Positions 1 through 64,000 of a stretch of 64,000 bases of DNA are shown here, piece after piece. Where the stretch lies: the sequence record MN871446.1; one strand, written 5' to 3'. The notes below the pieces were generated by a model, which was not told the origin of the DNA, did not search any database, and saw only the letters and a list, made by a program, of their open reading frames with translations. The translations under genes were made by a program, and so were the position numbers. The stretch's first letter is position 1; every line of letters begins with the position of its first letter. Source of the stretch: Klebsiella phage KpLz-2_45.

Positions 1-66
1 TACGTTTGCCGATGGGACTTTCTGCGGAGCAATCGTTCCGGAAAAGAAGATAAATTCTTTGCCCAT
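1..66 (-). CDS. possible 5' end of a gene running out of the window (ATG at 66..64)
   Basis: An ATG opens a frame that stays open to position 1. The Shine-Dalgarno is weak. Only 22 codons are visible. Confidence 0.15.
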   Translation of the reverse strand, partial: MGKEFIFFSGTIAPQKVPSANV

Positions 67-169
67 CAAAATCGGTGTAGATTGAATAATCAGTAACGTC
101 TTCTTGTTCGCCAGGTTCAGCAAAACAAAAATCAATAACGTTCGCGGAGAGTAGCCAGAAAAACCGAAG

Positions 170-433
170 GTATTCCCGTAACAGATCGATATGAATAACA
201 GAGAACTCGCCGCCTTTGTTAATTTTTTCTATCAGCTCTTTAACCGGAACTTCAGAAGAGGGCGAACCAACACCGTGAAGATCTCCCAGAATTTCCCACG
301 CTGGATCGTTATCCCGTTGAACAAAAAGAAACTCTCCACTTTTCTCGTCATACATCACTGATGCCAACTCGGATTCGAGAAGTTTTAACCCTGCACGGTA
401 ATTCTCAATTAAAGAAGTTTCTGTGTTTTCCAT
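170..433 (-). CDS. hypothetical protein, 86 aa (MENTETSLIENYRAGLKLLESELASVMYDEKSGEF...HIDLLRE), not in the supplied ORF track
   Basis: Hand translation of the reverse complement gives a complete ATG-to-TAA frame with no internal stops. Its ATG abuts the stop of the upstream gene as TAAATG, indicating translational coupling. It keeps the same strand as all its neighbours. Confidence 0.45.
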
Positions 434-862
434 TTAAAATACCTCTATTTGCAAAAAGTTTTGATGTGGATTGACTTCTAGTTCAAACTGAACATCGTCA
501 TCTGAGATGTAACTCCCAAGATCAATTTTCTCAAAGAAAAATCGATAGATCGTTGGCCACCCGCAATAAACATCGATATGCTGAGAGAACTTCTCAAAGA
601 CCTCGTATAACCTATCTGGGTTGTCAGTAGGCGGGGGATCCTCAGCGCTGTCTGGGTAACAGGGCTCGATAAATTGGTGGTAGGCTTGCTCTGAAAACGC
701 CTGATGTAAAATTTTCCCAGCATACTTTGAATCTGCGTTTTCAGCGGTAAGAATGACCGCCCAGAAAAGGGCTGTCATGACGTAAATGCGGTCATCAGGA
801 TCCTTGATCTTCCGCAAACCCATCGAGAGTCTCTCCGGAATCCCCAAAATGAACGTTCCCAT
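434..862 (-). CDS. hypothetical protein
   Basis: ORF of 142 aa. It overlaps the upstream gene by 68 nt, so the true start is probably the internal Met at 778 (MTALFWAV...). Confidence 0.5.
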   Translation of the reverse strand: MGTFILGIPERLSMGLRKIKDPDDRIYVMTALFWAVILTAENADSKYAGKILHQAFSEQAYHQFIEPCYPDSAEDPPPTDNPDRLYEVFEKFSQHIDVYCGWPTIYRFFFEKIDLGSYISDDDVQFELEVNPHQNFLQIEVF

Positions 863-2000
863 CTTTTTCCTTTATCCTCATGATAAACGAGTAGCAATAA
901 CTGATCTTTCTGCCAAATCTCCGGAGATGATCACGGTCGAAAGAGTCAGTCACGTTAGGAATCAAACCCATAGACAAAAAGCTTTCGTCAAAGATTTCTA
1001 CGTCTTTACCGTAGTCAGAAAAGAAACCACGGAGATTGACTTCGAGACGCTCGATCAAACGAGTTATGTCTAGTTCAACTTCTGGTATCGTTAATCTAAG
1101 GTTAAGAACAAAGTCATTTTTGTCCAGCGTTAAAGAAGCTTCTAGTACAAAAGATTGATCCATTGTTAAATCGATAATCGATTGACCTTTTAACTCCATA
1201 ACGGAAATGTTCTGTAACGTTGTCTCGGAAATGTAGTCCGAGATTTTCCGTGAGAAAAAGCCGATGCTATCGATGTACTCTTTTTCCAACTTCCTCTTCA
1301 TTTCGTTGGTGAATGACAAAAGCTGATGATAAACCTCTACCGGTTTTCCTTTTACCGAGAATTTATTTACGTCAGCATCAGGTAAACAAAAGACGATTTC
1401 CTCGGACTTTTCGTCTCTGCTGGAAAAAATGTCCCAGGGGGAATTAAGGGTAACATACCCAAGATCATTAGATAACGTATCCATTATCCACTTTTTCCAA
1501 TGCCATTCAATGACAGAGCTATTCTGATCGTTAATAGACGATCGAATAATGGTTCGGATATCCGAACCATTCAGACCCGGGAAAGACTGAGTAAGTTGAA
1601 ACCTAATCGCATCTTCCCATTCCCATCCAAACGTAGGGATTTCTACCGTAATACGCCACAGACCCATGAAATCCCGCGTCAATGAAAACTTTACACTGTT
1701 TTCTGGGAATATTGAGTCCGCTTTATTTCTCAGTAAGATTCCTTCCTCCGTCGTTTGAACAAGCATATTTTGATTACTCGATAACAACTTACGTAACAAA
1801 GTTAAAGACTCTTCGCCGGGATAAAGTTGTTTTGCCATTTCTTCTTGGATTTCGTTTACTTTCTCCTTGACCAAATTGTCATCAATCACCGAGTAAGAAA
1901 GAGAAGACTTTCCTTTATTTTTTACTAAAACAAAATAGATCGAAGTCACGCCGGCACCAATTAATGCCAAGAGCCCTAACGCAAAAAGAATTTCAGCCAT
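795..2000 (-). CDS. membrane-anchored hypothetical protein (N-terminal transmembrane helix MAEILFALGLLALIGAGVTSIYFVLV)
   Basis: 401-aa ORF. The hydrophobic N-terminal helix is followed by a basic stretch (KNKGK). The ATG overlaps the upstream stop as ATGGCTGA. Confidence 0.6.
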   Translation of the reverse strand: MAEILFALGLLALIGAGVTSIYFVLVKNKGKSSLSYSVIDDNLVKEKVNEIQEEMAKQLYPGEESLTLLRKLLSSNQNMLVQTTEEGILLRNKADSIFPENSVKFSLTRDFMGLWRITVEIPTFGWEWEDAIRFQLTQSFPGLNGSDIRTIIRSSINDQNSSVIEWHWKKWIMDTLSNDLGYVTLNSPWDIFSSRDEKSEEIVFCLPDADVNKFSVKGKPVEVYHQLLSFTNEMKRKLEKEYIDSIGFFSRKISDYISETTLQNISVMELKGQSIIDLTMDQSFVLEASLTLDKNDFVLNLRLTIPEVELDITRLIERLEVNLRGFFSDYGKDVEIFDESFLSMGLIPNVTDSFDRDHLRRFGRKISYCYSFIMRIKEKDGNVHFGDSGETLDGFAEDQGS

Positions 2001-2184
2001 TTACTTTACCCTTTGAGAATTCAACGAATTCACCTGCGAACTGAATCAGCTCAGCACCGTTCGGTTGAGTATCGGTATTTAACATACCGGCTGCGACGAG
2101 GACATCGTATAATGCCTCGGCTAATAACTGACGCTGATGAAAAACATCAGCAGGATCATTATCGGGCAGATAGACTTTAGACAT
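1993..2184 (-). CDS. small hypothetical protein (63 aa)
   Basis: Fills the gap between its neighbours. Its stop overlaps the downstream ATG, indicating coupling. Confidence 0.4.
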   Translation of the reverse strand: MSKVYLPDNDPADVFHQRQLLAEALYDVLVAAGMLNTDTQPNGAELIQFAGEFVEFSKGKVNG

Positions 2185-2185
2185 G

Positions 2186-2674
2186 TTAAATTTCCTCTAT
2201 GATTGTGTTTTCATCCAATGTTGATGACAGAAGAACCAGTAAATGCCCTGCTGCCATTGATACATCATTACCTAAGGCTTTTATCACTACTAAGTTTATA
2301 AATTCCAAATTAACTCTGGGTAAGCCACCCCTGAGTTGTTTTACGACTTGATCCTTTACGTCTTGGGAAGTTAAGATCAATCTTTTGCGTTCTATCTTTA
2401 CCCTTACTTTCCCATAAGGATCTTTCTCAATACGAGTATTATTCTTCCTCATTGTGACGTTATTAACTGCTCCGGTTTTGACCGCTTTTATCGCGATTAA
2501 AATGGAAAATGTTTGATTAGAAGCTTCTTCGACAATTGCATTAGTTAACGTGGTAATATATTCTTCGGATATATTGCGTTTTGTAGAGGATGTACGTTTT
2601 CGATAAATAAGCAATCCTTTTGAGATAACAATAATTGCTAGTAATACTACCATTGTTATTCCAATAAAGTCCAC
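2186..2674 (-). CDS. membrane hypothetical protein (N-terminal transmembrane helix)
   Basis: 162-aa ORF. The N-terminus MDFIGITMVVLLAIIVISKGLLIY is hydrophobic. Confidence 0.55.
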   Translation of the reverse strand: MDFIGITMVVLLAIIVISKGLLIYRKRTSSTKRNISEEYITTLTNAIVEEASNQTFSILIAIKAVKTGAVNNVTMRKNNTRIEKDPYGKVRVKIERKRLILTSQDVKDQVVKQLRGGLPRVNLEFINLVVIKALGNDVSMAAGHLLVLLSSTLDENTIIEEI

Positions 2675-2691
2675 TTTCGTCCCCTCCGGAA

Positions 2692-3111
2692 TTAGTGCTT
2701 GTCTTTTACTACCACCGAGGCTTTCTCGGGGTCTGTGTCGTGCGCCAAAGAAATGTTTCCCAGATCTTCGCGGAAAGCGTAGTGCAGAACTGTCGTTGTT
2801 GCGTCATTTTGGGTGATATCTACAACGCCACTTTTCTCGTTCTGACTTTGGATCGTTAAATCAATACTTTCCCATTCAACGGTATCCAATTCACGATTAG
2901 ACGACAAGAACCAAACGTTATCGCCTACAGCCTCTTCATTGTCCATGAAAACGGCCAGATAACGTTCACCGGGAACTAAATGAGTGAAGCGATCACTGGC
3001 GATCCAGAAGGGGATGAGTTCATTACCAAATTTTAAGACGAGATTGGCTTGCTCGCCTTTGTCATTGAGAGGGACTTCGTTAGGATTCAATTCCATTTTA
3101 TTCTCCTCCAA
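2692..3111 (-). CDS. hypothetical protein
   Basis: 139-aa ORF, co-directional and tightly packed with its neighbours. Confidence 0.5.
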   Translation of the reverse strand: MEENKMELNPNEVPLNDKGEQANLVLKFGNELIPFWIASDRFTHLVPGERYLAVFMDNEEAVGDNVWFLSSNRELDTVEWESIDLTIQSQNEKSGVVDITQNDATTTVLHYAFREDLGNISLAHDTDPEKASVVVKDKH

Positions 3112-4015
3112 AAGATTGTTGTATGGCAGTACGAATATCGATGGTTGGGGGAGGAATGATTACATCCCAATCTAAATCGGGTCGTACTGCAATAAATGCA
3201 CTACGGCGTTTCTGTAGCTCTACTTTTAAAAGGTCGTCATCTTTAAAAAGGTATCCCTTCTCTAAGAGATCAAACACTTCTATTTCACCTACGCCGAATT
3301 CATCAACCAAAGCCCAGAATACTTCATAGCCTTTTACAGATAACCACCCGCCCGCTGACCCGCCATGTTCCTCCCAATCTAAATTACCGAGCTGATAAGC
3401 CACCCAAAAATAAACCGGCTGAGGTAATCTCGCCCAGATCTCCCCTCGTTTTTCATAAAGGTCTGTTGTATCCGTTTTAGTAGGGGAGACAGCACGTTTA
3501 CGCAAGGCGAGATGAGTCATGAATTTGAATAAGAACCACTTACTATTACGTTTAGCGGCGTCTGGGATACTGAGAGTCGGGGTGAAATCCCCGGGGACTT
3601 CGTCGTCGCCGTCCGGACAGATCTCAATATATTTTTCGACAAAAAGTATCGTGAGTTTACCCAAATTTGTTAAGTTCCCTTCGGGGGTAATAATACCCTG
3701 ACGAATCGCTGTTTCCGTGAAAAACTCCACGCCACCAGGGTACCCCATGTAATCCATTTTTGTCCCTGACACAACAGCATTAATCTGAGCTAACCAAAAT
3801 ACCTGTGCCTCGAAAGGCATACCGCAGCCGCAAAAACCGAGAACGTCGTAAAGGAAGTACTGCTTAGCATCGTCTAAAACTGTTTCCACTCCGTTAAGAA
3901 TAATGGGGGAATTATCTCCCCAATCCTCTTTTAGTTCGAAAGTTGGCGTTTCCAGCAATGGAATAATTGGATTTTTGCCACGGATATTGCCATATTTAAT
4001 TTCAATACTTTCCAT
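3098..4015 (-). CDS. hypothetical protein
   Basis: 305-aa ORF. Confidence 0.55.
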   Translation of the reverse strand: MESIEIKYGNIRGKNPIIPLLETPTFELKEDWGDNSPIILNGVETVLDDAKQYFLYDVLGFCGCGMPFEAQVFWLAQINAVVSGTKMDYMGYPGGVEFFTETAIRQGIITPEGNLTNLGKLTILFVEKYIEICPDGDDEVPGDFTPTLSIPDAAKRNSKWFLFKFMTHLALRKRAVSPTKTDTTDLYEKRGEIWARLPQPVYFWVAYQLGNLDWEEHGGSAGGWLSVKGYEVFWALVDEFGVGEIEVFDLLEKGYLFKDDDLLKVELQKRRSAFIAVRPDLDWDVIIPPPTIDIRTAIQQSFGGE

Positions 4016-4025
4016 CTTTTTTTCC

Positions 4026-4382
4026 TCAGTGCAGTTTTCTTTTATCTTCTTCGGTCAACCTATACCGCATCTTGATAGGTGGGTCATTATTGAATAAGGC
4101 GTCTAGCGTCACCGTTGTTTCGTCTTTATCCGTGACCCGAACCCATGTGAAAATATATTCCGAATCAGACTCGTTGATATATTTTAACACTCGCGCCATA
4201 AAGGGCATTTCAAGGTCTTCGTCACAAAACATCGGATTGATGTAAACTCCTATCGAAAGAGGGTCCTTTAAACGGGATAACAGGTAAACTTTCCCTATTT
4301 CCATTCCGGACGGACCGCCTTCCACGGGGTAAAAGTTGACATCGCCAACGTTGGATTTTAACACCATAATTGCTTCGCGCAT
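4026..4382 (-). CDS. hypothetical protein
   Basis: 118-aa ORF, preceded by a terminator hairpin and a Shine-Dalgarno AAAGGAGGG. Confidence 0.55.
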   Translation of the reverse strand: MREAIMVLKSNVGDVNFYPVEGGPSGMEIGKVYLLSRLKDPLSIGVYINPMFCDEDLEMPFMARVLKYINESDSEYIFTWVRVTDKDETTVTLDALFNNDPPIKMRYRLTEEDKRKLH

Positions 4383-4420
4383 AAATTAAACCCTCCTTTC
4401 ATTCAGAGCAATTGACGAGA

Positions 4421-4453
4421 AAATAAAAAAGGAGAGGCAAAAGCCTCTCCTCT
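4421..4453 (-). terminator. rho-independent terminator GGAGAGGC-AAAA-GCCTCTCC plus T-run (minus strand)
   Basis: Perfect 8-bp GC-rich stem. The plus-strand A-run at 4420-4430 becomes TTTTTTATTTT downstream on the minus strand. It sits between two minus-strand genes. Confidence 0.7.
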
Positions 4454-4456
4454 CAT

Positions 4457-4744
4457 TTAATGTCTTTTTTGCCGTATCCAAAGATTCTTAGTTGGAATCC
4501 AGATAGCAACAATTTCCCCATGAACATGTTTAACGCGCGCCCCTTCTGGCCATCTGGGAATTACTTTTGTAATCTCTTCAACTTCATGATACCAAAGACG
4601 ATCAGGCAAAGTAAAAGCCAAAACACGCAAGTAACCGTACTTCATGGAACTTTCTTTACCGTCTATGACCATTTCGATCCACTTCCCGGAATGTTCATAA
4701 CTTTCAAGAATTCCTATTTTTTCTACGGAATCAGAATCGCTCAT
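4457..4744 (-). CDS. hypothetical protein
   Basis: 95-aa ORF. Confidence 0.5.
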   Translation of the reverse strand: MSDSDSVEKIGILESYEHSGKWIEMVIDGKESSMKYGYLRVLAFTLPDRLWYHEVEEITKVIPRWPEGARVKHVHGEIVAIWIPTKNLWIRQKRH

Positions 4745-4756
4745 TTACACCTCTGG

Positions 4757-5197
4757 CTATTTTTCAGGCGGTAGGCCGTTATTAAAACGGTTCGCTTCCA
4801 TCACCGGGAGATTCGCTTCTGTCGGGACGTAGATCACTTGGTTCTTAGTTTGCTGTAAGCTATCTACCCAAAGGTAACGGAGATACGCTTCGTTGTTCTT
4901 CAAGCTGTCACCAATGATCTTGTTCGCCTTGGCGACACCGCCTGCACGAATAACCTCTGCCTCCGCCAAACTTTTAGCGGACTCTTTCTTAGCCTCTGCT
5001 TCCTGTACGGCGATCTGACGATCCTGCGTGGCTTTCATCAGAGCGGCTTTCCCCGCCATCCCCTGCTGCCAAACATTGTAGTACGGGCACCCCGCCATCA
5101 GCAGCACTATAAACGCAACAATGCCGATGGCCGCCCATTTACCCACCTTCTTTAATAACGACTTTACGTCGAAATCATTATCAGCGTAACGATTCAT
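4757..5197 (-). CDS. SPFH/band-7 (prohibitin/HflC-like) membrane protein
   Basis: N-terminal transmembrane helix (WAAIGIVAFIVLLMAG). The C-terminal region QDRQIAVQEAEAKKESAKSLAEAEVIRAGGVAKANKI...NEAYLRYLWVDSL matches the Ala/Glu-rich SPFH C-terminal helix. Confidence 0.5.
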   Translation of the reverse strand: MNRYADNDFDVKSLLKKVGKWAAIGIVAFIVLLMAGCPYYNVWQQGMAGKAALMKATQDRQIAVQEAEAKKESAKSLAEAEVIRAGGVAKANKIIGDSLKNNEAYLRYLWVDSLQQTKNQVIYVPTEANLPVMEANRFNNGLPPEK

Positions 5198-5227
5198 TTC
5201 TATTTCCTATTTTTTAAACCAGTAAAC

Positions 5228-5917
5228 TTATTTGTTGGTTTTGGTGATATACCACTTCCAAAGGCCGTAGAAAGCATTCATCAAGAATACTGCCCACTGT
5301 GCCACCTGCGCCCATGAACCCGGTTGATTAAGCGCCGGGATCACCCACAGATAAATCGTGACGCAGTTGATAATGATCCAGAGAATCCATTGTTCTGGCT
5401 GCTGCTTGATCATCATCCACATGGCGATGAGCGATGCGACTAAGCAGAACGCGTCTAATGCAGGAAACGGATCCTGCGTAGTTTTCAGGTATTCGGTCAG
5501 GCCATACCAGAAGATAACCCCAACAACCAGATAAGTTATCACGTCACGTAAAGTGATCGTTTTAACCGCTACGTCAGCTTTGGCTGGAGTTTTGCCCAGG
5601 TCTTTCGTCCAGTAATAAATACCGATAAACTGCATGGGAAGGTAAATAGCGTTCAACGCCGCATTGGCATAAAGGCCGGTATTGTACGAAACAATACCGT
5701 AGGTAATTACGCCAATCGTCCCCCAGTAATAATTAGAGACGCGACCCTTCGCCACCAGAATCACGCAGACGACGTTAGTCAGCGCTGCCGTGAATTCTAA
5801 CGGACTGGCTTGCCAGCTCCCTAATCCGACGACGATTAACGCTACGATCAGCCAAAAGTATTCGACTTTCTTCCAGTGCGCAAAGTCAGTGAAAGTTTTC
5901 ATTACCAATGAGTTCAT
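5228..5917 (-). CDS. pnuC: nicotinamide riboside transporter PnuC
   Basis: 229-aa polytopic membrane protein. It carries the PnuC signature blocks ...VILVAKGRVSNYYWGTIGVITYGIV... and ...WILWIIINCVTIYLW..., compared with E. coli PnuC SLEKISNYFFGLINV and WLLWVIINVISVV. Confidence 0.85.
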   Translation of the reverse strand: MNSLVMKTFTDFAHWKKVEYFWLIVALIVVGLGSWQASPLEFTAALTNVVCVILVAKGRVSNYYWGTIGVITYGIVSYNTGLYANAALNAIYLPMQFIGIYYWTKDLGKTPAKADVAVKTITLRDVITYLVVGVIFWYGLTEYLKTTQDPFPALDAFCLVASLIAMWMMIKQQPEQWILWIIINCVTIYLWVIPALNQPGSWAQVAQWAVFLMNAFYGLWKWYITKTNK

Positions 5918-6057
5918 CTATTAAATCCTTCGAGAAAAGTTGAGATGTAACTTGCGGATCTCAGATTAAGTTTGTCGCCAAATACAGCGTGGTAAAAGCG
6001 ATAGTTATCGCCTAACATCCGCTTTATTTTGCGTTGCGTACGCCGTTGTTGAGTCAT
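5914..6057 (-). CDS. possible small basic protein (47 aa, MTQQRRTQRKIKRMLGDNYRFYHAVFGDKLNLRSASYISTFLEGFNR)
   Basis: Occupies the 144-nt nadR-pnuC spacer. Its stop overlaps the pnuC ATG as ATGA. The Shine-Dalgarno is weak and there is no homology evidence. Confidence 0.25.
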   Translation of the reverse strand: MTQQRRTQRKIKRMLGDNYRFYHAVFGDKLNLRSASYISTFLEGFNR

Positions 6058-6061
6058 GAAA

Positions 6062-7273
6062 TCATCCACCCCAATCAGCGGGGTTCTGATGAGAACCAGC
6101 CTCGATGCTTTCTACCATACTCCAATCTTTATCAAAGTTACCACCGCTGGCAGCAGGAGGGAACTTATTTGGAATTTCTGGAGCGCTCTGGCCGGCAGTG
6201 CCGTTACCGGATAACAAGTTATCAACCGCTTCACGTGATTGATCTAAACGACCTTTGTAAGAGTCCCCTTTAATGAATACAGTGCGCCCCCATGGTGTTT
6301 GGTTTTTAAATTCCCAAAGCATTTGTTGGAAGAGACTCTCTGTTTTCTCGCGGTCAGGATTCAGCCGCAGACCATCATCGACCCATGGTACTTCCGGCGA
6401 AAGAATCAACACGAGATCGTAATGCTCTTCAGCCGCGATAGCAGAAACAATAGGGTTAGGTTTACCCTCGTACAGCCGATGGTAATATTCCGTAATGAAG
6501 GCGTTCGTATCGATGAAACAGAGTCGATTAGAAGTACGTAATGCTTCCTCCTCCAGCTCTTTGTGACGATACGCAATCAACGGGTAGTCAGAACTACGGA
6601 GAGTCGCTTCCGAACCCGCTAAGACCGTTTCACAGTACGTACGGCCGTACTCTTCAACCCAGCTGGTATTGTAGAGTTTGGCGAGGTTCTTGACGAGGGA
6701 ACTTTTCCCAGAACTCTCAACGCCTAATACGACCACCCGCAAACAATAATCTTTACGGACAATGCTCGGGAGATATTCCCAATGGTCGTAAAGGTTTTCA
6801 CGGATCATCGTGGCGGAGATGGGGACGCGGGTACGGTTACTGTCAACGATAACGTGTTCTACAAAACCGAGGTGCGTTTTGTATTTTTCATCGTAATCCA
6901 GCTCGCTACTGAAAATAGCAATGCTCTGCGCCTGACTGTGATTAGCTGCCAGTCTACCTGCCTCGTTGAAAATCTTAGCGCCGAGCAGAGCAGCGTATTC
7001 TTTCCAGCCGTTCGGGTATTCCGGTACAGAAGCCTCATCAATGAAATCGATCGTGACGTGCTCTGTATCCGCGTAAGTCTGTTGCAGCCAGCGCAGACGA
7101 TTCTTGAAATTGAGTACCTTTTGGTCTCGTGGCGATTGTTTATCCAGCCAACGTTGGTCGTGGGAAAGAATGACGAGGACATGCTTAGACTGCACAGCAG
7201 CCTCTGTGATTAAGTTGATGTGCCCCAACGTAAGGGGTGCGAATTTACCGATTACTACGCCTAAGTCAAACAT
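6062..7273 (-). CDS. nadR: NadR-like bifunctional NMN adenylyltransferase / ribosylnicotinamide kinase, lacking the N-terminal HTH repressor domain
   Basis: Motif GKFAPLTLGH is the nucleotidyltransferase (H/T)xGH motif. ISATMIRE is the ISxTxIR motif. VVVLGVESSGKSSLV is the kinase-domain Walker A. The NMNAT and RNK domains are collinear with E. coli NadR. An extra C-terminal tail of about 50 aa is present. Confidence 0.9.
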   Translation of the reverse strand: MFDLGVVIGKFAPLTLGHINLITEAAVQSKHVLVILSHDQRWLDKQSPRDQKVLNFKNRLRWLQQTYADTEHVTIDFIDEASVPEYPNGWKEYAALLGAKIFNEAGRLAANHSQAQSIAIFSSELDYDEKYKTHLGFVEHVIVDSNRTRVPISATMIRENLYDHWEYLPSIVRKDYCLRVVVLGVESSGKSSLVKNLAKLYNTSWVEEYGRTYCETVLAGSEATLRSSDYPLIAYRHKELEEEALRTSNRLCFIDTNAFITEYYHRLYEGKPNPIVSAIAAEEHYDLVLILSPEVPWVDDGLRLNPDREKTESLFQQMLWEFKNQTPWGRTVFIKGDSYKGRLDQSREAVDNLLSGNGTAGQSAPEIPNKFPPAASGGNFDKDWSMVESIEAGSHQNPADWGG

Positions 7274-7291
7274 CTGATATACCCTTCCTTA

Positions 7292-7606
7292 TTAGCCTAC
7301 GAAATGGTGATAAAGACGATGCAAGTCCCAGCCCTTATGATTCATCGCATTGAATCCCTGCTCATTCTTGACTACCACCTTGACGGCGTAGTCTTCCATC
7401 AGAAGGAAATCCCGCCCTGACTTAGAATGAATATCGCCATCGTAGACCGGACCATCTACAATCAGCTGGTTCATCGTGCCGATAACATGGCCAACGTCAT
7501 TCCGCTCGAGTAACATCGTCACGGTTTTCTCTAACTCGGCAGCGTACGCCATATCTACTTCTTCATCGGCATCTAGACCACAAATCTCAATAATCTGATT
7601 CAACAT
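7292..7606 (-). CDS. hypothetical protein (coupled upstream of nadR)
   Basis: 104-aa ORF, 18 nt upstream of nadR. The nadR Shine-Dalgarno lies inside the spacer. Confidence 0.5.
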   Translation of the reverse strand: MLNQIIEICGLDADEEVDMAYAAELEKTVTMLLERNDVGHVIGTMNQLIVDGPVYDGDIHSKSGRDFLLMEDYAVKVVVKNEQGFNAMNHKGWDLHRLYHHFVG

Positions 7607-7619
7607 GTTTTAGTTTCCT

Positions 7620-8012
7620 TTATTCGGTCCAGGGACGGAAAGTCCATGTACGAACTTTGTATTTACGATTATCAAAACGACGGCTACGGATATAGACCTC
7701 TACAGTTAAACTCGTTGCCGTTGGGGTGAGAAAAACAACCAGGTGTGCGGGTTCGTACTGGTACACCTCCGCTAAAGAAACAAACGCCGAGAACGGCAGA
7801 CTTTTCTTTTCAGCGGAACGGAGATTCCGATAGAGCAGTTTCACTGCGCGTTTAGCGAACACCTGGTCGTGGTAACTGGCGTGACGGAGACTTTTCCGAT
7901 TAGCGTTTAACTTCATCAGAAACAAACGCTTCTCCGCCCATGGGAGGTAATAGCTCAAACTGATCCCTGCCCCAGAAAACAATATTGCTGATAGTGTTTT
8001 CATTAACGCCAT
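7620..8012 (-). CDS. hypothetical basic protein
   Basis: 130-aa ORF. Confidence 0.5.
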   Translation of the reverse strand: MALMKTLSAILFSGAGISLSYYLPWAEKRLFLMKLNANRKSLRHASYHDQVFAKRAVKLLYRNLRSAEKKSLPFSAFVSLAEVYQYEPAHLVVFLTPTATSLTVEVYIRSRRFDNRKYKVRTWTFRPWTE

Positions 8013-8025
8013 TAATTTTCTTCTC

Positions 8026-8268
8026 CTATCGTATATCGTTGTTGTCTTTCTTGAACGGGTTATAGATGTTCAAGTACCAAACCAACCCGACGAATATTCC
8101 GATGCAGATAAAAGGCCATGCAATACCAATTGTCAAAACCTTCCAGATCTCCATACGGAGGACGACGCGGCGATACTTGGGGTTAACAATTGGTTTCCAA
8201 ACAATCATCAGAAACACAACCGCCCAGAGCGCCCCGCCGGCAGATATCAACATTCCCGCTGTACTCAT
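8026..8268 (-). CDS. small membrane protein (2 transmembrane helices)
   Basis: 80 aa with two hydrophobic helices. Confidence 0.5.
   Translation of the reverse strand: MSTAGMLISAGGALWAVVFLMIVWKPIVNPKYRRVVLRMEIWKVLTIGIAWPFICIGIFVGLVWYLNIYNPFKKDNNDIR
8058..8070 (-). promoter_or_regulatory. ACATCTATAAC motif variant, 46 nt upstream of the 8012 ATG
   Basis: Related to the ACATCTATAT(Y)AC motif. It lies in the 3' end of the upstream CDS. Confidence 0.25.
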
Positions 8269-8579
8269 GACTTCACACCTACCGTTAAAAGGAGGGTTCG
8301 CAGGTAATCCGCATCCGGGTTGAGTACAACACTGAACCGACTGTTGTCGTGAATCAGAATCAAATCACCAGGATAAAGAACTGCGGTGTGATTTCCGTCG
8401 TACACGAAATTCAAGGTCGCGTAATCTAACGCGTCTTGTTCAGGAAACCGTGGCGTGACGGGTGGTTCATTCAGGATATCGGCGGCGGGGTCGCCTGCCA
8501 GGATACGTAAGAACCCGTTGTACTCAGTCGGAACAATAGGGAGTTCCACATATTTCAGTTCAATCACGTGCGTTAACAT
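8265..8579 (-). CDS. hypothetical protein
   Basis: 104-aa ORF. A 4-nt overlap with the preceding gene indicates coupling. Confidence 0.5.
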   Translation of the reverse strand: MLTHVIELKYVELPIVPTEYNGFLRILAGDPAADILNEPPVTPRFPEQDALDYATLNFVYDGNHTAVLYPGDLILIHDNSRFSVVLNPDADYLRTLLLTVGVKS

Positions 8580-8596
8580 GATTCACCTCTTTATCG

Positions 8597-9091
8597 TTAG
8601 TTATTAAAGGATCGAAAGAATTCGTTGCCGTGTTTAACCCCGTCGAGAATGTCGTTACAGAGCTTTGGTATTTGTCTGATAACTAGGATATCCATAATCT
8701 TGAAATCGGCACAGTGGATAGCCCGGAGTTTTTCATAAGCGAGATCACCTTTAAGTGAACGCGTAATGCCGAGGAGATCACAGGTGTTTGTAACAGGGCA
8801 AAGAGAAAACCAACCTTGCTTTGCGTAGGTGTCAAAGTCCATGATTAGTTTTCTTAGACCGACTTCTTTAAACGGGTCATTACCCGCTGAGGGCCAGTTG
8901 ATAGCCCTGGTTAACGGGTGAAGCGAATTTAACCAGAGAACGAAAGGGTCCGACTCTTCATAGGTCGCGTTTTCAGGAGCAAGATTACTCAGCGCTGTTC
9001 CGTTACCAATGCCGCTAAATTGTTTCTGATTTTCCATCGTTACCTTATCCACACCCGTCGCAAAGACTTTACCAAAAAATTTAATAAGCAT
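8597..9091 (-). CDS. hypothetical protein
   Basis: 164-aa ORF. Confidence 0.5.
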   Translation of the reverse strand: MLIKFFGKVFATGVDKVTMENQKQFSGIGNGTALSNLAPENATYEESDPFVLWLNSLHPLTRAINWPSAGNDPFKEVGLRKLIMDFDTYAKQGWFSLCPVTNTCDLLGITRSLKGDLAYEKLRAIHCADFKIMDILVIRQIPKLCNDILDGVKHGNEFFRSFNN

Positions 9092-9351
9092 TAGAGCCCC
9101 TCGGTTGAGAACATTTTTAACCCGTGTCGATAGTGAACGCGGTTTTTCAATAGATGACCCATCTCAGCACATTTTTTCAGCCTGGTCGCAAGTAACGTTT
9201 TCCCCATCCGGCGTGGCGCTGAAATTGTGAGATTACTGTCTAAATCATCAAAATAGGGTTTGGATACTTTAATGAGGAAAATATGGTTGGCGGTGACGGA
9301 ACTTCTTTTCAGTTTCCCTCTCTGTATTTTCAAACATTTTTTCAAGGCCAT
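9091..9351 (-). CDS. hypothetical basic protein
   Basis: 86-aa ORF. A 1-nt TAATG overlap with the downstream gene indicates coupling. Confidence 0.45.
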   Translation of the reverse strand: MALKKCLKIQRGKLKRSSVTANHIFLIKVSKPYFDDLDSNLTISAPRRMGKTLLATRLKKCAEMGHLLKNRVHYRHGLKMFSTEGL

Positions 9352-9360
9352 AGCGTCTCC

Positions 9361-9486
9361 TTATTCTAGTGAATCATAGAGCTTCTTACCAATAGCAAAC
9401 AGTATCTTAAGTATCGCACCGGAGATGTACCAAGCACCACCGTAACAGAAGATTACGAAGATAACGATTTTCCATTCTACTGGCAT
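9361..9486 (-). CDS. small hydrophobic membrane protein, 41 aa (MPVEWKIVIFVIFCYGGAWYISGAILKILFAIGKKLYDSLE), below the ORF-track cutoff
   Basis: Strong Shine-Dalgarno CCGGAGGTGTACT-ATG. It sits in an otherwise empty 197-nt gap just downstream of a terminator hairpin. Transmembrane-like composition. Confidence 0.4.
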   Translation of the reverse strand: MPVEWKIVIFVIFCYGGAWYISGAILKILFAIGKKLYDSLE

Positions 9487-9500
9487 AGTACACCTCCGGT

Positions 9501-9545
9501 ATTTAAGAAATAATAACTGAGAGAGGGCATTATCCCTCTCTCAGT
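9501..9545 (-). terminator. terminator hairpin ACTGAGAGAGGG-CATTAT-CCCTCTCTCAGT plus T-rich tail
   Basis: 12-bp stem. Downstream on the minus strand is TATTATTTCTTAAAT. It follows the stop of the 9549..10175 gene. Confidence 0.6.
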
Positions 9546-9548
9546 CGG

Positions 9549-10175
9549 TCAATATAAGTTTTCGGAATAAAGTTCGTTGTTAATAATGATAACGTTGGGA
9601 CGTGTGGCGTTAATTTGTCCGGCGTGTTTCGCAATGACAAACGCGTCTTCTCGATTCCAATAACGATCCCATTGATCGATAAACCCTTGTCCGCTACCGT
9701 GCGGGAAATTGACAGGTTCTTCACCTGCCTTTGCTCGGAGGCGTTTGATCTCATCGCCGAGGATATGCTGTAGAAGCGAACCGTGGCGCGAAGAAGGAAT
9801 GACCAAAGGCTCTTCTTCTTTTAACCCCAGTGCTTCTCCGAGTCTTTCATTCGGTTTCACTGTTCCCCAGATATTTGCCGCTGAAACGATACGGACCTGA
9901 ACAAAGATACCTGGTGACGGCTCGTGTACGCAAATAGCCGGGAGGGTTGCTCTTTGTTCTTCAGTGAGTACTTCGTCATCAGCGTAGCCTTCCTCTTTAC
10001 GGAAATGAGATTCGGCTAATTGACACGACGCGAGGATATCCATGGCCAATTTGCGAGCAGAGTCGATATCAAACTCGTACTGCCCGCTCTTTAACTGAAT
10101 AACCTTATCATCGCGAATGTCGTAATCGCGGATATCTACTCGACTGTAGTCACCTTCATGAATCATTTTAGTCAT
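9549..10175 (-). CDS. hypothetical protein
   Basis: 208-aa ORF with no recognisable catalytic motif. Confidence 0.55.
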   Translation of the reverse strand: MTKMIHEGDYSRVDIRDYDIRDDKVIQLKSGQYEFDIDSARKLAMDILASCQLAESHFRKEEGYADDEVLTEEQRATLPAICVHEPSPGIFVQVRIVSAANIWGTVKPNERLGEALGLKEEEPLVIPSSRHGSLLQHILGDEIKRLRAKAGEEPVNFPHGSGQGFIDQWDRYWNREDAFVIAKHAGQINATRPNVIIINNELYSENLY

Positions 10176-10458
10176 TAAGATTCTTCCTCAAGGAAAGTTT
10201 CTGTCCCAGTTTGAGGGTGCGGATCGGAAGTTCGATTGACCCACACGCATTGGCGATAATGGTTCCTGTCGGTGTTCCGACCACCGCAGTGAATTCATCG
10301 GGATGTTTCTCAATCAACCCGATGCTGGCGGAGAACAGATCTTCATCGCGCGCGAGTAGATGTAAATCAGTTTCACTTACGATGTCGCCGATGTAAGGGT
10401 AATTTGGATTGCGGTCATAGGCGACAGTTGGAGACTGCTTGACTTTCTTTGCCGACAT
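10168..10458 (-). CDS. hypothetical protein
   Basis: 96-aa ORF overlapping both neighbours by a few nucleotides. Confidence 0.5.
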   Translation of the reverse strand: MSAKKVKQSPTVAYDRNPNYPYIGDIVSETDLHLLARDEDLFSASIGLIEKHPDEFTAVVGTPTGTIIANACGSIELPIRTLKLGQKLSLRKNLND

Positions 10459-10886
10459 TATTCCTTCCCTCCGGAGATAACCGAAAATGGGTTTGGTTTC
10501 TTAGTTTCTTTTACCGGTTCAGCGGGTTCGTCAGAACGCCCGTCAGCAGTGATGAGTTTTTGCGGGAGTTGAATCATCTGTTCCGGGTTATCAGGGTTAA
10601 ACATCTGAATGACGGACCCCCACGGGAAAGTGTCTGAGGCGAGTTTACCCCCGAAACGCCCTTCGAAGAACAACCCTTCGTCCAGTGAAGAAAGCTGACA
10701 GGAATGCGGAGAAACATTCAGTGTCAATACGTGATAACCCTGCATGTTAGGTACCGGTTTGACATATTGACGAAGAATGGGATTCACGGTGATTTCGGTA
10801 CCAAAGACCGTGATGTAAATACGACTGCCATTATCGATAAGCCAGCTATAACCTGCATCAAACAACGCTTTATTTAAAGAAGACAT
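10458..10886 (-). CDS. SspB-like protein (homolog of the ClpXP specificity-enhancing adaptor / stringent starvation protein B)
   Basis: Blocks shared with E. coli SspB: WLIDNGSRIYITV vs WLLDNQLTPHLVV; GYHVLTLNVSPHSCQLSSLDEGLFFEGRFGG vs GQIVLNIAPRAVGNLELANDEVRFNARFGG; SVIQMFNPDNP vs AVLAIYARENG. The C-terminal tail ...NPFSVISGGKE has no LRVVK-type ClpX-binding motif. Confidence 0.55.
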   Translation of the reverse strand: MSSLNKALFDAGYSWLIDNGSRIYITVFGTEITVNPILRQYVKPVPNMQGYHVLTLNVSPHSCQLSSLDEGLFFEGRFGGKLASDTFPWGSVIQMFNPDNPEQMIQLPQKLITADGRSDEPAEPVKETKKPNPFSVISGGKE

Positions 10887-10916
10887 GTGTTACTCCCGAT
10901 TGTTATTTAATTACCT

Positions 10917-11411
10917 TCACTCAGGTGATATAGATTTTAAAAGCCGTCGAGTTTCTTCCCAAAACTCCACTAACCATTCTCCGCTTTTAGGCGTAACAAC
11001 TTTAACGTCGTCTTCCCAGACACGCGCCCCTTTCTCCATTCGCCAATTACCGAAAACGTAGTAATGGGTAAAAGGTAGGGTTGAATTGACCAGCGCTTGG
11101 TATTGGTGTTTGTAAGTATTCAATTTCGCCAGATTAGCAGCTTTGATAATCGAGAGGAAATCGGGATGATGAACCACTTCCAGTTTCTTCCCAAATGCTT
11201 TCGCCTCGTTACCGTACAAGCCTCTGAGGTATTGGTGTTTAAAACCGGTTTTTGCGTAATACCAAAACCCTTCCATACTTTCAAAGTTTCCGTACTCAGG
11301 GTGAATGAAAGGTGTCTTTGGAAAGTGAGAGAGAAAGAACCCGAGACGGTTCTTGGACTTAGAGTAAATGTTGATGTGGTCAATACCGTCATTGTTTGGG
11401 TTCAAAGTCAT
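10917..11411 (-). CDS. NADAR (YbiA / DUF1768-like) domain protein
   Basis: INIYSKSKNRLGFFLSHFPKTP...ESMEGFWYYAKTG parallels YbiA INFYSTSDDYGDFSNF...TSEHYFQAQKF. IIKAANLAKLNTYKHQYQALVNST parallels ALRAKFEQHAELRALLLAT. The comparison relies on a recalled YbiA sequence. Confidence 0.45.
   Translation of the reverse strand: MTLNPNNDGIDHINIYSKSKNRLGFFLSHFPKTPFIHPEYGNFESMEGFWYYAKTGFKHQYLRGLYGNEAKAFGKKLEVVHHPDFLSIIKAANLAKLNTYKHQYQALVNSTLPFTHYYVFGNWRMEKGARVWEDDVKVVTPKSGEWLVEFWEETRRLLKSISPE
10925..10937 (-). promoter_or_regulatory. AAATCTATATCAC motif, 38 nt upstream of the 10886 ATG (the SspB-like gene)
   Basis: Intergenic, beginning 6 nt after the upstream stop codon. Confidence 0.35.
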
Positions 11412-11667
11412 CAGGTGCTACCTTCCTGTACGCGTAAGTTTTTCGGAGAATATGTTTTTTCATCGGGCCCCAATAATTATTTTTGATACGATAGATTAAA
11501 TGAAGTTGTTTAATCGTATAGTTGAACCGTCTTTCCGCTGTATCGAGGAATAATAACACAGGGGTCATCAATTTACGGGCTTTAACGATTTTTCTTTTAT
11601 TTGTCCATATGACTTTAATCAGAACTTGATTCAACAAGTTATTCAAATCGCTGTTATCTATCGCCAT
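11389..11667 (-). CDS. hypothetical basic protein
   Basis: 92-aa ORF overlapping the downstream gene by 23 nt. Confidence 0.4.
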   Translation of the reverse strand: MAIDNSDLNNLLNQVLIKVIWTNKRKIVKARKLMTPVLLFLDTAERRFNYTIKQLHLIYRIKNNYWGPMKKHILRKTYAYRKVAPDDFEPKQ

Positions 11668-11668
11668 T

Positions 11669-11896
11669 TTAGAACCCCGGTGTAGTTATCCAAAACCAAA
11701 CTTCTTCGTAGATACGAAAAAATGTCGGCCACAGCAGTAGAGTCGTTCCCAAAACAAATGCGAAATTGTTTATTTTTTTCTTTAGGGGTAATCTTCGAAA
11801 TAGATCAAGAATAAAAGACAGTATCATAAGGGCAAATAGTAAAGCAGCAAAAAGCAACATCCACTCCCCGACAACAGTGGTTGAGTAAAGGTTCAT
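11669..11896 (-). CDS. small membrane protein (2 transmembrane helices)
   Basis: The ORF track gives 11669..11971, which overlaps the upstream gene by 64 nt. The internal Met at 11896 (MNLYSTTVVGEWMLLFAALLF...) removes that overlap. Confidence 0.45.
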   Translation of the reverse strand: MNLYSTTVVGEWMLLFAALLFALMILSFILDLFRRLPLKKKINNFAFVLGTTLLLWPTFFRIYEEVWFWITTPGF

Positions 11897-11907
11897 TTTC
11901 TTACTCC

Positions 11908-12312
11908 CTAGCACCAGTAAAAGATAGACCCCAATACCACCAACGCAGCAATAATGAAGGTTAATACCCATTTATCGTGTAGAAAACTTCCTTTTGTTTT
12001 TCCCGCTGAAAAGGCTGGCTTCCCATCATTGAGTCGCCTTACGATCGTCTCTACTTCGTAATAGTAATTTTCATACCGGTCAGAAATACCCTTCTCGTCG
12101 TAAAGTGAACCGTCCATTTTATATCTTAACGGTAGAAGGTTACGTGATAGAATATAACCGTCACTGTTTTTTATCACTGCCCATTTCGGTTCAATGGAAG
12201 GACTAGTACGCGGAAACAGTTTAATATCGGGACTTCGTTTTGCTTCGAGAACAAAAAACTTAGGTTCCTTACTCTCTTCTATCTTTATATCCCCACCTAT
12301 TATTTCCACCAT
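11908..12312 (-). CDS. C-terminally membrane-anchored protein, paralog of 12300..12728
   Basis: Shares ...KWAVIKNSDGYILSRNLLPLRYKMDG... with ...SWVVVNINGAVISSNELPLCYPGPNG... in the next gene. C-terminal transmembrane helix. Confidence 0.5.
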   Translation of the reverse strand: MVEIIGGDIKIEESKEPKFFVLEAKRSPDIKLFPRTSPSIEPKWAVIKNSDGYILSRNLLPLRYKMDGSLYDEKGISDRYENYYYEVETIVRRLNDGKPAFSAGKTKGSFLHDKWVLTFIIAALVVLGSIFYWC

Positions 12313-12728
12313 ACCGTTATCCCCTGTTGAATGAGAAAACCGACAGAAAAAAGAAACCCTGCTAATAACATTCCCGCCGCCATTTGTAATAATGGACTTT
12401 GATTGAAAACGGCTTTAAACCGGTTCCATCGGGTATTATAGAAGTCTATTTCAAATCCTGCGATGACACGATCATTTAAACGCCCTGCTTCTTTTTCTGC
12501 ACCTTCTTTAAAACGATAAGCGAATAATTCCTGACAACCTAATGCATCGGCTAGGTTTCCGTTCGGCCCTGGGTAACACAACGGAAGTTCATTAGAAGAA
12601 ATGACTGCGCCGTTGATATTCACGACAACCCAACTCCCCTTTGCGTCAGGGTGTTCAATCGCTCGAAAGAATTTTCTTTCGATGTAATAAAATTGAGGGC
12701 CCGAAGGCCCTCTTTTATTTTTTTCCAA
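12300..12728 (-). CDS. C-terminally membrane-anchored protein, paralog of 11908..12312; start uncertain
   Basis: The track start at 12728 is a TTG. The first 15 codons lie across a terminator hairpin. A GTG at about 12629 preceded by AAGGGGAG is a more plausible start. Confidence 0.45.
   Translation of the reverse strand: MEKNKRGPSGPQFYYIERKFFRAIEHPDAKGSWVVVNINGAVISSNELPLCYPGPNGNLADALGCQELFAYRFKEGAEKEAGRLNDRVIAGFEIDFYNTRWNRFKAVFNQSPLLQMAAGMLLAGFLFSVGFLIQQGITVWWK
12690..12726. terminator. bidirectional terminator GAGGGCC-CGAA-GGCCCTC flanked by an A-run and a T-run
   Basis: 7-bp GC stem followed on the plus strand by TTTTATTTTTTT. On the minus strand it lies 37 nt after the dUTPase stop. Confidence 0.55.
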
Positions 12729-12749
12729 AAGGAACGTCCTCTTTAGAAC

Positions 12750-13337
12750 TTATTTAACGCCTGATGAACCAAAGCCGTTAGTTCCGCGTTCTGACGATGC
12801 GCTGAACGCGGTCACCTCTTTCAAGTCCAGGTGCCAGATCGGTACCACGATCAGTTGCGCGATACGGTCACCGGGGTTGATAGTGAACGGAACGTCAGAA
12901 CGGTTCCAGGCGGGGATACCGATGATATTTTGGTAGTCGCTGTCGATAATGCCTGTCAGGTTACCCAAAACAATTCCGTTCTTGTACCCTAACCCGGAGC
13001 GCGGATGGGTATTCAACATGAAGTTCGGGTTATTCAGGTGAATAGCAACACCGGAGGAAATCATCTTGCATTCTCCCGGATTCAGTACAACAGGTTCATC
13101 GATTGCCGCCCGCAGATCGACCGCAGCAGAACCAGGGGTCGCGTAGTCCAGTTTACCCCATTCGCTCTCATAACGCGAGTCATGGTAGATAATTTCTGCT
13201 GGGATGAACTGACGCGGATCCGGGTCCGCGATACGAAAACGCTGAACGGTATCAACGGTAGATCCCAGCTGGGAGTGGTGTACGATAGTCCCTGTTTCGG
13301 TCTTAAAATAATTCAGGATTTCTTTTGGCTCAGACAT
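12750..13337 (-). CDS. dut: dUTP diphosphatase (dUTPase) with an N-terminal extension of about 50 aa
   Basis: Motifs PGSAAVDLRA, RSGLGYKNGIVLGNLTGIIDSDYQ, PGDRIAQLIVVPI and SERGTNGFGSSG correspond to dUTPase motifs I-V. Confidence 0.9.
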   Translation of the reverse strand: MSEPKEILNYFKTETGTIVHHSQLGSTVDTVQRFRIADPDPRQFIPAEIIYHDSRYESEWGKLDYATPGSAAVDLRAAIDEPVVLNPGECKMISSGVAIHLNNPNFMLNTHPRSGLGYKNGIVLGNLTGIIDSDYQNIIGIPAWNRSDVPFTINPGDRIAQLIVVPIWHLDLKEVTAFSASSERGTNGFGSSGVK

Positions 13338-13392
13338 TTTTAAACTCTCTTAGGTTATTACGGTGATTAATCAAACAAAGTCGGTGTGCCGT

Positions 13393-13430
13393 TGAAAAAT
13401 ATAGCCGGGAGAGAGCCGTAGCTCTCTCCC
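13393..13430 (-). terminator. terminator GGGAGAGAGC-CGTA-GCTCTCTCCC plus T-run
   Basis: 10-bp stem. Downstream on the minus strand is GGCTATATTTTT. It follows the stop of tailspike A. Confidence 0.7.
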
Positions 13431-13437
13431 TAAACTA

Positions 13438-15507
13438 TTAAGCGGTTTCGTAATCAGTAATCTGACGACTGGTGTAAATGAACCGGTAAGGGTTAGGTTT
13501 GCTGTACTGTGCTACCGCACCGATCGGCGTATTGTAGAGATGAATCTCGCCGCTTCCATACGTTTGGAAGCTTGACTTCACGCCGTTGTCGTAACTACAG
13601 CTGTAGAAGTAAGATGCCCCTCTACCATAAACGTTAGAACCTACCGTATCTTTCCCGACGACGTACAACGCACCTTTAATACTGTCGGTGCTTTGGTTGC
13701 CGCTGGCGATCGTTTCGAGGTGAGCCACGAAGGTATTCAACCCGTACTCTTCGATAGGGTAACCGTCTACATTTCGGTAAGTCGATTTGAATCGAATCCC
13801 GGTTACACCCGGCCCCACTAATGACCCACGTTTTTGTCCATTACCCGAACCGAAGTGATTCTCAGATACGCAACTGACTTCGAGGAACGTACCTTGTACT
13901 CCCAACGGAATTGTCTGACGGTCACTGCCGTGATAGGTACCGTAAGTCCCGCCGTTACTGAAATGGCAATCTTGAGAGAAGACCTCAGCCCCGTAGTTGT
14001 TCAGACACGCCGTTGAACAGGTTCCGGTAACCTCCACGCCCTTCAACCATAAAGACGGTTTCGCGTTGATCGCCACAGACTCAGCGCCCAAACCAATGTC
14101 GGTGTCAGAGACTTTCACATTGGAAACGTAAATTGTGCTGTTCCCAGTGAAATTCAGTCCCGTGTTCTTCACGACAACTTTAACGTTACTGTCAGGCTTA
14201 CGGCTGTTCGACGTCTGGACAATGATCGCAGTGGACGTCACGCAGTAGCTTCCTACTGTGGCCACTACCGCAGCAGGACCGTCTACTTCCACTAAGCGTT
14301 TAGGTAACCCGTTACTGTCTAACGTGCCGTAGTCAAAGACACCGGCGATATTTAGACCTGTTGCTAAATATTGATAGACAACGTTAGAGTCGGAGTAAAG
14401 CGACCAGTTAGTGATCCCCAGATCGCCCGTAAAGGTCGGTACGGTGCCACCGGTGCCATAGATACCGATCTTACGGTCATTCACTGTACGTTGAACGAAG
14501 AACGGTTTAGAGCCCTTCACGACGATACTGGTGGCAATAGGCGATTTATCAATTGCAGCGTTAAGAGTTTTCAGTGGGTTAGCTTCACTTCCATCATTCC
14601 CGTCTGCACCGAGATCAGAGTCAACGTAGTAGACCATCCCGTAGGGGAAGTACCATTCGCTCAGATCAAAGTCGGTTGAGAATCGCATCAGTCCCTGGGC
14701 CAACGCTCCCTCGTAAGGGAAGACCGCAGCGAGTGGATCAAAAACCGCAGGGAGTTTAGGAACTACCGGCAAACAGTTATTTGCACTGTCGTAACTGGTC
14801 TCGTAAGAAGGACCGGTCAGTTCCAGTAATTGCCCAGCGCGGAAACGCGCCACTGTATTACCCGATTGTAGCGAACTTTGAGTCATTGACAACGATCCGT
14901 CATTCCCTAAAATAATCCCAGTATTCGCGGCAGTCGGTAAGAAACTCCCTTGTTTCCCAACCACAAAGTTTTCGCCGTTAATTCGGCTCTTCCCAGAGAG
15001 CGTAAAGGTTTTACCGTCTGACTGATAAAGTTGATACGGGGTGCGGAGCCAATCGCGAATCGTGGTTTCTTGACCGAAATAAACTTCGAGTGTCCCGATG
15101 TACATCAATGAAGTAGCAACGGTTTTCAGTGTAAAGACACCGATTGTGGTCGTCAACGCAGTGGGAATGAAGACTTCCTGTTTGATATCGGTCATGTCCA
15201 GCTGTAGGCCGTACAACGTATTCAAACGGGTAACGATATCTTCGGCCGTGAATATTCCGGCAGTAGACATGAACACCACGGGCTCGGTCAGGACTCTATT
15301 GAGATTGACCCGGTTGTAATCAAAGACTGCTGAATCACGGTAGTCACCTGCATCGGTCGCTACCGCGGTGATACGCGTGTTAAAATTCCCGGTCGTCAGG
15401 GCAGTGAGGTTGATGAAATCCAAATCGCTTTCTTTAAAAAAGGCACCGTACTGCGTGTTCAGCTGACGAACCAGAAGCGCTTTACTTTTTAACGAGAAAT
15501 CTGTCAT
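13438..15507 (-). CDS. tailspike / tail-fibre protein A (receptor-binding protein, probable capsule depolymerase); N-terminal domain paralogous to B
   Basis: 689 aa. The N-terminal 280 aa share ARFRAGQLLELTGPSYETSYDSANNCLPVVPKLP with GRFRNGRLLETLGVNGETSYDATGNLLPKVPMLP in B. Then comes a Gly/Ser/Thr/Asn-rich beta-helix-type repeat region starting ...YYVDSDLGADGNDGSEANPLKTLNAAI. A lies 16 nt downstream of B, consistent with an operon. Confidence 0.8.
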   Translation of the reverse strand: MTDFSLKSKALLVRQLNTQYGAFFKESDLDFINLTALTTGNFNTRITAVATDAGDYRDSAVFDYNRVNLNRVLTEPVVFMSTAGIFTAEDIVTRLNTLYGLQLDMTDIKQEVFIPTALTTTIGVFTLKTVATSLMYIGTLEVYFGQETTIRDWLRTPYQLYQSDGKTFTLSGKSRINGENFVVGKQGSFLPTAANTGIILGNDGSLSMTQSSLQSGNTVARFRAGQLLELTGPSYETSYDSANNCLPVVPKLPAVFDPLAAVFPYEGALAQGLMRFSTDFDLSEWYFPYGMVYYVDSDLGADGNDGSEANPLKTLNAAIDKSPIATSIVVKGSKPFFVQRTVNDRKIGIYGTGGTVPTFTGDLGITNWSLYSDSNVVYQYLATGLNIAGVFDYGTLDSNGLPKRLVEVDGPAAVVATVGSYCVTSTAIIVQTSNSRKPDSNVKVVVKNTGLNFTGNSTIYVSNVKVSDTDIGLGAESVAINAKPSLWLKGVEVTGTCSTACLNNYGAEVFSQDCHFSNGGTYGTYHGSDRQTIPLGVQGTFLEVSCVSENHFGSGNGQKRGSLVGPGVTGIRFKSTYRNVDGYPIEEYGLNTFVAHLETIASGNQSTDSIKGALYVVGKDTVGSNVYGRGASYFYSCSYDNGVKSSFQTYGSGEIHLYNTPIGAVAQYSKPNPYRFIYTSRQITDYETA

Positions 15508-15523
15508 TTTAAATTCGCCCCAG

Positions 15524-17584
15524 TTAAGCGGTATAAATGAATTGATACGGGGTCAGAAGCTGTGTGGCCGGTTTAGTGCCAATGTCGGTATCGAACAGGG
15601 CGATTTTCCCTACTCCGTTTGGAATGAACGAGAACGCCGAGTTATCCCCTTTACAACTCCAGTACTGAGCCGATGCAGCGGTCGTCGCATTCGCACCGGT
15701 GGTAAAGTGCGCCAGATTACTCAACGTGTTCGTCACGCTATTGGACTGGCAAGCGATATTCACCGAGAACGTTCCTTCACCGGAGTCTTTGACGTGAGAA
15801 CCGTCACAATGGCTGTATACGGAGTTCAGACGCAGGATTGTCCCGTACGCAGAGAGACCGGAGGCCGCAGAGGTATGGTTACTATCAAAACCGCAGTAGC
15901 TGACTGTTGCTCTATTCTCCACGATCCAATACTTACTGTTCATCGCAGGTAATACACGGTCACTGTTGTAACTGAATCCGCCACTGAAACCAAATTGTGC
16001 AACACAGTCTTGGTGTGCAACGTTATAACCGTAGCTTCCGAAGGATGGGCCCTTGAACGTCCACCCGAACCGACAGGCGTTCATGTACAGATACCCGTAG
16101 GTTCTCGGTGTGGTCATGTCTGCGATAAAGCCATTGTAGGAGAGATCAAAATTACATTTCTCCATGAACACGTTACCCGCATCGGCGACTGACCCTGAGA
16201 GCGTTTTTGCAATCAGGTAAACATTACTGTCTGGCTTGCGGCTATCGGTTAATCGAACGTAGACCCGATTATTGGTGTTGTCGATGTAATACGAGTGCGG
16301 AGTGTTCGCACAGTCAGCAATCGAGGTCTTAGCAGTCATTCTCCCGTACCCGGCATCGCTGTATACCGTTTTGTCTACCACGGCAGCAATGTCACTGATT
16401 TTACTGTACCAGGTGTTGGCATCGTACCCTGACCAATCAGTACTTTGACGGGTGGAGGTAAAGGTAGGGTTAACGTCACCGTAACCAATAATATCGACCG
16501 TACGTTGGCGAATAGTTTGTGTCCAGCCAGAGTCGGCATCGTAGTAAAGATCCGCGTAACCTTTTACGCGAATAACTCTGGCAGCAGGCAGTCGGTTTAT
16601 CGCACGACGGAAGGTTTTGAACGCAGTCGCTGCGGTCGAACCGTCATTGGTGTCGGAACCGTCTTTGACATCAACGAAGACCACTGTACCTGTACCGGCA
16701 CGTTTACTGGTGACGTCGAAACCCAGAGAGTAGGTCAATGTCCCCGCATTCAACGACGCTGTTAACCCTAACGTTTCAGGGATCACTGCAAGCTGAGACG
16801 GTAACATCGGCACTTTAGGAAGCAAGTTACCCGTGGCGTCGTAAGACGTTTCACCGTTGACTCCTAAGGTCTCCAGTAGACGACCATTGCGGAAGCGTCC
16901 TATCAACGTGTTCTTGCTGTTTGGGTGATAGTCGATTGCCGGGATAATATTCCCAGTAGGAGAAAGATAAAGCGCAGTTAACCCGGAACGTTGCGAAATA
17001 GTACGGCTGACGTCAACGATGTCTTTCCCAGCCAGTTTCCAGTGACCGCCTAAAAAGCTGAGGGTGTTATAGTCACTTCCCACGGTAAACTGTAGCGCAT
17101 TGAAATATTGGTAAACCGCCTCTTGTTTGCCGAGATAGATAGTTACGCTACCGGTGTACACGAGGTGATTATCTGCCACGCTGACTGTGATCTTTCTGAC
17201 GCCAGTGGCAATGTCATCTGGGCGATACGGGCCGTCTACGAGATCAGTGGTAGTTAGGGCGAGTTGGTATTTCTCGTTCAGGTACGGAATTAAATCAACG
17301 ATACGAGAAAGGGTATAGTCTTCCAGTTGACAGTAGGGTCGGGCCAATAGCGTTTTAAAGCTCAGGCGATTATACTGTAATGTTACACCGAGCGATTGCA
17401 GGGACGAGCCGTTAGTGACGTTAATCGTCGTATTCAAACCGTTAACAACGGTAGTGTTAACAGCGGGTGTACCTAACGAGATTGACGAAGTCGTGTACAT
17501 TGTCCCGTTTGCTTCGTTAATCAGGTCAACGGCAATCTGTTTTGGGGTCTGTTTTAAATCAACCATTTTCAATTCATCCCTCAT
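15524..17584 (-). CDS. tailspike / tail-fibre protein B
   Basis: 686 aa. The N-terminal domain is paralogous to A. The beta-helix entry is ...VFVDVKDGSDTNDGSTAATAFKTFRRAINRLP. Confidence 0.8.
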   Translation of the reverse strand: MRDELKMVDLKQTPKQIAVDLINEANGTMYTTSSISLGTPAVNTTVVNGLNTTINVTNGSSLQSLGVTLQYNRLSFKTLLARPYCQLEDYTLSRIVDLIPYLNEKYQLALTTTDLVDGPYRPDDIATGVRKITVSVADNHLVYTGSVTIYLGKQEAVYQYFNALQFTVGSDYNTLSFLGGHWKLAGKDIVDVSRTISQRSGLTALYLSPTGNIIPAIDYHPNSKNTLIGRFRNGRLLETLGVNGETSYDATGNLLPKVPMLPSQLAVIPETLGLTASLNAGTLTYSLGFDVTSKRAGTGTVVFVDVKDGSDTNDGSTAATAFKTFRRAINRLPAARVIRVKGYADLYYDADSGWTQTIRQRTVDIIGYGDVNPTFTSTRQSTDWSGYDANTWYSKISDIAAVVDKTVYSDAGYGRMTAKTSIADCANTPHSYYIDNTNNRVYVRLTDSRKPDSNVYLIAKTLSGSVADAGNVFMEKCNFDLSYNGFIADMTTPRTYGYLYMNACRFGWTFKGPSFGSYGYNVAHQDCVAQFGFSGGFSYNSDRVLPAMNSKYWIVENRATVSYCGFDSNHTSAASGLSAYGTILRLNSVYSHCDGSHVKDSGEGTFSVNIACQSNSVTNTLSNLAHFTTGANATTAASAQYWSCKGDNSAFSFIPNGVGKIALFDTDIGTKPATQLLTPYQFIYTA

Positions 17585-17607
17585 TATACGGGGCGGTTAA
17601 AGTACGA

Positions 17608-17617
17608 GTCATAGAAA
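17608..17617 (-). promoter_or_regulatory. TTTCTATGAC motif 23 nt upstream of the tailspike B ATG (candidate late promoter)
   Basis: Member of the conserved motif family found at fixed distance upstream of tailspike genes. Confidence 0.45.
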
Positions 17618-17688
17618 GGTTTTGGGACAAAAAAGAAAAGCGCGAGAAGGAGACAACAGGAGAAGAGAGCAGACGCTCTCTTCTCCTG
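17617..17688 (-). terminator. terminator CAGGAGAAGAGAGC-AGAC-GCTCTCTTCTCCTG plus T-run
   Basis: 14-bp stem. Downstream on the minus strand is CGCTTTTCTTTTTTGTCCC. It follows the acidic-protein gene. Confidence 0.65.
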
Positions 17689-17692
17689 GGAA

Positions 17693-18100
17693 TTATTCAT
17701 CGTCTTCGAAGTCTTCCGGTACAGATTGGTAATCGTCATCGTCGTAGTCGTCCCAATCCTCTTCCTCGCTGTCGTCAAGTTCATCGATGATCTTGTTGTC
17801 AGCTTCTTCCATGAACCAGCCTTTCTCAGCCAGTGTAGCAGCAAAGACGTTGTTCCCTTCTTCGATCAGCGTTTCGGTCACCGCCCCTGAGTCATTCTCA
17901 GTAACGGCAACCACCGTGAGTTCTTCGCCGTCAGCGGTCTTATCGTTGACATCCGTTTTATAGAGTTCAAACCCTAACTGTTCGTTGACACTTTCTAATG
18001 TTTCAGAAAGGTCGAGTGGGTCAACCGGACGGCCGTCGTTGTCGATGACTTCGAAAGTCTCTTCGTCGGTACTGAATTTCAGGATAGTGCGATTTGTCAT
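17693..18100 (-). CDS. highly acidic protein (Asp/Glu about one third of residues; C-terminus DELDDSEEEDWDDYDDDDYQSVPEDFEDDE), candidate DNA mimic
   Basis: 135-aa ORF with extreme D/E content and very few K/R residues. Confidence 0.6.
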   Translation of the reverse strand: MTNRTILKFSTDEETFEVIDNDGRPVDPLDLSETLESVNEQLGFELYKTDVNDKTADGEELTVVAVTENDSGAVTETLIEEGNNVFAATLAEKGWFMEEADNKIIDELDDSEEEDWDDYDDDDYQSVPEDFEDDE

Positions 18101-18426
18101 TTCCAGTCCTCCTGGGTGCGTTTAATAAAGAGTGCGTCAACGACAGTCAGATCGACAGGGATCAGCTCAGTCGCCGCATGGGGTTGTATAAAGTAAAGCG
18201 TCAGAGTTGTGTCGTTGGTGAGTTTTCCAACCACGTTGTAAAGAACACCGTTGTACATTCCGGATGTGCCGGTTTTCAGATTGAGTGCAACAATGAGTTG
18301 TCGTCCCAGTAAATCGCAGTTGTTACCAGGGTAAGTGTCGCGGAGTTTAAAGAGTACTCGACCCACCTTTTCTTGCCATTCTTTCATTAACACATTGAGA
18401 ATCGTTTCTCTTGTAATAACCTGCAT
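18097..18426 (-). CDS. hypothetical protein (start moved to MQVITRETIL...)
   Basis: The ORF track starts at 18534. The internal ATG at 18426 has a Shine-Dalgarno AAGGAAG at -6. A TTTCTATGAT motif sits 22-24 nt upstream. Confidence 0.5.
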   Translation of the reverse strand: MQVITRETILNVLMKEWQEKVGRVLFKLRDTYPGNNCDLLGRQLIVALNLKTGTSGMYNGVLYNVVGKLTNDTTLTLYFIQPHAATELIPVDLTVVDALFIKRTQEDWK

Positions 18427-18448
18427 CTTGTCTTCCTTATTGGTCGTT

Positions 18449-18458
18449 ATCATAGAAA
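18449..18458 (-). promoter_or_regulatory. TTTCTATGAT motif 22-24 nt upstream of the 18426 ATG
   Basis: Same motif and spacing as upstream of the tailspike genes. Confidence 0.4.
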
Positions 18459-18547
18459 GTTTACTTAAAAATAGATTTGGGGTAGTCAAGAAAAACAGGC
18501 GGTATATTGCTATGTTAACACCTAAAATGAACAAGGCATAAGTAGCG

Positions 18548-18760
18548 ATGAACTATTCAATCATTCCCACCACAGCGCAAAAGATTGTTGAGATTACCCG
18601 CAGTAAAATTGACCCGAATGCGGTCACGCTCATTTTCGAAGACGGGGCAAACGAAACATTTCTGGATTGGTTTGTCCAGAAACATAAACCAGCAATCGGT
18701 CGTTTTCTGGCCAAAGACACCGACGGTTTCCTGCACGTAGTAGACACGATCGACGCTTAA
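18548..18760 (+). CDS. small hypothetical protein (70 aa), an isolated plus-strand gene
   Basis: Good ORF followed by a strong bidirectional terminator. It is divergent from the 18426 gene. Confidence 0.5.
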   Translation: MNYSIIPTTAQKIVEITRSKIDPNAVTLIFEDGANETFLDWFVQKHKPAIGRFLAKDTDGFLHVVDTIDA

Positions 18761-18769
18761 AAGAACACA

Positions 18770-18820
18770 GAAAGGAAAGGGGTTAGTCCCCTTTCCTTTC
18801 TAGTCTATATTGTTTTTCAG
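18770..18820. terminator. bidirectional terminator GAAAGGAAAGGGG-TTAGT-CCCCTTTCCTTTC
   Basis: 13-bp stem with T-rich tracts on both sides. It separates convergent genes. Confidence 0.7.
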
Positions 18821-19045
18821 GATGTCTTCGGCAGGGTAGAAATGATCTTCTACGATTTTACCGAATTGATGGGCGCCAGTGAGTGCGTTTTCTACGGGGG
18901 TGATGTAAGCGGCTTTATTGTCCCACGGCGGGAGAAGCTCTGAGAGCAACAGTGCGGCTTCGTTTAATAAAGCTAGGTTCTCGTCAGGGACGAATGATAT
19001 TGTCTCTTGTAGGCTCTCTAAGAGCGCTATACGGGGAGTAAACAT
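18800..19045 (-). CDS. hypothetical protein
   Basis: 81-aa ORF with Shine-Dalgarno AAGGG. Confidence 0.5.
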   Translation of the reverse strand: MFTPRIALLESLQETISFVPDENLALLNEAALLLSELLPPWDNKAAYITPVENALTGAHQFGKIVEDHFYPAEDILKNNID

Positions 19046-19071
19046 AGTTGACCCTTAAAGGTGAAATAAGA

Positions 19072-19089
19072 CAGGGACCGAAGTCCCTG
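19072..19089 (-). promoter_or_regulatory. 5'-leader stem-loop CAGGGAC-UUCG-GUCCCUG (UUCG tetraloop), about 25 nt upstream of the 19045 ATG
   Basis: Perfect 7-bp stem with a canonical UUCG loop on the minus-strand transcript. Confidence 0.4.
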
Positions 19090-19187
19090 AACTTATAAAT
19101 TAAAATGAATGTCTCGTTATTAACCGGCACTGTGAGAAACGGTTAAATAGGAGTAATCGGAGGGTGTCTTATTTCCTCTTCACACTT

Positions 19188-19200
19188 GTAATATAGATGT
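19188..19200 (-). promoter_or_regulatory. ACATCTATATTAC motif (minus strand), 14 nt after the tailspike C stop
   Basis: One of four instances of A(C/A)ATCTATAT(C/T)AC located in intergenic regions upstream of minus-strand genes. Confidence 0.35.
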
Positions 19201-19215
19201 GAAAAAGAATCGAGA

Positions 19216-20943
19216 TTAAGTAATTTTCATCCACCAAATATCATTAATAAAATTCCCATCGATATCGGTGGTGGTAGTATTAGATCCCGACCCTTTCAAA
19301 ACAGTACCTGGCATAGTTTTAATCTTTCTTGCACTTGCAACGGACACTGGTGGTTGAGATGGAATATAACCGATTTTAGGATCGGTAATATTAACATTGG
19401 TGCACGTTCCTGCTAATTGCACGGCGGCAGCGGCGGCTGTAATGTCAGCTGCTGACCATACTTGTGAAAAAGCAACAACGTTAGTTAAAACAGTGGCTGC
19501 TTTACTGTAATTGACCGTGTCTGTTATAGGTTTAAGAATATTTAAACCGTCATTATATCTGGCGTAATAGACCGAGTCCTGAATAACTAATCGAGGAACT
19601 TCACCCTGTAACAACGGGAAATTATTATTACTAGCGAGGTATTTACTGGTTCGAGAAACGGTGTCAATAAAGACGCAGTTCCTGACCACATTGTTGTAAT
19701 TAATGTTACCAGAACGAATGTTGGTGCAATAGTCGTAACCGGAAGAAGGATATGGTAATCGTTGAATACCGTCATTGAAAAAGAACGAAAACTCAACAAC
19801 ATTGTTACCTTGGCCATTCCTTCGATCATAGAACCATTGCGCCTGTGTATAAGTGCCGGAATAGGGGGCGTACGCCGCTCGTGCTCCACCTTGTACACTT
19901 GTAGAAGAATTGCCCATAAATAGAATCGAGGCGCCATTGTTGAAGCCAATGATATTTCTTGCCACCGAATCCCACGTACAGTAATCAAAATCAATGATTT
20001 CATTATCGGTAACCGAAGGGTGCATACCACCGCCGAAAATGTTTTCAATCATGATTCGATTACAACGCCATGTCCAAAACCCCGCATCGGCATATAGCGT
20101 TTCAGTGTTCTCTAACGCGTTATCCCATCGGTATTTTGAATACGTAATATTCCGCATGACTGACTGATATTTGTCCACAACGTAGGCGGAGTTTAAAGAC
20201 TCCACGCCAGCAAACTGACAGCCTCCTTTTGAGATTCCTGTCATCTCAATATTCTCTACTTTGACCCCGCGAGAATAATACGTCCCTTTAGAGTTGTCAG
20301 TAATATCATCTGCTTTCCAATGGTTCCCCACGATGTTAATGGATCTCGCTACATTGAAAAATGAAGAATTTCTGACACCAAAAACATTCGCCCTATTTGT
20401 GGCGGCACCATCTAAACGTATATTGACGGCGGAATCATAGTCTTTATGATTTCCGCTTCTGCCAATCGGATCGCTAATAAATTTACAATTATCAATCCAT
20501 ACGTCGACATCAGTTTCCACAGTTACCGGTGGCAATTCAAACCAAATAAAACAGCTACTGTTATTATCGACCGAAACAAGATTGTTTCGGGCATAAAACT
20601 CTATTCCGCTGACGGTAACGCTTTGTACCTTACGTGCGGTCAAATGCATTGCACGATAGCTATACCCATCGAGCGCAGTGGCAGCTTTAAAATAGTCTGT
20701 GTTAATCCATTTTGGTTTTGGTCCAGTCCCATAACTTGTAATATAAGACATGGTCCCCGTTGTGTTGTACAAAGAGGTTAAGCCAAAATTAACGTTCTCA
20801 TAAATAGTTGTCCCTGCTTTTAGTGCAATAGTACAAGGGTGACTGAAACCTTGTGCAATCAATGCAGAAAACGTTTTAAATGGTGAGTCTTTTGTCCCCG
20901 TACCGTTCACTGATACGGTAGGATCAATGTAATAATAGTTCAT
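19216..20943 (-). CDS. tailspike / depolymerase-like protein C (no N-terminal anchor domain; beta-helix from residue 1)
   Basis: 575 aa. It starts straight in a pectate-lyase-like region MNYYYIDPTVSVNGTGTKDSPFKTFSALIAQ. It lies 9 nt downstream of D with Shine-Dalgarno GAGG, which points to co-translation with D and possible docking onto D. Confidence 0.75.
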   Translation of the reverse strand: MNYYYIDPTVSVNGTGTKDSPFKTFSALIAQGFSHPCTIALKAGTTIYENVNFGLTSLYNTTGTMSYITSYGTGPKPKWINTDYFKAATALDGYSYRAMHLTARKVQSVTVSGIEFYARNNLVSVDNNSSCFIWFELPPVTVETDVDVWIDNCKFISDPIGRSGNHKDYDSAVNIRLDGAATNRANVFGVRNSSFFNVARSINIVGNHWKADDITDNSKGTYYSRGVKVENIEMTGISKGGCQFAGVESLNSAYVVDKYQSVMRNITYSKYRWDNALENTETLYADAGFWTWRCNRIMIENIFGGGMHPSVTDNEIIDFDYCTWDSVARNIIGFNNGASILFMGNSSTSVQGGARAAYAPYSGTYTQAQWFYDRRNGQGNNVVEFSFFFNDGIQRLPYPSSGYDYCTNIRSGNINYNNVVRNCVFIDTVSRTSKYLASNNNFPLLQGEVPRLVIQDSVYYARYNDGLNILKPITDTVNYSKAATVLTNVVAFSQVWSAADITAAAAAVQLAGTCTNVNITDPKIGYIPSQPPVSVASARKIKTMPGTVLKGSGSNTTTTDIDGNFINDIWWMKIT

Positions 20944-20952
20944 CTAAACCTC

Positions 20953-22776
20953 TTAATTTGCGAGTTTTACCAACACGTCTATCCAAACTGCCGGGCCCAG
21001 ATCTACTGGGGAGCTACTCAACGCTTCTGTTACCGTGATCGCGTTAGTTGTTGTATTCAGTGTGGCAGTAGTAAGGACTTGCCTAACGCTAAACGCAAAT
21101 GTATGTGCAGTTGTATCCGTTGCACCAATAACGTATCGATAACTGTTAGCATTATTTGGTATCTGAGGTAGCCTTATCTGCCAAGGCATATCTGTCGCAA
21201 GATCAGCACCTGTGATCGTGAAATTAAGACTCGGTATTGTGCATGTTAATGAATCAACACCACTTTCAAAATTGGTGGCGTAACAAAAAGAAGAAACGAA
21301 TTTCTTAAAGGGAGCGGCATTGATAACCGAATCAGCCGGGTGGTTGTAATGACAACGCAATACAGCATAACCCTCTGGTACGTCAAAACTCGAACCATCA
21401 TTGAGTAACACGCGACGATAGTTTGACCCTGTATAGGCGGTGTTCGCCCAAATAATCCCTGCAGGGGTCGAACCACTGAGCGACGTCAATTGTGACCCGC
21501 CCATGTATTTATTCCAATTCCATGTGATCAAGTTTGCATTTCCGGAGTTCACGCAAGTAGAACTCAAATAAGTGGAATGCGCCGGAGTTCTTAGGTAGAA
21601 ATTCACCGTTCCGGTTGTTGTATCTTGAACCAAACCAATAACCGGTTGGAGGGCGTTTTTTACATCGCTATTATCCAACATCTTACCCGAACCAATCCCT
21701 GTAAAACGAACGTACTTATTAATGTTGTATTGAGTAAACGCGGTAACGACATCTGGTAAATTGACATCGAGAACATATGTCAAAACATTGCTATTTGTCG
21801 CGTTCCCAATATTAATTAAGCAGGAGAAACGTGCGCCGATAAGATTGGATGGGTTTACAATAGTTGCGAAATTAATGAAGTTAGCATTAGCACTGTCTAC
21901 GGTGAAGTAGGTGTCGTAAGAATTGGCCAGACTCCGTCCAATAGAATCAAGCTGAGCTAATTCTCTGACAGCTGTGCCGTTCGCCCAACTCCAACGATAA
22001 CGCCCAGCGTCAGTGAAAGGGACTAACCCTGTTTGGAGCGGAGAAACAGTAAAGATTCTTGGGAGATTTGTGGTTTTATCATAACTCCACATGATCGCTG
22101 GGGAGGTTTCATCATCCGCTTGGCCGTCTACAGGGAATCGCGCAATGACGTCTTGATAAGGACCTCTCCAGTAGCCTGTGCCTTCAGCAAAAGGTACATG
22201 AATGTTTCTTGCAGTTCGGTGTCCGTCAACGGTAGCTGAGGTTTTCAGTCTTCCGCGGTTATCAATGAGAATGGTACCCAGATTTTTCTTTCCGCCGAAG
22301 TTAATGCCAGCTACCGCTTGAATATCTTCAGGGGCCGGGTTGACGTCGTATTGACCTTTTACGCTCATTTGATCTTCAACGGAAATATCGTCAGAAGCAG
22401 AGGGCCCGTTTCCGTCAGTTGTTCCTTTATTATCAATTTCGCCCTTAAATTCCGCTAACAAATTTTCAACGACGCTCAAAGCCTGATCAATTACCCCAAG
22501 ATCTCTCCATGGGCCAACGTTAAAACTTCCTGTTGTCGTTACCAAGTTTAAAGTTCCATCTTGGTTTCTGGTGAAACTTTGCAACGTTCCCGTAGCTGAA
22601 ACTGTTTCGAAACAGTTGTTTGTATTAAAATCAAAAAGCACGTTTACATTGGAAAGGTCGACATTTGTCTCGAGTACCGCTATTTGATTTGTTTCTAATC
22701 CCAGTAGAGTACAAAGGTTACGAAGAATGATCTCTTTTGTTGTACTTCCGTTGGGTTGGACTAAACGATTTAACAT
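20953..22776 (-). CDS. tailspike / tail-fibre protein D (N-terminal domain paralogous to G)
   Basis: 607 aa. MLNRLVQPNGSTTKEIILRNLCTLLGLETNQIAVLETNVDLSNV resembles the G N-terminus MQTNFIQPSGTTS...LDKNVDLTIF. Confidence 0.75.
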   Translation of the reverse strand: MLNRLVQPNGSTTKEIILRNLCTLLGLETNQIAVLETNVDLSNVNVLFDFNTNNCFETVSATGTLQSFTRNQDGTLNLVTTTGSFNVGPWRDLGVIDQALSVVENLLAEFKGEIDNKGTTDGNGPSASDDISVEDQMSVKGQYDVNPAPEDIQAVAGINFGGKKNLGTILIDNRGRLKTSATVDGHRTARNIHVPFAEGTGYWRGPYQDVIARFPVDGQADDETSPAIMWSYDKTTNLPRIFTVSPLQTGLVPFTDAGRYRWSWANGTAVRELAQLDSIGRSLANSYDTYFTVDSANANFINFATIVNPSNLIGARFSCLINIGNATNSNVLTYVLDVNLPDVVTAFTQYNINKYVRFTGIGSGKMLDNSDVKNALQPVIGLVQDTTTGTVNFYLRTPAHSTYLSSTCVNSGNANLITWNWNKYMGGSQLTSLSGSTPAGIIWANTAYTGSNYRRVLLNDGSSFDVPEGYAVLRCHYNHPADSVINAAPFKKFVSSFCYATNFESGVDSLTCTIPSLNFTITGADLATDMPWQIRLPQIPNNANSYRYVIGATDTTAHTFAFSVRQVLTTATLNTTTNAITVTEALSSSPVDLGPAVWIDVLVKLAN

Positions 22777-22784
22777 GATTATTC

Positions 22785-22817
22785 CTTGTAGAAAGCCAGA
22801 GAGGGATTCCTCTCTGG
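22785..22817 (-). terminator. hairpin CCAGAGAGG-GATT-CCTCTCTGG between E and D
   Basis: 9-bp stem in the 46-nt E-D spacer. The T tail is weak, so it may act as an attenuator. Confidence 0.45.
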
Positions 22818-22822
22818 TGTTA

Positions 22823-25501
22823 TTATACCGTATAACGCCACGTCGAGTTCGTTAGCGTGACTGCGCCGGTGATCGTAATGTTGACCCTTTCTTGGTAATA
22901 CAGCACCAAGTTCAACGGGTAAGTACCCGCGGCTGTATAATTGTACAATATTTGGTCGTTCACTTTGATAACGCATGTACCACCAGAAGGGACAGTCAAA
23001 TCACCGTGGTACTTACCCGCGCGACGATAATTATAGACGTAGTCAACGCCTGTTAATGGTAGTGCGGTTGTCGTCAAATCAACATGGGTAGCGTCCCGCA
23101 TTCCAAAAGATGATTGTGTCCCGTCCCCATATCGAATACGTGAGTAGCTTGTTTGTGCGCTCTGGAAATACGCCAGTTGACTTTGTAGCTTAAGGTAAAT
23201 GACGTAATTAAAATTATTATCGTCCCATTTACAGTTCCGAGTACTAAAGAAGAAATTGGGATTAGGACTGTCTACACGGACGATGTACATCTGATCTTCG
23301 GTGAGGTTAGTCCACCCAGAATGGGTATTATAGAATTCGATATTATCGAGCGTCATTTTCCCGTAAAGAACAGTTGCGTCTACGTAGAACACAGGTTGCG
23401 CTGCGTAACCTCCAGCGTAGTAATCGAGATTGTAGAAGATCCCTTTCGAAATTGTGACAATACCAGTATCATTAGGTTGACCAATGCGTTGTCCGGTATA
23501 TTGTAACTTGGTCGTATCGTTAGTGACGTAGACCACTCTTGACATATACCAGCCCGTAATATCGGCAATGCCAACGTAAGCATTGTAGCCCATGCGAATA
23601 AACTCGCCAGGATAATACGCATTAACAAGGCCGATTGAAACACGGGAGTTACAGATTTCAATACAGTACGCGCCGGGGAGGGTTTGGGCAAGAGTCGGGC
23701 CGCCTTGGACACCAAAGATCTTGTTGATAGTGATCGCTGGAGTATCCCAAATTCTGACGTGAGGACCGCCGCCTGAACCTACTAACAGACTTCCTATCGT
23801 TACTGTTCCGCAAGTATCAATAATCAATCCACCTGTCGCCAGCAGCGGTGGGACAAAGTCTTCGTAATGTTCTAGTCCTACATCGTACATTTCTTTCAGA
23901 ACGGAAGCTTGGGAATTATTCTGCTCCCAAAGGTATTCAACTTTACCTAAGCCTGAACCAGTGTTTCGAAGATAGAACCCGCGACCCACTGTTTTGTTAT
24001 TCATCCTTAATGTACCAAGATTCTGAATGGACGGTAGGACGACGGTAAGATCTGGCCACTTCGCTGTTACATCGGTATAATTAGACTTCCCTAAGGAGTA
24101 AAGTACGGTTCCTGCGTAAGCACCTGCCGATATCTTAATATCCGGGGCGTTAACCATACTTTCCAGTCGTAACGCGTAGTTAGTGTCCACCAAGCCAGCA
24201 ATCTGTGCAGTGGTGTAATTATTGACTTGGAATGTCAGCGAGGTGTTGTCAATCTCAATATCGAACAGCGGACGGTTCGCTTGCACCACAAACCAACCCG
24301 CCCCTTGATCTAACGCATAACGCCCCGTAATACCGAAACGATCGCCGGAATTAGTTGGAAGAATCCACGACAGAGATTCAGGGAATGTTCCACAGCGAAT
24401 ATAATGGCGCTGAGCAAGGTAGACCACGCCTTTATCTAACCCGGTAATAATCGATTGCGGGTAACCGTTAGAGGAGAGTTGTCCGGCTGCTTTCAATGCA
24501 TTTTTAAATGCGGTATCTTGGGGTGCGGTGGTTTGGTCGTAACTCTTAACGCCTGCCCAGGCGAGCTTCACTACGTTCCCATTGATTCGACGTTTCCAAA
24601 GTCTGCCTAATTTATCAACAAGATGAACGCAGTCATCATCTGTTTTACTACCAGCTACGCTTTGTCGATCGAAAATCCCTTCCCCACCATCACCGGCGGT
24701 GCTGTAACCGTAAAGAGACAACGTGCTTGCATAACCCGTATAGTTGCGAAGATCAGCGTAATTCCCTGTACCGACCAGCCCTGCTCCATAGACGCTACTT
24801 AAATCAGCAGTAGCTACCCGCGCGCCTATGGCGGCCTCTACGGTGCCGCCTGCTGCCATTCCGATATTTGCAGCACCTGTCGGCCCGCTAAATAGACTGA
24901 GCAACGCTTCGTTGACTTTCTCAATGTCATCGCTACCAAAACAGATCGCTACTACGGTTTGATTTTCTTTTACTGGTGTAGCGAGTTTAAAGCTCAACAT
25001 ATCGCCAGCAACTAATTCAAAACCTACGTCTTTAAACTGACGCAAACCATCGACGTACACTTCCTGTACTGCGACATTCCCCGCTAAAGGAACCGTGAAG
25101 GTTTGCTCCCCGCCGTTACTTAACCCGCCATTATAAACCCACTGTACAATCGCCCCTTTATTCTTCAGAGCTTTATTCAACAGCGCGTAAGTACCGTAAG
25201 TGATTTGTTCACTATTAGCATTCAATAACGGGGTGGCGCCACCGGCACTGTTAACCCAGCCTTGAACATGCTCTTTAGTATCGTCAGTGTAAACAAAGAA
25301 CACATCGCCAGGAACCGTTGCCGAAACACCCGCCGCAGTACTCGAGTAGGCGTTCTCAAACATGATACTTTCACGTAACGCACGGAGTGTTGTTTTATAC
25401 GTGTCGTTTTCTTCTTTAACTTGAGCAATGGGGATAAACCCATTCTCTGAGGCTACCGACAAAGCCGGTAATTCGGTAATCTTTAAGCTAGACTTATCCA
25501 T
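22823..25501 (-). CDS. tailspike protein E (FENAY-type N-terminal anchor)
   Basis: 892 aa. The N-terminus KITELP...LRALRESIMFENAYSS...DVFFVYTDD is shared with H, I, J, K and L. Confidence 0.8.
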   Translation of the reverse strand: MDKSSLKITELPALSVASENGFIPIAQVKEENDTYKTTLRALRESIMFENAYSSTAAGVSATVPGDVFFVYTDDTKEHVQGWVNSAGGATPLLNANSEQITYGTYALLNKALKNKGAIVQWVYNGGLSNGGEQTFTVPLAGNVAVQEVYVDGLRQFKDVGFELVAGDMLSFKLATPVKENQTVVAICFGSDDIEKVNEALLSLFSGPTGAANIGMAAGGTVEAAIGARVATADLSSVYGAGLVGTGNYADLRNYTGYASTLSLYGYSTAGDGGEGIFDRQSVAGSKTDDDCVHLVDKLGRLWKRRINGNVVKLAWAGVKSYDQTTAPQDTAFKNALKAAGQLSSNGYPQSIITGLDKGVVYLAQRHYIRCGTFPESLSWILPTNSGDRFGITGRYALDQGAGWFVVQANRPLFDIEIDNTSLTFQVNNYTTAQIAGLVDTNYALRLESMVNAPDIKISAGAYAGTVLYSLGKSNYTDVTAKWPDLTVVLPSIQNLGTLRMNNKTVGRGFYLRNTGSGLGKVEYLWEQNNSQASVLKEMYDVGLEHYEDFVPPLLATGGLIIDTCGTVTIGSLLVGSGGGPHVRIWDTPAITINKIFGVQGGPTLAQTLPGAYCIEICNSRVSIGLVNAYYPGEFIRMGYNAYVGIADITGWYMSRVVYVTNDTTKLQYTGQRIGQPNDTGIVTISKGIFYNLDYYAGGYAAQPVFYVDATVLYGKMTLDNIEFYNTHSGWTNLTEDQMYIVRVDSPNPNFFFSTRNCKWDDNNFNYVIYLKLQSQLAYFQSAQTSYSRIRYGDGTQSSFGMRDATHVDLTTTALPLTGVDYVYNYRRAGKYHGDLTVPSGGTCVIKVNDQILYNYTAAGTYPLNLVLYYQERVNITITGAVTLTNSTWRYTV

Positions 25502-25544
25502 TTCGGTACCTGTATAGTCTGGGTAAATAAGAGGGTATCTAGAT

Positions 25545-25587
25545 CGTCATAAAAACACAAGAGTAGGGCCGATCGGCCCTACTCTCT
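25545..25587 (-). terminator. terminator AGAGTAGGGCC-GATC-GGCCCTACTCT followed by TGTGTTTTTATGAC
   Basis: 11-bp stem. The T-run contains the TTTTTATGAC motif, 44 nt upstream of the tailspike E ATG. Confidence 0.7.
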
Positions 25588-25600
25588 ATATTTTCAGCGC

Positions 25601-25810
25601 TTAACTTCCTTCTTCTTCAAAACGATTATAGGTTACCGATCTGGTGTCATCAATCAGTCCAGAGCTCTGAAGTGTCTGGTCAGCCAACATTAGGATAACG
25701 CTATCGTTGGTTTCCTCCGTCTCGAAGGTTGCTACCGCACCTTCTGAATGAGTAGAAGAAACCAAATAATTATTCTCTAATGCGGTTGTCGTAATATAAA
25801 AAGTTTTCAT
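25601..25810 (-). CDS. small hypothetical protein (69 aa) downstream of tailspike F
   Basis: ORF starting 4 nt after the tailspike F stop. Confidence 0.4.
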   Translation of the reverse strand: MKTFYITTTALENNYLVSSTHSEGAVATFETEETNDSVILMLADQTLQSSGLIDDTRSVTYNRFEEEGS

Positions 25811-25813
25811 GTC

Positions 25814-27796
25814 TTAACCTATCAAAAGTCGGTCACAAGTAACCGTCGGATTTTTTAATGTTATCGTCCCCACGAAACCGGTAATACGCAACCCGACTCT
25901 AGCAAATTGCATAGGGTTTGTTGTGTTAGTGTACGAGTTGGCCACTACTGCTTGAGTACAAAAACCTTGATAAGCCCCTAATAAATTATTAGCAGTCGCT
26001 AAAGCGCCGACATCAACGGCTGCGCTGTATACGGTTGATGTTGTTTTATCGGCAATCGCGGTGCTGTTCAGTGTTAAAGTGCTATGGACCTCAACACCGC
26101 ACGATACGTTCACGTTACCTGTCAAAGCACTGTCAACGATAATAGAACCTAACGCACGGAATTTATCATAAGGTAATAGATCGAATGGCATAGAGCACAT
26201 GATATAAAAGACACTACTTGTTGATGCAGATGTTACAGAGATACCCTGTAAATTGTCGGTAGGATCAACTGCCGAGTAGGTCCATGCGCCGTTTACATTA
26301 TACCAGCCGTATGAATCCGCAGTATTGATATTTGTCGAATATGCCGACCCAGCCGTCCCAGAAAATCTATTGGTGCTAATAACCCGTTCATCTGTTGCTG
26401 TAGGGTTAAATTTGGCAAGGAAAATACTAGCGGAAGTTAAGACGTCTTCTTTCGACTTTTGCCAGTCGACATCAATAGCATTATTAGCCGGCGCTCCGTT
26501 AATAATCAAAGATTGATATCCGGTTGTAGCCTGTAAAAAGGTCTCGTTACCCATGAATACTCGGGTTTCTTTGTCTATATTTACATAGCTGTTAATAGTA
26601 GAAGAGAAAAACCAAGTTCTATTCCATACCGTTTGTCCGGTACGTAAGTCAATTACGCACCCAGTGAAATTTATCTTTTTCCCTTGTTTTGGGTATAGTG
26701 TTGAGTTAACAACATTAACCAACATTCCTTGGACGCCTTCGATATGACATCTATCAAAAACAATATTAGCATTCCCACTTTTAGTGATTTTCACCATATC
26801 ACCGGTAGGGTAATCTAGCGAACAGTTAGAAAAGAACATTTCGAATGCGTTGTTTTCAATGTAGATTAAATCTGAATCTGAATCTGCGATAGTGGCATTA
26901 TCGAAAGTAAGTTTTTCCCCAGAGTTTGTCTTGCTATCGCCGAGTATAGCAATCGCATAATTATTACGACCTAAATGAAATGTCGAGAACGTATTGATGT
27001 AGTTATCGACGGGGTTAATCTTGATTCCATAAAAGAAACCCAGTGACTGAAAGTTGTTAATTGTGGCGCCACGAACATCGATAAAACCAGAAACTGAATT
27101 TCCGATTGTAATTCCTGCATTACTGGTTCTAGCGGCGCCAGTAGGGTGCGTCAATGTTAACCTGCCACCAACAAAAATAGAACGTTCGGATTCCCATAAT
27201 AAAACTTGTCTTGCCCTAACAGTACTGGTGAAAAGTGTATCTAATAAAGTAGGGAAATGACTGTTATCAATCACAATACCGTCGGTATTAGTGACCCCGT
27301 AGAAATCGAAATAAGTATCCGATTCCATTTTTAAGGTGACGAATGACGGAAGATAAATTGTACCCGACAGAGCGTACCTATTTGCGCCAAATTTTATTGC
27401 GGGGATTTTGATAGTGGTCGTAAAATTAATAATTCCTAATGCAGTGCTATACTTGATAGCGAGGTCGGTAGCAATTTTATTAATGCACGCCGAGAGATCT
27501 GTAAAACCTGGCTTCCCTAATAAGAAAAGTGGGTTGTAACCCTCTGAAAGATCAGCCCTCCAAAACTTTCCAGTGACTGACAAAAAGAGAGAATAGCCAT
27601 CATCTACAGCACTAGAAAGGGTGTCATCGTAATAGAGGACTTCGTTTAATACAGGACCGCCTGTGAATGCACGCTGAAGAATCACACTTTGTCCACTAAC
27701 CCAGGGTTTAAAACTACGTAAATCGTCAAGAGTACTGAGTACAACTCTTGAATATTCGCCGTTACTGCCTCGCGGTTTATTAAAATCAGTTAACAT
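25814..27796 (-). CDS. tailspike / depolymerase-like protein F (no FENAY anchor; starts with the shared LRSFKPW..GQ domain)
   Basis: 660 aa. LSTLDDLRSFKPWVSGQSVILQRAF is homologous to internal domains of G, H, K and L. Confidence 0.75.
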   Translation of the reverse strand: MLTDFNKPRGSNGEYSRVVLSTLDDLRSFKPWVSGQSVILQRAFTGGPVLNEVLYYDDTLSSAVDDGYSLFLSVTGKFWRADLSEGYNPLFLLGKPGFTDLSACINKIATDLAIKYSTALGIINFTTTIKIPAIKFGANRYALSGTIYLPSFVTLKMESDTYFDFYGVTNTDGIVIDNSHFPTLLDTLFTSTVRARQVLLWESERSIFVGGRLTLTHPTGAARTSNAGITIGNSVSGFIDVRGATINNFQSLGFFYGIKINPVDNYINTFSTFHLGRNNYAIAILGDSKTNSGEKLTFDNATIADSDSDLIYIENNAFEMFFSNCSLDYPTGDMVKITKSGNANIVFDRCHIEGVQGMLVNVVNSTLYPKQGKKINFTGCVIDLRTGQTVWNRTWFFSSTINSYVNIDKETRVFMGNETFLQATTGYQSLIINGAPANNAIDVDWQKSKEDVLTSASIFLAKFNPTATDERVISTNRFSGTAGSAYSTNINTADSYGWYNVNGAWTYSAVDPTDNLQGISVTSASTSSVFYIMCSMPFDLLPYDKFRALGSIIVDSALTGNVNVSCGVEVHSTLTLNSTAIADKTTSTVYSAAVDVGALATANNLLGAYQGFCTQAVVANSYTNTTNPMQFARVGLRITGFVGTITLKNPTVTCDRLLIG

Positions 27797-27823
27797 TGCC
27801 TATACCTCAGAATTGAAAGACTA

Positions 27824-27863
27824 AGTCATAGAAAAATCAGAGGAGGTCATGTACCTCCTCTGA
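27824..27863 (-). terminator. terminator TCAGAGGAGGT-CATGT-ACCTCCTCTGA followed by TTTTTCTATGAC
   Basis: 11-bp stem. The motif lies 28 nt upstream of the tailspike F ATG, which has Shine-Dalgarno GAGG. Confidence 0.7.
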
Positions 27864-27874
27864 TTAATTTGTTA

Positions 27875-30145
27875 TTATTCGTTAATGAACCAAAAAACAG
27901 GTAACTTAACGAAAACGGAACCAGTAAAACCGGTTAAGTTAATAGAAAGGCTAAGCTGATCCGCATAACTGGCTTTTCTAACTACCATCGGGAACGCTAT
28001 ATAACCAACATCCGATAAACCGGTGATCGTTTTTTTCTTCGTAAAATGTGTATCTGTCGAAATAGGGGTTCCGTTATCAGTGGCTATAAGTGCCCTACTC
28101 TCTGTCACTGTTGCAACGCTTCCTGAGACAGTCCCCGCATAGGTCGGGTAATCTAAATACTTAATTGTGTTGTAAACGCTCAATCCACTAGTGTAGTCCG
28201 ATCCTTGTTTGATGGAAATAACTGACGCTAAAATAGGATTCAAAAGACCGTTTGAGGTTACTCTTTTCATCAGCTCAAGCGTTGTTATATTACTGGTTGC
28301 AGTACTATTTATTTTTACAGTAACATAGCCGTCGTCATCTAAAGCAGCTAATTTGGTGATAGTGACTCCAGCGCCTGTGAAACTAAATTTAATCTGTGAT
28401 TGGGAATCTGTTTGGTTTATCATATCGGTATCTGTAGCAACCGAATTAAAATAGTGTCGCCATCCCATAATCGACTGTTGATAATCCCCGATCAGAGGAG
28501 TTAATGAACGTAAAACCCCGGACGGGTGAATTGTATTATATCCGCCTTTTACTACGCAGACAAACTGATCTCCGGTCCCATCACCGTAGTCGCCGCCTTT
28601 GTTAGTTTGACCGGTTAAAGAATAATACGGGGACCAATATTCATTAGGTAACTCCCATGCGCATGAATCAAAGGTCACACCTAAATCTTTATCTGGTGCT
28701 GAAATCATTTGGCGAACATAACTCGCTCTGAAAGTACTAGAATAGTAAGCAGATTTAAAATTATTAGGGTAAATAAAAGTCCCGAGGAACTCAAAAATAT
28801 TACGAATATTCCAAGTGCTATTCGTAAACATTTGGGTTTTTTCTGGCTGGTTAATTAATTTCCCCCCGAACCCTTCAATCCAACCCCTTTCCATTCTGAC
28901 CCTAACCCCGGAACTATATTTATTACATTTGAAAACATCGCCATCGGTATAATCAAGGCTACAATCCACGATAGAAATTATCCCGGCCCTGTCAAAGAGG
29001 AAATGAGCCAATGTAGTGTTCCCGATAACTCCATTTTTGAATACTATTTTTTCCCCTGAATTTATCGGAGTGTCGTTACTTTCAAAAAAGACTCCGGCTA
29101 CGCAATCTGCAATGTTAAAATCTGAAAAAGTATTGCAATAAAAGTTAATGTAATTAATTCTGATCCCGTACTTAAAGCCTTTCACGCGGAAGTTCTTGAT
29201 ATTTAAATCGCGAACCGACATTGGTGAAGTACCATATGTCGCTAACCTTATTCCCGCTCCAGTTGTTGTATCTTTACCTGGGCCTAAAATAAAGAAAGAC
29301 CCGCCATTAGCGTTAAAGAAATTCGACCCCTGAGTATCGACGAAATTACTATCCGGCATCTGGCCAGCTGCAACACCAGTGATACCTTCATTCGTGATAA
29401 CGATCGCGTCATCGTTTGTTAGAGAAGTGACTAAATAAATATTCCCATAAGAGACTAAAGAAAAGAACGAGGGGATTTTAACTTGTTTCTCTAGCACGTA
29501 TTTATCAGAAAACTGAGGAAAGAAAATCTGAGTGCTAACACCGAAAGTATTCTTGTTAGCGGAAACTTTGGCGGTAGTAAAATCAACAATTTTTTGGATT
29601 GCGGCTCCTGTACCCGTACCGTCGCTTTTCACTCCGGCCAAACGAATATCTACCCCTTTAGAGACATCAACTTTCCAACGGGCACCTTTGGGAGTCACCA
29701 TAATTGAGAAGTCATTATCAGCGGAAGCAACGTCGCTAGAATCATAATTGGCAATAATATTGATTAGCGGACCGCCTTGTACAGCACGCTCTAAAATAAT
29801 TTTTTGCCCTGCGTACCACGGCTCAAATTTTCTGAGGTCGGCAATCGTCGCGATAGAAACGGTTGTCAACGCTGCGGGAAACGCCGCTCCCTGGAATACC
29901 CCTTTATCAGTCGTTATCGTCGCCACGGTACCGCTGATACTGATCCCTGAAACAACCCCCGTGACGGCACTGACGTTGAAGATTTCTTTTGACGCTGGAT
30001 CAACGCCGAAAGAAAAAATGGTCAGGTCTACATTTTTATCGAGTGTAGCAATACTACTCAACGGGATATTTAATAACTGAGAGAACATTTCTGCGCTTGA
30101 CTGAACAGACGTCGTTCCGGATGGTTGGATGAAATTGGTTTGCAT
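27875..30145 (-). CDS. tailspike / tail-fibre protein G
   Basis: 756 aa. Its N-terminus resembles D. It carries the shared domain IADLRKFEPWYAGQKIILERAVQGG. Confidence 0.75.
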   Translation of the reverse strand: MQTNFIQPSGTTSVQSSAEMFSQLLNIPLSSIATLDKNVDLTIFSFGVDPASKEIFNVSAVTGVVSGISISGTVATITTDKGVFQGAAFPAALTTVSIATIADLRKFEPWYAGQKIILERAVQGGPLINIIANYDSSDVASADNDFSIMVTPKGARWKVDVSKGVDIRLAGVKSDGTGTGAAIQKIVDFTTAKVSANKNTFGVSTQIFFPQFSDKYVLEKQVKIPSFFSLVSYGNIYLVTSLTNDDAIVITNEGITGVAAGQMPDSNFVDTQGSNFFNANGGSFFILGPGKDTTTGAGIRLATYGTSPMSVRDLNIKNFRVKGFKYGIRINYINFYCNTFSDFNIADCVAGVFFESNDTPINSGEKIVFKNGVIGNTTLAHFLFDRAGIISIVDCSLDYTDGDVFKCNKYSSGVRVRMERGWIEGFGGKLINQPEKTQMFTNSTWNIRNIFEFLGTFIYPNNFKSAYYSSTFRASYVRQMISAPDKDLGVTFDSCAWELPNEYWSPYYSLTGQTNKGGDYGDGTGDQFVCVVKGGYNTIHPSGVLRSLTPLIGDYQQSIMGWRHYFNSVATDTDMINQTDSQSQIKFSFTGAGVTITKLAALDDDGYVTVKINSTATSNITTLELMKRVTSNGLLNPILASVISIKQGSDYTSGLSVYNTIKYLDYPTYAGTVSGSVATVTESRALIATDNGTPISTDTHFTKKKTITGLSDVGYIAFPMVVRKASYADQLSLSINLTGFTGSVFVKLPVFWFINE

Positions 30146-30167
30146 TTAATTGAATTCCTTTAGGCAT

Positions 30168-30209
30168 CAAGAAAGAATAAAAGAGGGAAAGGTTTTCCTT
30201 TCCCTCTTT
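30168..30209 (-). terminator. terminator AAAGAGGGAAAGG-TTTT-CCTTTCCCTCTTT plus T-run
   Basis: 13-bp stem. Downstream on the minus strand is TTATTCTTTCTTGATGCC, a degenerate version of the TATG motif. It sits between the 30213 gene and tailspike G. Confidence 0.65.
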
Positions 30210-30212
30210 ACG

Positions 30213-30515
30213 TTAACTACCGAGTGTAGCGCCTAACAATAAAGCCAGCTCGCTCTCGGCTTGTTGCAAAATCTTTTCCCCATCCGTCGTCTCAGTCAGG
30301 ATTTTAAAGGTCGTTTCTCCCGGAGAAAATTCATCTGCTTCAATACTGAAATAAACTTCCGCGGTATCTCCGACAAATTTCCCGCCGTAGTTTATGCTCA
30401 GCGCAGTGTATGTTAAAGAAATTGTTCTTGGAATAGGGTTGCTGAACATCCCGAATTCTTCGACAGATTCTTTAACAAAGACCTCTTTCGTTATTGTAAA
30501 ACTCATTGTGAGCAT
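30213..30515 (-). CDS. hypothetical protein (100 aa) downstream of tailspike H
   Basis: ORF starting 4 nt after the tailspike H stop. Confidence 0.45.
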   Translation of the reverse strand: MLTMSFTITKEVFVKESVEEFGMFSNPIPRTISLTYTALSINYGGKFVGDTAEVYFSIEADEFSPGETTFKILTETTDGEKILQQAESELALLLGATLGS

Positions 30516-30518
30516 TCC

Positions 30519-33191
30519 TTAGAGTTGAGTGATTTCAATTTCAATCCCGTAGACATTCCCCGCAACAGCAGTATCGGTGTTTTGGGACGTCCCGCGATAT
30601 AAGGCTGGAGGGATAACAATGTCAAAACACTGTCCATTGTTTGCTGAGAAATATCCCGCTTGCATACCCATGTAGGTTTGTGCATAAATCGTGTTTGTCG
30701 TGAAAGACGAATAAGGAGATAATGTCGTCGTATAAACACTATTTGACAGCGTAGTCTCTGCTTTTAATTTTTCGTGTTCAATGACCGAAGCAACATAACT
30801 TTGACCCTGGGTACTAACAGTATACGTTCTACTGTTGACGTGGTTAGAGCCATTTATTCTGATTTCAACCTTGAAGGTACTGTTCACGGGCAAATTCGTG
30901 ACCCTGATAATTCCGTTATCAGTTGTAGCCGTTGCTGTTGAGGTTAGGCTGGTTCGATAACATATACGGGCTCCCTTGGTCTGGATTGGGGAACGCGCAC
31001 CGTATGGCGAATTGCCGTAGTTACAGCGCCCATATGTATACGTACTCCCATCAGATGTCGGGTACGCAAGATTATCCCAGGCCGGATAACTGTTAACATT
31101 ACCCGCTGTAGGAACAATAAGGACTCCGTCCGTATAGCCGAATTGGTTATCATCATTTTGCCATCTAACATCAACGCAACTGTTCAATGTTTCCGTAACG
31201 AAGGTTCTGACCAACGTACCGAAGTTAGATTGTTTAAGGCCATCAAAACGGGTTTGTACTTCTCCCTGCACAAAACCAGAATAAGCCCTGACGTAGAAAA
31301 TTATTTGGGGATCGTTCGCATAAGTTACCCCTATCCAGCCGCCAACATCGAAATGACTAGAGTACATGAAGGCGCGATCAACGTTATTACCGCCACCTAA
31401 AACAACGGCTTTCGATGCCTTCCCTACCCCAGAACCAAAGTTAAAATAATAACGTTTAACTGTTGTACCGTAGAAACTTTGCCACGCCGATTTCGAATAA
31501 AAGAGGATACCTTGTAAGCAGTGACGAATGTTTAAGTTCTCTGCATAGAAGTTCTCTGTCCAAGAAATCTCGTTACAAACCACGACGGCCGCCGAAAGAA
31601 CATAACCATGTGCATGGAAGTTCTTGAGTTCATTACCCCAACCATCTGCGAACCGGACAAAGTGAAGCGGATTGACCGTATCGGTGCAATAAGCGTAAAT
31701 TCCGGACAGTTTACCTGGGTTCCAACAAGGAGCCCCTGCTACGGTATTGAAGAATTTAATACCGTAGGTTTCCCCACCTGTCTTAAACTTATGATTTAAC
31801 TGGACAGAATCCATCCCCGTCCCATCACCGCCACGAATGTGCAATGGGCATTTGGTGACGTCAACTGCGACGCTGCCATAAAACGTGTACATGGTATTGG
31901 AAGGTGGGATAGTAATCAATGTGATATTTTTCAGGCGACTGAATGCTACGGCAGCGGTAAGTGCGTTCGTAATATCAGAGCCTGCAATCACTCCGTAATT
32001 AGCGAGGTTGATTTCGTTATTGATAACAATACGTTCCCAATAATACCCGGTACCGGAAGCAATTGAACCACCGTCATCAACTCCCGCGGCGAGATGACCG
32101 ATAAAATAACCTGCTCCAGAAACACTTCCGGAGTAATAACCTTTCAGGTAGATCTTTTCTCCCTCAAAGGCAGGTTTACGTGACCGTAATGCATCAAAAG
32201 ATTCTACGCCGTAAAATCCCTGTGCGACTTGATCAAGGTTGATACCATAACTAGTGTTAATTTTGGTCGCACCAGTGCTGAGCGCTAACGTTGCCAACAC
32301 TTCCGCCGGCGTACCCGATACACTGACGGTAATCTCCGCACGGGAGCCGCCCAGAATGACTTCGACAATGTCATTCGTACTGAGTGCCTTCGCCAGCGAA
32401 ATAGTAGTGCTGTTCAATACCTCAAAGTGTTTGTTCAAGATCTGGCGGCTACCGTTAATGTAGATAGCAGTGACGGTCTTAAACGACCACGGCGGCGTTA
32501 ATGTCGTTTCACCGCCTACTGCTGCACCGTCGTTATACAACCAGGAAACATTAACATAATCAGTGATACCCGGTTCTACAGGTGTAACAGGCGTACCCGG
32601 ATAAGGGCGCGTGTATAATACAACAGTTGCACCTGCTGTCAATGGTCCTGCTAGTTTGACTTTGTTGGTTTCATTATCAAAAGTATAGTTGGTCCCTTTA
32701 ATCTGATGACTTCCGTTAAGGAACATTTCACCTATATCGAAACAATCAAAAGGGATCCCAATCTCAGTTTCACCGCCGACAGCAGAACCGTTATTGTACA
32801 CGTAAGAGACGTAAGAAGTATACGCACCAAACTGACCACCGCCAATCAATTTCCCGGTACCGTAAATGACCGCTGTACCGTTTTTGTATAAAGCGGTAGC
32901 AGAAGCTCCATTGACGTTAACGAAGGCTGCTACGTAGTGCCGAGTGTCGTCTGTGAAGACGTAGAAAATCTCGTCTTTAACGGTATTGGAAATACCGTTT
33001 GCGATGGACGAGTAAGCGTTTTCAAATAAAAGATTAGCACGGATGTCATTAAGAGAAACGCGATAAGTTTCGTTCGTTTGCCCCGCTAATGCGACGGGTA
33101 AAACTGCAGATTCAGGGACTTTCCCTGTACTGACTAATTCAGAAATCTTTTTGCTGTAATTGCTCATTGCAAGAAACCTCGTCTTAGGCAA
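30519..33191 (-). CDS. tailspike protein H (FENAY-type anchor); start ambiguous
   Basis: 890 aa by the ORF track, but the codon at 33191..33189 is TTG. The first ATG (MSNYSKKISEL..., at 33167) has GAGG 11 nt upstream. Contains KISEL...LFENAYSS...IFYVFTDD and the shared domain ALRSRKPAFEGEKIYLKGYYSGSVSGAGYFIG. Confidence 0.8.
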   Translation of the reverse strand: MPKTRFLAMSNYSKKISELVSTGKVPESAVLPVALAGQTNETYRVSLNDIRANLLFENAYSSIANGISNTVKDEIFYVFTDDTRHYVAAFVNVNGASATALYKNGTAVIYGTGKLIGGGQFGAYTSYVSYVYNNGSAVGGETEIGIPFDCFDIGEMFLNGSHQIKGTNYTFDNETNKVKLAGPLTAGATVVLYTRPYPGTPVTPVEPGITDYVNVSWLYNDGAAVGGETTLTPPWSFKTVTAIYINGSRQILNKHFEVLNSTTISLAKALSTNDIVEVILGGSRAEITVSVSGTPAEVLATLALSTGATKINTSYGINLDQVAQGFYGVESFDALRSRKPAFEGEKIYLKGYYSGSVSGAGYFIGHLAAGVDDGGSIASGTGYYWERIVINNEINLANYGVIAGSDITNALTAAVAFSRLKNITLITIPPSNTMYTFYGSVAVDVTKCPLHIRGGDGTGMDSVQLNHKFKTGGETYGIKFFNTVAGAPCWNPGKLSGIYAYCTDTVNPLHFVRFADGWGNELKNFHAHGYVLSAAVVVCNEISWTENFYAENLNIRHCLQGILFYSKSAWQSFYGTTVKRYYFNFGSGVGKASKAVVLGGGNNVDRAFMYSSHFDVGGWIGVTYANDPQIIFYVRAYSGFVQGEVQTRFDGLKQSNFGTLVRTFVTETLNSCVDVRWQNDDNQFGYTDGVLIVPTAGNVNSYPAWDNLAYPTSDGSTYTYGRCNYGNSPYGARSPIQTKGARICYRTSLTSTATATTDNGIIRVTNLPVNSTFKVEIRINGSNHVNSRTYTVSTQGQSYVASVIEHEKLKAETTLSNSVYTTTLSPYSSFTTNTIYAQTYMGMQAGYFSANNGQCFDIVIPPALYRGTSQNTDTAVAGNVYGIEIEITQL

Positions 33192-33203
33192 TGGGGAGGA
33201 AAA

Positions 33204-33250
33204 TAGTCATAGGAAAACAAATAGAGAGGAGCCAAAAGGCTCCTCTCTAT
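33204..33250 (-). terminator. terminator ATAGAGAGGAGCC-AAAA-GGCTCCTCTCTAT followed by TTGTTTTCCTATGAC
   Basis: 13-bp stem, with the motif immediately 3' of it on the minus strand. Confidence 0.7.
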
Positions 33251-33274
33251 AGTTTAAGATCTAGGATGTTATCA

Positions 33275-34999
33275 TTAATTTTGTTCGTACCACTTACCAT
33301 TAAAATAGTTAAACGTAACAATTTCATTTAAAGTAAGAGTGCGAGATGCGGATCCTTTCAAAACAATGGTGCTGTTATTGGCTAACGTAACGTTAGTATT
33401 CGCTGCATGGACCTTGATCTCTTGGGTATTGACGCCCCCAGTAAAGTTAGTTATTGTAGTAGCGGAACTCATGTTAAGGTACAAATAAGAAATACCATCA
33501 ACGGCTAAAGTGGTGCCCGATGTAAAAACCATGGATTTTTTAGACATGTTAAAAGGGCTGCCTAAATAATCATTGTTCTTATATTTTTGAGTACCTACTG
33601 CGGCTTGTACGTTTGGGGCGACCCAGTTATTCCATTGACTGTTAGATGAAGTTGTATCGTTAATCCCGTATCTTGGTGTAGTGCCATCTTGAGAATAAAC
33701 GCCAGCACCGACAAAAGTATTCAAAACACCGGAGACCGAGAAGCCATCATGGGTGTTAGCTGCGGCGGAACCGATACCAATTGCAGTAGGGTTACTGAAA
33801 GTGTTCGTTGAGCCAGTAACAACGAAACCATCACCCATACATCTATCTGCACGCGCCCCTGAAAAACGAGACCGCGTGCCATCGACGTAAATCCCGATTT
33901 CACCAAACTCACCGATAGTATCAGTGATGAAATGATTACTACCGCCGATCCTGAGAGCAACTGCCAATTTATTACCAGCTATAGTACTAAAACCACTTTG
34001 TCCATTAGCTTCGATTCTGAATAAGAAATGATCTGTCCCTAATATATCAACTGCCCCTTTCAATGTAGTGAAATTAGCTCTGTCATACATTGTGTTTAAA
34101 ACAATGATGTCCTGGATTACACAAGCTATAGAGCTAGAGAGGAGGCGTATACCTTGATTCTTTGTACTGTTAACGCCTACATGACTAATTACACAATTGC
34201 CTGAGGCTACTTCTATTCCACAGTCCAAATTAGCCGAACCAATAATAGTTATATTTCTGATGGCTGAGCTATAACCATTAACTACAATACCGCGACCAGA
34301 ATGTGTACACTTAATCGCAGAAGGATCATTCTGTGAATAATTACGCATTCCGTTGATACCAGAAAGATGGTGTCCAGAAGGAATTATAATTTCTTTGCCA
34401 GAGATCCATAACCCTTCGGAAATTTCACAATGGGTCGCGTCAGAAAGAACTTCATTGATCAAGTCACCAAAATCATCGGTGCTAACTCTTAACTTAATAT
34501 CATTGTACTTATTTTTTGTAACTGCGCGAGCTAGTTCAAATTTAGAACCATTACGCATGTCCGATAAAGTAGGTAAATAAAGTCCACCTACGTAATCCGC
34601 AAAACGTAAACTATCAACATCGGATGATAAGGTGGTCGGTAATGTTGCAATTGAACGCACTTGTCTACTTGTTGGTAATCTGACTTGTTCATTGTCATAA
34701 CCCAGAATAGGATTAGCCACACCACTATTATTTTGGTATTGCAACACCCACAATTTCGCCGCGCTTTCATAGACGAAAAATACGTCCCCTGACGCGGTTC
34801 CGTTCAGGCCCGCATCCACAGACAGGAAAGCGTTCTCGAAACCCAGCGTTTGACGAAGGTCGTTAATTTTGGTGGATTTAGTGAAAGGAACCCCTGCACT
34901 GGTTTTGGCGTTAATCGGGACGACGTCATTCTCTTTGATGACGCCTGCGTCACCGAGTTCAGAAATTTTGATTCCGATAGAATCTGAAGTCTTAGGCAT
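33275..34999 (-). CDS. tailspike protein I (FENAY-type anchor)
   Basis: 574 aa. KISELGDAG...LRQTLGFENAFLS...DVFFVYESAA. Confidence 0.8.
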   Translation of the reverse strand: MPKTSDSIGIKISELGDAGVIKENDVVPINAKTSAGVPFTKSTKINDLRQTLGFENAFLSVDAGLNGTASGDVFFVYESAAKLWVLQYQNNSGVANPILGYDNEQVRLPTSRQVRSIATLPTTLSSDVDSLRFADYVGGLYLPTLSDMRNGSKFELARAVTKNKYNDIKLRVSTDDFGDLINEVLSDATHCEISEGLWISGKEIIIPSGHHLSGINGMRNYSQNDPSAIKCTHSGRGIVVNGYSSAIRNITIIGSANLDCGIEVASGNCVISHVGVNSTKNQGIRLLSSSIACVIQDIIVLNTMYDRANFTTLKGAVDILGTDHFLFRIEANGQSGFSTIAGNKLAVALRIGGSNHFITDTIGEFGEIGIYVDGTRSRFSGARADRCMGDGFVVTGSTNTFSNPTAIGIGSAAANTHDGFSVSGVLNTFVGAGVYSQDGTTPRYGINDTTSSNSQWNNWVAPNVQAAVGTQKYKNNDYLGSPFNMSKKSMVFTSGTTLAVDGISYLYLNMSSATTITNFTGGVNTQEIKVHAANTNVTLANNSTIVLKGSASRTLTLNEIVTFNYFNGKWYEQN

Positions 35000-35021
35000 T
35001 ATACTACCCTCAAGTGAAAGA

Positions 35022-35075
35022 ATCTCATACGAAACAAAAGAGAAGAGGGTCGTAGCCCTCTTCTCTTTTTTAGAT
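35022..35075. terminator. terminator AGAGAAGAGGG-TCGTA-CCCTCTTCTCT, T-runs on both sides; minus strand continues TTTTGTTTCGTATGAG
   Basis: 11-bp stem. The motif lies 24 nt upstream of the tailspike I ATG. Confidence 0.7.
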
Positions 35076-37288
35076 TACCAACTAGAAAGAGCAGCTCTTA
35101 CCCAAGTATTAGTTGCAATACAAACGTAGTAATAACTACTATCAGCCGCCCATTGTCCTACAGTACCGGGAGCTGTTGCATTAGCAGGTACTGCGACTTT
35201 AACGCCAACTGGATTCCCTGCCACGGTAACGGCTCTTGAAAAATAACCATCCCGCCACTGAAGAGCACTTGTCCCAAAATCATAAAGGTTCGTCGCATTA
35301 GGGACTACTGTCCCCATGAAGTTGAACTGACTGGCGCCTCCGTTAGCAACAAAATTCATACCGGATAAATAACTGGTTAATGTCATCGGTCCGGTGTTAC
35401 CAAGTAAGATTCTACCCCCTAAAGTCGTGTTACCGTAAGGATAAAAATCCAGTCTCCTGTCTCCACTTGTAGTGTTATTATTTCCTATTTGGAGAATATT
35501 ACCACTGGAGATAGAGGCTGTTGTTTTAATAAGGTAACCGCTTATCGTCCCATCCTGAGCCACCGAAAGAATAGGTGTTGTCGGGTTGAAAGCACCATCT
35601 GTATTGGTGTAATAAATAGAAAGGGCGCTGTTATTATCGCTATCCACATCGATAATAAATTTTCTCGTCGCTACTTTGACGTCGTTAATGATCAGGCCGC
35701 TAGTAATTCTTCTCGTAAAGTTATTGATGGCGCAGTTTATCAGCTGATAAGCTCTTTTACCTTGTGTACTAGCGCTGACGTCAAAGATAGGGGCTACTGT
35801 AGAGTTACCGGAAACTTCAGAGAATGCGCTGGAGAAATAACAGCTATCGAAAACACGCCCGGTATTAGTACTTGTACCAAATCTAATCATTGGTACGTGG
35901 ACAGCGCTGTCATAACCAACTGCGGACTTCCTTAAAGTTTGGAAAGTACATCCAGTGAATTTAATAATCCCTTGGTTGATGAATCCTAATTCGTAAGTGC
36001 CCGCTGAATCTGTTCCGCCAGAACCATTATCGGTAAAAATTACTGTATCGAAATTAAACTGCGTACCGCCGCCCAAATTAAACCATTTTGCACCGTAGAA
36101 GTGAGTCTCAATATGACCGCCTTCAAATTTAATGTTGTGGTGCGTACTGGAGGTAGGAGTTGGGTCTACTTTAATAGCTACGTAGTTTTTAGTGTACGTC
36201 GTTTCAATGTGTGGCCTGATGAACACAATGTTGTTGGAGTTGTCCGTGGCCTGAGGTAAGAAATGAATCCCTGTCGCAGGATTGTTTGTATCATTATCAT
36301 CAACGGCAACAAACCCAGTCATGTAGATACAGTCGAAAACCGCATCGTAACACTGACCGAATGTTAAAGCTTTAGTGGGCGACATGAAGTTAAGGTTTGA
36401 AAATCTTCCACCAACAGCCATTGAGTTAGCGGTTACTTCACTTCCGAGTTTAATGTAATAAGCAAAAATGCCCGGTTCTTTAATAAACGTTAACCCGTCC
36501 ATTTCAAGGCGCCCGCCCGTGAAAGTAAAGAGAAAATCTTTATTCACGTTAGAAGAAATATAAGCACCTTTTCCTAGAATCCTAAACCTTGGTTTTCCAG
36601 TCTCATAGCTGATAGCGCTTAAGTCTTTAACTATTTTACTGTCGAGTCGATATTTACCTGGCGGGAAAAATAACCACCCCGAGGCATATCGTTGAGCGTT
36701 AGAGATATTGATTTCTTTTTGATAAATACATTTATCTATTGCTGCGCTAACTGCCGGAGACCAATCCCAAGTAGAGGGGTCATTAGGATTATCTTTTTTG
36801 GTGACTAGACTTGAAAACTCCCAAATATTGATAGGTAGGCTATTTAATGCTTTAGCCGCGCTCTCCGCGCTTAACTCGATCTCTTTACGTTGATAGCCAA
36901 CTTCATCAGCTCCATTATTAGACATAATTCCATCAACGTCACCACGTATTACTTTTATACCGTAACCGGTATAATTAATTTTAGCAGTACCGTCCGAGTT
37001 AAAAATCTGTTCTGCAACTCCGTTGCGGTTGACATATGCTTTAACTGTCGTTTTTTCTGCATCGACATAAACGTAGAAAATTTGATTAGGGACAGTACCC
37101 GCAAGACCCGCTACTGTCGTAGTGAATGCGTTTTCGAAATTTAGCAGGGAGCGTAAATCAGAAATCTCCATCGCTTTAGATTCGGTTATTCCCGCTTCAT
37201 TCTGAGCGATAAATACGACATCAGAATCATTTACCGGTTTCGATGGTCGATCCATTTCACTGAGTTTTACAAAGATCTCACTGGCCAT
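35075..37288 (-). CDS. tailspike protein J (FENAY-type anchor)
   Basis: 737 aa. MASEIFVKLSEM...LRSLLNFENAFTT...QIFYVYVDAE. Confidence 0.8.
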   Translation of the reverse strand: MASEIFVKLSEMDRPSKPVNDSDVVFIAQNEAGITESKAMEISDLRSLLNFENAFTTTVAGLAGTVPNQIFYVYVDAEKTTVKAYVNRNGVAEQIFNSDGTAKINYTGYGIKVIRGDVDGIMSNNGADEVGYQRKEIELSAESAAKALNSLPINIWEFSSLVTKKDNPNDPSTWDWSPAVSAAIDKCIYQKEINISNAQRYASGWLFFPPGKYRLDSKIVKDLSAISYETGKPRFRILGKGAYISSNVNKDFLFTFTGGRLEMDGLTFIKEPGIFAYYIKLGSEVTANSMAVGGRFSNLNFMSPTKALTFGQCYDAVFDCIYMTGFVAVDDNDTNNPATGIHFLPQATDNSNNIVFIRPHIETTYTKNYVAIKVDPTPTSSTHHNIKFEGGHIETHFYGAKWFNLGGGTQFNFDTVIFTDNGSGGTDSAGTYELGFINQGIIKFTGCTFQTLRKSAVGYDSAVHVPMIRFGTSTNTGRVFDSCYFSSAFSEVSGNSTVAPIFDVSASTQGKRAYQLINCAINNFTRRITSGLIINDVKVATRKFIIDVDSDNNSALSIYYTNTDGAFNPTTPILSVAQDGTISGYLIKTTASISSGNILQIGNNNTTSGDRRLDFYPYGNTTLGGRILLGNTGPMTLTSYLSGMNFVANGGASQFNFMGTVVPNATNLYDFGTSALQWRDGYFSRAVTVAGNPVGVKVAVPANATAPGTVGQWAADSSYYYVCIATNTWVRAALSSW

Positions 37289-37320
37289 AATTGTACCTTA
37301 CTTTGTCTCTAATAGTCAAT

Positions 37321-37336
37321 TGTACATACGATTGAC
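37321..37336 (-). promoter_or_regulatory. TCAATCGTATGTAC motif variant, 33 nt upstream of the tailspike J ATG
   Basis: Shares the CGTATG core with the motifs at I, K and L. It sits in the divergent J/K intergenic region. Confidence 0.35.
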
Positions 37337-37373
37337 AGCTTGAAAGAATACGTTTCGGTTTATTATACATTAA

Positions 37374-37420
37374 CTAGAGAAGGATGCGGAAAAGCTCCTC
37401 TCTTTTTTGTTTCGTATGAC
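37374..37420 (+). promoter_or_regulatory. imperfect hairpin AGAGAAGGATGCGG-AAAA-GCTCCTCTCT followed by TTTTTTGTTTCGTATGAC
   Basis: Plus-strand copy of the hairpin-plus-motif cassette. The motif lies 27 nt upstream of the tailspike K ATG at 37448. Confidence 0.55.
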
Positions 37421-37447
37421 CATTTTTATTTACGTTGGAGTTGTGAA

Positions 37448-39493
37448 ATGACCGATATCACTGCATTGAAAATCTCTGAACTATCGCCCAGTTCTAATCC
37501 GTCAGAGAATGCGTTTCTTCCGCTCTCAGAAGCGAACGGAATCGCTTCTGAAAAAGTCAGTATTGGTACCCTCAGAGAAACGTTAGGTTTTGAGAACGCG
37601 TACAGCACGATTGCTGGCGCGCTCAATGTAACTACGGAAGGGAATGTTTTCTTTGTTTACGAAGACAGTACGCGAGACTATGTTTTGGGGTATGTAAACC
37701 AAGGGAACGGAACCTATTCTGCATTAATGTCAGACAGTACGACACAAGTTCGCTACGCGACGAATGCGCATATTGTCAACTCTTTATTCATGTTACAAGG
37801 AGTAGAAAGTTTCGATGCGTTACGTACCCTCAAACCGTGGTACGAAGGACAACGTGTCACGTTGAAGAGTTACTACAAAGACGGGGTTACGGGTGCTGGT
37901 ATCTTCATTGCGCGTTTAGGAGTAAATGCAGATGACAACGGCACGATTGCCGCGGGGAACGGATTCTACTGGCAACGGATTATTTCTGATAAGTTGTCTT
38001 TTGAGGACTTTGGTGCAGTCGGGGGCGGCGTACTGGACGATACTAGTAATATTCAAAAAGCGGTCAACTACTGTGCCAAAAATGGCATTGCACTAACGTG
38101 TTTAGGGAAAGTATACGCGGTCAGTACCGTAAATTTCCCAACCGATTTAGTGATCGATATGCGTAATGCAGTACTTTTGTCGCTGCCCTCTGTTACGACG
38201 GGTTATACCTTAACAATCAGCGGCTATTTGTCACCTGCGGCTAATCCAGGGAAATTTGATAATATTCGCGTTCAGCGTACCTTAATTAATACTCATCAAC
38301 CCGACACTAACAGTGTCGTAGACGGCGTGTCATTTGGTGTCGATGCGCACAATATTTCCTTCTACAATCTTAAGGTCTCTGGGTTTAGGGACGGGGTTTG
38401 TTTTAACGGGAAGAGTGCTTACCTCATTCGTTTATACAGCCCAATCATCGGACAATGTTGGCGCCGAGGGATGGCCTTTTATGCGAATACTGATTCTAAT
38501 GAGAACGTGACTATTTACGGTGGCGTGATTGCAGATTGTTGTAATTTTACTTTCGACGGTACCGGGCTCTACTTATCAGGGAGTGCCTCGAGTATCGATG
38601 TCAGGTTCTTTGGAACCAGTTTTGATTATTGCGACATCTCAGTTGATATTTATCAGTCTAACGTCGAGCTCCACGGTTGTCACTTGGAAAACAATAACAA
38701 CAACCCTCATATTCGACTTTCGTACACCTCAACCAAAAACCAACCCTATCTGATCATGAAAGGGGGAACAATGGGCGGCGGACCGAACGCGAACTCGTGG
38801 AGCGGTATTCCGATAGAAAATAGTACGGGTCGCCCTTACCTCGTCTTCATTACTAACACTGGCGGTGCCCACGTAGATATTGATGGAACTGACACCAGTA
38901 AATACATGACAGGAGTCAGGAGAACTACCGAGATCGTAGGTGTAGAAGGGGATAACTACCAGTTGATCGGGACCTTAAGGGTGAGGAACAAAATGACCTC
39001 TGGAAACATGGATAACGCCAGCCGCCCCATGCGACCTTGTAGTGCTCTTAACGTGATTCTGATCAACCAGTATCAAACTGCCGCATGGACACCGAGTTAC
39101 ACTAACGCAGACCTAACTTATACGATTGATACTACGAATTACTCTAACCCTAATTCACCGCACTCACGAAAAATTACACAAGGAAGCGTACGTAACGTCT
39201 CTTACTGGCAGGACGTGACACTGCGCGGCGGAGATATCTTCCACGCGGAGGCCGAAATCAAAATTACTTCGTTGACGGCTGGTTACGTCGCACTTCGAGT
39301 GGATTTTTACGACTCTGCCGGGAACGTAATACAATCGTCAATCAAATCTGTATCTGCGGTGACGACCGATTGGAATAACGTGTGGGTCTGGTTACGTGCG
39401 CCAAACGGTACAGTCAAGGCAAAAGTTCAAGAGTACTTAAACGGCTTTGTTGGAACAGCATATTTCACCAATGAACACGTTTGGATTTCTTAA
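37448..39493 (+). CDS. tailspike protein K (FENAY-type anchor); start moved from 37340
   Basis: The track start at 37340 extends across the upstream hairpin and motif. The ATG at 37448 (MTDITALKISEL...) has a Shine-Dalgarno GGAG and matches the other anchors. Contains FDALRTLKPWYEGQRVTLKSYY. Confidence 0.8.
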   Translation: MTDITALKISELSPSSNPSENAFLPLSEANGIASEKVSIGTLRETLGFENAYSTIAGALNVTTEGNVFFVYEDSTRDYVLGYVNQGNGTYSALMSDSTTQVRYATNAHIVNSLFMLQGVESFDALRTLKPWYEGQRVTLKSYYKDGVTGAGIFIARLGVNADDNGTIAAGNGFYWQRIISDKLSFEDFGAVGGGVLDDTSNIQKAVNYCAKNGIALTCLGKVYAVSTVNFPTDLVIDMRNAVLLSLPSVTTGYTLTISGYLSPAANPGKFDNIRVQRTLINTHQPDTNSVVDGVSFGVDAHNISFYNLKVSGFRDGVCFNGKSAYLIRLYSPIIGQCWRRGMAFYANTDSNENVTIYGGVIADCCNFTFDGTGLYLSGSASSIDVRFFGTSFDYCDISVDIYQSNVELHGCHLENNNNNPHIRLSYTSTKNQPYLIMKGGTMGGGPNANSWSGIPIENSTGRPYLVFITNTGGAHVDIDGTDTSKYMTGVRRTTEIVGVEGDNYQLIGTLRVRNKMTSGNMDNASRPMRPCSALNVILINQYQTAAWTPSYTNADLTYTIDTTNYSNPNSPHSRKITQGSVRNVSYWQDVTLRGGDIFHAEAEIKITSLTAGYVALRVDFYDSAGNVIQSSIKSVSAVTTDWNNVWVWLRAPNGTVKAKVQEYLNGFVGTAYFTNEHVWIS

Positions 39494-39506
39494 GAAGGAA
39501 CTCACT

Positions 39507-39728
39507 ATGTTTCAAGTAGGCGACACCGTTCGCATCCTTTCTTGTCAAACTCGAGAAGACTTAGTTGGGAAAGAAACGACCATCAGTGCACTGGACGCTA
39601 AACTGAAAGATTTGGCTTGGGCAGATATCTACGGAATGGATCAATATATTTCGGTGGTCATCGATACCGATGCACGGTTTATTGCGGCTCAATTGGAACT
39701 CGTAGCCAGTGACATTGAAGGCTCTTAA
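39507..39728 (+). CDS. small hypothetical protein (73 aa; MFQVGDTVRILS...)
   Basis: Shine-Dalgarno AAGGA. The start lies 13 nt after the tailspike K stop. The track start at 39447 overlaps tailspike K. Confidence 0.4.
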   Translation: MFQVGDTVRILSCQTREDLVGKETTISALDAKLKDLAWADIYGMDQYISVVIDTDARFIAAQLELVASDIEGS

Positions 39729-39734
39729 GTTATA

Positions 39735-39780
39735 GGCAATGAGGGGACCTAAGTCCCCTCATTGCCTTGTTTCGTATGAC
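39735..39780 (+). terminator. terminator GGCAATGAGGGGAC-CTAA-GTCCCCTCATTGCC followed by TTGTTTCGTATGAC
   Basis: Perfect 14-bp stem. The motif lies 24 nt upstream of the tailspike L ATG at 39805. Confidence 0.7.
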
Positions 39781-39804
39781 AATCCTCTTTCAGGAATAAA
39801 AAAC

Positions 39805-41763
39805 ATGTCTAATGAAACACAGAAAATTAGCGAGTTGCTCAATACGTCCATCATTTCAGAGAACACTATTCTTCCCGTAGTTGCTGCTGAAGGTGAGACC
39901 AATTCCATCGATATTATCACTTTACGCTCGGCGTTGTTATTTGATAAAGCGTTTGAGACTAACGCAGCGGGTAATGCAGCGACTAGTAAAAACGATTCTT
40001 ATTTTGTTTATACCGATGCCACCAAAACAGCCGTATTGGGCTGGATGAACCAAGGCGGGGATTCTTACTCGCCTCTCCTCGATATTAATGGTGCACAAAT
40101 CCGTTTTATTGCAGGTCAAACTATTCGAGGTCTGGATTATTTCACAAATGGAGTTAACTCGTTTGCGGATCTGAGAACACTGACTCCGTTGTATTCCGGG
40201 CAACGCATTAAATTAAAGGCTTGGACAGCGGGAGAAAAGACAGGCGGCGGTGAATTTATTGCTGTCTTCGGAACTGCGACTGACGATGCGGGCACTATCG
40301 CGGCCGGAAACGGCTTTTATTGGGAAAGAGTGATCAATGGTGGGCTAAATCCAGAGATGTTTGGTGCTATCGGAAACGGTGTAGTTGACGACAGTAATAG
40401 TTTATCTAAATTTCTACTGGCTTTAGCAAATAGAGCCAAATATTTAACCCCAATAACATTTGTTCCGGCCATAGGTTATCTCAACGGTATCTATAGAATA
40501 ACAAAGACTATTACTGTAGATGGCGGTAAAGTAAGATTAACTACCAACACTGTTGGTTGCATCTTTTGTGACCCTACAGGGACTTACGAAAGTACCGGAT
40601 GTATTAAAGTAACCAATAATTACCTTAACTCTGCTTTTGTTGGACAGTACGCAGCACTATTTGAAAATATTTCTTTCGTCAGTACAGGAAGAACACTCAC
40701 CGCAATTTACGCTGTGAGGGGAGATGCTGTGAGCGGTAATAACGGTGCGTGTCTTCATAATGTTTTTAAATGTTCGTTTAAAGGCTTCAGTAAAATTTTT
40801 ACACATGGACCTGGCGGTTGGGGTTGGAACTGGGCAGGTTGTCAATTTTCTGATAGTACCAATTTGATGGTAATTGAGGATCAAGACGACACTTATGAAA
40901 GGCATAGTTTTGATGGATGTATTTTCCAAAACGGAGGGGTTGCATTTACAATAAATAACCCCGATGGGAAAGTCTATTGGAAAAATGGTTCTATGGACTA
41001 CTGCACCGGCGCAGCTACAATTACCGCCGGTTTCATAGAACTTAATGGTCATTTCGAGTGGACAGCCAGAACCGTAGATTTCATTACACTTTTATCAAGT
41101 AATGCGGCTGCTTCTATCTCGGGTGCAATGTTTATTCGTAACAATACTTCTGGTTCTACCTATTACGTCATTAATCAATACCAAGATAAGCAAGTAAAAG
41201 TAGATAATTTGGTCGTTATATCTGACGGTAATTACATTGCCAATGGAGTACTCTCAAATAGAGAGTTGTTAAAGGGAACAATTTTTGCGCAGAACGACGC
41301 GTCTAAATCTGTGCTCTATCACTCCTCTGATGAAAATCTGATATCGGGAACTACGTCTTACCCTCAAGTAACTTTAACTAACACCACTCAGTTTTCTTAT
41401 TCGGTGGCTGATGGTTCTTTGACGATTAGTTGTTCTGCGGGCGGACAAAGTGGTTTTCTTTACTTAGATGTCCCGGTAAATAATAAAAAATTCTACGCTT
41501 ATAAAATGACGGCGAGTAATACGTCTAATGGTTCTGTGTTCCTAGAAAAAACCGTATTGAATGCAAATAAAGATACGATAAGAACCGATACCAGTTCAGG
41601 TACTACCAGCTGGGCAGCAGGCTCTAGTTCGGTGGCAGGAGGTACTGTGACTCTTTTATCTTTACCTGCGGCGGCGGCTTTTATACGAATTAGATTTAAT
41701 CTCTCAAGTATGACAACAGGAAGTACGTTTACTATCAGTTCATTGAAAACTTTCACTTTTTAA
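39805..41763 (+). CDS. tailspike protein L (FENAY-like anchor); start moved from 39739
   Basis: The track start lies inside the terminator stem. MSNETQKISELLNTS... matches the anchor family. Contains FADLRTLTPLYSGQRIKLKAW. Confidence 0.8.
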   Translation: MSNETQKISELLNTSIISENTILPVVAAEGETNSIDIITLRSALLFDKAFETNAAGNAATSKNDSYFVYTDATKTAVLGWMNQGGDSYSPLLDINGAQIRFIAGQTIRGLDYFTNGVNSFADLRTLTPLYSGQRIKLKAWTAGEKTGGGEFIAVFGTATDDAGTIAAGNGFYWERVINGGLNPEMFGAIGNGVVDDSNSLSKFLLALANRAKYLTPITFVPAIGYLNGIYRITKTITVDGGKVRLTTNTVGCIFCDPTGTYESTGCIKVTNNYLNSAFVGQYAALFENISFVSTGRTLTAIYAVRGDAVSGNNGACLHNVFKCSFKGFSKIFTHGPGGWGWNWAGCQFSDSTNLMVIEDQDDTYERHSFDGCIFQNGGVAFTINNPDGKVYWKNGSMDYCTGAATITAGFIELNGHFEWTARTVDFITLLSSNAAASISGAMFIRNNTSGSTYYVINQYQDKQVKVDNLVVISDGNYIANGVLSNRELLKGTIFAQNDASKSVLYHSSDENLISGTTSYPQVTLTNTTQFSYSVADGSLTISCSAGGQSGFLYLDVPVNNKKFYAYKMTASNTSNGSVFLEKTVLNANKDTIRTDTSSGTTSWAAGSSSVAGGTVTLLSLPAAAAFIRIRFNLSSMTTGSTFTISSLKTFTF

Positions 41764-41770
41764 CAGACAT

Positions 41771-41812
41771 AGACAGAGGAGCAGAAGCTCCTCTGTCTTA
41801 TTTTCTTTATTC
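41771..41812. terminator. bidirectional terminator AGACAGAGGAGC-AGAA-GCTCCTCTGTCT plus TATTTTCTTTATT
   Basis: 12-bp stem between convergent genes: tailspike L on the plus strand and the 41807 gene on the minus strand. Confidence 0.7.
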
Positions 41813-42373
41813 GTCGGTTTGTTCAACCAAAATGAATTTGCTGTCTTCGGTGTTAATCGCTTTACCGGATTCGGTAAGCAGAGAACCACGAGGAATCTTA
41901 CTACCGCCACTACACGTGACGTCAAGGTTACCTGACCAAACGTGACTATTATAAGTCGTACCAGCTTTGGTCTGGATAGTCACAACCGCGGTTTCTCCGG
42001 ACGGAATGAACGGCAGGTAATCGTCCGCATTCGCAATATCTTCAACGTCAATATAGAGACTGTATTTTGCTTTGATCAACGGTAAAAGATCAGCGATTGT
42101 CGATGCTGTTTCCGGCAGGACTAAAGTAGGGCCAACCGACGCCATCAGTTTGTTCAGTTCGATACGGGTGTAAGTAAAGGTCTTACTCCCGGTTACCGGA
42201 GAACGACCTGTAACGAGCACGGAGACACGATCTTCTGTACCCGGTACCGTAGAACCAGTGATGTTACCAAAGCTCAGGTAGCTGGCGTTGAGCGGCGTAG
42301 TGAGGTTATTCTGCTGACTGATCAGATCAGCGAGAATCTCGTATTTGGGACGACCGAATAAATCGACGTACAT
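41807..42373 (-). CDS. hypothetical protein (possible tail-associated)
   Basis: 188-aa ORF. Confidence 0.5.
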   Translation of the reverse strand: MYVDLFGRPKYEILADLISQQNNLTTPLNASYLSFGNITGSTVPGTEDRVSVLVTGRSPVTGSKTFTYTRIELNKLMASVGPTLVLPETASTIADLLPLIKAKYSLYIDVEDIANADDYLPFIPSGETAVVTIQTKAGTTYNSHVWSGNLDVTCSGGSKIPRGSLLTESGKAINTEDSKFILVEQTDE

Positions 42374-42422
42374 TGTGTATACTCCATCTTAATTTTGTAA
42401 GCTTACACAGTAATGCGTGCTA

Positions 42423-42881
42423 TCACCAAATCGGCTCGCCACGATCAATAAACTGAATTCTTTCTTTTCTACAGAGTTTTTCTAAGATATCTTTTAAGAG
42501 GTGACGATGACAGAAGCAGTCGTGTTTACAATAGCAGGCTAAACAAATTCGTTCCTGATTAATCAACCACAGCCACGGTTCCGGATTTTTGATAAACCGT
42601 TCACGGGTCAACCGGTAATAGATATCAACGTATTCCGCTTCACTGACAATGCCTTGCTTAAATGGCCAGAGTAATTCTGGAGTGGGTGCAAAGTCTTTTA
42701 TTCCGCTTTTTAAGGTGGTATCGACAAAGACAATATCCAGTCCTTCCCAAACTCGCCAATCTGGTATTCTGCCTGTCCATACTTCGAGTTGCTTGAATGA
42801 ACGAAACATCTCTCCTCCGTTCAATGAAACCAAAAAAAACAATGAGACGATTAACCTGCTTAGGTCAAAAGACCTAAGCAT
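42423..42881 (-). CDS. hypothetical protein with a C-terminal Cys/His cluster (CLACYCKHDCFCHRH)
   Basis: 152-aa ORF. The C-terminus looks like a metal-binding cluster. Confidence 0.5.
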   Translation of the reverse strand: MLRSFDLSRLIVSLFFLVSLNGGEMFRSFKQLEVWTGRIPDWRVWEGLDIVFVDTTLKSGIKDFAPTPELLWPFKQGIVSEAEYVDIYYRLTRERFIKNPEPWLWLINQERICLACYCKHDCFCHRHLLKDILEKLCRKERIQFIDRGEPIW

Positions 42882-43395
42882 AGAAGTTTAACCATTCCAG
42901 AAAACGCCGGCTGCGTTTTTCGATATTCCCCTCAACTGGGTATCTTGATGCGTAATCTTCGTTGAGGGTCAGCGGATAAAACTCCGGGTCTCTCTCGGTG
43001 GCGTACATTAAATGGAGTACGTAATGCCGAGTCCCGTAAACGTCCAGGAAGGTCCAGAGTACATAACGTTGAAATGCGTGCTTAAACGTATCCAGTCTCA
43101 GCTTTTTGAACAGTCGATAAAATTCCGTGATATCGATTTTAAGCGCTTCGAGACTGGTGACCTGCACCGGGACACCGAGTTGAAGCGATAACCGGAATCC
43201 CCGGCAACGATATTCCCTCGCATTCATTCCCAGATATTCAATGATCAGTTTAGACCCGATGCGTTTATACGTTATATCCGTGGTCGCACGTGTCGTTTCA
43301 CCTACACGTCTACCGAAGGTGGTGGTGTCAATTCGATATTTTGCCAGGTCTTCTACGGCTTTCAGAAAGGACAATTTACTGACTTTGAGGCGCAT
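42874..43395 (-). CDS. hypothetical protein
   Basis: 173-aa ORF. Confidence 0.5.
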   Translation of the reverse strand: MRLKVSKLSFLKAVEDLAKYRIDTTTFGRRVGETTRATTDITYKRIGSKLIIEYLGMNAREYRCRGFRLSLQLGVPVQVTSLEALKIDITEFYRLFKKLRLDTFKHAFQRYVLWTFLDVYGTRHYVLHLMYATERDPEFYPLTLNEDYASRYPVEGNIEKRSRRFLEWLNFYA

Positions 43396-43407
43396 AGTTT
43401 CTCTCTT

Positions 43408-43443
43408 CGAAAAATAAAAGAAAGAGAGGCCAGCGCCTCTCTT
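43408..43443 (-). terminator. terminator AAGAGAGGC-CAGC-GCCTCTCTT plus T-run (repeat copy 1)
   Basis: Downstream on the minus strand is TTCTTTTATTTTTCG. The element is near-identical to the one at 46926..46963. Confidence 0.7.
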
Positions 43444-43448
43444 GATAA

Positions 43449-44000
43449 TTACGCTCTGACCTGTTTCAGCCAGGCGTCGTCGAGACCCGCTACTGCCGCG
43501 GTTTTACGATTAACGTACTCGGTCAGGTCTGGGTCGTGGCGCGTCACCAGGAAATGGAGGGCACGCAGACCGGCTAACCAGAAATCGGTTTCGAGGAATT
43601 TGTATTCGCACGCCGGATGCAGGACAGTGAATTCCCAGCATTCCGCTTCATCAGATTCCGTTTCCGTCACGTTACGGTATTTGATCTGGCCGCTGGTTGA
43701 TTCCAGATAACGGTTAACGGCATGGATTGACAATGCGTGACCTTTAGGGACATCGAAGCCCAAACCGATGAACAGTGAATGAGTCAGAGACATCTTGGAG
43801 ATACGATCAACGTAATCTTCGTGTTTGGTGATGATCTCTTCTTTGCTCAGCGGGGTTTCGCCGTCTTTGATGATTTCCGGGTAAGAGGAATCAACCAGCA
43901 CGAAGTCTTCGTGTTTGAAATCCTTCAGGACTTCCTGTTTCATTTCGCTGTCAATAGCTGCGGCGGCAGAGATTGCTTCGTTTACAACGGTGTTTTCCAT
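43449..44000 (-). CDS. hypothetical protein
   Basis: 183-aa ORF. Confidence 0.55.
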   Translation of the reverse strand: MENTVVNEAISAAAAIDSEMKQEVLKDFKHEDFVLVDSSYPEIIKDGETPLSKEEIITKHEDYVDRISKMSLTHSLFIGLGFDVPKGHALSIHAVNRYLESTSGQIKYRNVTETESDEAECWEFTVLHPACEYKFLETDFWLAGLRALHFLVTRHDPDLTEYVNRKTAAVAGLDDAWLKQVRA

Positions 44001-44017
44001 TTGATAATTAACCTAAT

Positions 44018-44053
44018 TGAAAGAAAAGAAAAAGCGGGGAATTTCCCCGCTTT
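44018..44053 (-). terminator. terminator AAAGCGGGGA-ATTT-CCCCGCTTT plus TTTTTCTTTTCTTTC
   Basis: 9-10 bp stem with a long T-rich tail on the minus strand. Confidence 0.7.
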
Positions 44054-44076
44054 ATTAAACTACCTGGCCGCCGAAA

Positions 44077-44538
44077 TTAATCGGACAGTTCGGAAGTTTT
44101 GGATTCGATCATACGGCGAACTGCGACGTGATCTTCGCGCTCTTTACGGCGATACGCCACGGTCACCGACGGGTCTTTCATGGTGCCGTCAGCCTTTTTA
44201 CCGGTCGGCGGAGTATAGTTAACCGCAACGCCTGTTTTACCCGTCTGGATAACACCCCAAACGCGTTTGGTGTCGCGATGAGTTTTCAGGTGATCGATGG
44301 CTTTAGGGCCGGCGTTATGCAGCAGCGCAGTAGCGAACAGGCTTTCATATTCCTGAACCGCTTCGATCTTGTCTTTGATATCCGCCGGCGCGTTATCCAT
44401 GAAACAGTCTACGCCTTCTTTCTGCGAGATGGTTCCATGTTCTGAGACGAAAATGCTGTCGCCGATTTTAGCGGAAAGGTCCAGTACCTCTTTAGAAATT
44501 TCCAGTACGGTTTCTTTCTTTTCTTTTACATCTGACAT
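44077..44538 (-). CDS. hypothetical protein
   Basis: 153-aa ORF with Shine-Dalgarno GAGG. Confidence 0.55.
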   Translation of the reverse strand: MSDVKEKKETVLEISKEVLDLSAKIGDSIFVSEHGTISQKEGVDCFMDNAPADIKDKIEAVQEYESLFATALLHNAGPKAIDHLKTHRDTKRVWGVIQTGKTGVAVNYTPPTGKKADGTMKDPSVTVAYRRKEREDHVAVRRMIESKTSELSD

Positions 44539-44675
44539 TTGTATTTCCTCAATTGAGTGTGTTTCGATGAGATTAATGAGAACTGCAGTTCTACTACTTC
44601 ACTATCGACCGATGATCAGTTCGGCGCGATGGGAATTTTATCTTTAGCGCCGAGTATCTTTGAGTTTAACTCAAC

Positions 44676-45074
44676 TTACTCAGCTTCTTTCTGTCCTTGG
44701 AGTTTCCACCGCGGGATTGAAGGGTTCGTAGAAGCTTCGATATAATCTACGAGGGCCGTGTTTACGTAAAAAAGATTACGATAAACATAAACCCAATCAA
44801 TCGATACGCGTCTGTACTCTTTAGCACCTTTATTAGAAATAAGATGCCCTGTTTCGGAGATAATGCACGAGATAGCTCGAGTTAATTCAAAATCGTTAAT
44901 TTTGCTATCAAGTACCCGAACTGACGCTATTACTTGTTCAAGTAATTTAAGATGCGCGAACTGGCCAAAGCGTCCTTCGGGTAGAATAATAAAGTCAGCT
45001 ACCCGAAGACGGAGATCAGCTACCTGGTTTATAGCTGTAATAAAATCGTTTTGAACGGAATTTTCTTCAAGCAT
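44676..45074 (-). CDS. hypothetical protein
   Basis: 132-aa ORF with Shine-Dalgarno AAGGAG. Confidence 0.5.
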   Translation of the reverse strand: MLEENSVQNDFITAINQVADLRLRVADFIILPEGRFGQFAHLKLLEQVIASVRVLDSKINDFELTRAISCIISETGHLISNKGAKEYRRVSIDWVYVYRNLFYVNTALVDYIEASTNPSIPRWKLQGQKEAE

Positions 45075-45097
45075 GTCTCACTCCTTTTAATGATTGA

Positions 45098-45141
45098 AAG
45101 GTAGATTTCTCTACCTTATTTCAATAGAGTGATATAGATGT
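45098..45141 (-). promoter_or_regulatory. ACATCTATATCAC motif (plus coordinates 45129..45141), then hairpin AAGGTAGA-TTTC-TCTACCTT, then Shine-Dalgarno and ATG
   Basis: The motif lies 5 nt after the upstream gene's stop. The hairpin lies 23 nt before the ATG at 45074. Confidence 0.4.
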
Positions 45142-45145
45142 TAAA

Positions 45146-45877
45146 TTAGTTTGAAATGGCACCGAGACATTCAAACAGATAGCCGGTCATGAATTCTGCC
45201 GAGGTAGGCTTCGTGTATTGGCCGGTGCTGTTATCGGAACGGATAATAGTTTGGTAGATGTTACCAAACGTCGTGGCGTTACTGTCGTCAAATAACACCT
45301 TAAACAGCCCCTGATGGATCGCAGCGTAAAGGTCAGTAGCTTTTACCGCTTCCGTTACAAAGTCGCTCACAAAGCTGTCTACTTCGTTATACTGATCAAC
45401 AAGTAACGGGTGAGCGTTCTTCAGGAGGAAGTAAAACTCTTTCGCCAACGACGTCAGTAATTCACTCCGTTTGTCTTCATTACTGAGGTAGATTTTATAC
45501 AGCTCATTACTGTAACCGGTCACCCAATTGGTACCGACAGTACGCGCTTCTTCGCGGAATTTCGTTTCCGGTTTCAGGTAATATCCGATCCCTTCGGTCA
45601 GGGAAAGGTAGGTCAGTGCATCTGGGTTATCGATCGGCGCATTCAGGTAAAGGACATTTCCTTCAACGCGATACGTTTCAACGCTCGGGTCGATGACGAT
45701 TTCCACGTTTTCGAGTTGATACTTTTCACCGATAGCATGGACGCCGTACACGAAGACTTGACCCGGGACAATCACTCCTTCGATAGTTTCCTTCACCGCC
45801 TGTGCTAAAGCAACTAGACGTTGGGTTTCACTGGCGTTGAGACCCTTGATGCCGTTGAGCAGACTAGATGGTTGCAT
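45146..45877 (-). CDS. hypothetical protein (possible structural)
   Basis: 243-aa ORF. Confidence 0.55.
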   Translation of the reverse strand: MQPSSLLNGIKGLNASETQRLVALAQAVKETIEGVIVPGQVFVYGVHAIGEKYQLENVEIVIDPSVETYRVEGNVLYLNAPIDNPDALTYLSLTEGIGYYLKPETKFREEARTVGTNWVTGYSNELYKIYLSNEDKRSELLTSLAKEFYFLLKNAHPLLVDQYNEVDSFVSDFVTEAVKATDLYAAIHQGLFKVLFDDSNATTFGNIYQTIIRSDNSTGQYTKPTSAEFMTGYLFECLGAISN

Positions 45878-45946
45878 GGCTACACCTCAATAAGTTTTAC
45901 GTTTACATAGTAGGAACGGTAACTGTAAGGTTTGAAATGTTACAGC

Positions 45947-45977
45947 ATAGAGAGGAGGGCGTCTGCCCTCCTCTCAT
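45947..45977 (-). terminator. stem-loop TAGAGAGGAGGGC-GTCT-GCCCTCCTCTCA
   Basis: 12-13 bp GC stem, 5 nt after the stop of the small ORF 45982..46143. On the minus strand it is followed by TATGCTG. Confidence 0.5.
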
Positions 45978-45981
45978 CTGG

Positions 45982-46143
45982 TTAATGTCTCTGCGGTTTA
46001 TTTGTCGGCGTAGGAAGTGTTACTCCTTTAAACCGACATTCTTTGTAAACATTGCGTAAAAAGCGTTGGCGGTCTTCTTCACGTTGTTTCTCGATTCGTT
46101 CGTCACCAGGGAATCTGGCGATATAGCAGGGGCGTTTCACCAT
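45982..46143 (-). CDS. small basic protein, 53 aa (MVKRPCYIARFPGDERIEKQREEDRQRFLRNVYKECRFKGVTLPTPTNKPQRH), below the ORF-track cutoff
   Basis: Shine-Dalgarno AAGGTG at -8. The stop is followed within 5 nt by a strong hairpin. It occupies an otherwise empty 304-nt gap. Confidence 0.35.
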   Translation of the reverse strand: MVKRPCYIARFPGDERIEKQREEDRQRFLRNVYKECRFKGVTLPTPTNKPQRH

Positions 46144-46181
46144 AGCGTTCACCTTTTGTTCATGTGGGCTTTACCGGCCCG

Positions 46182-46859
46182 TTAGACAGTCGGGTTACTC
46201 TTGCTCGTTATCCACTGACTCGCAAGTGTTTTGAGTGATCCGCCGCGATCGACGAAGACACTCAAATTACTGTTGTCAGTGTAGACTACATTGCGGTCTT
46301 CGCTATTGACGGTAGCGGAGACAATGACATGGTTTCCTTTCACAAGTGCATTTTCGCTTATGATAGTACGAAGCGTGTAACCCACGATATCAATAAGATC
46401 AGACAACTGCTTATAGCGGTATTGTCCATCGTTGGTTGTGTCCTCTTCGTAGTCAGTACGTAAGGATTCGAATAAATAGTATCCTACCCACAGCGATGCC
46501 ACCGCGTAGATACTCGGGTTAAAAACGTTGTCGAGTCGGGGAAGGAGACTATAGTGGTACAAAGTCGTCACGCCGTAACCCAGATTTGCCAACATGTTAA
46601 GAACAAATCCATCCGGGAGGGCGTTGATCTTGGCGTCAATTCCTGGAAATTTAGTTCCCAGGTGACTGATAAGACGGGAGCGTACTTCCGTTTCTCGCAT
46701 ATTGATTGGCCAAGATAAAATAGGAACTTGCTTAAACGGTTTATTCTCGCCTGCAAAATCCGAAGCACTCGGCGTTCTTGTCCAAGGAGTTAATAACTCA
46801 ATCGACTGGATAATAGCAGGGAGCGTACTGTCGTCGTAAATTCCAACTGAAGTGGGCAT
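46182..46859 (-). CDS. hypothetical protein
   Basis: 225-aa ORF. Confidence 0.55.
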   Translation of the reverse strand: MPTSVGIYDDSTLPAIIQSIELLTPWTRTPSASDFAGENKPFKQVPILSWPINMRETEVRSRLISHLGTKFPGIDAKINALPDGFVLNMLANLGYGVTTLYHYSLLPRLDNVFNPSIYAVASLWVGYYLFESLRTDYEEDTTNDGQYRYKQLSDLIDIVGYTLRTIISENALVKGNHVIVSATVNSEDRNVVYTDNSNLSVFVDRGGSLKTLASQWITSKSNPTV

Positions 46860-46925
46860 GATAAATCCTCTCTTCGTAATAAGTGTCTCTTAAATTAAAT
46901 CAGATTTTAAGTATTATCATAAAAC

Positions 46926-46963
46926 TAAGAAAATAAAAGAAAGAGAGGCCAACGCCTCTCTTT
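46926..46963 (-). terminator. terminator AAAGAGAGGC-CAAC-GCCTCTCTTT plus T-run (repeat copy 2), followed by TTTTATGAT
   Basis: Downstream on the minus strand is TTCTTTTATTTTCTTAGTTTTATGATAATAC. Confidence 0.7.
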
Positions 46964-46968
46964 TCTAT

Positions 46969-47715
46969 TTACCAACGTGCAACCAGACCACTTTTCCCGG
47001 AAAGTAAGGTAGCGCGATCTAAGTTACGAATCGCATCAATCGTCCCTTTAAAACTGGACTCTACCGAAACCAGACTTTTATCTTCCGCCATACTACGAAT
47101 GATTGCCGGTTGAACCGGAACCACCAACGCCGATTCGCAAGACGGCGACATGTATTTGTTCGCAACAGAAAGACCCGGTTCGTTAACGAGATCCCAGGTG
47201 ATGATGTTATCAACGTACTTACGTACCTTCCCGCCCACGACTCTGTCGGTCGCCATGCTGCGAATACTGAAGGCCAGATTCTCGTCCGGGTTAGCCATGA
47301 TTTTATCAAAGTCATCACGACGTGCACCAGTAGAACAGACTTCGCCCATGATCGCGCAAATGCGCTGACCATTCGGTAACACGAAGTTCGGTACTACCCA
47401 AACTTTACGGATATGGATCGCCCAGTTCCGCTCATCAATCGTGTGGATGCGCTGAATGAACTTACGGTAGTCAGGGTAGTCATACTCTTTTGGATGACCC
47501 CACTCACCACGCAAATACCCTTCGTTAATCCGCTTCTGGAACAAGCCGTTTGCAGCGAGGATACGTTCTACACGCTGCTGGTCATAAACTGCCCCGATGC
47601 TGTTATCAAACTCTAACGCACCCAGGATAACTTCCAGGTAGTTATTATCGAGGCGTTTAATGTTACCGACCCGGTTCACTCCTTTCAGCGCCGTTACTTC
47701 AAATGACATTCCCAT
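46969..47715 (-). CDS. hypothetical protein (start moved to MGMSFEVTALKG...)
   Basis: The track start at 47823 overlaps the upstream gene by 104 nt. The ATG at 47715 lies 4 nt after the upstream stop. Confidence 0.5.
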   Translation of the reverse strand: MGMSFEVTALKGVNRVGNIKRLDNNYLEVILGALEFDNSIGAVYDQQRVERILAANGLFQKRINEGYLRGEWGHPKEYDYPDYRKFIQRIHTIDERNWAIHIRKVWVVPNFVLPNGQRICAIMGEVCSTGARRDDFDKIMANPDENLAFSIRSMATDRVVGGKVRKYVDNIITWDLVNEPGLSVANKYMSPSCESALVVPVQPAIIRSMAEDKSLVSVESSFKGTIDAIRNLDRATLLSGKSGLVARW

Positions 47716-47719
47716 GATT

Positions 47720-48445
47720 TCACCATCGTACAATATTAGAGAAACTCGACTCATACGAAAGCAGTCCCGCCTTGCGTTCCTTGGCAGCGTTGAATTCTGT
47801 CTTCGATAACGGGAACATCTCAACTTGGCTTTGGTCGAACGGCTCTTCTTTGTACCGTTCTAGCGCAGGGAGCACCATCTGATAATACCCGCGTTTCAAC
47901 GAAAAGAACGGCGAGAACTTTAAGGACGGACCCGTCACCTCAATGAGGATTCGGGTTTCAATACTTTTCTGGTAGTCATCTTTGATCAAACGAAGTTCGT
48001 CGATAAAACACTTCCCGACGACCCGCGCTGGGTAGGGTTGGTCTTCCTGATCGACATTCACTAACCAACGTTCTTCTGACCACTCTGCCATCGGGCAGAT
48101 AGATTTCCCTGGTCGCAAAGAACCCTCTACATCAATGGCGTAGATCGTATAGCCACCGAGCCATGTGTCATCACCCGCGCAGTGGGCTTTACTGTCGAGA
48201 AAGTCCCGTAACGCGACACCGTATCCTCGCAGACAATCCACCACAGTGATTCCGGTACAAACCCGTTTCACACTTTCATCTTCTCCCGCCATCGTCCGTT
48301 GAATTTCACGCGGAACGAAAACGTCGATCTTTGGATTAGGCGAGATATGATAAAGGACGCGGTGGTGCGTATCGACCTGTAAGGCGTTGATGGCGTGCTC
48401 TTGCTGTTTACGGACGAAAGCAGTTAACCGTTCAAATGGTGACAT
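47720..48445 (-). CDS. hypothetical protein
   Basis: 241-aa ORF. Confidence 0.55.
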   Translation of the reverse strand: MSPFERLTAFVRKQQEHAINALQVDTHHRVLYHISPNPKIDVFVPREIQRTMAGEDESVKRVCTGITVVDCLRGYGVALRDFLDSKAHCAGDDTWLGGYTIYAIDVEGSLRPGKSICPMAEWSEERWLVNVDQEDQPYPARVVGKCFIDELRLIKDDYQKSIETRILIEVTGPSLKFSPFFSLKRGYYQMVLPALERYKEEPFDQSQVEMFPLSKTEFNAAKERKAGLLSYESSFSNIVRW

Positions 48446-48447
48446 AC

Positions 48448-49173
48448 TTACGCCCTCAAGAGTCGTTCAATCGGCTGCGTGACTTCGTTAGGGTTCACAA
48501 TCGCCGAATCCAAGCCATCGCCAGTGTAGCTCCCTGAGATCTTCGCTGTGGTATCAGACGAACCATCAATTACGTTACGTAACGGAATCCACGTGAACGG
48601 CGTTGTTTTGAGTTCGTTGTAGCTGAAGAGTTTCTCACGAAGTGGGACTTTACGGTCATGCGATAAACGCGCAATCTGTGCGATAATCATCTCGCCGATG
48701 GTCGGGGTCGCCACCAATTGCGTACCGGTGTATTTTTTCGTTTCTTCAAAGAACCCGCTGAGCGAGATATAGTTGTAGAAGAATGGGATTCTTCCTCGGG
48801 CCAGAATCTCTTCAAACAGGTAATAAAGAAGGGTGTTGTCTTTGACCAGGTTCAAGTTTTTGATCACGGTACTACCGGGAGTAAAATGGAAGTCGTAATA
48901 GCTCCGACCTTGGTACTCTAACTGACGAATTTCAGCCGGGGCGATTTCCATCATACTGGGTGTGGTTGAAACTGCGTATTCACCCGCTTCGTTACAGATC
49001 GCAAAGAAGCCGATGATCATAATACGCTTACCCATACTGATCAATTGTTTTGCGCGAAAGGACTCTTGGATCACAATCCGGCAGCCGGTCGTAGTGACCA
49101 GACTGCCGTTTGGGAGTTCACGTAACGTCGCTTTCATCGCATCAGGTTTATGTTTCCACTGAGCGATATCCAC
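48448..49173 (-). CDS. hypothetical protein
   Basis: 241-aa ORF. Confidence 0.55.
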   Translation of the reverse strand: MDIAQWKHKPDAMKATLRELPNGSLVTTTGCRIVIQESFRAKQLISMGKRIMIIGFFAICNEAGEYAVSTTPSMMEIAPAEIRQLEYQGRSYYDFHFTPGSTVIKNLNLVKDNTLLYYLFEEILARGRIPFFYNYISLSGFFEETKKYTGTQLVATPTIGEMIIAQIARLSHDRKVPLREKLFSYNELKTTPFTWIPLRNVIDGSSDTTAKISGSYTGDGLDSAIVNPNEVTQPIERLLRA

Positions 49174-49184
49174 ACTCGACTCCT

Positions 49185-50717
49185 TTAAGCTACCGTAACA
49201 TCATCCGCTTCGATGATACCGATCTTTTCCGCTGCACTGAAACTCAGGACGTCAAAGTTGGCCACTAACCATTTCGCCAGGTAACGTACCGCGGCGGTAT
49301 AGGCTGCGGTAGTCCCGTCTTCCTGATTCTCTTGCATCTCCGTTTCCACGATGTCGATAATGTCCTCGGCATCGATAAAGGTGAAGATGTGCTGGCAGAC
49401 TTTCTGTTTGACTAACTCGAACAGGTTCGGGTCGTTGTCAATGTTCCAGTTAACGTAAAACTTACCGGACTTGAGATCTTCAATCACCCGTGCCATCGCT
49501 TCTTCTTTACTGAAGCCACCCGGGAGTTGGTCATCGTTCAGTTCACCCAGCGCTGCTGAAAGTTCCGGTACGAAACAGTTAGATAGGCGTTTAAGGAACG
49601 TGTCGCGCGAATAACGTTGACGTTGCACTTCGAGTGCCTGCCAGCGTTTAAGGTTCAGTTCATTATTGGACAGGAACTGGGTCAGTAAACGCTGACCGCC
49701 TTTCGGGTCTAGAACGCCGCCAATCACGCTCTCCGGGGTTAAACCCTGGCTGAGCCCCTGACGGTAGACCGGGCCGAATACAACGATCTCTGCGTCTTCT
49801 GAGGTCGTTGCAATCTGACTTTTACCGGTGAAGCGAATCACCAGCTGTCCACGACGACTGCAACCGCTGAGCCAACCCAGGCCGTTCTGAATCAGGTAGC
49901 CGTACTGGAGTTTCATCGCGTTGATCGTCGCGTTGAATTCCGGTAAGGTTAACCCGGTACCCGGCAGCGGGTCTTGACTAAAGCTGTCAATCAGGAAATA
50001 GGTAATAATACCCAGATCAGTCATTGACGCATCGGTAAAGGTACCAACACAACGCTGGCCTTCTTTCTGCTGCACTAAACCAGCAATGAACCGGGTCACC
50101 GGACAAACCGGTACAACCGTCTCGTTACGGAAGAGGACGTTGTAGATTGCAACAACGGTATCGGCGCCGTATTTCGCAATAGCATCCGCTAACCCGTCGT
50201 CCAGTTCGCTCACACCGGTCTTCATTCCGTCAATCAGATCGACGTCAGTTTTTTCCGGGGCATTTTTGATTCGGGTAAACAGCGGCGCATTCGGTTTGTA
50301 CTGACCGAACGTATCGATGACGTACGGGTTGTAGATGATCGGCGACGGGTCGTATTGAGTGATGGTGAACTCTTTCGGTTCCACACCCTTCATGCGATCG
50401 AGGATCTTCCCGGTAACGTCGCTGATCAACGGAACAACGGTGTTACGGACATACCCGATCTGACGCAGTAACGCTCCGCCGACTACCTCTGCTGCACCGG
50501 CCACCGCTCCTTCGTGCGGTTCCGCCATCCCAATGGTACGCTGGGCGTTGTTGAACAACACCGCGTCGTAGTTCTCCATGGACGGTTTATGGCTCTGGAA
50601 GAGCGGTAAAGATTCGGCCACCGGACTAAACATCACGCTACCGGTGCGCGGGAAAAGAAACAGTCCTTCATTACTGACGACCGTTTTCGCCAAGGCGATA
50701 GATTTTTTATTTAACAT
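49185..50717 (-). CDS. hypothetical protein (510 aa; probable virion/structural)
   Basis: Large ORF with no motif recognised. Confidence 0.55.
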   Translation of the reverse strand: MLNKKSIALAKTVVSNEGLFLFPRTGSVMFSPVAESLPLFQSHKPSMENYDAVLFNNAQRTIGMAEPHEGAVAGAAEVVGGALLRQIGYVRNTVVPLISDVTGKILDRMKGVEPKEFTITQYDPSPIIYNPYVIDTFGQYKPNAPLFTRIKNAPEKTDVDLIDGMKTGVSELDDGLADAIAKYGADTVVAIYNVLFRNETVVPVCPVTRFIAGLVQQKEGQRCVGTFTDASMTDLGIITYFLIDSFSQDPLPGTGLTLPEFNATINAMKLQYGYLIQNGLGWLSGCSRRGQLVIRFTGKSQIATTSEDAEIVVFGPVYRQGLSQGLTPESVIGGVLDPKGGQRLLTQFLSNNELNLKRWQALEVQRQRYSRDTFLKRLSNCFVPELSAALGELNDDQLPGGFSKEEAMARVIEDLKSGKFYVNWNIDNDPNLFELVKQKVCQHIFTFIDAEDIIDIVETEMQENQEDGTTAAYTAAVRYLAKWLVANFDVLSFSAAEKIGIIEADDVTVA

Positions 50718-50908
50718 TACACGATCCCCTCTTGAACACGACGCGCGGCGATGGCAGCACCAATGGCGGCGGCCAGGTCTTCTTCGATGTTAGCGCCATC
50801 GGGGATTCTGAGGTCTTCGCTACGGGCATCAAGCATAATGCGACGCCCTACTTCGAGAATATTGGCGACGCTAGTCTGCGCAATTTCCTGTAAACCTTCG
50901 TTATTCAT
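50717..50908 (-). CDS. small hypothetical protein (63 aa, Ala-rich)
   Basis: ORF with a 1-nt overlap with the downstream gene. Confidence 0.35.
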   Translation of the reverse strand: MNNEGLQEIAQTSVANILEVGRRIMLDARSEDLRIPDGANIEEDLAAAIGAAIAARRVQEGIV

Positions 50909-50983
50909 CTTCTTAACCTTATTTTACAAAGCGCTTTGAAAAGTAGGGAATCAGGGCGAGTACGTTTCTCGCCCTGTGGTCAG

Positions 50984-53900
50984 TTACTGTTCATTATCGT
51001 AGGCTTTCAGCATCTCCTGCTGAATGTTTTCAATAAGAACGTTACCCATCCCAAGGAGTAATGCGGAGTTTACGATACGTGCGTTGATCGCGCGATACGA
51101 GAACTGAAGGTCGATGTCCCACGGTTCTCCGCCAGGCAGTACAGGGTTACGTGTACGGCAAATACCGTTATACACACCACTTACCACCGACTTCTTCTGG
51201 TTACCCACCACCAGTTTATCGCCGTCCCCCATACCACGCTGATGCGTGATATAAATACGAATCGCCATCATATCAATCTCTAACGGCAAACCGTCGATCC
51301 GGCTCGGCGTGAAGACCTGTCCGGTCGGACTCGTTTCTTGCTTGAGTACCTTGACGTTTTTCGCACGAATCGCGTCGTATTTATCCGCCACCTTACGAAC
51401 CGAATCCGACATGTCCTCTTTCTCACCGAAATAGAACACCTCAATCTTCTCAACCGTTCCTACGTGTTTTGCACGAGGGGCTGGGTTACCGAGTCGCGCT
51501 AAGGTTTCCATAGAACTGGCATCAAAGTAATCAAAGTTCGCTGAGATTTCGTCTTCGATAAACGCGAGGGTGTCGTCGATGTCAACGTGTTGTCCTTCGC
51601 TCACCAAATTACGGATTGCCTGATTAAAGTTCACCATCAGGACACGGGTATGCGTCACCAACGTCGCCATCTTCTTAGAGAGCCGTTCTGAAATCAGACT
51701 GGCGTCTTCGAAGGTGTTGTTGTTTTCCATCAACGCGATGTTTGTGGTGATCCCGTTCTTGAACGCGACCTGACCTGGCTCACGCCAGTCTTTCGCAAAG
51801 AACCCCGGATGGTAAGCGATAATGGTATCCTTCTTCACGCTCGCACCGACTTCCAGATCACAACGCATCTCATGCGGGACGGTATGACCTGTCACGATAC
51901 CGAACTTACGTCCAATCTCGATACGGTCTTCACCGAGCGCGGGATCATCGTATTTCACGACAACGTAATTCTTTCCTTTCTCTGTTACCACGCCCTGACC
52001 TTTTGCGCTGGCAGCGAAAAGATCATCATTACGGTGGGCCATCATTAACTCGTAACCCGTGCGGATATAACCGAGGTCATCTCCTACACTGCTTATTTTG
52101 TGGCTACTCTGAATACCGATAAAGTTAACGCGCTTCGGGTCGTCATAAGTCGCAAAGGGTGATACCAATGCGCTAGTAGAAAGGATATTACTAAACCCTT
52201 TCTCTTTACTCAGGTCTTTCTCAGTCCGTGCTGTACCACGTAAACTGGTGAGGTTAGGGTTCGCTGACAGGAAGCAGTTAATCCCAACGTCGCCGTTATC
52301 CACCGAGGATTCAGAACGAATACCAATATCACTCGGATGGAACGCACGGGTACGTCTCGTCATGGAACGCTTACCGCGGCCGCCAGTACCGGAATAAGTC
52401 AGGTTCTCTTTCTCTTTCAGGTTTTGGATAGGGTTAGAATCTTCTACCAGAGAAACAGAGGGATCTTTCTGTATCGCGGACAATACCTCGAACGGTGGGA
52501 AATCCAAAGACGCCCTTGAACTGAGGTTACTGGAAGATTGTCTCCGGACGGCTTCTGAGAAGGTACGGTAGACCGCTCCTGCCATACGCTCGTAACCTTT
52601 GAATAACGAGCCCTCTGAACTCAGGTCACTCGGGTATTCATCGGTCGCCAAGTAAAAGGCGGCTTTCTTCAACAGCGGGATGAACGTGGTGGGTTCGTTC
52701 ATCATCTCCAGGTTCTCTTCTGCGATCGGGTCGATAAAGATTGCATTAAGGTTAGTGAACTCGTAGAGATAGCGTCCTGATAACTGCATGTCAGAAAGCA
52801 GTGCGTTGTAGTTGTCCCGATTGTCCAGTTCTGCAACAGAATAGTTTTTCAGGGCAGCCTTCCACAGAAGCAACGAAGCGTAGATCAAGACATCAGGGTG
52901 TGTCTTTCTTGGGATACGCCAGATCTCATCGGCAAAGACGATCTCGAAGGTATTCGGGTCGGGTTGTACACGCGCCCCTTTCGTTCTCCGTTCCGGCTGA
53001 ATCTCTAACCCTTCTACCATCTGACTGAATCCTTCCAGATAAGCCAATACAATGGCTAACGGGAACTCTTGTCCTAAGATAGAGATTGTCACCAATTCAT
53101 TCGGACGGTCATCTGGGTTAGCTCCAAGGAGTTTTGCGATATGCCCGAGGTTGTCAGCACCGGCGCGCAGGTAACCCTCTTTATCCATCGTGACCGTAGT
53201 TTTCCCGCGTTTTCCTACTGGGATATCCGTTGTTCCATTCCAATCCGGGAAATTTTTCTTGATGTTCTCGTAGTCGAAAATAAACTGTATGCCCACTGCC
53301 TCAAACGAGATGACCTCTTTGGCGATAGCCGAATAGGTTCTGGGCACCGGTTGGGAATCTTTGAACGAGTTACCGTAAACAATTTCCGTCATGATCGGCG
53401 GGTTAGTTAACGCCGCGCGGTTCATGGCATCTTTAAGCCACTCTCCGTAATCGTAACGACGTTTATCGCTGCGGTCGACAAACAGCTTGCCGTAATACGT
53501 GGACAGCGCTACGGTCGATGGAGAGATCTTACGGATGGGTTTATCAAAACGCAATTTGCGCATGAAGTATTTAATCCCACCGATTTTATATTTCCCATTT
53601 TTATCGATGACCGGTAACTGGAAACGAACCGTAGAAGGCGCGCCTTTAACCGGCGAGATTTTCACCGTGTAATCGTAAAGGTCATTTAACGCATCGACTT
53701 GGCGTTCCACTTTAAAGTCGGTAATGGCAAACCCGGCTTTCTGGAAATTAAGGATTAAATTGATCACGTCCTTTTGCATGACTTCTTTAACGTACTTTTG
53801 ATCGAAGTCGATCAAGGTACTTTTTAACATGCTTTTATCTTTGACGTGGGTAATATCCTCGATGACCTTCGGTTCAAAATTCCAGACGACTTCTTTCGGG

Positions 53901-55471
53901 ATCTGTCGGTAGTCTTCCAGCGAAACGCTTTCGTTGAACGGGGAAGGAATAACCTTGTAACTTTCGGCCAAACGAAGATGACGCTTGTACTCGGCATTGC
54001 TAATCAGCCCTTTACTCAGGAGCGATTCTGCTTGGGTTCGAATCCCTGAAACCAAAGGCGATTCCTGAACCGCTTCTTGCGGTGGGTCGATAATGACCTC
54101 TGCGTCAATGTCAGGGGCAGCAACCAGACGAACAGCGCGAGGCGGTTCAGTGGTCTCAATCTCCTCAGTGACGCTCTTAAAGGCATCAACTAACTGCGTA
54201 CGAAGACCGGGTTTCCCTTGGTTAATCTTTTCCCTGAGCGCTTTGACTGTGGTGGTTTTAACGACAGGTTCTTCTGGGTTGTTTTCTTGGGTTTCTGTTT
54301 CCGTTGTTTCCACCACAACCGTTTCTTCCGCGTCACCGGTGATCTCGAGGATTTCACTTTCCCCGGTATTCTCATCCGGGATAGTTTCTTCGATGGTGAC
54401 CTGTTCCTGCACACCGGTCAGCAATTTCAGCGCAGTGATGTGTTGTAGCATCAATCGGGAGATCTGTGCGTAAGCATCGCCTTTCGGGTTAGTTTCTGAT
54501 TTGGTCCATTGGTGAAGCAGGCCCAGATTCAGAACCGTGAATTTCCCCATTCGCATAAAGACGAAATTAATCTTGCTGTAATGTTCGACCGGGATCATGT
54601 TCAACAGCGAGTTTTCCCGTTTCTCAGCAAGCCACTGCCAGAGGTCTTGAATAAAGAGCGCATCGTCATTCTGGAAATACCCGAGACGAATACGATTCAT
54701 CTCTTCCAGTGAAACACCGGACGCCGCAATGAAACTGTCGTCGCTTTCAAAGCCCAGCGCTGACTCATCAAATGCCTCTCGCGCCACGTCAGCCGGTAAC
54801 TCACTCGATAACCCTGGCATATGGAGATCGAAGACATCTGCGTACGAGAGGGCAACGGGACGTGCTCGGAGCTGATTCTGATACGCATTGAGGATAGGGA
54901 TACCCGCATCCTCAACTGAAATGTTTAACTGCATCTTCGTTGGGAGTTCATCCGGGACATTGACCAGAATAAACTGATGGCGGTCAGAATGTTCAGCGTA
55001 GAACTTAGCCTGTCCGTATAACGTAGCGAGCAGGTTTTGGAAACGCCAGAATCGGGCCATCGGTAACGGCAGGTAACGCCACTGCATGGGGATGAGCGAG
55101 TAGTTGGCGACAATCGCAGCGTTACGGTCGTCTAATGCTCTGGCGATATCGGTAACCCGACGGAAACCACGGCGCTTTTGCAACCACGTCCGTTTTAGGT
55201 TAGCAACATTGAACGCTCCTTTCCGACGAGGACTGCCGTTAAAGAGTGTCATTTCCGTAATGTTATCGGCGTAGGGACGTAGTCTTTCTTTTTGGATTGC
55301 GAAGAACGTCTCGTCAGGACCTAAGTCAGTGGCATTACTGGGAAGATAATGGACGATGCTATTCTTAGGGAGAATAAAGTTCTCGACATTGAACGCTCTT
55401 GGGTTAGCCAGTCGCGTTTTATTACGTGTCCCGTAGGACATGTAAAATTGCTGGTATTGAATATTACTCAT
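50984..55471 (-). CDS. multisubunit-type RNA polymerase beta-like subunit
   Basis: 1495 aa. The C-terminal third carries ...NNNTFEDASLISERL... (the beta GYNFED(A/S)I region) and ...GMGDGDKLVVGNQKKSVVSGVY... (the beta GDKxxxRHGNKGV region) in the correct order. Confidence 0.65.
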   Translation of the reverse strand: MSNIQYQQFYMSYGTRNKTRLANPRAFNVENFILPKNSIVHYLPSNATDLGPDETFFAIQKERLRPYADNITEMTLFNGSPRRKGAFNVANLKRTWLQKRRGFRRVTDIARALDDRNAAIVANYSLIPMQWRYLPLPMARFWRFQNLLATLYGQAKFYAEHSDRHQFILVNVPDELPTKMQLNISVEDAGIPILNAYQNQLRARPVALSYADVFDLHMPGLSSELPADVAREAFDESALGFESDDSFIAASGVSLEEMNRIRLGYFQNDDALFIQDLWQWLAEKRENSLLNMIPVEHYSKINFVFMRMGKFTVLNLGLLHQWTKSETNPKGDAYAQISRLMLQHITALKLLTGVQEQVTIEETIPDENTGESEILEITGDAEETVVVETTETETQENNPEEPVVKTTTVKALREKINQGKPGLRTQLVDAFKSVTEEIETTEPPRAVRLVAAPDIDAEVIIDPPQEAVQESPLVSGIRTQAESLLSKGLISNAEYKRHLRLAESYKVIPSPFNESVSLEDYRQIPKEVVWNFEPKVIEDITHVKDKSMLKSTLIDFDQKYVKEVMQKDVINLILNFQKAGFAITDFKVERQVDALNDLYDYTVKISPVKGAPSTVRFQLPVIDKNGKYKIGGIKYFMRKLRFDKPIRKISPSTVALSTYYGKLFVDRSDKRRYDYGEWLKDAMNRAALTNPPIMTEIVYGNSFKDSQPVPRTYSAIAKEVISFEAVGIQFIFDYENIKKNFPDWNGTTDIPVGKRGKTTVTMDKEGYLRAGADNLGHIAKLLGANPDDRPNELVTISILGQEFPLAIVLAYLEGFSQMVEGLEIQPERRTKGARVQPDPNTFEIVFADEIWRIPRKTHPDVLIYASLLLWKAALKNYSVAELDNRDNYNALLSDMQLSGRYLYEFTNLNAIFIDPIAEENLEMMNEPTTFIPLLKKAAFYLATDEYPSDLSSEGSLFKGYERMAGAVYRTFSEAVRRQSSSNLSSRASLDFPPFEVLSAIQKDPSVSLVEDSNPIQNLKEKENLTYSGTGGRGKRSMTRRTRAFHPSDIGIRSESSVDNGDVGINCFLSANPNLTSLRGTARTEKDLSKEKGFSNILSTSALVSPFATYDDPKRVNFIGIQSSHKISSVGDDLGYIRTGYELMMAHRNDDLFAASAKGQGVVTEKGKNYVVVKYDDPALGEDRIEIGRKFGIVTGHTVPHEMRCDLEVGASVKKDTIIAYHPGFFAKDWREPGQVAFKNGITTNIALMENNNTFEDASLISERLSKKMATLVTHTRVLMVNFNQAIRNLVSEGQHVDIDDTLAFIEDEISANFDYFDASSMETLARLGNPAPRAKHVGTVEKIEVFYFGEKEDMSDSVRKVADKYDAIRAKNVKVLKQETSPTGQVFTPSRIDGLPLEIDMMAIRIYITHQRGMGDGDKLVVGNQKKSVVSGVYNGICRTRNPVLPGGEPWDIDLQFSYRAINARIVNSALLLGMGNVLIENIQQEMLKAYDNEQ

Positions 55472-55486
55472 TGCAGAGAAACTCCT

Positions 55487-57118
55487 TTAAGCTTCACCAG
55501 TAATGTTACGTAAGACTAATTGTACGTTATCAACATCCGCGCTCTTAGAGAGAGTACCGCGGGAAGAGAGGAACCATTCTTTACGACCTTTTAGCATTTC
55601 GTATTCAGCAATAGAATCCGAGGCATAGATCGCTGTAAAGGTACAACGGTCGCCATCGAAGTCGGCACCCAATGGAGAGAGATAGCTGACGCCTATCCCC
55701 ATAGAGTTAACGTACTCTACCGATTTGCTTTGATCAGGGAATTCGAAACAAATGAAATCGTCACCCAGTCTCCGCCAGTCGTGGCCGAGTTCAGCTTTTA
55801 CGCTAGAAACAATAGTCGGTTTGCAGTAAATGTTTGCTATGAAAGTCGACCCTTGTCCTGTAACAGGGTAACGAGTCACTACGCCTGCTAACTTACCCCA
55901 TTCACGATACCCGGACAGGTAATAAAGCGAGGTCATGTTAATCGGGCTAACAAACCGCTTATCAAAACCCGCTGGGAGTTCGTTGATATCAGCGAAGAAC
56001 CGGAACCCTTCTTCACCCCAATAGAGCAGTCCTAAGTAATAACCGTCTATTAAAATTGGTTTATTTCTGAAAGCCGGGGTTTTATAGCGGGTGATCTGGG
56101 CATCTAAACCGTCACGGGTTGTCCAACGTTCAACGGCCTCCGGGGAGGGCTGTACGTATTCAGCACGGAGAGTTTTGGGGTTCGTCAAACGGATTTCATC
56201 TTCGCTGTTACCCGAGAAAACTTCACCTAGCCAACCTGAGCGTAAGAAATAGCGTGTCTTAGGCAGGACCGCTTTGATGGTCTGGTAGAGCCCTAACTGA
56301 ACGTGGTTGATCCCTGGCGTATTCGTTTCACCGATCCGAGTCCCTGTGATCTTCATTGGCGAAATAACGTTTGCTGTACCGTTAATGATTTTACGTGACG
56401 CCCATTTCGCAGCCGCAAAACCTTTCTTTCCTTTAATCATGTTAAAGATACTTTCGAATATCTCGTTGAACTGTCGTTGTAATTGTAAACGACTGTTATT
56501 GATTAAAGGGTCTTCAGAAGGCTCACGACCCATCTCCAGACTGTTGGAGATTGAGATGATAGAACGATAGAATTTGTTGATTTCGTCTTCACTCGTACGC
56601 CCTGAGGTTTCTACCATCAGATCACGCAGACCTGCCGGCATGACCAGGACTTTATCAGTCAGCGCTTTGTCTTTATTTTTGTTGATGAGCTTCACGCGGA
56701 GATTACGGAGTTCGGAATCGCCTTCTTCTAATTTCAAATCGGGGAAATGACGTACAAAAAAGGAGAAGCCGGTTTCGCCCTCCATTTCGTTGCTGGGTTC
56801 GAAATCGAAGGTTTCTGTGTTAAAGACGGCATAACGTCGCCCTTCCAGAATATCCAAATAAAGACGTTTTAATGAACCGAGTCGTTTATAAACGAGCGGG
56901 TGAAAAACACGGGTATGGAGTTCGATATAACTGAAACGCCCATCGCGTTCAGGTGAACCTAAGGGACCGAATGTTTCTACTGAGAATAAACCGTCCTTAT
57001 GGAAATTACGGGTACCGGTTTCAAAGATCTCGGTCGTACTGGTCGGTCGCATACTCCGTATCAGTTGAGGGGTTAAATCCATGAGGAAGATATTGAATGG
57101 GATATCGTTAGTACGCAT
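55487..57118 (-). CDS. RNA polymerase beta-prime N-terminal-like fragment (split msRNAP subunit)
   Basis: 543 aa ending ...YLSPLGADFDGDRCTFTAIYASDS.... This is the beta-prime NADFDGD catalytic Mg-binding motif, at the expected position for an N-terminal beta-prime piece. Confidence 0.65.
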   Translation of the reverse strand: MRTNDIPFNIFLMDLTPQLIRSMRPTSTTEIFETGTRNFHKDGLFSVETFGPLGSPERDGRFSYIELHTRVFHPLVYKRLGSLKRLYLDILEGRRYAVFNTETFDFEPSNEMEGETGFSFFVRHFPDLKLEEGDSELRNLRVKLINKNKDKALTDKVLVMPAGLRDLMVETSGRTSEDEINKFYRSIISISNSLEMGREPSEDPLINNSRLQLQRQFNEIFESIFNMIKGKKGFAAAKWASRKIINGTANVISPMKITGTRIGETNTPGINHVQLGLYQTIKAVLPKTRYFLRSGWLGEVFSGNSEDEIRLTNPKTLRAEYVQPSPEAVERWTTRDGLDAQITRYKTPAFRNKPILIDGYYLGLLYWGEEGFRFFADINELPAGFDKRFVSPINMTSLYYLSGYREWGKLAGVVTRYPVTGQGSTFIANIYCKPTIVSSVKAELGHDWRRLGDDFICFEFPDQSKSVEYVNSMGIGVSYLSPLGADFDGDRCTFTAIYASDSIAEYEMLKGRKEWFLSSRGTLSKSADVDNVQLVLRNITGEA

Positions 57119-57162
57119 TGTCTAATCCTGTTAACAGACGATTAACCTTTTAAGGGAACAAA

Positions 57163-60100
57163 ATGGCCAAAAGAGAAAAAATAGATCTGGATCGTTTTGA
57201 CGATTTTGATCTCGAAGATAATTGGGGCATGGACAAAGAACCTCAAAGTGCGAAAGACGGAAGCGGTAAACGCGAGGCTGTAAAAAAGGCAGGAAAGACC
57301 GTTCTCCGTGAGATGGGGAAAACGACCTTTACCAGTCAGATGGCGAAAACCATCCTGAAAGAGGCCATGCCGCGTTCTTTCACTACAACCTTAGATAACG
57401 TTGATAAAGGTTTAATCGACGTTCGATCGCTTTACGCTGACGTCCGTAAAGATGCCGCCCCGATGCTGCGAGAAATGAAAGCGTTGGGTCGTACCGTCAA
57501 CCGTCTTGTTCCTACACCGTATCAGAAAAAGATCGATGCGTTTCTGACGAGAAACAACGGGACAGATAAATCAGGTTCTCAACTGGCAGCGCTCAATATT
57601 GAAGACGCAGCGGTACTCCAGTCGTTAGCTCAAGTCTTCAATCAAGACGATGACAAACCGAAGCAGATGAGCCCTGAGGAACTGACTGAGAAACTGACCG
57701 ATCAGCAGTATAAAATAAAACTGGGTACGGCCATTGCGAGTATCCAGAATCTCCTGGCGAAGCAGACCGCTTATCAGTTTGGTGCACAGCGTGCATTTCA
57801 AAAGAAAAGTATGGAGCTTCAAATTCGACAGCTGATGGTTTCGCGTGCCCATTTAGACGTGGCACAGAAGTCTGCGGTTGAAACCTCCAACCTGCTCAGA
57901 AGCGTTGTCGAAAACACCGCGTTACCTGACGTAGTAAAACAGCACCGTTCGGAAGAATTCCTTCGGATGGGCCGTGAGAAAATCTTTGGTCGCATCCAAC
58001 AGTCAATGTACGACTGGACGAGTAATTATCGTAACCAGTTCAAAGACCGTGCGAAACAAGCCATTAACGACAGAATGCAAAAACTCACTATGGGTTTTTC
58101 AATGGCCAACGATTCTCTCGAACAGCTCGAGGCGCAACGGGAATTACTGGCGTCAATGGGTGTCACCCCGGAGGAGTTTTTAGCAGGGGCAGCAGGGAAC
58201 TGGGGTGCGTTACAAATCGGTAAACGTATCGGAAAACGCATTAATAAAAGTGCGCCTTCGCTACGTCGATTGGACGGTACATTCCAGGGCGTCAACTACC
58301 TCTTTAACAACAAAGAACGTTTAGCGTCAGATTGGGGAAATTCCGGTTACCGTTACGGGAAATGGTATAATCCCATCGAGAACTTTGTTAAAGACACCTT
58401 ACGTGGCGGTTACCGTGACGAAGGCGTAGTTCGCGCCGGAGGATTGGGGAACGGAGAAAAAATCTCGACTGTAGACGAGCGTAAACTCAGCTATATGGAA
58501 GAGATGTCCGGGTACCTGTCCCGAATCTTACATAGTATCGACGTCCTCAGGACGGGCGATAATAACACGCAGCGCACGGTTTTCAACCGTCAGAAGGGCA
58601 TTTTTACCTCCTTTAATGAATCGGTGGCGTCGACGCGTCAGGCGTTGATTAAAGACACCGATATCAATTCACAGCGTGAGAATATTAATCGTCTTATCGA
58701 GAACATCGATAACAACAACCGGTTATCTCCCGACGCTAAAGGTAAAATTTCTGATCACCTGATGACAAGGGCAAGAACCTCGAAAGCCTTTAACCCGGCA
58801 GCCCTAGCTAATGAGAAAATCTCAGGGTTATCCCGTGACGACCAACGCCTTTGGCAAGGACTGATGGCGAAACGTTATGGACTGAAACTGAACGAGAAAA
58901 GTGAATGGTCGCTTAACCCGTTCTCTTCTTCAAACGTTAACCTTAATATCGATGCCGGTCAGTATAACTACGCCTCTAACCAAACGCAGGGTATCTTTAA
59001 TCGTGCCCATGCGTTAGCGCAAACCGGTAACCTTGAAGAACTGATCTCAGAAGGCGCAGTGGTCTTTAAGAACGGTAATTGGGAAGTTAACCCAGACTAT
59101 TACGGTTCACGCGTATCTGGTAAACCTTCACCGGGTAACAACGACTCGACTAACCCTAACGACATGGGTCCACATCGTCCTCGTAACCCACCGCCGGGTA
59201 CCCCGCCTATCACTGAACTCCGTCGCTTCGGACAAGATTGGACCAACCCGAATTCGGTTAACTTTAATCTTAACGGGAACCAACAAAATTCTTTCGGGAC
59301 GGCGTTAGCGGAACAAACCGATAGAATCCTTGAGTCCATGAAACACTCTCAGTTGTTCTGGGATGAGCAAATGGCCAGAATAGAGGCACAGCTTACCGCG
59401 CTGGAAGGGTGCTGTCTCAACGGAGGAGGTGGCGGTGGTCAAGGTGGCCAAGGCGGTGATACTGGCGATCAAGGCGGGCGTCGTCGTTTCTCACGGAACT
59501 GGGCTAAACGCGGGCTCCGTGCGGGTATCGGCGGTATTCGTCGTGGTGTGAAAGGGATGTGGGATCTTGGCGGTTTACCGCTTAAAGCAGCAGGAGAGAT
59601 CTTTAAGCGAGTACGTCGCCCGGCTTTCAATGCAGCGATGACGATCGGTACCTTTGGCCTGAATAAAGTCTTAGGTTTCGGGATGCAGGCGTTTGAGAAA
59701 GTTCAAGACGGCTATATCGCGACGGCACAGGGTTTAAAGAAAGTCATTGAAAAAGAAGGACTGGCAGCGGGTCGTTACGTTGACCAAGCCACCGGGAAGG
59801 TTATCAAGAAACTTTCTGACGTACGGGGCGCAGTCTGGGACGTGGTAAATAACACTCAGGTCCTGACCGACGACGAAGCGAGACGGGGTTTGTTTAACGC
59901 CGCAGGAAACCGCATTAAGACATCCTTTAACAAAGTACTCGGTGCGGTGGGGAGTCTATTAAACGGAAGGTTTACCCCTTATCATTTACTCAAAGGTGCT
60001 GCAGGCGGATTAGGGAAAGGTCTCTTTTCCTTATTCGGTCGCTTACCAGATATTTACGTGCTCGGAGAAATGAAACCGCGTCTCTACGCCAGTAAGTTGG

Positions 60101-63100
60101 CGAATGGGGAATATTTCTCGATGCGTACTGGGAAAGTCATCAAGAAACTTTCCGATATTGACGGTGACGTCGGGGTGATTGACCCTCGCACCAGAACCAT
60201 GACACCTGTACTTTCTGCTGAGGATGCTGCTAAAGGATTGGTTGATAAGAATGGCCGTAGCGTTCGTACTGGACTGGCTAAACTTACGGGGATGATCGGC
60301 AACGGTCTCCGCGGGGTGGGCGGTTTACTTACAACCCCGTTTAAGATTTTAAATGGACTGAAAAACGGTGCGATTAATTTAGCTTCTAACGGTTTGAGTG
60401 CAGTAGGCGGTGTTTTAAATAGGGGCTTGAATACAGGGATAGGATTCTCTGGCGGGTCGACACCGTGGCTAAAACGTATCTATCGACTCTTAGTTAATCA
60501 GTTCACCGGGAAAGATCCACTTGACGGCCTCGATACCGAAACAGGTAGTGTTTCGGGTATCAAGAATCGCTTAACGGGCGGGTTCGAGAAACTCAAGAAT
60601 CGTACCGGAAGTTGGTGGCAGCGTCTTCAGAAAAAGAAACCGGAAGAGACCAAACCTGAACACGCTGAGAAAGCGGCGAAGGAAGGGGGTGGTTGGGGTA
60701 AACTGATCTGGGCCGCTATCACGGGAGTTGGTGCCATTGTCGGGAAAATTGCAACCGGATTCGGGAATTTCTGGAAATGGATCAAAGAACTTCCTCGCTG
60801 GATAAGCGGTGCGAAAGCGTTAGATGCTGCTGGGGATTTGGCAGGGGATGTAGCAGGCTCAGGAGGTAGGAGAGGCGGTCTGCTACGTAGAACCGGTAAC
60901 GTACTGAAGAAAGTCGGGAAAGGGGCGCTAGGGGTTGCGGGCTTCTTAGGAAGAGGGTTATTTAGCGGAGTCGGAATGTTAGCAAGGGGCGCCGCGGTAG
61001 CGGCAGGGTCATTGCTCTCTGCGCCTGTTCTGGTCACAGCGGCGGTAGCTGCGGGTGTAGGTTATCTGATTTATAAAGGATACCAAGCCTACAAGAACAG
61101 AATGACATCGCTGAGAAACTACCGTGCAGCACAGTACGGCGTCAACCCGAAAGACAGTGACCGGGCGGGTAAAGTACTTGCATTAGAAGAAGCGGTTCTG
61201 AAAAACAGTCAGATCTCAGGGCAAGGGAAACTCAAGATTGGTTCGTTACCTTTCCAAGAGTTACTGAGTGCCTTTGATGTTGAGATCACTGACCAGCGTA
61301 GTGTACAGCGTTGGACACGATGGTATCAGATGCGTTTCGTTCCAGTCTTTACCCGTAACGTTGAAACACTTTATCGGATGGACCCTAAAGCTAAAATCAC
61401 CGAGAGTGAATTCCTGAAACCGAGTCAACGAGGGGACTTCGCTAAAGCCACTTTCATTGCATCCGGCGGAAAAGAATCTCCTTATCTGGTCTCTGACTCG
61501 CCATTCCCTAATATGTCTTCAGTAACAGGTGATCGGTTTGTTGCCGGTTTCCGTGACCAGGTCATTGCTGAGTTTGCGGAAGCAGAGAAAAAGGCGATCG
61601 CCTCGGGCGAGAAGAAACTGGTCACTGCTTCAGACGTGAAGCAACCGAAGGGAATCGAATTACTGAACAAAAAGGCACAGGAAGCACAAGCCAATAATGC
61701 TAACCGGACAGTAAATCCAACAACCGATCTCTACTATTCACCGGGCGATACCCGGAAAGGGCTAACTTCCCTGACCGGCGATAAGCGCAAGGATGAATTG
61801 ATCGAGATGGGGAACCGCATTGATGACCTGACCTCGATACGTGTTAAACTTTACGGTTTACGCGAGCTGTTGAAAGGGGACGTTAACGCCTTACTCGCAT
61901 TAGAGACTGAGGCGTTGAAATTCATTCGATACGGTGATAAAGGAGTAGCCCTCTGGACAGGGAACAGCGAACAGTTCTTCGCTAACTGGAACGGTCAATT
62001 CGGTATTAACAGTAATAACGCCAATGAAAAGGCACAGTGGCTATTCTGGTTCACGAAACGTTTCCTACCTGTCTTCTTGAACTTCTGTTCTGAAAGCAAT
62101 TTCATCGCGCCTAATAGTTCGCCGATGGTCGCATGGAAGAAACTGAACGCGAGCGATCTCCTGAAGATTGCAAACTTCATGAACAGCGCGACGACCGAGG
62201 TCAATGGCGGGAAAGTCTCAGTCTGGACCATTAAAGCGTCACCGTGGCCTAACCGCTTCTCAAACACGGACAGTAGTGTTATTCAGTCTAACCTGGATGC
62301 ATTACGTCTCGAAGGGAAAAAGGAAGTTTACCAAGAGAAAGTGAAGACAGAAGCGGAAATCGCCAAGATGACCTTTGATGGTAAAGCGCTTCGTAACTCG
62401 TCACTGGGTAACAAGATTGCTGACCTTTATAGCGATAACCGTGCGTTAACCGCCGATACGCGAGGACGCGCTACTGGCGCTAACGGTGTCGGTGTTTACG
62501 GTCAACGTGTGGGTTCAATGGGAACCTCCTTTGAACGTTCGGAAGCGGGTAGCAGTTTCACGGATACCAACTTACTGCATTCCGGTGAAGGTACCGGCGG
62601 GTCGATTAATGATATCCCTGATCCGAAAGGAGACGGTTGGGATAACGTGAAAGATTCGATTGCAGCAGTGGCTAAGATGGTCGGCGTTGATGCCGGTTCA
62701 TTGGCGGCAATGGTGGCGCAGGAATCTCGCTTTGAGATTCGGGCGAAGAACGGTAACTCTTCGGCAGCAGGACTCGGTCAGTTCCTTGATGGAACCTGGA
62801 AAGAGATTCTCCCTACTCTTGTTAAGAAATATGGTGTGAACCCGAATACGTCTCAGTATGACCCACGTGCGTCGTTATTGGCCACGGCGGAATACATGAA
62901 ACAGAACGCGAAGATCATCGGTGACATTGGTAGACCATTGACGACCACTGATATCTATATGGCGCACTTCTTAGGGCCAGGGGGTGCAAGGAACGTACTG
63001 CGTGTACCGACCAACACACCGATTCAATCGGCGATGGGTGATAGGTATGCTGCAGTCGCGAGAGCGAACCCTGAGATCTTTAAGAACGTCAGGACGACGG

Positions 63101-63756
63101 GCGACCTTGTAGCGAGTCTTGGTGGTTATCTCTCCAGAAACGGTGGGCAATACGCGCAGCTGGCGAACGGGATGACAGGGAAGGCTGGACCAGCCGTTCC
63201 GGGTGGGGGAAGTGATGCGGTCAGTACCAGTGCCCCGAAAGAGACAGAGACAACTCCGCCTGTTGCACCATCGACGGGATCAAACACTATCGTCAGCAAT
63301 CCGGCGAAAGGTGAGATGCCTGTCGGTAGTACGACAAGTACGTCTGTCACGACAAGGGGGACCGATACGGTCACACCGGCAACGACCCGAACCACGGATA
63401 GCCGTGACGCTAAAGCATTGGCTCAGCAGGCAGTACAGCGCGAGAACACTGCGGAAGCTAATCGCATTGCTGTGGCAGCATCCAGAAAACAATCAGCTGA
63501 AACGGCGAGTACGACAAGTACATGGGCCGACACGTTGAATGAACAGCTTGAGACGCAGAAATCTATGGACAGTACGTTGAAGTTGATCAAAGGTCTTCTG
63601 GAGAAAGGGGTGCCGGTAACCGGTGGGGAAAATAATTCTTCCCCTAAGACCAATCCTAACAGCAGCGAATTAAGAGGGAAAGATATCAGTACGGGGAGTC
63701 GAGGGAAACAACCTTTTGAACCGTTCGATACGAGTATCTCGCAGAACTTTCGTTAA
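57163..63756 (+). CDS. giant virion-associated protein (2197 aa) with a C-terminal lytic transglycosylase (SLT) domain
   Basis: Residues around 1830-1950 read VGVDAGSLAAMVAQESRFEIRAKNGNSSAAGLGQFLDGTWKEIL...YDPRASLLATAEYMKQNA...TDIYMAHFLGPGGA. This covers the ES-F catalytic Glu motif, the AGLGQF motif and the Y motif. Also present: a Gly-rich tract GGGGGGQGGQGGDTGDQGG, an internal duplication (TGKVIKKLSD appears twice) and a Ser/Thr-rich tail. Confidence 0.8.
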   Translation: MAKREKIDLDRFDDFDLEDNWGMDKEPQSAKDGSGKREAVKKAGKTVLREMGKTTFTSQMAKTILKEAMPRSFTTTLDNVDKGLIDVRSLYADVRKDAAPMLREMKALGRTVNRLVPTPYQKKIDAFLTRNNGTDKSGSQLAALNIEDAAVLQSLAQVFNQDDDKPKQMSPEELTEKLTDQQYKIKLGTAIASIQNLLAKQTAYQFGAQRAFQKKSMELQIRQLMVSRAHLDVAQKSAVETSNLLRSVVENTALPDVVKQHRSEEFLRMGREKIFGRIQQSMYDWTSNYRNQFKDRAKQAINDRMQKLTMGFSMANDSLEQLEAQRELLASMGVTPEEFLAGAAGNWGALQIGKRIGKRINKSAPSLRRLDGTFQGVNYLFNNKERLASDWGNSGYRYGKWYNPIENFVKDTLRGGYRDEGVVRAGGLGNGEKISTVDERKLSYMEEMSGYLSRILHSIDVLRTGDNNTQRTVFNRQKGIFTSFNESVASTRQALIKDTDINSQRENINRLIENIDNNNRLSPDAKGKISDHLMTRARTSKAFNPAALANEKISGLSRDDQRLWQGLMAKRYGLKLNEKSEWSLNPFSSSNVNLNIDAGQYNYASNQTQGIFNRAHALAQTGNLEELISEGAVVFKNGNWEVNPDYYGSRVSGKPSPGNNDSTNPNDMGPHRPRNPPPGTPPITELRRFGQDWTNPNSVNFNLNGNQQNSFGTALAEQTDRILESMKHSQLFWDEQMARIEAQLTALEGCCLNGGGGGGQGGQGGDTGDQGGRRRFSRNWAKRGLRAGIGGIRRGVKGMWDLGGLPLKAAGEIFKRVRRPAFNAAMTIGTFGLNKVLGFGMQAFEKVQDGYIATAQGLKKVIEKEGLAAGRYVDQATGKVIKKLSDVRGAVWDVVNNTQVLTDDEARRGLFNAAGNRIKTSFNKVLGAVGSLLNGRFTPYHLLKGAAGGLGKGLFSLFGRLPDIYVLGEMKPRLYASKLANGEYFSMRTGKVIKKLSDIDGDVGVIDPRTRTMTPVLSAEDAAKGLVDKNGRSVRTGLAKLTGMIGNGLRGVGGLLTTPFKILNGLKNGAINLASNGLSAVGGVLNRGLNTGIGFSGGSTPWLKRIYRLLVNQFTGKDPLDGLDTETGSVSGIKNRLTGGFEKLKNRTGSWWQRLQKKKPEETKPEHAEKAAKEGGGWGKLIWAAITGVGAIVGKIATGFGNFWKWIKELPRWISGAKALDAAGDLAGDVAGSGGRRGGLLRRTGNVLKKVGKGALGVAGFLGRGLFSGVGMLARGAAVAAGSLLSAPVLVTAAVAAGVGYLIYKGYQAYKNRMTSLRNYRAAQYGVNPKDSDRAGKVLALEEAVLKNSQISGQGKLKIGSLPFQELLSAFDVEITDQRSVQRWTRWYQMRFVPVFTRNVETLYRMDPKAKITESEFLKPSQRGDFAKATFIASGGKESPYLVSDSPFPNMSSVTGDRFVAGFRDQVIAEFAEAEKKAIASGEKKLVTASDVKQPKGIELLNKKAQEAQANNANRTVNPTTDLYYSPGDTRKGLTSLTGDKRKDELIEMGNRIDDLTSIRVKLYGLRELLKGDVNALLALETEALKFIRYGDKGVALWTGNSEQFFANWNGQFGINSNNANEKAQWLFWFTKRFLPVFLNFCSESNFIAPNSSPMVAWKKLNASDLLKIANFMNSATTEVNGGKVSVWTIKASPWPNRFSNTDSSVIQSNLDALRLEGKKEVYQEKVKTEAEIAKMTFDGKALRNSSLGNKIADLYSDNRALTADTRGRATGANGVGVYGQRVGSMGTSFERSEAGSSFTDTNLLHSGEGTGGSINDIPDPKGDGWDNVKDSIAAVAKMVGVDAGSLAAMVAQESRFEIRAKNGNSSAAGLGQFLDGTWKEILPTLVKKYGVNPNTSQYDPRASLLATAEYMKQNAKIIGDIGRPLTTTDIYMAHFLGPGGARNVLRVPTNTPIQSAMGDRYAAVARANPEIFKNVRTTGDLVASLGGYLSRNGGQYAQLANGMTGKAGPAVPGGGSDAVSTSAPKETETTPPVAPSTGSNTIVSNPAKGEMPVGSTTSTSVTTRGTDTVTPATTRTTDSRDAKALAQQAVQRENTAEANRIAVAASRKQSAETASTTSTWADTLNEQLETQKSMDSTLKLIKGLLEKGVPVTGGENNSSPKTNPNSSELRGKDISTGSRGKQPFEPFDTSISQNFR

Positions 63757-63762
63757 CTAAAT

Positions 63763-63790
63763 TGGGGAGAGAAATCTCCCCTTATTTTTA
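63763..63790 (+). terminator. terminator GGGGAGA-GAAA-TCTCCCC plus TTATTTTTA
   Basis: 7-bp stem with a GNRA loop, 7 nt after the giant gene's stop and followed by a T-run. Confidence 0.65.
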
Positions 63791-63801
63791 AAGGAACAGA
63801 A

Positions 63802-64000
63802 ATGGCGACATTAGATACAGTAACTGACGATAGCTGGACGCGTCAGGCATTCTTACTTCCTGCCGATGCGGTTGATGATGACGACATTTATTACCGTAAC
63901 CACTCCAGCGCCTATTTTAAATACACCGATACTACGTTGGGCGGAAACTGGGCATTGAATGCACCACCCCAACCCTGTCTCTTTTCAGACCCTGTCTTAG
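63802..64000 (+). CDS. hypothetical protein, 5' part (MATLDTVTDDSWTRQAF...), runs out of the window
   Basis: ATG with Shine-Dalgarno AAAGGAAC. The frame is open to the window end. Confidence 0.45.
   Translation, partial: MATLDTVTDDSWTRQAFLLPADAVDDDDIYYRNHSSAYFKYTDTTLGGNWALNAPPQPCLFSDPVL

Follow-up and report, generated by a model that had tools for sequence, protein, structure and literature searches.

A probable NARP3-type NAD+ reconstitution module, NadR and PnuC, in a jumbo Klebsiella phage

Introduction

A nadR-like gene and a pnuC gene lie close together in the genome of Klebsiella phage KpLz-2_45 (MN871446.1), within a stretch of 64,000 nucleotides that is referred to here as the window. 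The locus raises two questions: whether its products would form a complete pathway from nicotinamide riboside (NR) to NAD+, and what such a pathway would do for the phage. The known system NARP3 consists of Bas30_86 (NadR-like) and Bas30_87 (PnuC-like) from Escherichia phage TrudiRoth, an Epseptimavirus (Yan et al., Sci Adv, August 2026; PMC13464706). In experiment, this module counters Sir2-HerA and DSR1, and it is effective against Sir2-HerA in K. pneumoniae too (PMC13464706). Co-expression of Bas30_86 and Bas30_87 raises phage plating by approximately 10^3- to 10^4-fold and restores NAD+/NADH in Sir2-HerA cells, and the rescue is NR-dependent with an EC50 of 3.6–5.6 μM (PMC13464706).

Organization of the locus

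The window matches the genome of KpYy_2_45, a jumbo phage whose host is K. pneumoniae, at 100% identity, and the locus is thus of phage origin. The related phage FBKp24 is annotated with genes for a nuclear-shell-like protein, PhuZ tubulin, and RNA polymerase subunits. An RNA_pol_Rpb1_1 match is also present inside the window itself, and RNA polymerase subunits of their own are annotated in relatives of the source phage. The features of the locus are as follows.

6062..7273, minus strand: nadR-like gene, 403 aa, NMN adenylyltransferase and ribosylnicotinamide kinase without a helix-turn-helix (HTH) domain (profile and structure matches)
6743..7273, minus strand: NMN adenylyltransferase (NMNAT) domain, aa 1–177 (Pfam PF01467, aa 7–159)
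6197..6742, minus strand: ribosylnicotinamide kinase (RNK) P-loop domain, aa 178–359 (Pfam PF13521, E = 1.7e-30)
6065..6196, minus strand: NadR C-terminal tail, aa 360–403 (pLDDT and clade comparison)
5914..6057, minus strand: 47-aa basic ORF (ORF list and clade conservation)
5228..5917, minus strand: pnuC, 229 aa, nicotinamide riboside transporter (PF04973, TIGR01528, PHROG 1880, 4QTN)
4427..4454, minus strand: intrinsic-terminator-like hairpin, 12 bp stem and T-run (terminator scan)
9515..9546, minus strand: upstream terminator-like hairpin, 13 bp stem (consensus match only)

As in a NARP3 cassette, nadR and pnuC occupy one strand and one terminator-bounded block of a phage genome, with the caveat that the 47-aa ORF sits between them. 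The hairpin at 4427–4454 probably ends a unit composed of nadR, the 47-aa ORF, pnuC, and the ORFs at 4757–5197 and 4457–4744; the FBKp24 record likewise has an annotated terminator at the corresponding position. The hairpin at 9515–9546 probably marks the upstream edge of the minus-strand block that contains these genes. A sigma-70 scan returned 14 sites where 9.9 ± 3.1 were expected, which is not above chance, and identified no promoter. Pfam and PHROGs gave no match for the flanking ORFs except for the downstream 146-aa ORF (4757–5197), which matches a PHROG labelled ‘protease’.

The NadR-like protein

Profile searches place the Pfam families CTP_transf_like at aa 7–159 and AAA_28 at aa 179–323 of the NadR-like protein, which also matches PHROG 3462 (E = 5e-125). 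The crystal structures of Bas30_86 (PDB 9X6F/9X6H) are matched with an E-value of 2.8e-142, and the two proteins share 62–63% identity. The AF2 model has a mean pLDDT of 88 with a confident core, and the top Foldseek matches of this model are the NadR structures 8x7f, 1lw7, and 6gye. The original prediction had stated that both catalytic domains are retained, and its quoted motifs were found: GKFAPLTLGH at aa 9–18 (nt 7220–7249), ISATMIR at aa 152–158 (nt 6800–6820), and the Walker A motif GVESSGKS of the RNK domain at aa 184–191 (nt 6701–6724). The Pfam and NCBIfam domains, the AF2 model, and Foldseek agree with that statement.

The protein begins at the NMNAT domain, as had also been predicted, and lacks the N-terminal HTH of a canonical trifunctional NadR. 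It scores 260 bits against the NCBIfam NadR model PRK08099 (cutoff 201), and the alignment covers model positions 65–408 of 411 only, so that the HTH part is missing. An HTH could not be encoded upstream because an in-frame TAA lies 15 nt before the nadR ATG and the preceding gene ends at 7292. Without this domain, the enzyme cannot repress NAD genes.

Of 17 ligand or catalytic residues that have been named in Bas30_86, the phage protein retains 15. Among the site-2 residues, K10, F11, S37, E80, P84, and G89 keep their numbers, and F110, S112, D115, V139, and I141 correspond to F121, S123, D126, V150, and I152. The site-1 residues K163, D164, E230, and D275 are likewise retained, as K174, D175, E241, and D286. 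The two differences are both in site 1, where R167 is replaced by L178 and K168 by R179; these residues were named for Bas30_86, yet they are not among its reported mutants. Every Bas30_86 residue whose mutation abolished function is identical here; the residues that mutagenesis identified as needed are K10/F11, S37, E80/P84/G89, F110, S112/D115, V139/I141, E230, and D275. Mutated motifs on full alignment, which would have spoken against catalysis, were not seen: G9, K10, F11, G17, H18, S153, A154, and R158 of the NMNAT domain and G184, E186, S187, K190, and D255 of the RNK domain are invariant across 44 homologues. Within the clade, the NadR core has a dN/dS of 0.03–0.11, indicating strong purifying selection.

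The PnuC transporter

PnuC matches Pfam PF04973 (E = 3e-43), PHROG 1880 (E = 4e-56), and PDB 4QTN (E = 3.6e-29), and its 122 bits against TIGR01528, the equivalog model for NR transporters, exceed the cutoff of 42. Its identity to Bas30_87 is 46–47%. Alanine substitution of N45, Q94, or N180 in Bas30_87 abolished NR binding (PMC13464706), and all three residues are kept here as N48, Q96, and N184. Its WxxW stretch, EQWILWII, lines up with EQWALWIV in the PnuC of N. mucosa. With a dN/dS of 0.01–0.08 within the clade, the transporter is also under strong purifying selection. It falls far under the cutoff of the enterobacterial PnuC subfamily NF011926 (59 bits against 335), and recent acquisition from the Klebsiella host is therefore rejected. 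The profile matches confirm that PnuC lies downstream of nadR in the same operon; it does not follow directly, as had been predicted, since the 47-aa ORF intervenes.

The slot between nadR and pnuC

The 144 nt that separate nadR from pnuC (5918–6061) had been suggested to carry either regulation or a coupled ORF, and the ORF is what the data bear out. It starts with an ATG at 6057, 4 nt past the nadR stop, and ends at 5914, where its TGA stop and the pnuC start codon overlap in the sequence ATGA. The product is basic (pI 11) with the sequence MTQQRRTQRKIKRMLGDNYRFYHAVFGDKLNLRSASYISTFLEGFNR, and a Shine-Dalgarno-like GGGGTGGA is present upstream. FBKp24 gp136 is its conserved counterpart, with 64% amino acid identity, a dN/dS of 0.17, and differences biased to the third codon position. 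In tblastn searches, the 47-aa ORF was found in this clade only (eight phage records, comprising KpYy-type genomes and FBKp24) and not in LPKP23, MJ359, or Centimanus. Pfam and PHROG searches were without a match for this ORF as well as for the 133- and 156-aa slot ORFs of relatives.

A riboswitch or other structured RNA in the spacer is rejected. An Rfam scan of 5918–6061 at E ≤ 5 returned zero matches, including to the NAD+-I and NAD+-II ‘pnuC motif’ RNAs, and the same threshold across 4300–9700 gave matches on the terminator near 4400 only. The fold z-score of the spacer is −1.5. Three other origins or boundaries of the 47-aa ORF were also discarded. A read-through or frameshift extension of NadR is incompatible with the different frame of the ORF and with KpSz_1, in which deletion of one nucleotide between the stop of nadR and the ATG of the 47-aa ORF shifts the relative frame and yet disrupts neither ORF. 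The same deletion favors the ATG at 6057 over a GTG start at 6069. Decay from the 156-aa ORF of LPKP23 or Centimanus was dismissed because the translations show no visible similarity and because tblastn did not find the 47-aa ORF in those genomes.

The slot is filled differently elsewhere, with a 50-aa ORF in FBKp24, a 156-aa ORF in LPKP23, a 157-aa ORF in Centimanus, 156- and 133-aa ORFs in MJ359, and none in YC1. Strict two-gene coupling of nadR and pnuC is thus not conserved, since relatives hold one or two unrelated ORFs between them.

The C-terminal tail of NadR

The tail spans aa 360–403, and divergence from relatives starts at approximately aa 354, giving a length of approximately 44–50 aa. 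It is acidic and rich in G, P, S, and A, and it is predicted to be disordered, with pLDDT below 50 and no secondary structure in the AF2 model. All seven clade genomes encode a tail (proteins of 399–404 aa), although its identity is only 36–62% and its dN/dS is 0.23–0.31, against 0.03–0.11 for the core. A semi-conserved core reads P-x-K-F-x-P-A-x-x-G-x-x-F-x-x-D-W-x-M-V-E-S-[IV]-E. The tail is absent from Bas30_86 and YC1 and is an extension relative to solved bacterial NadR structures as well. Among the 120 best homologues from 5.8 billion proteins, only three clusters at 85% identity or more, approximately 404 aa long, cover the tail, and tblastn matches to it are limited to the clade. The extension that had been described as novel is therefore real, but it is better described as a clade-specific, fast-evolving, predicted disordered segment.

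Both the disordered tail and the 47-aa product are additions specific to this lineage. One reading, which we regard as quite unlikely, is that the tail serves as a docking motif that would bring NadR to PnuC or another partner and trap entering NR, with the slot acting as an accessory-gene hot-spot. In such a hot-spot, small accessory or regulatory genes such as the 47-, 133-, 156-, and 157-aa ORFs could be swapped in.

Other NAD genes in the same genome

Further NAD-related genes were not found among the 42 other ORFs scanned in the window, nor were the families of NARP2, a Nampt with a separate, often Nudix-fused, NadM-type Nmnat. Outside the window, the genome contains an overlapping gene pair in MN871451.1 (13407–16048) for a PRPS-like protein (287 aa) and a NAMPT-like protein (593 aa), approximately 40 kb from the nadR/pnuC locus. 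The two proteins are 37% and 42% identical to the pair of phage finno (Felixounavirus), with equal lengths and order. The best-matching solved PRPS chains are mostly 316–326 aa long, with some of archaeal length (284–291 aa), and the shortness of the PRPS-like protein fits the loss of the C-terminal α11–α12 region described for Adps (PMC13586617). Judged by comparison with Felixounavirus finno, the pair is probably NARP1.

A homologue of Tpt1/KptA, an NAD+-consuming RNA 2′-phosphotransferase, is encoded approximately 3 kb beyond window position 1; its FBKp24 copy matches PF01885 (E = 3e-42), and the version in this genome is 84% identical to that copy. A homologue of FBKp24 gp170 lies approximately 10 kb beyond the same position. 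The depositor noted gp170 as macro-domain-containing, and gp170 itself has no Pfam match. FBKp24 gp348 matches the Macro family and was not found in the searched parts of this genome. The FBKp24 annotation contains no NadM-type gene, and no other NMNAT was seen in it.

Proposed function and alternative explanations

Most probably, the locus encodes a module of the NARP3 type with which a jumbo Klebsiella phage rebuilds NAD+. This reading is based on the presence of both genes with their domains, the conservation of residues defined by experiment, purifying selection, the layout of the operon, and its phage origin. PnuC would sit in the inner membrane and bring in NR from the growth medium. NadR, which lacks the HTH, would then convert NR to NMN with its RNK domain and ATP, and adenylate NMN to NAD+ with its NMNAT domain. 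The predicted complete route from NR through NMN to NAD+ appears to hold, as both catalytic domains of NadR are intact and PnuC is in the operon. nadR, the 47-aa ORF, and pnuC would be carried on one minus-strand transcript and be translationally coupled. The likeliest benefit would be refilling of the NAD+ pool when host NADase defences such as Sir2-HerA, DSR, Thoeris, SEFIR, and similar systems deplete it, allowing infection to finish. We infer NR transport, both enzyme activities, and the anti-defence effect by homology to Bas30_86/87, and a role against NAD+-depleting systems is plausible. Against the NARP3 reading are identities to the characterized proteins of just 62–63% (NadR) and 46–47% (PnuC), the site-1 differences L178 and R179, and the fact that nadR and pnuC are not strictly adjacent.

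The Tpt1 homologue and the probable NARP1 pair also suggest that the selective advantage could be a general NAD+ supply, instead of or besides counter-defence. In its strong form, this explanation makes the locus an auxiliary metabolic module that serves the phage’s own NAD+ needs whether or not an NADase defence is met, and we consider it possible although somewhat unlikely. Such needs could arise from the large burst of a 300-kb genome, from Tpt1, and from ADP-ribose metabolism by macro-domain proteins, and homologues of Tpt1 and gp170 are encoded near the window. Jumbo phages often carry NAD+ synthesis genes, which have been read as metabolic independence (PMC11662467), and PHROGs assigns the two families to its category ‘moron, auxiliary metabolic gene and host takeover’. 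However, the host has its own NAD+ synthesis and salvage, and extra capacity would count most when NAD+ is actively destroyed; a metabolic role is, moreover, compatible with the NARP3 explanation and does not exclude it. A different division of labor, in which NadR acts mainly as the terminal NMN adenylyltransferase for the PRPS-like/NAMPT-like pair and NR import by PnuC is a side entry, seems unlikely. The resulting NARP2-like route would run from nicotinamide and PRPP to NMN and then to NAD+. The presence of the pair in the same genome, the FBKp24 annotation with no other NMNAT, and the observation that NadR can occur together with NadV in phages (Iyer et al.) favor it, and in NARP2, where Adps is absent, Namat makes NMN from nicotinamide and PRPP (PMC13586617). 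The pair is nonetheless homologous to a Felixounavirus operon, and NARP1 was defined in Felixounavirus Bas63; NARP1 makes NAD+ directly from ADPR-PP and needs no NMNAT. The two loci are also far apart in the genome (approximately 40 kb), and purifying selection on the RNK domain and PnuC is as strong as that on the NMNAT domain, which argues that NR entry is not vestigial.

It is extremely improbable that the transporter and kinase serve another nucleoside or vitamin with no NAD+ pathway. The PnuC family is diverse and includes transporters of other substrates, and the low NF011926 score would fit such a divergence. Nevertheless, the protein passes the TIGR01528 equivalog for NR transporters and retains all three NR-binding residues of Bas30_87, and its NadR partner keeps all tested NMN/NAD+-site residues; crystal structures of NadR homologues contain bound NR and NAD+.

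Significance

The analysis adds little new knowledge, other than that the NARP3 module extends to Klebsiella jumbo phages of approximately 300 kb. If NARP1 is also present, the phage would have two independent ways of rebuilding NAD+, by recycling cleavage products and by importing fresh NR. The combination would make sense because a DNA-shielding nucleus should give no protection against metabolite-depleting defences. Of 50,697 phage records, 789 contain a NadR-like gene and 800 a PnuC-like gene, with near-identical host distributions. These counts correspond to approximately 1.6% of records and exceed the 124 operons given in the publication on NARP3 (PMC13464706). For Klebsiella phage therapy, the presence of the module may help predict plating on strains with Sir2-HerA or other NADase defences.

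Comparison with known systems

The NadR/PnuC finding is correct but no longer new, as modules of this kind were described in 2026 under the name NARP3. The original prediction had put forward the route as a further anti-defence pathway, and here it was pre-empted. Phages were already listed as carriers of the route in 2022 (PMC9503650). Phage operons of NadR and PnuC were put forward as an additional NAD+ reconstitution pathway by Osterman et al. (2024; bioRxiv 10.1101/2024.02.11.579819), and the name NARP3 followed in August 2026.

Like NARP3, the module pairs an HTH-less NadR (NMNAT and RNK) with a PnuC whose gene shares its strand of the phage genome. Unlike Bas30_86, NadR here has the disordered tail of approximately 44–50 aa, and the helix/loop of the NMNAT domain after approximately aa 97 is longer by 11 aa. 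The genes abut in Bas30, with a 1-nt gap, and in YC1, and they are 62 nt apart in Lactobacillus phage Semele, whereas the 47-aa ORF separates them in the source phage. The source phage is a jumbo phage of approximately 300 kb, whereas TrudiRoth is a T5-like siphovirus. Unlike the TrudiRoth NARP3, the present module co-occurs with a probable NARP1 pair.

Four Klebsiella jumbo phages, FBKp24 (Maaswegvirus), LPKP23, MJ359, and Centimanus, carry orthologous nadR and pnuC genes annotated as NadR/NMNAT and PnuC in GenBank. Their proteins are 85–90% (NadR) and 94–100% (PnuC) identical to those of the source phage, and the tail sequence differs strongly among them. The Klebsiella jumbo phage YC1 is more distant (NadR 64%, PnuC 52%) and has no tail.

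The core is shared with bacterial NadR, with E-values of 2e-56 to 8X7F and 4e-54 to 1LW7 (H. influenzae), and Foldseek TM-scores are 0.84–0.85 by target length and 0.73–0.74 by query. The trifunctional NadR of E. coli and Salmonella (PRK08099) is also paired with a PnuC NR importer, whereas NadR of the source phage is without the HTH repressor domain. NARP1 (Adps and Namat) and NARP2 (Nampt and Nmnat) are likewise phage two-gene routes that rebuild NAD+ against NAD+-depleting defences, but their enzymes are unrelated to those of the NadR/PnuC module. NARP1 works by recycling ADPR together with nicotinamide, NARP2 starts from nicotinamide and PRPP, and the NadR/PnuC module uses imported NR and would therefore depend on the environment and not on cleavage products.

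A NadR-PnuC Gene Pair in a Klebsiella Jumbo Phage

The region agrees at 100% identity with MN871451.1, the record of "Serratia phage KpYy_2_45", whose size is 302 kb and whose isolation host was Klebsiella pneumoniae. Ten more jumbo-phage records match at 81-99% identity, among them FBKp24 (genus Maaswegvirus), LPKP23, MJ359, and Centimanus. Annotated records among these relatives already carry NadR/NMNAT and PnuC labels. The FBKp24 annotation includes several RNA polymerase subunit genes, the tubulin PhuZ, a large tail-fibre set, and a protein with a note of weak similarity to the nuclear shell protein of 201phi2-1. The window itself contains a tail-fibre block, a dUTPase, and matches to Peptidase_S80 and RNA_pol_Rpb1_1. 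Two strong terminator-like hairpins enclose a block of ~12 ORFs containing the NadR-PnuC module, in which three closely packed ORFs (403, 47, and 229 aa) share the minus strand. In FBKp24, a terminator is annotated at the position matching the downstream hairpin.

Features of the gene block and of the rest of the window
9546-9515, minus: strong terminator-like hairpin, one border of the block
6062-7273, minus: NadR-like ORF, 403 aa (ORF list)
5914-6057, minus: 47-aa ORF, ATG at 6057 (51 aa with GTG at 6069 in the ORF list)
5228-5917, minus: PnuC ORF, 229 aa (ORF list)
4757-5197, minus: 146-aa ORF with one N-terminal hydrophobic segment, PHROG 11227 "protease" (E 1e-60)
4457-4744, minus: 95-aa ORF, no match
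4454-4427, minus: strong terminator-like hairpin, other border of the block
13438-41763: roughly twelve large ORFs of 574-892 aa, corresponding to FBKp24 tail fibre, spike, and depolymerase genes
42423-42881, minus: 152-aa ORF, Pfam DUF488-N3a ("Active DUF488-N3 subclade"; E 1e-7, above cutoff), unrelated to the NadR/PnuC finding
50984-57118, minus: ORFs of 1495 and 543 aa; FBKp24 counterparts carry an RNA polymerase beta subunit annotation
57163-63756, plus: 2197-aa ORF; FBKp24 counterpart carries the annotation of a tail fibre that has transglycosylase activity

Pfam, NCBIfam, and PHROG matches bear out the gene pair at the location originally predicted. The 229-aa protein falls in PHROG 1880 and is assigned to NMN_transporter by Pfam (E 3e-43); it also scores 122 bits (cutoff 42) against TIGR01528 "nicotinamide riboside transporter PnuC" and matches the N. 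mucosa PnuC structure 4QTN (E 3.6e-29). The NadR-like protein combines a cytidylyltransferase-like domain (aa 7-159) with an AAA_28 P-loop kinase domain (aa 179-323) in Pfam, belongs to PHROG 3462 "nicotinamide-nucleotide adenylyltransferase" (E 5e-125), and contains the predicted motifs GKFAPLTLGH, ISATMIR, and Walker A GVESSGKS. Its match to the NadR equivalog PRK08099 (260 bits, cutoff 201) is limited to positions 65-408 of the 411-position model, in agreement with the predicted loss of the repressor helix-turn-helix. An in-frame TAA lies 15 nt 5' of the nadR ATG, and a Shine-Dalgarno-like AAGGAAGGG lies between this ATG and the end of the preceding gene at 7292. Start-codon choice thus does not explain the missing helix-turn-helix; the gene itself lacks it. 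Across the phage clade, dN/dS is 0.03-0.11 for the nadR core and 0.01-0.08 for pnuC; thus, both genes are maintained by selection. Among 42 further window ORFs, no other NAD-related Pfam family was found.

Downstream of pnuC, the 146-aa and 95-aa ORFs precede the terminator. Equivalents of the 146-aa ORF annotated as "protease" lie directly 3' of pnuC in FBKp24, MJ359, and Centimanus.

Relationship to NARP3

The top solved-structure match of the NadR-like protein is 9X6F/9X6H (E 2.8e-142), which is Bas30_86 of Escherichia phage TrudiRoth, the NadR-like enzyme of NARP3. Yan et al. (Sci Adv, 12 Aug 2026; PMC13464706) named the pathway and showed that Bas30_86, an HTH-less NadR, and Bas30_87, a PnuC-like transporter, work jointly. 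Bas30_87 binds nicotinamide riboside (NR) with a Kd of ~0.66 uM, and Bas30_86 catalyzes NR to NMN to NAD+ (PMC13464706). Co-expression of both in Sir2-HerA cells raises phage plating ~10^3- to 10^4-fold and returns NAD+/NADH to parental levels; DSR1 is likewise counteracted (PMC13464706). The rescue is NR-dependent, with an EC50 of 3.6-5.6 uM, and NARP3 also overcomes Sir2-HerA in K. pneumoniae (PMC13464706).

The TrudiRoth locus was fetched and both of its proteins were aligned with those of the window. The window NadR is 62-63% identical to Bas30_86, and the window PnuC is 46-47% identical to Bas30_87. All NMN adenylyltransferase (NMNAT)-site residues of Bas30_86 (K10, F11, S37, E80, P84, G89, F110, S112, D115, V139, and I141) are identical in the window NadR, as are K163, D164, E230, and D275 of the ribosylnicotinamide kinase (RNK) site. 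The only named residues that differ are R167 (L178) and K168 (R179). The NR-binding N45, Q94, and N180 of Bas30_87 correspond to N48, Q96, and N184 in the window PnuC. An AlphaFold2 model of the NadR-like protein (44 homologues; whole-protein mean pLDDT 88) is confident for aa 1-359, and its closest structural matches are the NadR structures 8X7F, 1LW7, and 6GYE. By homology, the pair is a further NARP3-type member, and its predicted mechanism is well supported by likeness to an experimentally and structurally characterized system.

The Slot Between nadR and pnuC

The 144-nt spacer was originally suggested as a possible site of regulation or of a coupled 47-aa ORF. The ORF is present: its ATG lies 4 nt past the nadR stop, an SD-like GGGGTGGA lies upstream, and its stop overlaps the pnuC start as ATGA. 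A riboswitch was not found. An Rfam scan of 4300-9700, NAD+ riboswitches included, returned no family except two weak matches on the terminator, and the spacer RNA folds no better than shuffles (z -1.5).

The encoded peptide is basic (pI 11) and non-membrane, has no match in Pfam or PHROG, and is found in the clade only. Its FBKp24 orthologue, gp136, shares 64% aa identity, with a dN/dS of 0.17 and 10, 11, and 23 differences at codon positions 1, 2, and 3. The 47-aa ORF is probably a real gene. In KpSz_1, a 1-nt deletion between the nadR stop and the ATG leaves both ORFs intact, which supports the ATG start. The same deletion rules out a constant reading-frame offset between the ORF and nadR.

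In relatives, the slot holds other ORFs: one of 156 or 157 aa in LPKP23 and Centimanus, and two (156 and 133 aa) in MJ359, none with a Pfam or PHROG match.

Slot ORFs in fetched loci of relatives
L002 5141-5611, minus
L006 1698-2171, minus
L005 2137-2607, minus
L005 2620-3021, minus

Because these ORFs differ among relatives, the slot looks like a place within the module where insertions vary.

The C-Terminal Tail of NadR

The predicted novel tail of ~50 aa is a real extension, ~44-50 residues past Bas30_86 (351 aa) and the NadR of the more distant relative YC1, but it is clade-wide, occurring in 7/7 clade genomes (NadR proteins of 399-404 aa). A tail-only tblastn query matched the clade alone. 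Among the best 120 homologues from 5.8 billion proteins, a length of ~404 aa and coverage of the tail are confined to the three clusters at >=85% identity, and nearly all others are 335-382 aa. Tail identity between clade genomes is only 36-62%, with indels, and dN/dS is 0.23-0.31, around a partly conserved short core (P-x-K-F-x-P-A...F..D.W.MVES[IV]E). When the window is compared with LPKP23, nucleotide identity is 95% in the nadR core and 96% in pnuC but only 47% in the tail, which therefore belongs to a recombining, variable segment. The tail has an acidic composition with abundant G, P, S, and A, and aa 360-403 of the model have pLDDT below 50 and lack secondary structure. It is read as a lineage-specific, predicted-disordered extension, possibly functionless. 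Modulation of NARP3 by the tail or the slot genes seems quite unlikely.

Distribution and Earlier Reports

The original prediction held the NadR/PnuC route to be distinct from the pathways described in phages. This statement is out of date, given the publications of 2022-2026. NadR was listed among phage NAD+ synthesis genes by Iyer et al. 2022 (PMC9503650), and Osterman et al. 2024 noted that phage NadR genes mostly share an operon with PnuC, which could make "yet another pathway" (bioRxiv 10.1101/2024.02.11.579819). A 2024 jumbo-phage survey found pnuC in 68/174 NAD-jumbo phages (PMC11662467), and the experiments on the route came from Yan et al. 2026 (PMC13464706).

By tblastn, 789 of 50,697 phage records carry a NadR-like gene and 800 a PnuC-like gene (each ~1.6%), with near-identical host distributions. 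Both counts are far above the 124 operons of the NARP3 paper (PMC13464706).

Phage records by host (NadR-like; PnuC-like)
Vibrio: 354; 394
Salmonella: 174; 173
Klebsiella: 45; 45
Escherichia: 38; 37
Bacillus: 24; 24
Lactobacillus: 18; 18

The two genes abut in TrudiRoth and YC1 and are separated by 62 nt in Lactobacillus phage Semele and by ~1.15 kb in Cronobacter phage EspYZU08.

Additional NAD+-Related Genes and a Probable NARP1

Beyond the region matching the window, FBKp24 is annotated with a "ribose-phosphate pyrophosphokinase" and "nicotinamide phosphoribosyl transferase" pair, an RNA 2'-phosphotransferase, proteins noted as macro-domain-containing, and an RtcB ligase. Pfam confirms the NAMPT-like (PF04095 with NAMPT_N), PRPS-like (Pribosyltran), and RNA 2'-phosphotransferase (PF01885) assignments, and finds no match for the macro-domain-noted gp170. 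The matching parts of the window phage's own genome were fetched for comparison.

NAD+-related genes beyond window position 1
MN871451.1 ~248.4-251.0 kb (locus L015, 13407-16048), ~35 kb beyond: overlapping PRPS-like (287 aa) and NAMPT-like (593 aa) pair, 96% and 85% identical to the FBKp24 copies
Locus L016, 3224-3784, ~3 kb beyond: Tpt1/KptA RNA 2'-phosphotransferase homologue
Locus L016, 10459-10929, ~10 kb beyond: homologue of FBKp24 gp170, depositor-noted as macro-domain-containing

Tpt1, the gp170 homologue, and the FBKp24 RtcB have the appearance of an RNA-repair and ADP-ribose toolkit beside the NAD+ module. Tpt1 consumes NAD+, and with it in the phage genome, enzymes of the phage itself may also draw on the NAD+ supply. 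Such a use is compatible with the counter-defence role expected of a NARP3-type module.

The NAMPT-like protein has its best PDB matches in 9W5W/9W5X (E 2e-117), with human NAMPT at ~1e-38. Felixounavirus phage finno has a homologous pair in the same gene arrangement; the NAMPT-like proteins share 42% identity across all 593 aa, and the PRPS-like proteins share 37%. Since NARP1 (Adps and Namat) was defined in Felixounavirus Bas63 (bioRxiv 10.1101/2024.02.11.579819), the window phage probably carries NARP1 alongside NARP3. ICP1 isolates match both NadR-like and NAMPT-like queries, so two NAD+ routes per phage may not be unique to the clade. The two routes would be complementary: NARP1 would recycle ADPR and nicotinamide, and NARP3 would draw on external NR without using cleavage products.

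Follow-up and report, generated by a model that had tools for sequence, protein, structure and literature searches.

The gene under study lies on the minus strand of a 64,000-nucleotide stretch of DNA from Klebsiella phage KpLz-2_45 (MN871446.1), called the window here. The open reading frame is real and the gene is intact (Table 1). A protein of phage MJ359 labelled 'Sspb-like stringent starvation protein' is 100% identical to its product. The stop codon of the SspB-like gene and the ATG of the following small ORF overlap, and translational coupling of the two genes is therefore probable. The sole family match of this 96-aa ORF is a weak one to PHROG 36327 (function unassigned), with no informative matches, and no counterpart of it is found directly downstream of the SspB-like gene in Serratia phage Moabite.

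Table 1. Coordinates of the SspB-like gene, its predicted parts and neighbouring genes in the window
Feature	Position	Strand	Description	Basis
SspB-like CDS	10458..10886	minus	142 codons; ATG start, TAA stop at 10458-10460	ORF list
Shine-Dalgarno GGGAG	10893..10897	minus	6 nt upstream of the SspB-like ATG	read from sequence
Predicted SspB-type substrate-binding domain	10551..10886	minus	residues 1 to ~112; helix at residues 4-18, then beta sandwich; signatures LNVSP (56-60) and FFEGRFGG (73-80)	model, Foldseek, HHalign, conserved positions
Insertion PVPNMQG	about 10734-10754		residues 45-51, just ahead of the conserved LN strand	
Predicted flexible linker	10494..10550	minus	residues 113-131 (ADGRSDEPAEPVKETKKP...)	low pLDDT, indels among homologs
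C-terminal tail NPFSVISGGKE	10461..10493	minus	residues 132-142; core F-S-V-I-x resembling the ClpX-binding (XB) peptide, then GGKE extension	invariance in family and XB-variant series
ORF of 96 aa	10168..10458	minus	overlaps SspB-like stop (TAATG)	ORF list and sequence
PHROG 839 protein	9549-10175	minus	208 aa, after the 96-aa ORF	
Upstream neighbour	10917-11411	minus	164 aa, PHROG 652	
Auxiliary metabolism genes	5228-5917, 6062-7273, 4757-5197, 12750-13337	minus	four genes of the same block	

The window is 96-99% identical to the ~300-kb Klebsiella jumbo phages KpLz_1_41, KpXa_1 and MJ359. The near-identical MJ359 has genes for a chimallin 'nuclear shell protein', for a PhuZ tubulin and for split multisubunit RNA polymerases, which marks the window phage as nucleus-forming. 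The SspB-like gene lies among small phage genes that form a block on the minus strand, between a YbiA-like gene and genes without assigned function. Unlike bacterial sspB it is phage-borne and stands outside any sspA-sspB operon, with no sspA adjacent.

The upstream neighbour shares 53% identity with Moabite gp214, whose annotation is YbiA-like N-glycosidase; the window counterpart has no Pfam match. The PHROG 839 protein, called T4_Y16D-like in relatives, is 38% identical to Moabite gp217. Moabite and two metagenomic jumbo-phage contigs keep its gene in synteny with the SspB-like gene. The order shared by the window and these two contigs (P0021 and P0022) is two DUF7941 genes, dUTPase/DCD, the SspB-like gene, the small overlapping ORF and the T4_Y16D-like gene, followed in the window and in P0022 by the gene for an NMN transporter. 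The products of the auxiliary metabolism genes, in the order of Table 1, are a PnuC-like NMN transporter (Pfam 3e-43), a nicotinamide-nucleotide adenylyltransferase (per the MJ359 annotation), a 146-aa PHROG 11227 'protease' and a dCTP deaminase/dUTPase-like protein. Synteny with Moabite is confined to the YbiA-like gene upstream and the PHROG 839 gene downstream, and the neighbours of more distant SspB-like loci are unrelated. A conserved neighbour was therefore rejected as partner of the SspB-like protein, given that no gene stays adjacent to it across clades. A tmRNA or tRNA partner within the window was also rejected, as ARAGORN finds none there.

Relationship to bacterial SspB

From the letters and ORF translations, the sequence-only reading had proposed that the protein is SspB-like, with a profile search of that family as a check. 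The proposed homology holds. The window protein matches PHROG 8945 ('SspB-like') at 4.8e-7, NCBIfam models of the ClpXP specificity-enhancing factor down to 2e-6 (best 27.8 bits against a cut-off of 135), and the sequences of H. influenzae SspB crystal structures in the PDB at 3.7e-4. The Pfam SspB family (PF04386) gives the window protein alone only 12.5 bits, under its gathering threshold of 27. It is matched singly by 8 of the 14 members of the phage family at E<=0.01 (best E 1.3e-9). When the 14 phage homologs are aligned as a profile with 42 canonical SspBs, HHalign reports a probability of 99.9% and an E-value of 1.2e-32 over residues 1-107.

The predicted structure agrees with this assignment. 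An AF2 model of the monomer has a mean pLDDT of 81, rising to about 90 over residues 11-110, and the top 13 PDB matches found with it by Foldseek are all SspB (E 1e-7 to 1e-5, target-normalised TM-score 0.65-0.81), with alpha-proteobacterial SspB orthologs ranking next. The fold is thus common to the window protein and the SspBs of E. coli and H. influenzae (PDB 1OX9, 1OU8, 8ET3; Foldseek E 1e-7), as are the signatures LN-SP and F-xRFGG and the arrangement of a domain, a linker and a hydrophobic C-terminal peptide. The three collinear blocks of the sequence-only reading are recovered as WLIDN/WLLDN, LNVSP/LNIAP and FFEGRFGG/FNARFGG, except that its third pattern reads SV...F..DN in the phage protein and not literally AV...Y..DN.

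By these profile and model comparisons the window protein is a genuine relative of the SspB family. It is only about 20-25% identical to bacterial SspB, and its scores fall below the curated cut-offs even though 8 of 14 relatives match Pfam SspB, so on sequence grounds it is classed as a divergent family member and not as an equivalog of bacterial SspB.

Conservation within the domain is concentrated at positions of likely functional importance. Of the 14 positions with at least 75% conservation among 76 canonical SspBs, 12 carry the same residue in the window protein (A16, Y18, W20, V32, L53, N54, S56, F72, R75, F76, G78 and P86 in E. coli numbering). The cryo-EM study of a delivery complex describes high conservation in SspB for the dimer interface and the ssrA groove alone (PMC9963277). 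Judged by this conservation, the groove and dimer surfaces appear to be retained. The N-terminal helix of the monomer model is homologous to the SspB dimerisation helix.

Other features may point to some change in what is bound. The wider phage family does not conserve R75 and P86, whereas W89, P98 and N5 are invariants specific to it, and binding specificity may therefore have shifted; the cargo may be something other than the ssrA tag. The insertion PVPNMQG is found in the Klebsiella-phage clade and is missing in the Moabite clade and in bacterial SspBs. Its presence could reshape the mouth of the peptide groove.

[quoted passage not shown]

In the AF2 model order ends at about residue 112, and all that follows is disordered. 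The linker has a pLDDT of 38-58 and no secondary structure. It is about 20 residues long, against about 45 in bacterial SspB, and among homologs the segment that follows the domain ranges from 19 to about 45 residues, with variable sequence and indels. The tail behaves very differently. N132, P133, F134, S135, V136, I137, G139, G140, K141 and E142 do not vary among the family members (14 of 14), whose overall identity is only 32-72%, and NPFSVI-x-GGKE is unchanged even in homologs that are ~30% identical in the folded domain. No other part of the protein is as conserved as the tail. Its invariance beside a variable linker, in proteins whose domains share only 32-72% identity, is the pattern expected of a functional peptide at the C-terminal end of a flexible leash, the design of SspB. 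Self-docking, with the tail lying in the groove of its own domain, was considered and rejected, as the model keeps the tail disordered.

The sequence-only reading had stated that the C-terminus lacks any peptide like LRVVK, and had proposed a 'tail-less' SspB that sequesters ssrA-tagged proteins without a tether to ClpX. The literal string LRVVK is indeed absent, the tail being NPFSVISGGKE in place of the RPALRVVK of bacterial SspB, and SspB dimers deprived of their tails have very low affinity for ClpX (PMC9963277). The invariant tail nevertheless speaks against the wider statement, since its F-S-V-I core fits the pattern of the ClpX-binding (XB) peptide. Domain, disordered linker and conserved C-terminal peptide are all present, a functionless tail would not remain invariant at 30% domain identity, a strictly conserved peptide follows a variable linker, and orthologs have canonical XB endings. 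A tail-less sequestrator is accordingly very improbable. What survives of the objection is that the window tail has Ser in place of Lys and is a weak match to XB, and that binding to ClpX is inferred.

To place the tail among its relatives, 166 sequences were collected. A profile search of 1.84 billion cluster representatives gave 492 matches at E<1e-3, of which the best 150 were taken. A canonical XB ending, L/F-x-V/I-V/I-K-COOH, is present in 83 of the 166 relatives. Another 26 have the XB core a few residues before the end, and in 32 the core is followed by G-G-K/R (one G-G-L). Tails of alpha-proteobacterial type are found among the remainder. All long contigs checked for proteins with a GGK tail look phage-like, being unidirectional arrays of small ORFs, mostly without assigned function.

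A matrix built from the 83 canonical tails has L (89%) or F (11%) at position -4, S in 13% at position -3, V in 42% at position -2, and V (81%) or I (16%) at position -1. Since F, S, V and I each occur in canonical tails, F-S-V-I lies within natural XB variation. The best 9-mer of the window tail scores 3.1 bits (p about 1e-3 per 9-mer, with about 30 positions tested). The position of the XB 'K' is Lys in 86% of canonical tails and never Ser, which is the residue in the window. Among the tails compared it is S, D, K, E or F, with Asp in close relatives and Lys in tails of the Moabite type.

Several relatives fill the interval between the window tail and the canonical peptide. The Moabite-type tail RPNPFSVIK-GGKE scores 9.0 bits on the XB matrix, the C-terminus of phiKZ gp232 (PKLTVIKGGKK; GTPKLTVIK-GGKK) 17.7 bits, and that of the metagenomic relative P0103 (KPKLTVVKGGKE, RKPKLTVVK-GGKE) 22.4 bits. 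Another relative (P0038) ends in NPFSIVK-COOH. The strongest evidence comes from positional orthologs on the two syntenic metagenomic jumbo-phage contigs, which end in NPFTVVK-COOH (P0022, 144 kb) and in NPFTVVDGGKE-COOH (P0021, 264 kb). On account of this alternation at one position in the gene order, the GGKE tail is read as a variant of the XB module and not as its absence.

An extension beyond the core is compatible with docking. [quoted passage not shown] Since XB-GGS still binds, an extension that starts with Gly-Gly is not expected to block docking. Short extensions past the XB peptide are also present in several natural SspBs. In PDB 2DS8, L161 and V164 of the XB peptide are reported to occupy pockets of the ClpX N-domain.

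GGKE is more strictly conserved than the position of the XB 'K', which hints at an additional or different contact. To our knowledge GGKE has no established role in ClpX binding. A similar sequence lies within the linker of host SspBs. In E. coli SspB (sequence verified against chain Y of 8ET3), residues 127-139 form a conserved island, (E)TVMSVIDGD(K/R)PD, inside a linker that is supposedly non-conserved. Over 74 distinct enterobacterial sequences (Enterobacterales sspB loci, L015-L094) column identity is 86-100% in the island, with 65% for the K/R column, and 22-54% in the linker columns ahead of it. The island resembles the phage tail FSVIDGGKE and scores poorly on the canonical XB matrix. 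We know of no function described for the island. In the work of Wah 2003 and Dougan 2003 it is reportedly insufficient to tether SspB after deletion of the XB peptide.

Two alternative interpretations of the tail follow from these observations, and both are doubtful. In one, the SspB fold has been repurposed and the tail binds a phage or host partner other than ClpX, NPFSVI-x-GGKE being equivalent to the island MSVIDGDKPD. GGKE is invariant where the XB 'K' position varies (S/D/K/E/F), the tail matches the island at S-V-I-D-G-x-K while the island itself scores -9.8 bits on the XB matrix, and the window tail is a weak XB match at its 3.1 bits. Opposed to this are the GGK extensions that follow perfectly canonical XB cores in P0103 and phiKZ gp232, and the alternation of the syntenic endings NPFTVVK-COOH and NPFTVVDGGKE, which speaks for a single motif family. 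There is also no conserved candidate partner gene beside the SspB-like gene across clades. In the other, equally tentative interpretation, F/L-x-V/I-V/I-x-G-G-K is a distinct docking peptide, mostly phage-borne, whose contact with ClpX or with a host factor differs from that of XB and which appears related to the enterobacterial island. The pattern occurs in 32 of the 166 sequences retrieved, phiKZ gp232 among them. If it were a distinct peptide, tighter binding or a second site would be possible, nucleus-forming phages might turn the ClpXP of the cytoplasm to their own ends (host defence or regulatory proteins could be destroyed, for instance), and a second functional motif in host SspB would be implied.

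ClpX as the predicted partner

Searches with tblastn for ClpX, the ClpX zinc-binding domain and ClpP gave no match below E 0.2 in MJ359 (1-291 kb) and the window. A phage-encoded ClpX or ClpP was thus rejected as partner within this range, with all tblastn matches at E>0.2 and the annotated 'ATPases' of generic AAA type. Four MJ359 proteins of ~390-460 aa carry that annotation (L096:29263-32229, L100:15140-22478). Two of the four were scanned against Pfam and have weak generic AAA matches, and none of the four has a CxxC zinc-finger motif. Because no phage ClpX or ClpP was found in the range searched, the partner is likely host ClpX. Klebsiella SspBs end in the canonical RGGRPALRVVK, and the N-domain of host ClpX would therefore recognise a peptide of the XB class.

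On balance it seems probable, from the sequence comparisons and the model, that the SspB-like protein is a complete tethering adaptor for host ClpXP. The protein would probably form a dimer, with the groove of its domain holding a peptide signal of the cargo. The F-S-V-I core of the tail would dock on host ClpX by forming a beta-strand against its zinc-binding N-domain, in the manner of LRVVK, the XB peptide of SspB, and two leashed tails on ClpX N-domains would raise the local concentration of cargo at the pore and so promote its degradation. The cargo could be ssrA-tagged products, which are expected to be abundant at host shut-off and whose clearance would recycle amino acids; it could alternatively be a specific host or phage protein. 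With the N-domains occupied, substrates that need them would also be degraded less by ClpXP.

This last effect is the basis of a different interpretation, in which the protein is a blocker or decoy of the ClpX N-domain. Docking of the tail, whether or not ssrA tags are bound, would then out-compete host adaptors and substrates that depend on the N-domain, and so shield phage proteins or host regulators. Free XB peptide hinders ClpXP in degrading lambda O and FtsZ (PMC3983244), the tail is the best-conserved part of the protein, and productive hand-off could have been lost through changes in the domain that are peculiar to the phage proteins. A pure blocker has no need of the signature residues of the peptide groove, however, and these are kept under selection; canonical SspB tethers and delivers with the same parts. 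Blocking as the main function is considered unlikely, and a tethering adaptor remains the preferred interpretation.

SspB-like proteins in other phages

The sequence-only reading had also regarded the gene as unusual phage cargo. This impression does not survive a wider search. A tblastn search with E. coli SspB yields 78 phage records, phage SspB-like proteins have a PHROG family of their own, and the MJ359 copy is annotated as such. The records include phiKZ gp232, PA7, KTN4, SL2 and the Erwinia RAY/Ea35-70 group, as well as Xanthomonas RTH11, LucasX, the Ralstonia FLC phages and pf16. The fold of the model matches proteins of PA7, PhiPA3, 201phi2-1, Phabio, Noxifer, Psa21, Rebecca and PhiEaH1. 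A scan of IMG/VR with the family profile finds only FBKp24 and a Moabite-like phage. Among jumbo phages that encode chimallin, SspB-like genes recur (phiKZ, PA7, 201phi2-1, PhiPA3 and RAY).

The Moabite protein gp216 (annotated 'stringent starvation protein B family protein') and its own relatives are true orthologs with syntenic neighbours. The Moabite tail, NPFSVIKGGKE, is one residue off the window tail and has Lys where the window has Ser at the XB 'K'. The Moabite clade differs from the window protein in its longer linker and in lacking the 7-residue insertion, and its domain is about 30% identical.

The SspB-like proteins of the other nucleus-forming jumbo phages (phiKZ gp232, RAY gp39, PA7, PhiPA3 gp270 and 201phi2-1; PHROG 8945) have the same fold and are 135 to 373 aa long. 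They were not found by tblastn from the window protein, as the similarity is too low. The tail of phiKZ gp232 (L101:1171-2079, PKLTVIKGGKK) is of the same type as that of the window protein, an XB core plus GGK, whereas RAY gp39 (L102:1201-1653, KPTLTVVK) ends in a canonical LTVVK-COOH. Two other loci were examined (L104:1201-1608, L103:1195-1734). The tail of Ralstonia FLC4-3B gp94 is GFLSVVK, and that of Xanthomonas RTH11 is alpha-proteobacterial-like (...VRTVDFRAPRKPKS). The phiKZ protein is diffuse outside the phage nucleus (PMC10449902). Both RAY gp39 and phiKZ gp232 are cytoplasmic and so share the compartment of ClpXP.

Pseudomonas phage pf16 gp18 is, like the window gene, a phage-encoded SspB. 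It is a recent copy of a host SspB (53% identical to E. coli SspB) in a T4-like phage, whereas the window protein comes from a jumbo-phage lineage that is old and diverged. It has been proposed, by modelling only, that pf16 gp18 modulates host ClpXP or RseA (PMC5587285). A functional test of any phage SspB-like protein was not found in the literature, where published mentions are few.

The gene was already recognisable from public annotation. The small new detail is the tail class that joins an XB core to GGKE, together with its enterobacterial look-alike. The annotation should accordingly read SspB-family adaptor with a variant ClpX-binding tail, and not tail-less inhibitor. The phiKZ-like nucleus-forming jumbo phages widely encode SspB-like adaptors. 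If these adaptors are plugged into host ClpXP, cytoplasmic proteolysis would be reprogrammed while the phage DNA is shielded in the phage nucleus.

Follow-up and report, generated by a model that had tools for sequence, protein, structure and literature searches.

The stretch of Klebsiella phage KpLz-2_45 DNA analysed here (64,000 nucleotides of record MN871446.1, hereafter the window) contains twelve large open reading frames (ORFs) between positions 13438 and 41763. These genes, R01 to R12, encode proteins of 574 to 892 aa, ten on the minus and two on the plus strand, exactly as given in the original prediction. All twelve products are rich in glycine, serine, threonine and asparagine, which together account for 32-38% of the residues; among 22 further ORFs from the window, the share is 23.8 ± 4.0%, with a maximum of 30.7%. 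The genes had been described as consecutive; however, the array is broken by a 1.6-kb gap (17585-19215), which contains four small genes, and small ORFs are also found 3' of R06, R08 and R11. Of eight proteins that were looked up, seven exactly match RefSeq proteins of KpLz-2_45 (genus Siatvirus, Chimalliviridae), whose deposited genome record comprises 297 kb; a literature search on this phage found no experimental data. Megablast of the window retrieved 11 matching records, and the locus shows gene-for-gene synteny with gp293-gp314 of phage phiKp24 (vB_KpM_FBKp24), from the dUTPase through gp314.

N-terminal modules and the conserved DUF7941 set

Three mutually unrelated families of N-terminal modules were identified by all-against-all BLASTP. 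The DUF7941 group (also found by Pfam) comprises R01, R02 and a 188-aa ORF, R13. A class-B module of about 100 aa, which shows the motifs K-I/L-S/T-E-L/M ... F-E/D-N/K-A-Y/F ... F/Y-V-Y/F in the alignment, is present in six proteins (R05, R08, R09, R10, R11 and R12), and a class-C module of about 80 aa, recognized in the alignment as the 'QPxGxT' type, in two (R04 and R07). The predicted sharing of N-terminal modules is therefore real for ten of the twelve proteins, but R03 has none and R06 only a peptide of about 15 aa; likewise, the term paralogous holds for the modules but not for whole proteins. The central regions had been considered unrelated in sequence, which BLASTP did not bear out throughout: R01 and R02 share 27% identity along their entire length, the bodies of R06 and R07 32% over 357 aa, and the first 100 or so aa of the body are common to R08, R11 and R12. 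T4-gp10-like docking domains occur in two ORFs, R08 (two in tandem) and R05 (one), both of which are likely branching hubs. Single-sequence searches of the PDB gave no match for R02, R03, R04, R05, R06 and R10.

R01 (13438-15507, minus strand, 689 aa) consists of a DUF7941 module (residues 1-146; Pfam, E = 1e-18) and a conserved body; it is the orthologue of phiKp24 gp294 (73% identity) and is 98% identical in the phages MJ359, KpZh_1 and LPKP23. R02 (15524-17584, minus strand), the orthologue of gp295 (76% identity), also combines a DUF7941 module with a conserved body (Pfam); the mechanical ORF comprises 686 aa, and the true start is probably M7 at 17566, resulting in 680 aa. Residues 281-622 of R02 match the PHROG families 'hydrolase' and 'tail fiber'. 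Jumbo phages of Serratia and Pectobacterium (Moabite, 2050HW, BUCT660 and vB_ParM-25) encode homologues of the R02 body with 41% identity, at two places in each genome. Close relatives retain both R01 and R02 at 98% identity, while the other slots are swapped. Judged by their sequences, R01 and R02 are core fibres and not capsule-type cassettes, because they are conserved even in the Serratia and Pectobacterium jumbo phages. R13 (41807-42373, minus strand, 188 aa), the orthologue of gp314, is a stand-alone DUF7941 module (Pfam, E = 2e-16; PHROG 2935) annotated as 'virion structural protein' and is 97-99% identical in all relatives; it is part of the fibre system, though it lies outside the interval originally delimited.

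Variable fibres and small genes

R04 (20953-22776, minus strand, 607 aa), a distant homologue of gp312, is composed of a class-C module (residues 1 to about 90), a helix (residues 94-115) and a body. Structure prediction, proposed for all central domains, yielded a beta-helix for the body of R05, whereas the AF2 model of R04 has a mean pLDDT of 50 and is not beta-helical. The sole structural matches of this model are weak and lie in the N-terminal 90 or so aa (N-domains of CBA120 TSP1/TSP3 and T4 gp9); neither the model nor structural matching gave evidence for a beta-helix in the body, for which only four full-body homologues exist among 5.8 billion proteins. The neighbouring R03 (19216-20943, minus strand, 575 aa) is an anchorless fibre that begins directly at a 'YYIDP..G.G....PF.T' motif and is distantly related to gp313 (29% identity), with 100% identity in KpZh_1. 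R03-like genes always adjoin R04-like genes on the downstream side, as seen in at least eight unrelated phage lineages, and both co-vary. R04 and the putative beta-helix gene R03 are a two-gene cassette with R03 as its second gene, in which R04 is probably the carrier or adaptor fibre for R03.

R05 (22823-25501, minus strand, 892 aa) contains a class-B module, one T4-gp10-like domain (residues 113-187, approximately) and a putative depolymerase body with a beta-helix fold (about 235-892); its position is equivalent to that of gp301, and it is likely a secondary branching hub. R08 (30519-33167, minus strand), the orthologue of gp306 (77% identity), is the candidate primary fibre and hub and possesses a class-B module, two tandem T4-gp10-like domains (about 117-192 and 214-290) and a putative beta-helix body. 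The likely start of R08 is the ATG at 33167 (882 aa, exact RefSeq protein), while the mechanical ORF extends to 33191. PHROG matches were obtained for R08, and sequence searches of the PDB matched residues 111-294 to the solved branching domains of 9d80_D (E = 3e-30), 9d83 and the 'Tailspike protein' chains 7rej/7rfo, residues 136-192 to 6w4q (CBA120 TSP2) and residues 328-422 to the depolymerases 6tgf and 7lzj/7vz3.

R06 (25814-27796, minus strand, 660 aa) occupies the gp303 slot and starts with the conserved peptide MLTDFNKPRGSNGEY (about 15 aa), which is followed by a putative enzyme body. Its identity is only about 29-30% in all four compared relatives and 59% with fibres from K60PH164C1 (Schitoviridae) and KpS110 (Ackermannviridae); the DNA breakpoint is located at 27750, approximately at codon 15. 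R07 (27875-30145, minus strand, 756 aa; class-C module and body) is the orthologue of gp304 with 75% identity overall and 56-99% per 100-aa block. A swapped body is found in R09 (33275-34999, minus strand, 574 aa; class-B module, residues 1 to about 115), which occupies the gp307 slot: identity to gp307 is 87% over the first 100 aa and 23-32% over the body. The R09 body homologue P0038 (46% identity) has Pfam PF12708, a pectate-lyase-like family, and R09 itself gave a weak Phage_depo_C match. R10 (35075-37288, minus strand, 737 aa; class-B module and body) is the orthologue of gp308 (84% identity), lies on the opposite strand relative to its flanks, is 99.5% identical to its LPKP23 counterpart and is replaced in KpZh_1.

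The two plus-strand genes are R11 and R12. R11 (37445-39493, 682 aa from the likely ATG at 37445; the mechanical ORF begins at 37340) is a gp309-type class-B module fused to a gp310-like body, with identities to gp310 of 36, 64, 99, 99, 99, 100 and 99% per 100 aa; its body is 99-100% identical to that of gp310, and positions 37931-39828 are 94.4% nucleotide-identical to phiKp24 compared to a background of 65-81%. R12 (39805-41763) carries a gp310-type class-B module and an unrelated body, the N-terminal 200 aa being 62-70% and the body 15-25% identical to gp310. Its likely start is the ATG at 39805 (652 aa, exact RefSeq protein 'EPS depolymerase'); the mechanical ORF begins at 39739, and this long start is overlapped by a terminator hairpin (39734-39767). 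A profile of R12 body homologues, four of which have PF12708, matches the beta-helix enzymes and phage depolymerases 5m5z, 7vyv, 7chu, 6e0v and 4oj5 of the PDB, mostly via regions of the homologues just upstream of the body. Homologues of the R05 and R12 bodies bear many different anchors, among them those of the T7 tail-fibre N, TSP1/Gp66 N, P22 head-binding and prophage tail-fibre N types, and DNA breakpoints are located at anchor/body junctions and terminators.

The four small genes in the gap (17693-18100, minus; 18097-18534, minus; 18548-18760, plus; 18800-19045, minus) are orthologues of gp296-gp299, with identities of 94-100% to their counterparts in close relatives and of 59-83% to those in phiKp24; Pfam and PHROG searches gave no match for them. 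A 69-aa ORF (25601-25810, minus) directly 3' of R06 accompanies R06-type bodies: it shares 39% identity (E = 9e-12) with KpS110 gene 115, located behind the R06-like fibre gene 114, and 31% with an unannotated ORF that follows the R06-like gene in K60PH164C1. Compared to KpZh_1, the R06 cassette is replaced, and the left boundary of this replacement is marked by a bidirectional, GC-rich terminator hairpin at 25559-25586. Directly 3' of R08 lies a 100-aa ORF (30213-30515, minus; 51% identical to gp305; PHROG 7836), which is present only alongside a gp306-type body and is absent from KpZh_1, LPKP23 and MJ359. Similarly, the 73-aa ORF 3' of R11 (39507-39728, plus) differs from its orthologue gp311 in one residue and is found only in phages having this R11-type body. 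The divergent intergenic region between R10 and R11 (37289-37444) contains the 12-mer TTGTTTCGTATG, which precedes the ATG of R11 by 27 nt; in phiKp24, divergent promoters are annotated at its own strand-switch point and terminators at the place matching the bidirectional terminator (41771-41798) between the converging R12 and R13.

Proposed assembly and alternative readings

It is highly probable that these 28 kb form the receptor-binding-protein locus of a Klebsiella jumbo myophage of the phiKp24 type, from the nucleus-forming family Chimalliviridae, encoding about a dozen tail fibres of a modular multi-depolymerase system. The tail fibres of phiKp24 were imaged as hyperbranched by cryo-EM (PMC9700779), and 11 of its 14 fibres are enzymatically confirmed capsule depolymerases (PMC13385381), with validated specificities of gp304 for K19, gp306 for KL137, gp308 for K46/KL146 and gp310 for K61 (PMC13385381); the R11 body is near-identical to this K61 enzyme. 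Because the syntenic phiKp24 locus has been imaged and enzyme-tested, the original prediction of a hyperbranched, multi-specificity adsorption apparatus is correct and its interpretation in essence right; the twelve ORFs, however, are not equivalent to one another. We infer that the fibres are incorporated into the virion and that each is composed of exchangeable parts, of which the N-terminal module would set the virion slot and the C-terminal enzyme body the capsule type. R08 and R05, each with its anchor and gp10-like domains, would act as hubs, and gp306 has been proposed as the primary fibre of phiKp24 through such domains (PMC9700779). The fibres with only a class-B module (R09-R12), the class-C fibres R04 and R07 and the short-peptide fibre R06 may dock onto the hubs or the baseplate, and R03 would ride on R04. 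Since six proteins, the proposed primary fibre among them, have the class-B module in common, this module by itself does not indicate which of them contacts the baseplate. Most bodies are probably trimeric parallel beta-helix capsule depolymerases, trimerisation being assumed, as the models are of monomers only. R01, R02 and R13 with their DUF7941 anchor would form a core, non-variable set, and the locus would evolve through the exchange of cassettes at the junction of anchor and body, often along with the small downstream ORF and terminator.

It had further been proposed that each central domain is a capsule enzyme of distinct specificity. Our analysis suggests that most fibres carry differing capsule-degrading enzymes; however, R01 and R02 are conserved core fibres and R04 is without beta-helix support, which is why we estimate that there are probably 8-10 distinct capsule specificities rather than 12. 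A possible, though not the favoured, reading goes further and regards R04, and perhaps R01 and R02, as structural or adhesin fibres that lack enzymatic activity, in which case the genes would clearly outnumber the specificities; R01 and R02 would then serve a host-independent role, for instance in baseplate architecture or as binders of a secondary receptor. For R04, this agrees with the low-confidence, non-beta-helical model and with gp312 not being among the listed depolymerases. Regarding R01 and R02, their conservation points in the same direction, and gp294, gp295 and gp313, the orthologues of R01, R02 and R03, were not found in the validated depolymerase catalogue, so that they presumably are the three unconfirmed phiKp24 fibres. 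On the other hand, R01 and R02 possess a 'YVD..G.D.NDGS....F.T' N-cap motif and PHROG 'hydrolase' matches, related records are annotated as 'pectin lyase', and modelling of gp294 and gp295 gave beta-helices for which glycosidase folds were predicted (PMC9700779). This reading is compatible with a multi-depolymerase locus and merely trims the specificity count.

It is rather unlikely that R03 and R06 are soluble depolymerases, which are freed at lysis and strip the capsule of neighbouring cells, and not virion components. Their missing or minimal N-terminal anchors would fit, and exactly this was proposed by Latka et al. 2019 for an R03 homologue, the additional depolymerase of phage 1513, which has no anchor (PMC6872550); however, the adjacency and co-variation of R03-like with R04-like fibre genes fit a physical partnership, conservation of the R06 peptide extends precisely to the recombination junction, which would be expected of a docking peptide, and gp303, which occupies the R06 slot, was counted as a tail fibre (PMC9700779). 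If most bodies are depolymerases that each degrade one or a few K-types, as proposed for the modular locus, the virion could adsorb to many capsule types.

Comparison with known systems

The multi-fibre system of KpLz-2_45 is real and useful, and is of the same kind as that of its relative phiKp24, a kind already known. The parallel drawn to multi-depolymerase Klebsiella jumbo phages was correct, with phiKp24 (Maaswegvirus) as the closest and not PhiK64-1/RaK2. Both loci are flanked by the dUTPase and the DUF7941 'virion structural protein' and share slot order, three anchor families, a gp10-like hub, small interspersed ORFs, terminators and six full-length orthologous fibres (R01, R02, R07, R08, R10 and R11). 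In contrast, the phages belong to different genera with about 70-80% nucleotide identity, KpLz-2_45 has 12 large genes instead of 13 and lacks gp300- and gp309-type bodies, and its R05, R06, R09 and R12 bodies are replaced. In addition, the gp300 slot is occupied by the gp312/gp313-type pair (R04/R03), which is encoded on the other strand, the gp308-type gene R10 is inverted, and the K61 body sits on a gp309-type anchor instead of the gp310-type anchor of phiKp24.

The enzyme-tested proteins CDS_0178-0191 of the Maaswegvirus vB_KpnM_KluzKp13 (DepoCatalog) have the same anchors, CDS_0191 starting like R12, CDS_0185 like R08 and CDS_0178 like R04; however, comparison of lengths and N-termini indicates that the bodies differ, since the KluzKp13 proteins comprise 728, 952 and 803 aa and those of KpLz-2_45 652, 882 and 607 aa. 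The branched tailspike complexes CBA120 TSP1-4 and G7C gp66/gp63.1 likewise use T4-gp10-like domains of a hub fibre as docking sites for other fibres, but consist of 2-4 fibres compared to about 12 in KpLz-2_45, which additionally has the class-B and DUF7941 anchors. Membership in the PhiK64-1/RaK2 (Alcyoneusvirus) system is refuted by megablast, in which neither phage is among the 11 matches, by the phiKp24/Chimalliviridae type of synteny, anchors and flanking genes and by taxonomy, and holds as an analogy only. PhiK64-1/RaK2 and the Menlow group (KpS110, 0507-KN2-1) also assemble several depolymerase fibres via conserved peptides and gp10-like domains, but belong to unrelated families with other anchors and have the cassettes alone in common with KpLz-2_45, as in KpS110, where homologues of R04, R03, R06 and the small ORF are found as genes 112-115 with their order retained.

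Gene content and setting of the fibre locus

The fibre locus of Klebsiella phage KpLz-2_45 is gene-for-gene syntenic with the region from gp293 (dUTPase) to gp314 of phiKp24 (vB_KpM_FBKp24, Maaswegvirus), a relative whose fibres have been imaged and whose enzymes have been assayed; the dUTPase gene, the counterparts of gp294/295 and gp296-299, the order of the fibre slots and gp314-316 are all kept. The parallel with multi-depolymerase Klebsiella jumbo phages, which had been drawn in the original prediction, was borne out by synteny, hub and module logic of the phiKp24-type locus. The twelve large fibre ORFs (R01 to R12 in window order) have exactly the coordinates, lengths and strands that had been assigned to them, and all of them are rich in glycine, serine, threonine and asparagine, with a combined content of 32-38%; the 22 further ORFs that were compared have 23.8 +/- 4.0% (30.7% at most). 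The ORFs were described as a consecutive run; however, the run is broken by a 1.6-kb block with four small conserved genes (17693-19045), and the array from 13438 to 41763 is complete for R01 to R12 but leaves out a thirteenth component just beyond its end, the 188-aa ORF R13 (41807-42373, minus strand). The array also includes a 135-aa ORF (17693-18100, minus strand) with a very acidic C-terminal tail (...EEEDWDDYDDDDYQSVPEDFEDDE), which is 100% conserved in close relatives, 67% identical to phiKp24 gp296 and had no match in a family search.

The genome of KpLz-2_45 has a size of 296,707 bp and is assigned by NCBI to Siatvirus within the Chimalliviridae, the family that also contains Maaswegvirus (phiKp24, Centimanus). 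The context genes are consistent with this placement; they encode the split phiKZ-type multisubunit RNA-polymerase beta subunits (50984-57118, minus strand), a 2197-aa tail protein with a transglycosylase domain (57163-63756, plus strand), a DUF488-N3a protein (42423-42881, minus strand), a NadR-like NMN adenylyltransferase (6062-7273, minus strand; PnuC is found nearby in relatives) and a head maturation protease. Membership of the PhiK64-1/RaK2 group (Alcyoneusvirus) was rejected, as no such record was found among the megablast matches and the taxon is Siatvirus. By megablast against the phage collection, records of the KpZh_1 type come closest (97% identical, with only 66% of the query covered), followed by LPKP23 and MJ359, and phiKp24 and Centimanus are more distant. 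The nearest relatives (GenBank MN871444-MN871453; L003 is MN871452) are unannotated records of around 300 kb named 'UNVERIFIED_ORG: Serratia phage Kp...', although the phages were isolated on Klebsiella pneumoniae; in their fibre loci, entire cassettes are different from those in the window. RefSeq names across the locus are generic ('tail fiber protein', 'tail protein', 'EPS depolymerase', 'hypothetical protein'), and a literature search on KpLz retrieved no phage paper describing KpLz-2_45.

Anchor modules and putative branching hubs

All-against-all BLASTP and alignments revealed three unrelated families of N-terminal attachment modules, the anchors. Class A, the Pfam family DUF7941, is found in R01 (13438-15507, minus strand, 689 aa), R02 (15524-17584, minus strand, 686 aa) and the stand-alone R13. 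Class B comprises around 100 aa and is shared by R05 (22823-25501, minus strand, 892 aa), R08 (30519-33191, minus strand, 890 aa), R09 (33275-34999, minus strand, 574 aa), R10 (35075-37288, minus strand, 737 aa), R11 (37340-39493, plus strand, 717 aa) and R12 (39739-41763, plus strand, 674 aa). Class C, of around 80 aa, is present in R04 (20953-22776, minus strand, 607 aa) and R07 (27875-30145, minus strand, 756 aa) and also in phiKp24 gp300 and gp304. R06 (25814-27796, minus strand, 660 aa) possesses only a conserved peptide of about 15 aa, and R03 (19216-20943, minus strand, 575 aa) is without a shared module. Together with the identities to phiKp24, these comparisons confirm that shared N-terminal modules precede divergent bodies, the C-terminal parts of the proteins. 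The term 'paralogous', however, holds for the modules and not for the genes: whole-gene paralogy of the twelve was rejected, since BLASTP found sharing beyond the N-terminal modules only for R01/R02, R06/R07 and R11/R12.

The lengths of R08, R11 and R12 refer to the longest open frames, which open too early; the probable starts lie at 33167, 37445 and 39805 and yield proteins of 882, 682 and 652 aa, respectively. Exact RefSeq entries exist for the 882-aa and 652-aa proteins, the 682-aa version of R11 had no exact counterpart in the collection searched, and a strong hairpin (39734-39767) overlaps the long R12 start. In an exact-sequence look-up of eight proteins, R03, R06, R07, R08, R09, R10 and R12 were identical to KpLz-2_45 entries within YP_010297670-682.

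PHROG matches and an R05/R08 alignment point to gp10-like domains, two in tandem in R08 and one in R05. In PDB sequence searches, residues 111-294 of R08 matched 9d80_D (E 3e-30) and 9d83_D (E 4e-27), with shorter matches to the 'Tailspike protein' entries 7rej and 7rfo (about 4-6e-11); residues 136-192 matched 6w4q, which is TSP2 of CBA120, and residues 328-422 matched the start of the beta-helix depolymerases 6tgf, 7lzj and 7vz3. A literature search on the codes 9D80 and 9D83 gave nothing relevant. For phiKp24, 14 beta-helical fibres have been predicted and gp306 was proposed to be the primary fibre via its T4gp10-like domains (PMC9700779); R08 has the same long N-terminal part with T4-gp10-like docking domains. 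Because of their gp10-like domains, R08 and R05 are therefore likely to be branching hubs, like gp306 and gp301 in phiKp24.

DUF7941 thus stands at the N-terminus of the products of one end of the array (R01 and R02, 13438-17584, minus strand) and alone in R13 at the other end, and R13 is 97-99% conserved in all relatives (97% identical to gp314); the stand-alone copy may serve as an adaptor or as a socket in the baseplate. An exact 12-mer, TTGTTTCGTATG, occurs at 35026-35037 (minus strand), 37407-37418 (plus strand) and 39767-39778 (plus strand), 27 nt upstream of the ATG of R09, R11 and R12, and is immediately preceded by a GC-rich hairpin at R09 and R12. These are the only three exact copies in 64 kb, and they may represent a leader or promoter sequence common to these genes and copied together with the class-B anchor. 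Scans for sigma-70 promoters did not exceed shuffled expectation (39 versus 33 +/- 6 and 21 versus 18 +/- 4), so no promoters are claimed from them.

Predicted enzymes and cassette exchange

Central regions of beta-helix type had been predicted, and one confident fold with a right-handed parallel beta-helix was obtained; the AF2 models are of monomers only. Further support is indirect. In the PDB, a profile of R12-body homologues matches depolymerases and beta-helix enzymes, chiefly through the stretches that directly precede the body in these homologues; PF12708 occurs in four of them and in a homologue of the R09 body (46% identical). For R01, R02, R03 and R06, a beta-helix is predicted from published phiKp24 models, PHROG 'hydrolase' matches and 59% identity to annotated fibres. 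Single-sequence PDB searches returned nothing significant for R02, R03, R04, R05, R06 and R10 and gave matches for R08 only, and a four-sequence profile of R01, R02, gp294 and gp295 gave a marginal match to 7v6m (E 3e-4 over around 50 residues).

Counterparts in phiKp24 were compared by tblastn and global alignments. According to DepoCatalog (2026), 11 of the 14 phiKp24 fibres are validated depolymerases, among them gp304 (K19), gp306 (KL137), gp308 (K46/KL146), gp310 (K61), gp303 (K64/KL178), gp301 (K35) and gp307 (KL114); gp294, gp295 and gp313 are absent from this catalogue (PMC13385381). R07, R08, R10 and R11 would inherit the beta-helix fold from their validated orthologues. R11 is 85% identical to gp310 overall, with 36% identity in the N-terminal 100 aa and 99-100% in residues 200-682, which strongly predicts a K61-specific enzyme. 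By orthology, R10 probably targets K46/KL146 (84% to gp308); the predicted specificities of R08 for KL137 (77% to gp306) and of R07 for K19 (75% to gp304) are possible because the C-terminal blocks drop to 56-80% identity. The similarity of R05 to gp301 falls from 81-91% over the first ~200 aa to 17-24%, R09 resembles gp307 over the first ~100 aa only (87%), R12 resembles gp310 over the first ~200 aa only (62-70%), and R06, R03 and R04 are 30%, 29% and 28% identical to gp303, gp313 and gp312, respectively.

R01 and R02 (73% and 76% identical to gp294 and gp295) show 98% conservation in close relatives, even as neighbouring slots were swapped, and their bodies recur with 41% identity in jumbo phages of Serratia and Pectobacterium (Moabite, 2050HW, BUCT660 and vB_ParM-25), which contain both paralogues. 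This conservation indicates that R01 and R02 are core fibres rather than capsule-type cassettes, so that the twelve are not all equivalent.

From 12000 to 25589, the window is 98.6% identical to its nearest relative KpZh_1. Three blocks have no DNA match there: 25590-27749 (a 69-aa ORF and R06 up to codon ~15), 30206-32023 (a 100-aa ORF and the R08 body) and 35043-37408 (R10, which is 99.5% identical to an LPKP23 gene); the R07 stretch between the first two (27750-30205) has only 76% identity. Breakpoints lie at the anchor/body junction on one side, mapped within a few codons of the boundary, and at a terminator hairpin on the other, for instance 25559-25586. Fibres of K60PH164C1 (Schitoviridae) and KpS110 (Ackermannviridae) share 59% identity with the R06 body. 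The R05 body has counterparts at 44-46% identity among the fibres of small sipho-, podo- and myophages, and its homologues bear T7-tail-fibre, TSP1/Gp66 or prophage-tail-fibre N-termini. The stretch 37931-39828 is 94.4% nucleotide-identical to phiKp24 versus a background of 65-81%; the R11 body and a 73-aa ORF are 99-100% identical in amino acids to gp310/gp311 in genomes that are otherwise around 70-80% identical. The validated K61 body here sits on a gp309-type anchor, and the gp310-type anchor bears a different body, R12. The K61 cassette (37445-39828, plus strand) thus seems to have moved recently from one genus, and from one slot, to another.

Small ORFs lie directly downstream of R06 (69 aa, 25601-25810, minus strand), R08 (100 aa, 30213-30515, minus strand) and R11 (73 aa, 39507-39728, plus strand). 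The 69-aa protein is 39% identical to the product of KpS110 gene 115, the next gene after the R06-like fibre there, and also matches the product of an ORF without annotation that follows the R06-like gene in K60PH164C1; its family accompanies R06-type bodies in Chimalliviridae, Ackermannviridae and Schitoviridae. The 100-aa and 73-aa ORFs are found only in phages with a gp306-type and a gp310-type body, respectively. None of the three matches a family of known function, and they may act in assembly as body-specific chaperones or in docking as adaptors. It is conceivable, albeit rather doubtful, that the unit of exchange exceeds the bare enzyme domain and comprises a body with its dedicated small downstream gene or, for R04 and R03, a non-beta-helix carrier with an anchorless beta-helix protein.

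The R04/R03 pair and comparison with known systems

For R04, only four full-body homologues were found among 5.8 billion proteins. Its AF2 model, derived from a four-sequence alignment, is of low confidence (pLDDT 50), and Foldseek returned no beta-helix match for it, only weak matches of the N-terminal ~90 residues to the N-domains of CBA120 TSP1/TSP3, T4 gp9 and the N-terminus of the P1 tailspike. In at least eight Klebsiella phage lineages of different families, an R04-like gene is the immediate neighbour of an R03-like gene, with both on one strand and in a constant order, and their identities co-vary: 58% and 61% in KpHz_2/KpGz_1, 37% and 44% in Magnus/Madison, 26% and 31% in K15PH90, 31% and 31% in LASTA/SJM3, 29% and 31% in vB_Kp_H02, 27.5% and 27% in KpS110 (genes 112/113) and 27-28% and 28-29% in phiKp24 (gp312/gp313). 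The phiKp24 protein gp312 has an additional class-B N-terminal module fused in front of its R04-like unit, and neither PMC9700779 nor PMC13385381 names it as a depolymerase. A soluble enzyme remains a rival reading of the anchorless R03, as solubility was suggested for its homologue of phage 1513 (Latka et al. 2019, PMC6872550); however, the conserved adjacency, order and co-varying identity argue for a two-gene unit (19216-22776, minus strand), in which R04 carries R03. If R04 indeed presents R03, several Klebsiella phages would have their anchorless 'extra depolymerases' bound to the virion via a dedicated partner, contrary to the earlier hypothesis of soluble enzymes.

Taken together, the reading with the best support is that the virion of KpLz-2_45 would carry a branched tree of trimeric fibres, whose attachment slots would be set by the N-terminal modules and whose beta-helix bodies would degrade specific capsules, thereby leading to a multi-K-type host range, and that the locus diversifies via cassette exchange at the anchor/body boundary. 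We infer virion incorporation, docking topology, trimerisation and the actual specificities of these fibres. Multi-depolymerase jumbo phages yield capsule-specific enzymes for use in typing and therapy and, to our knowledge, have the broadest host range of all Klebsiella phages. The KpLz-2_45 locus leaves the current understanding of such systems unchanged and adds one more natural combination of cassettes; it is of value for its new candidate enzymes, for junctions that could be mapped cleanly, and for the R04/R03 pair and the small ORFs linked to cassettes. The bodies of R05, R06, R09 and R12 and the R04/R03 pair are absent from tested relatives and offer candidate enzymes for K-types still to be covered, the 99-100% identical K61 body on a different anchor is a natural experiment on modularity, and the mapped junctions are a practical guide for engineering chimeric fibres.

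Branched fibres that rearrange on adsorption have been imaged in phiKp24 (Ouyang et al. 2022, PMC9700779), and it is for phiKp24 only that fibre morphology and virion incorporation are known from cryo-EM/ET. In contrast to phiKp24, in which the gp308-type gene lies on the plus strand, R10 is encoded on the minus strand, as is its counterpart in LPKP23, so that the divergent promoter region is shifted by one gene; furthermore, the gp312/gp313-type pair occupies the slot that holds gp300 in phiKp24. The enzymes of vB_KpnM_KluzKp13 (PZ150664) that share these anchors have other bodies, as judged by protein lengths. By analogy, the system would work like the branched tailspike complexes of CBA120 and G7C, on a larger scale. 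As far as can be judged from its genes, the KpLz-2_45 locus belongs to the phiKp24-type hyperbranched receptor-binding protein loci; it is an uncharacterised member of a recently well-studied kind and comes as no surprise to the specialist.
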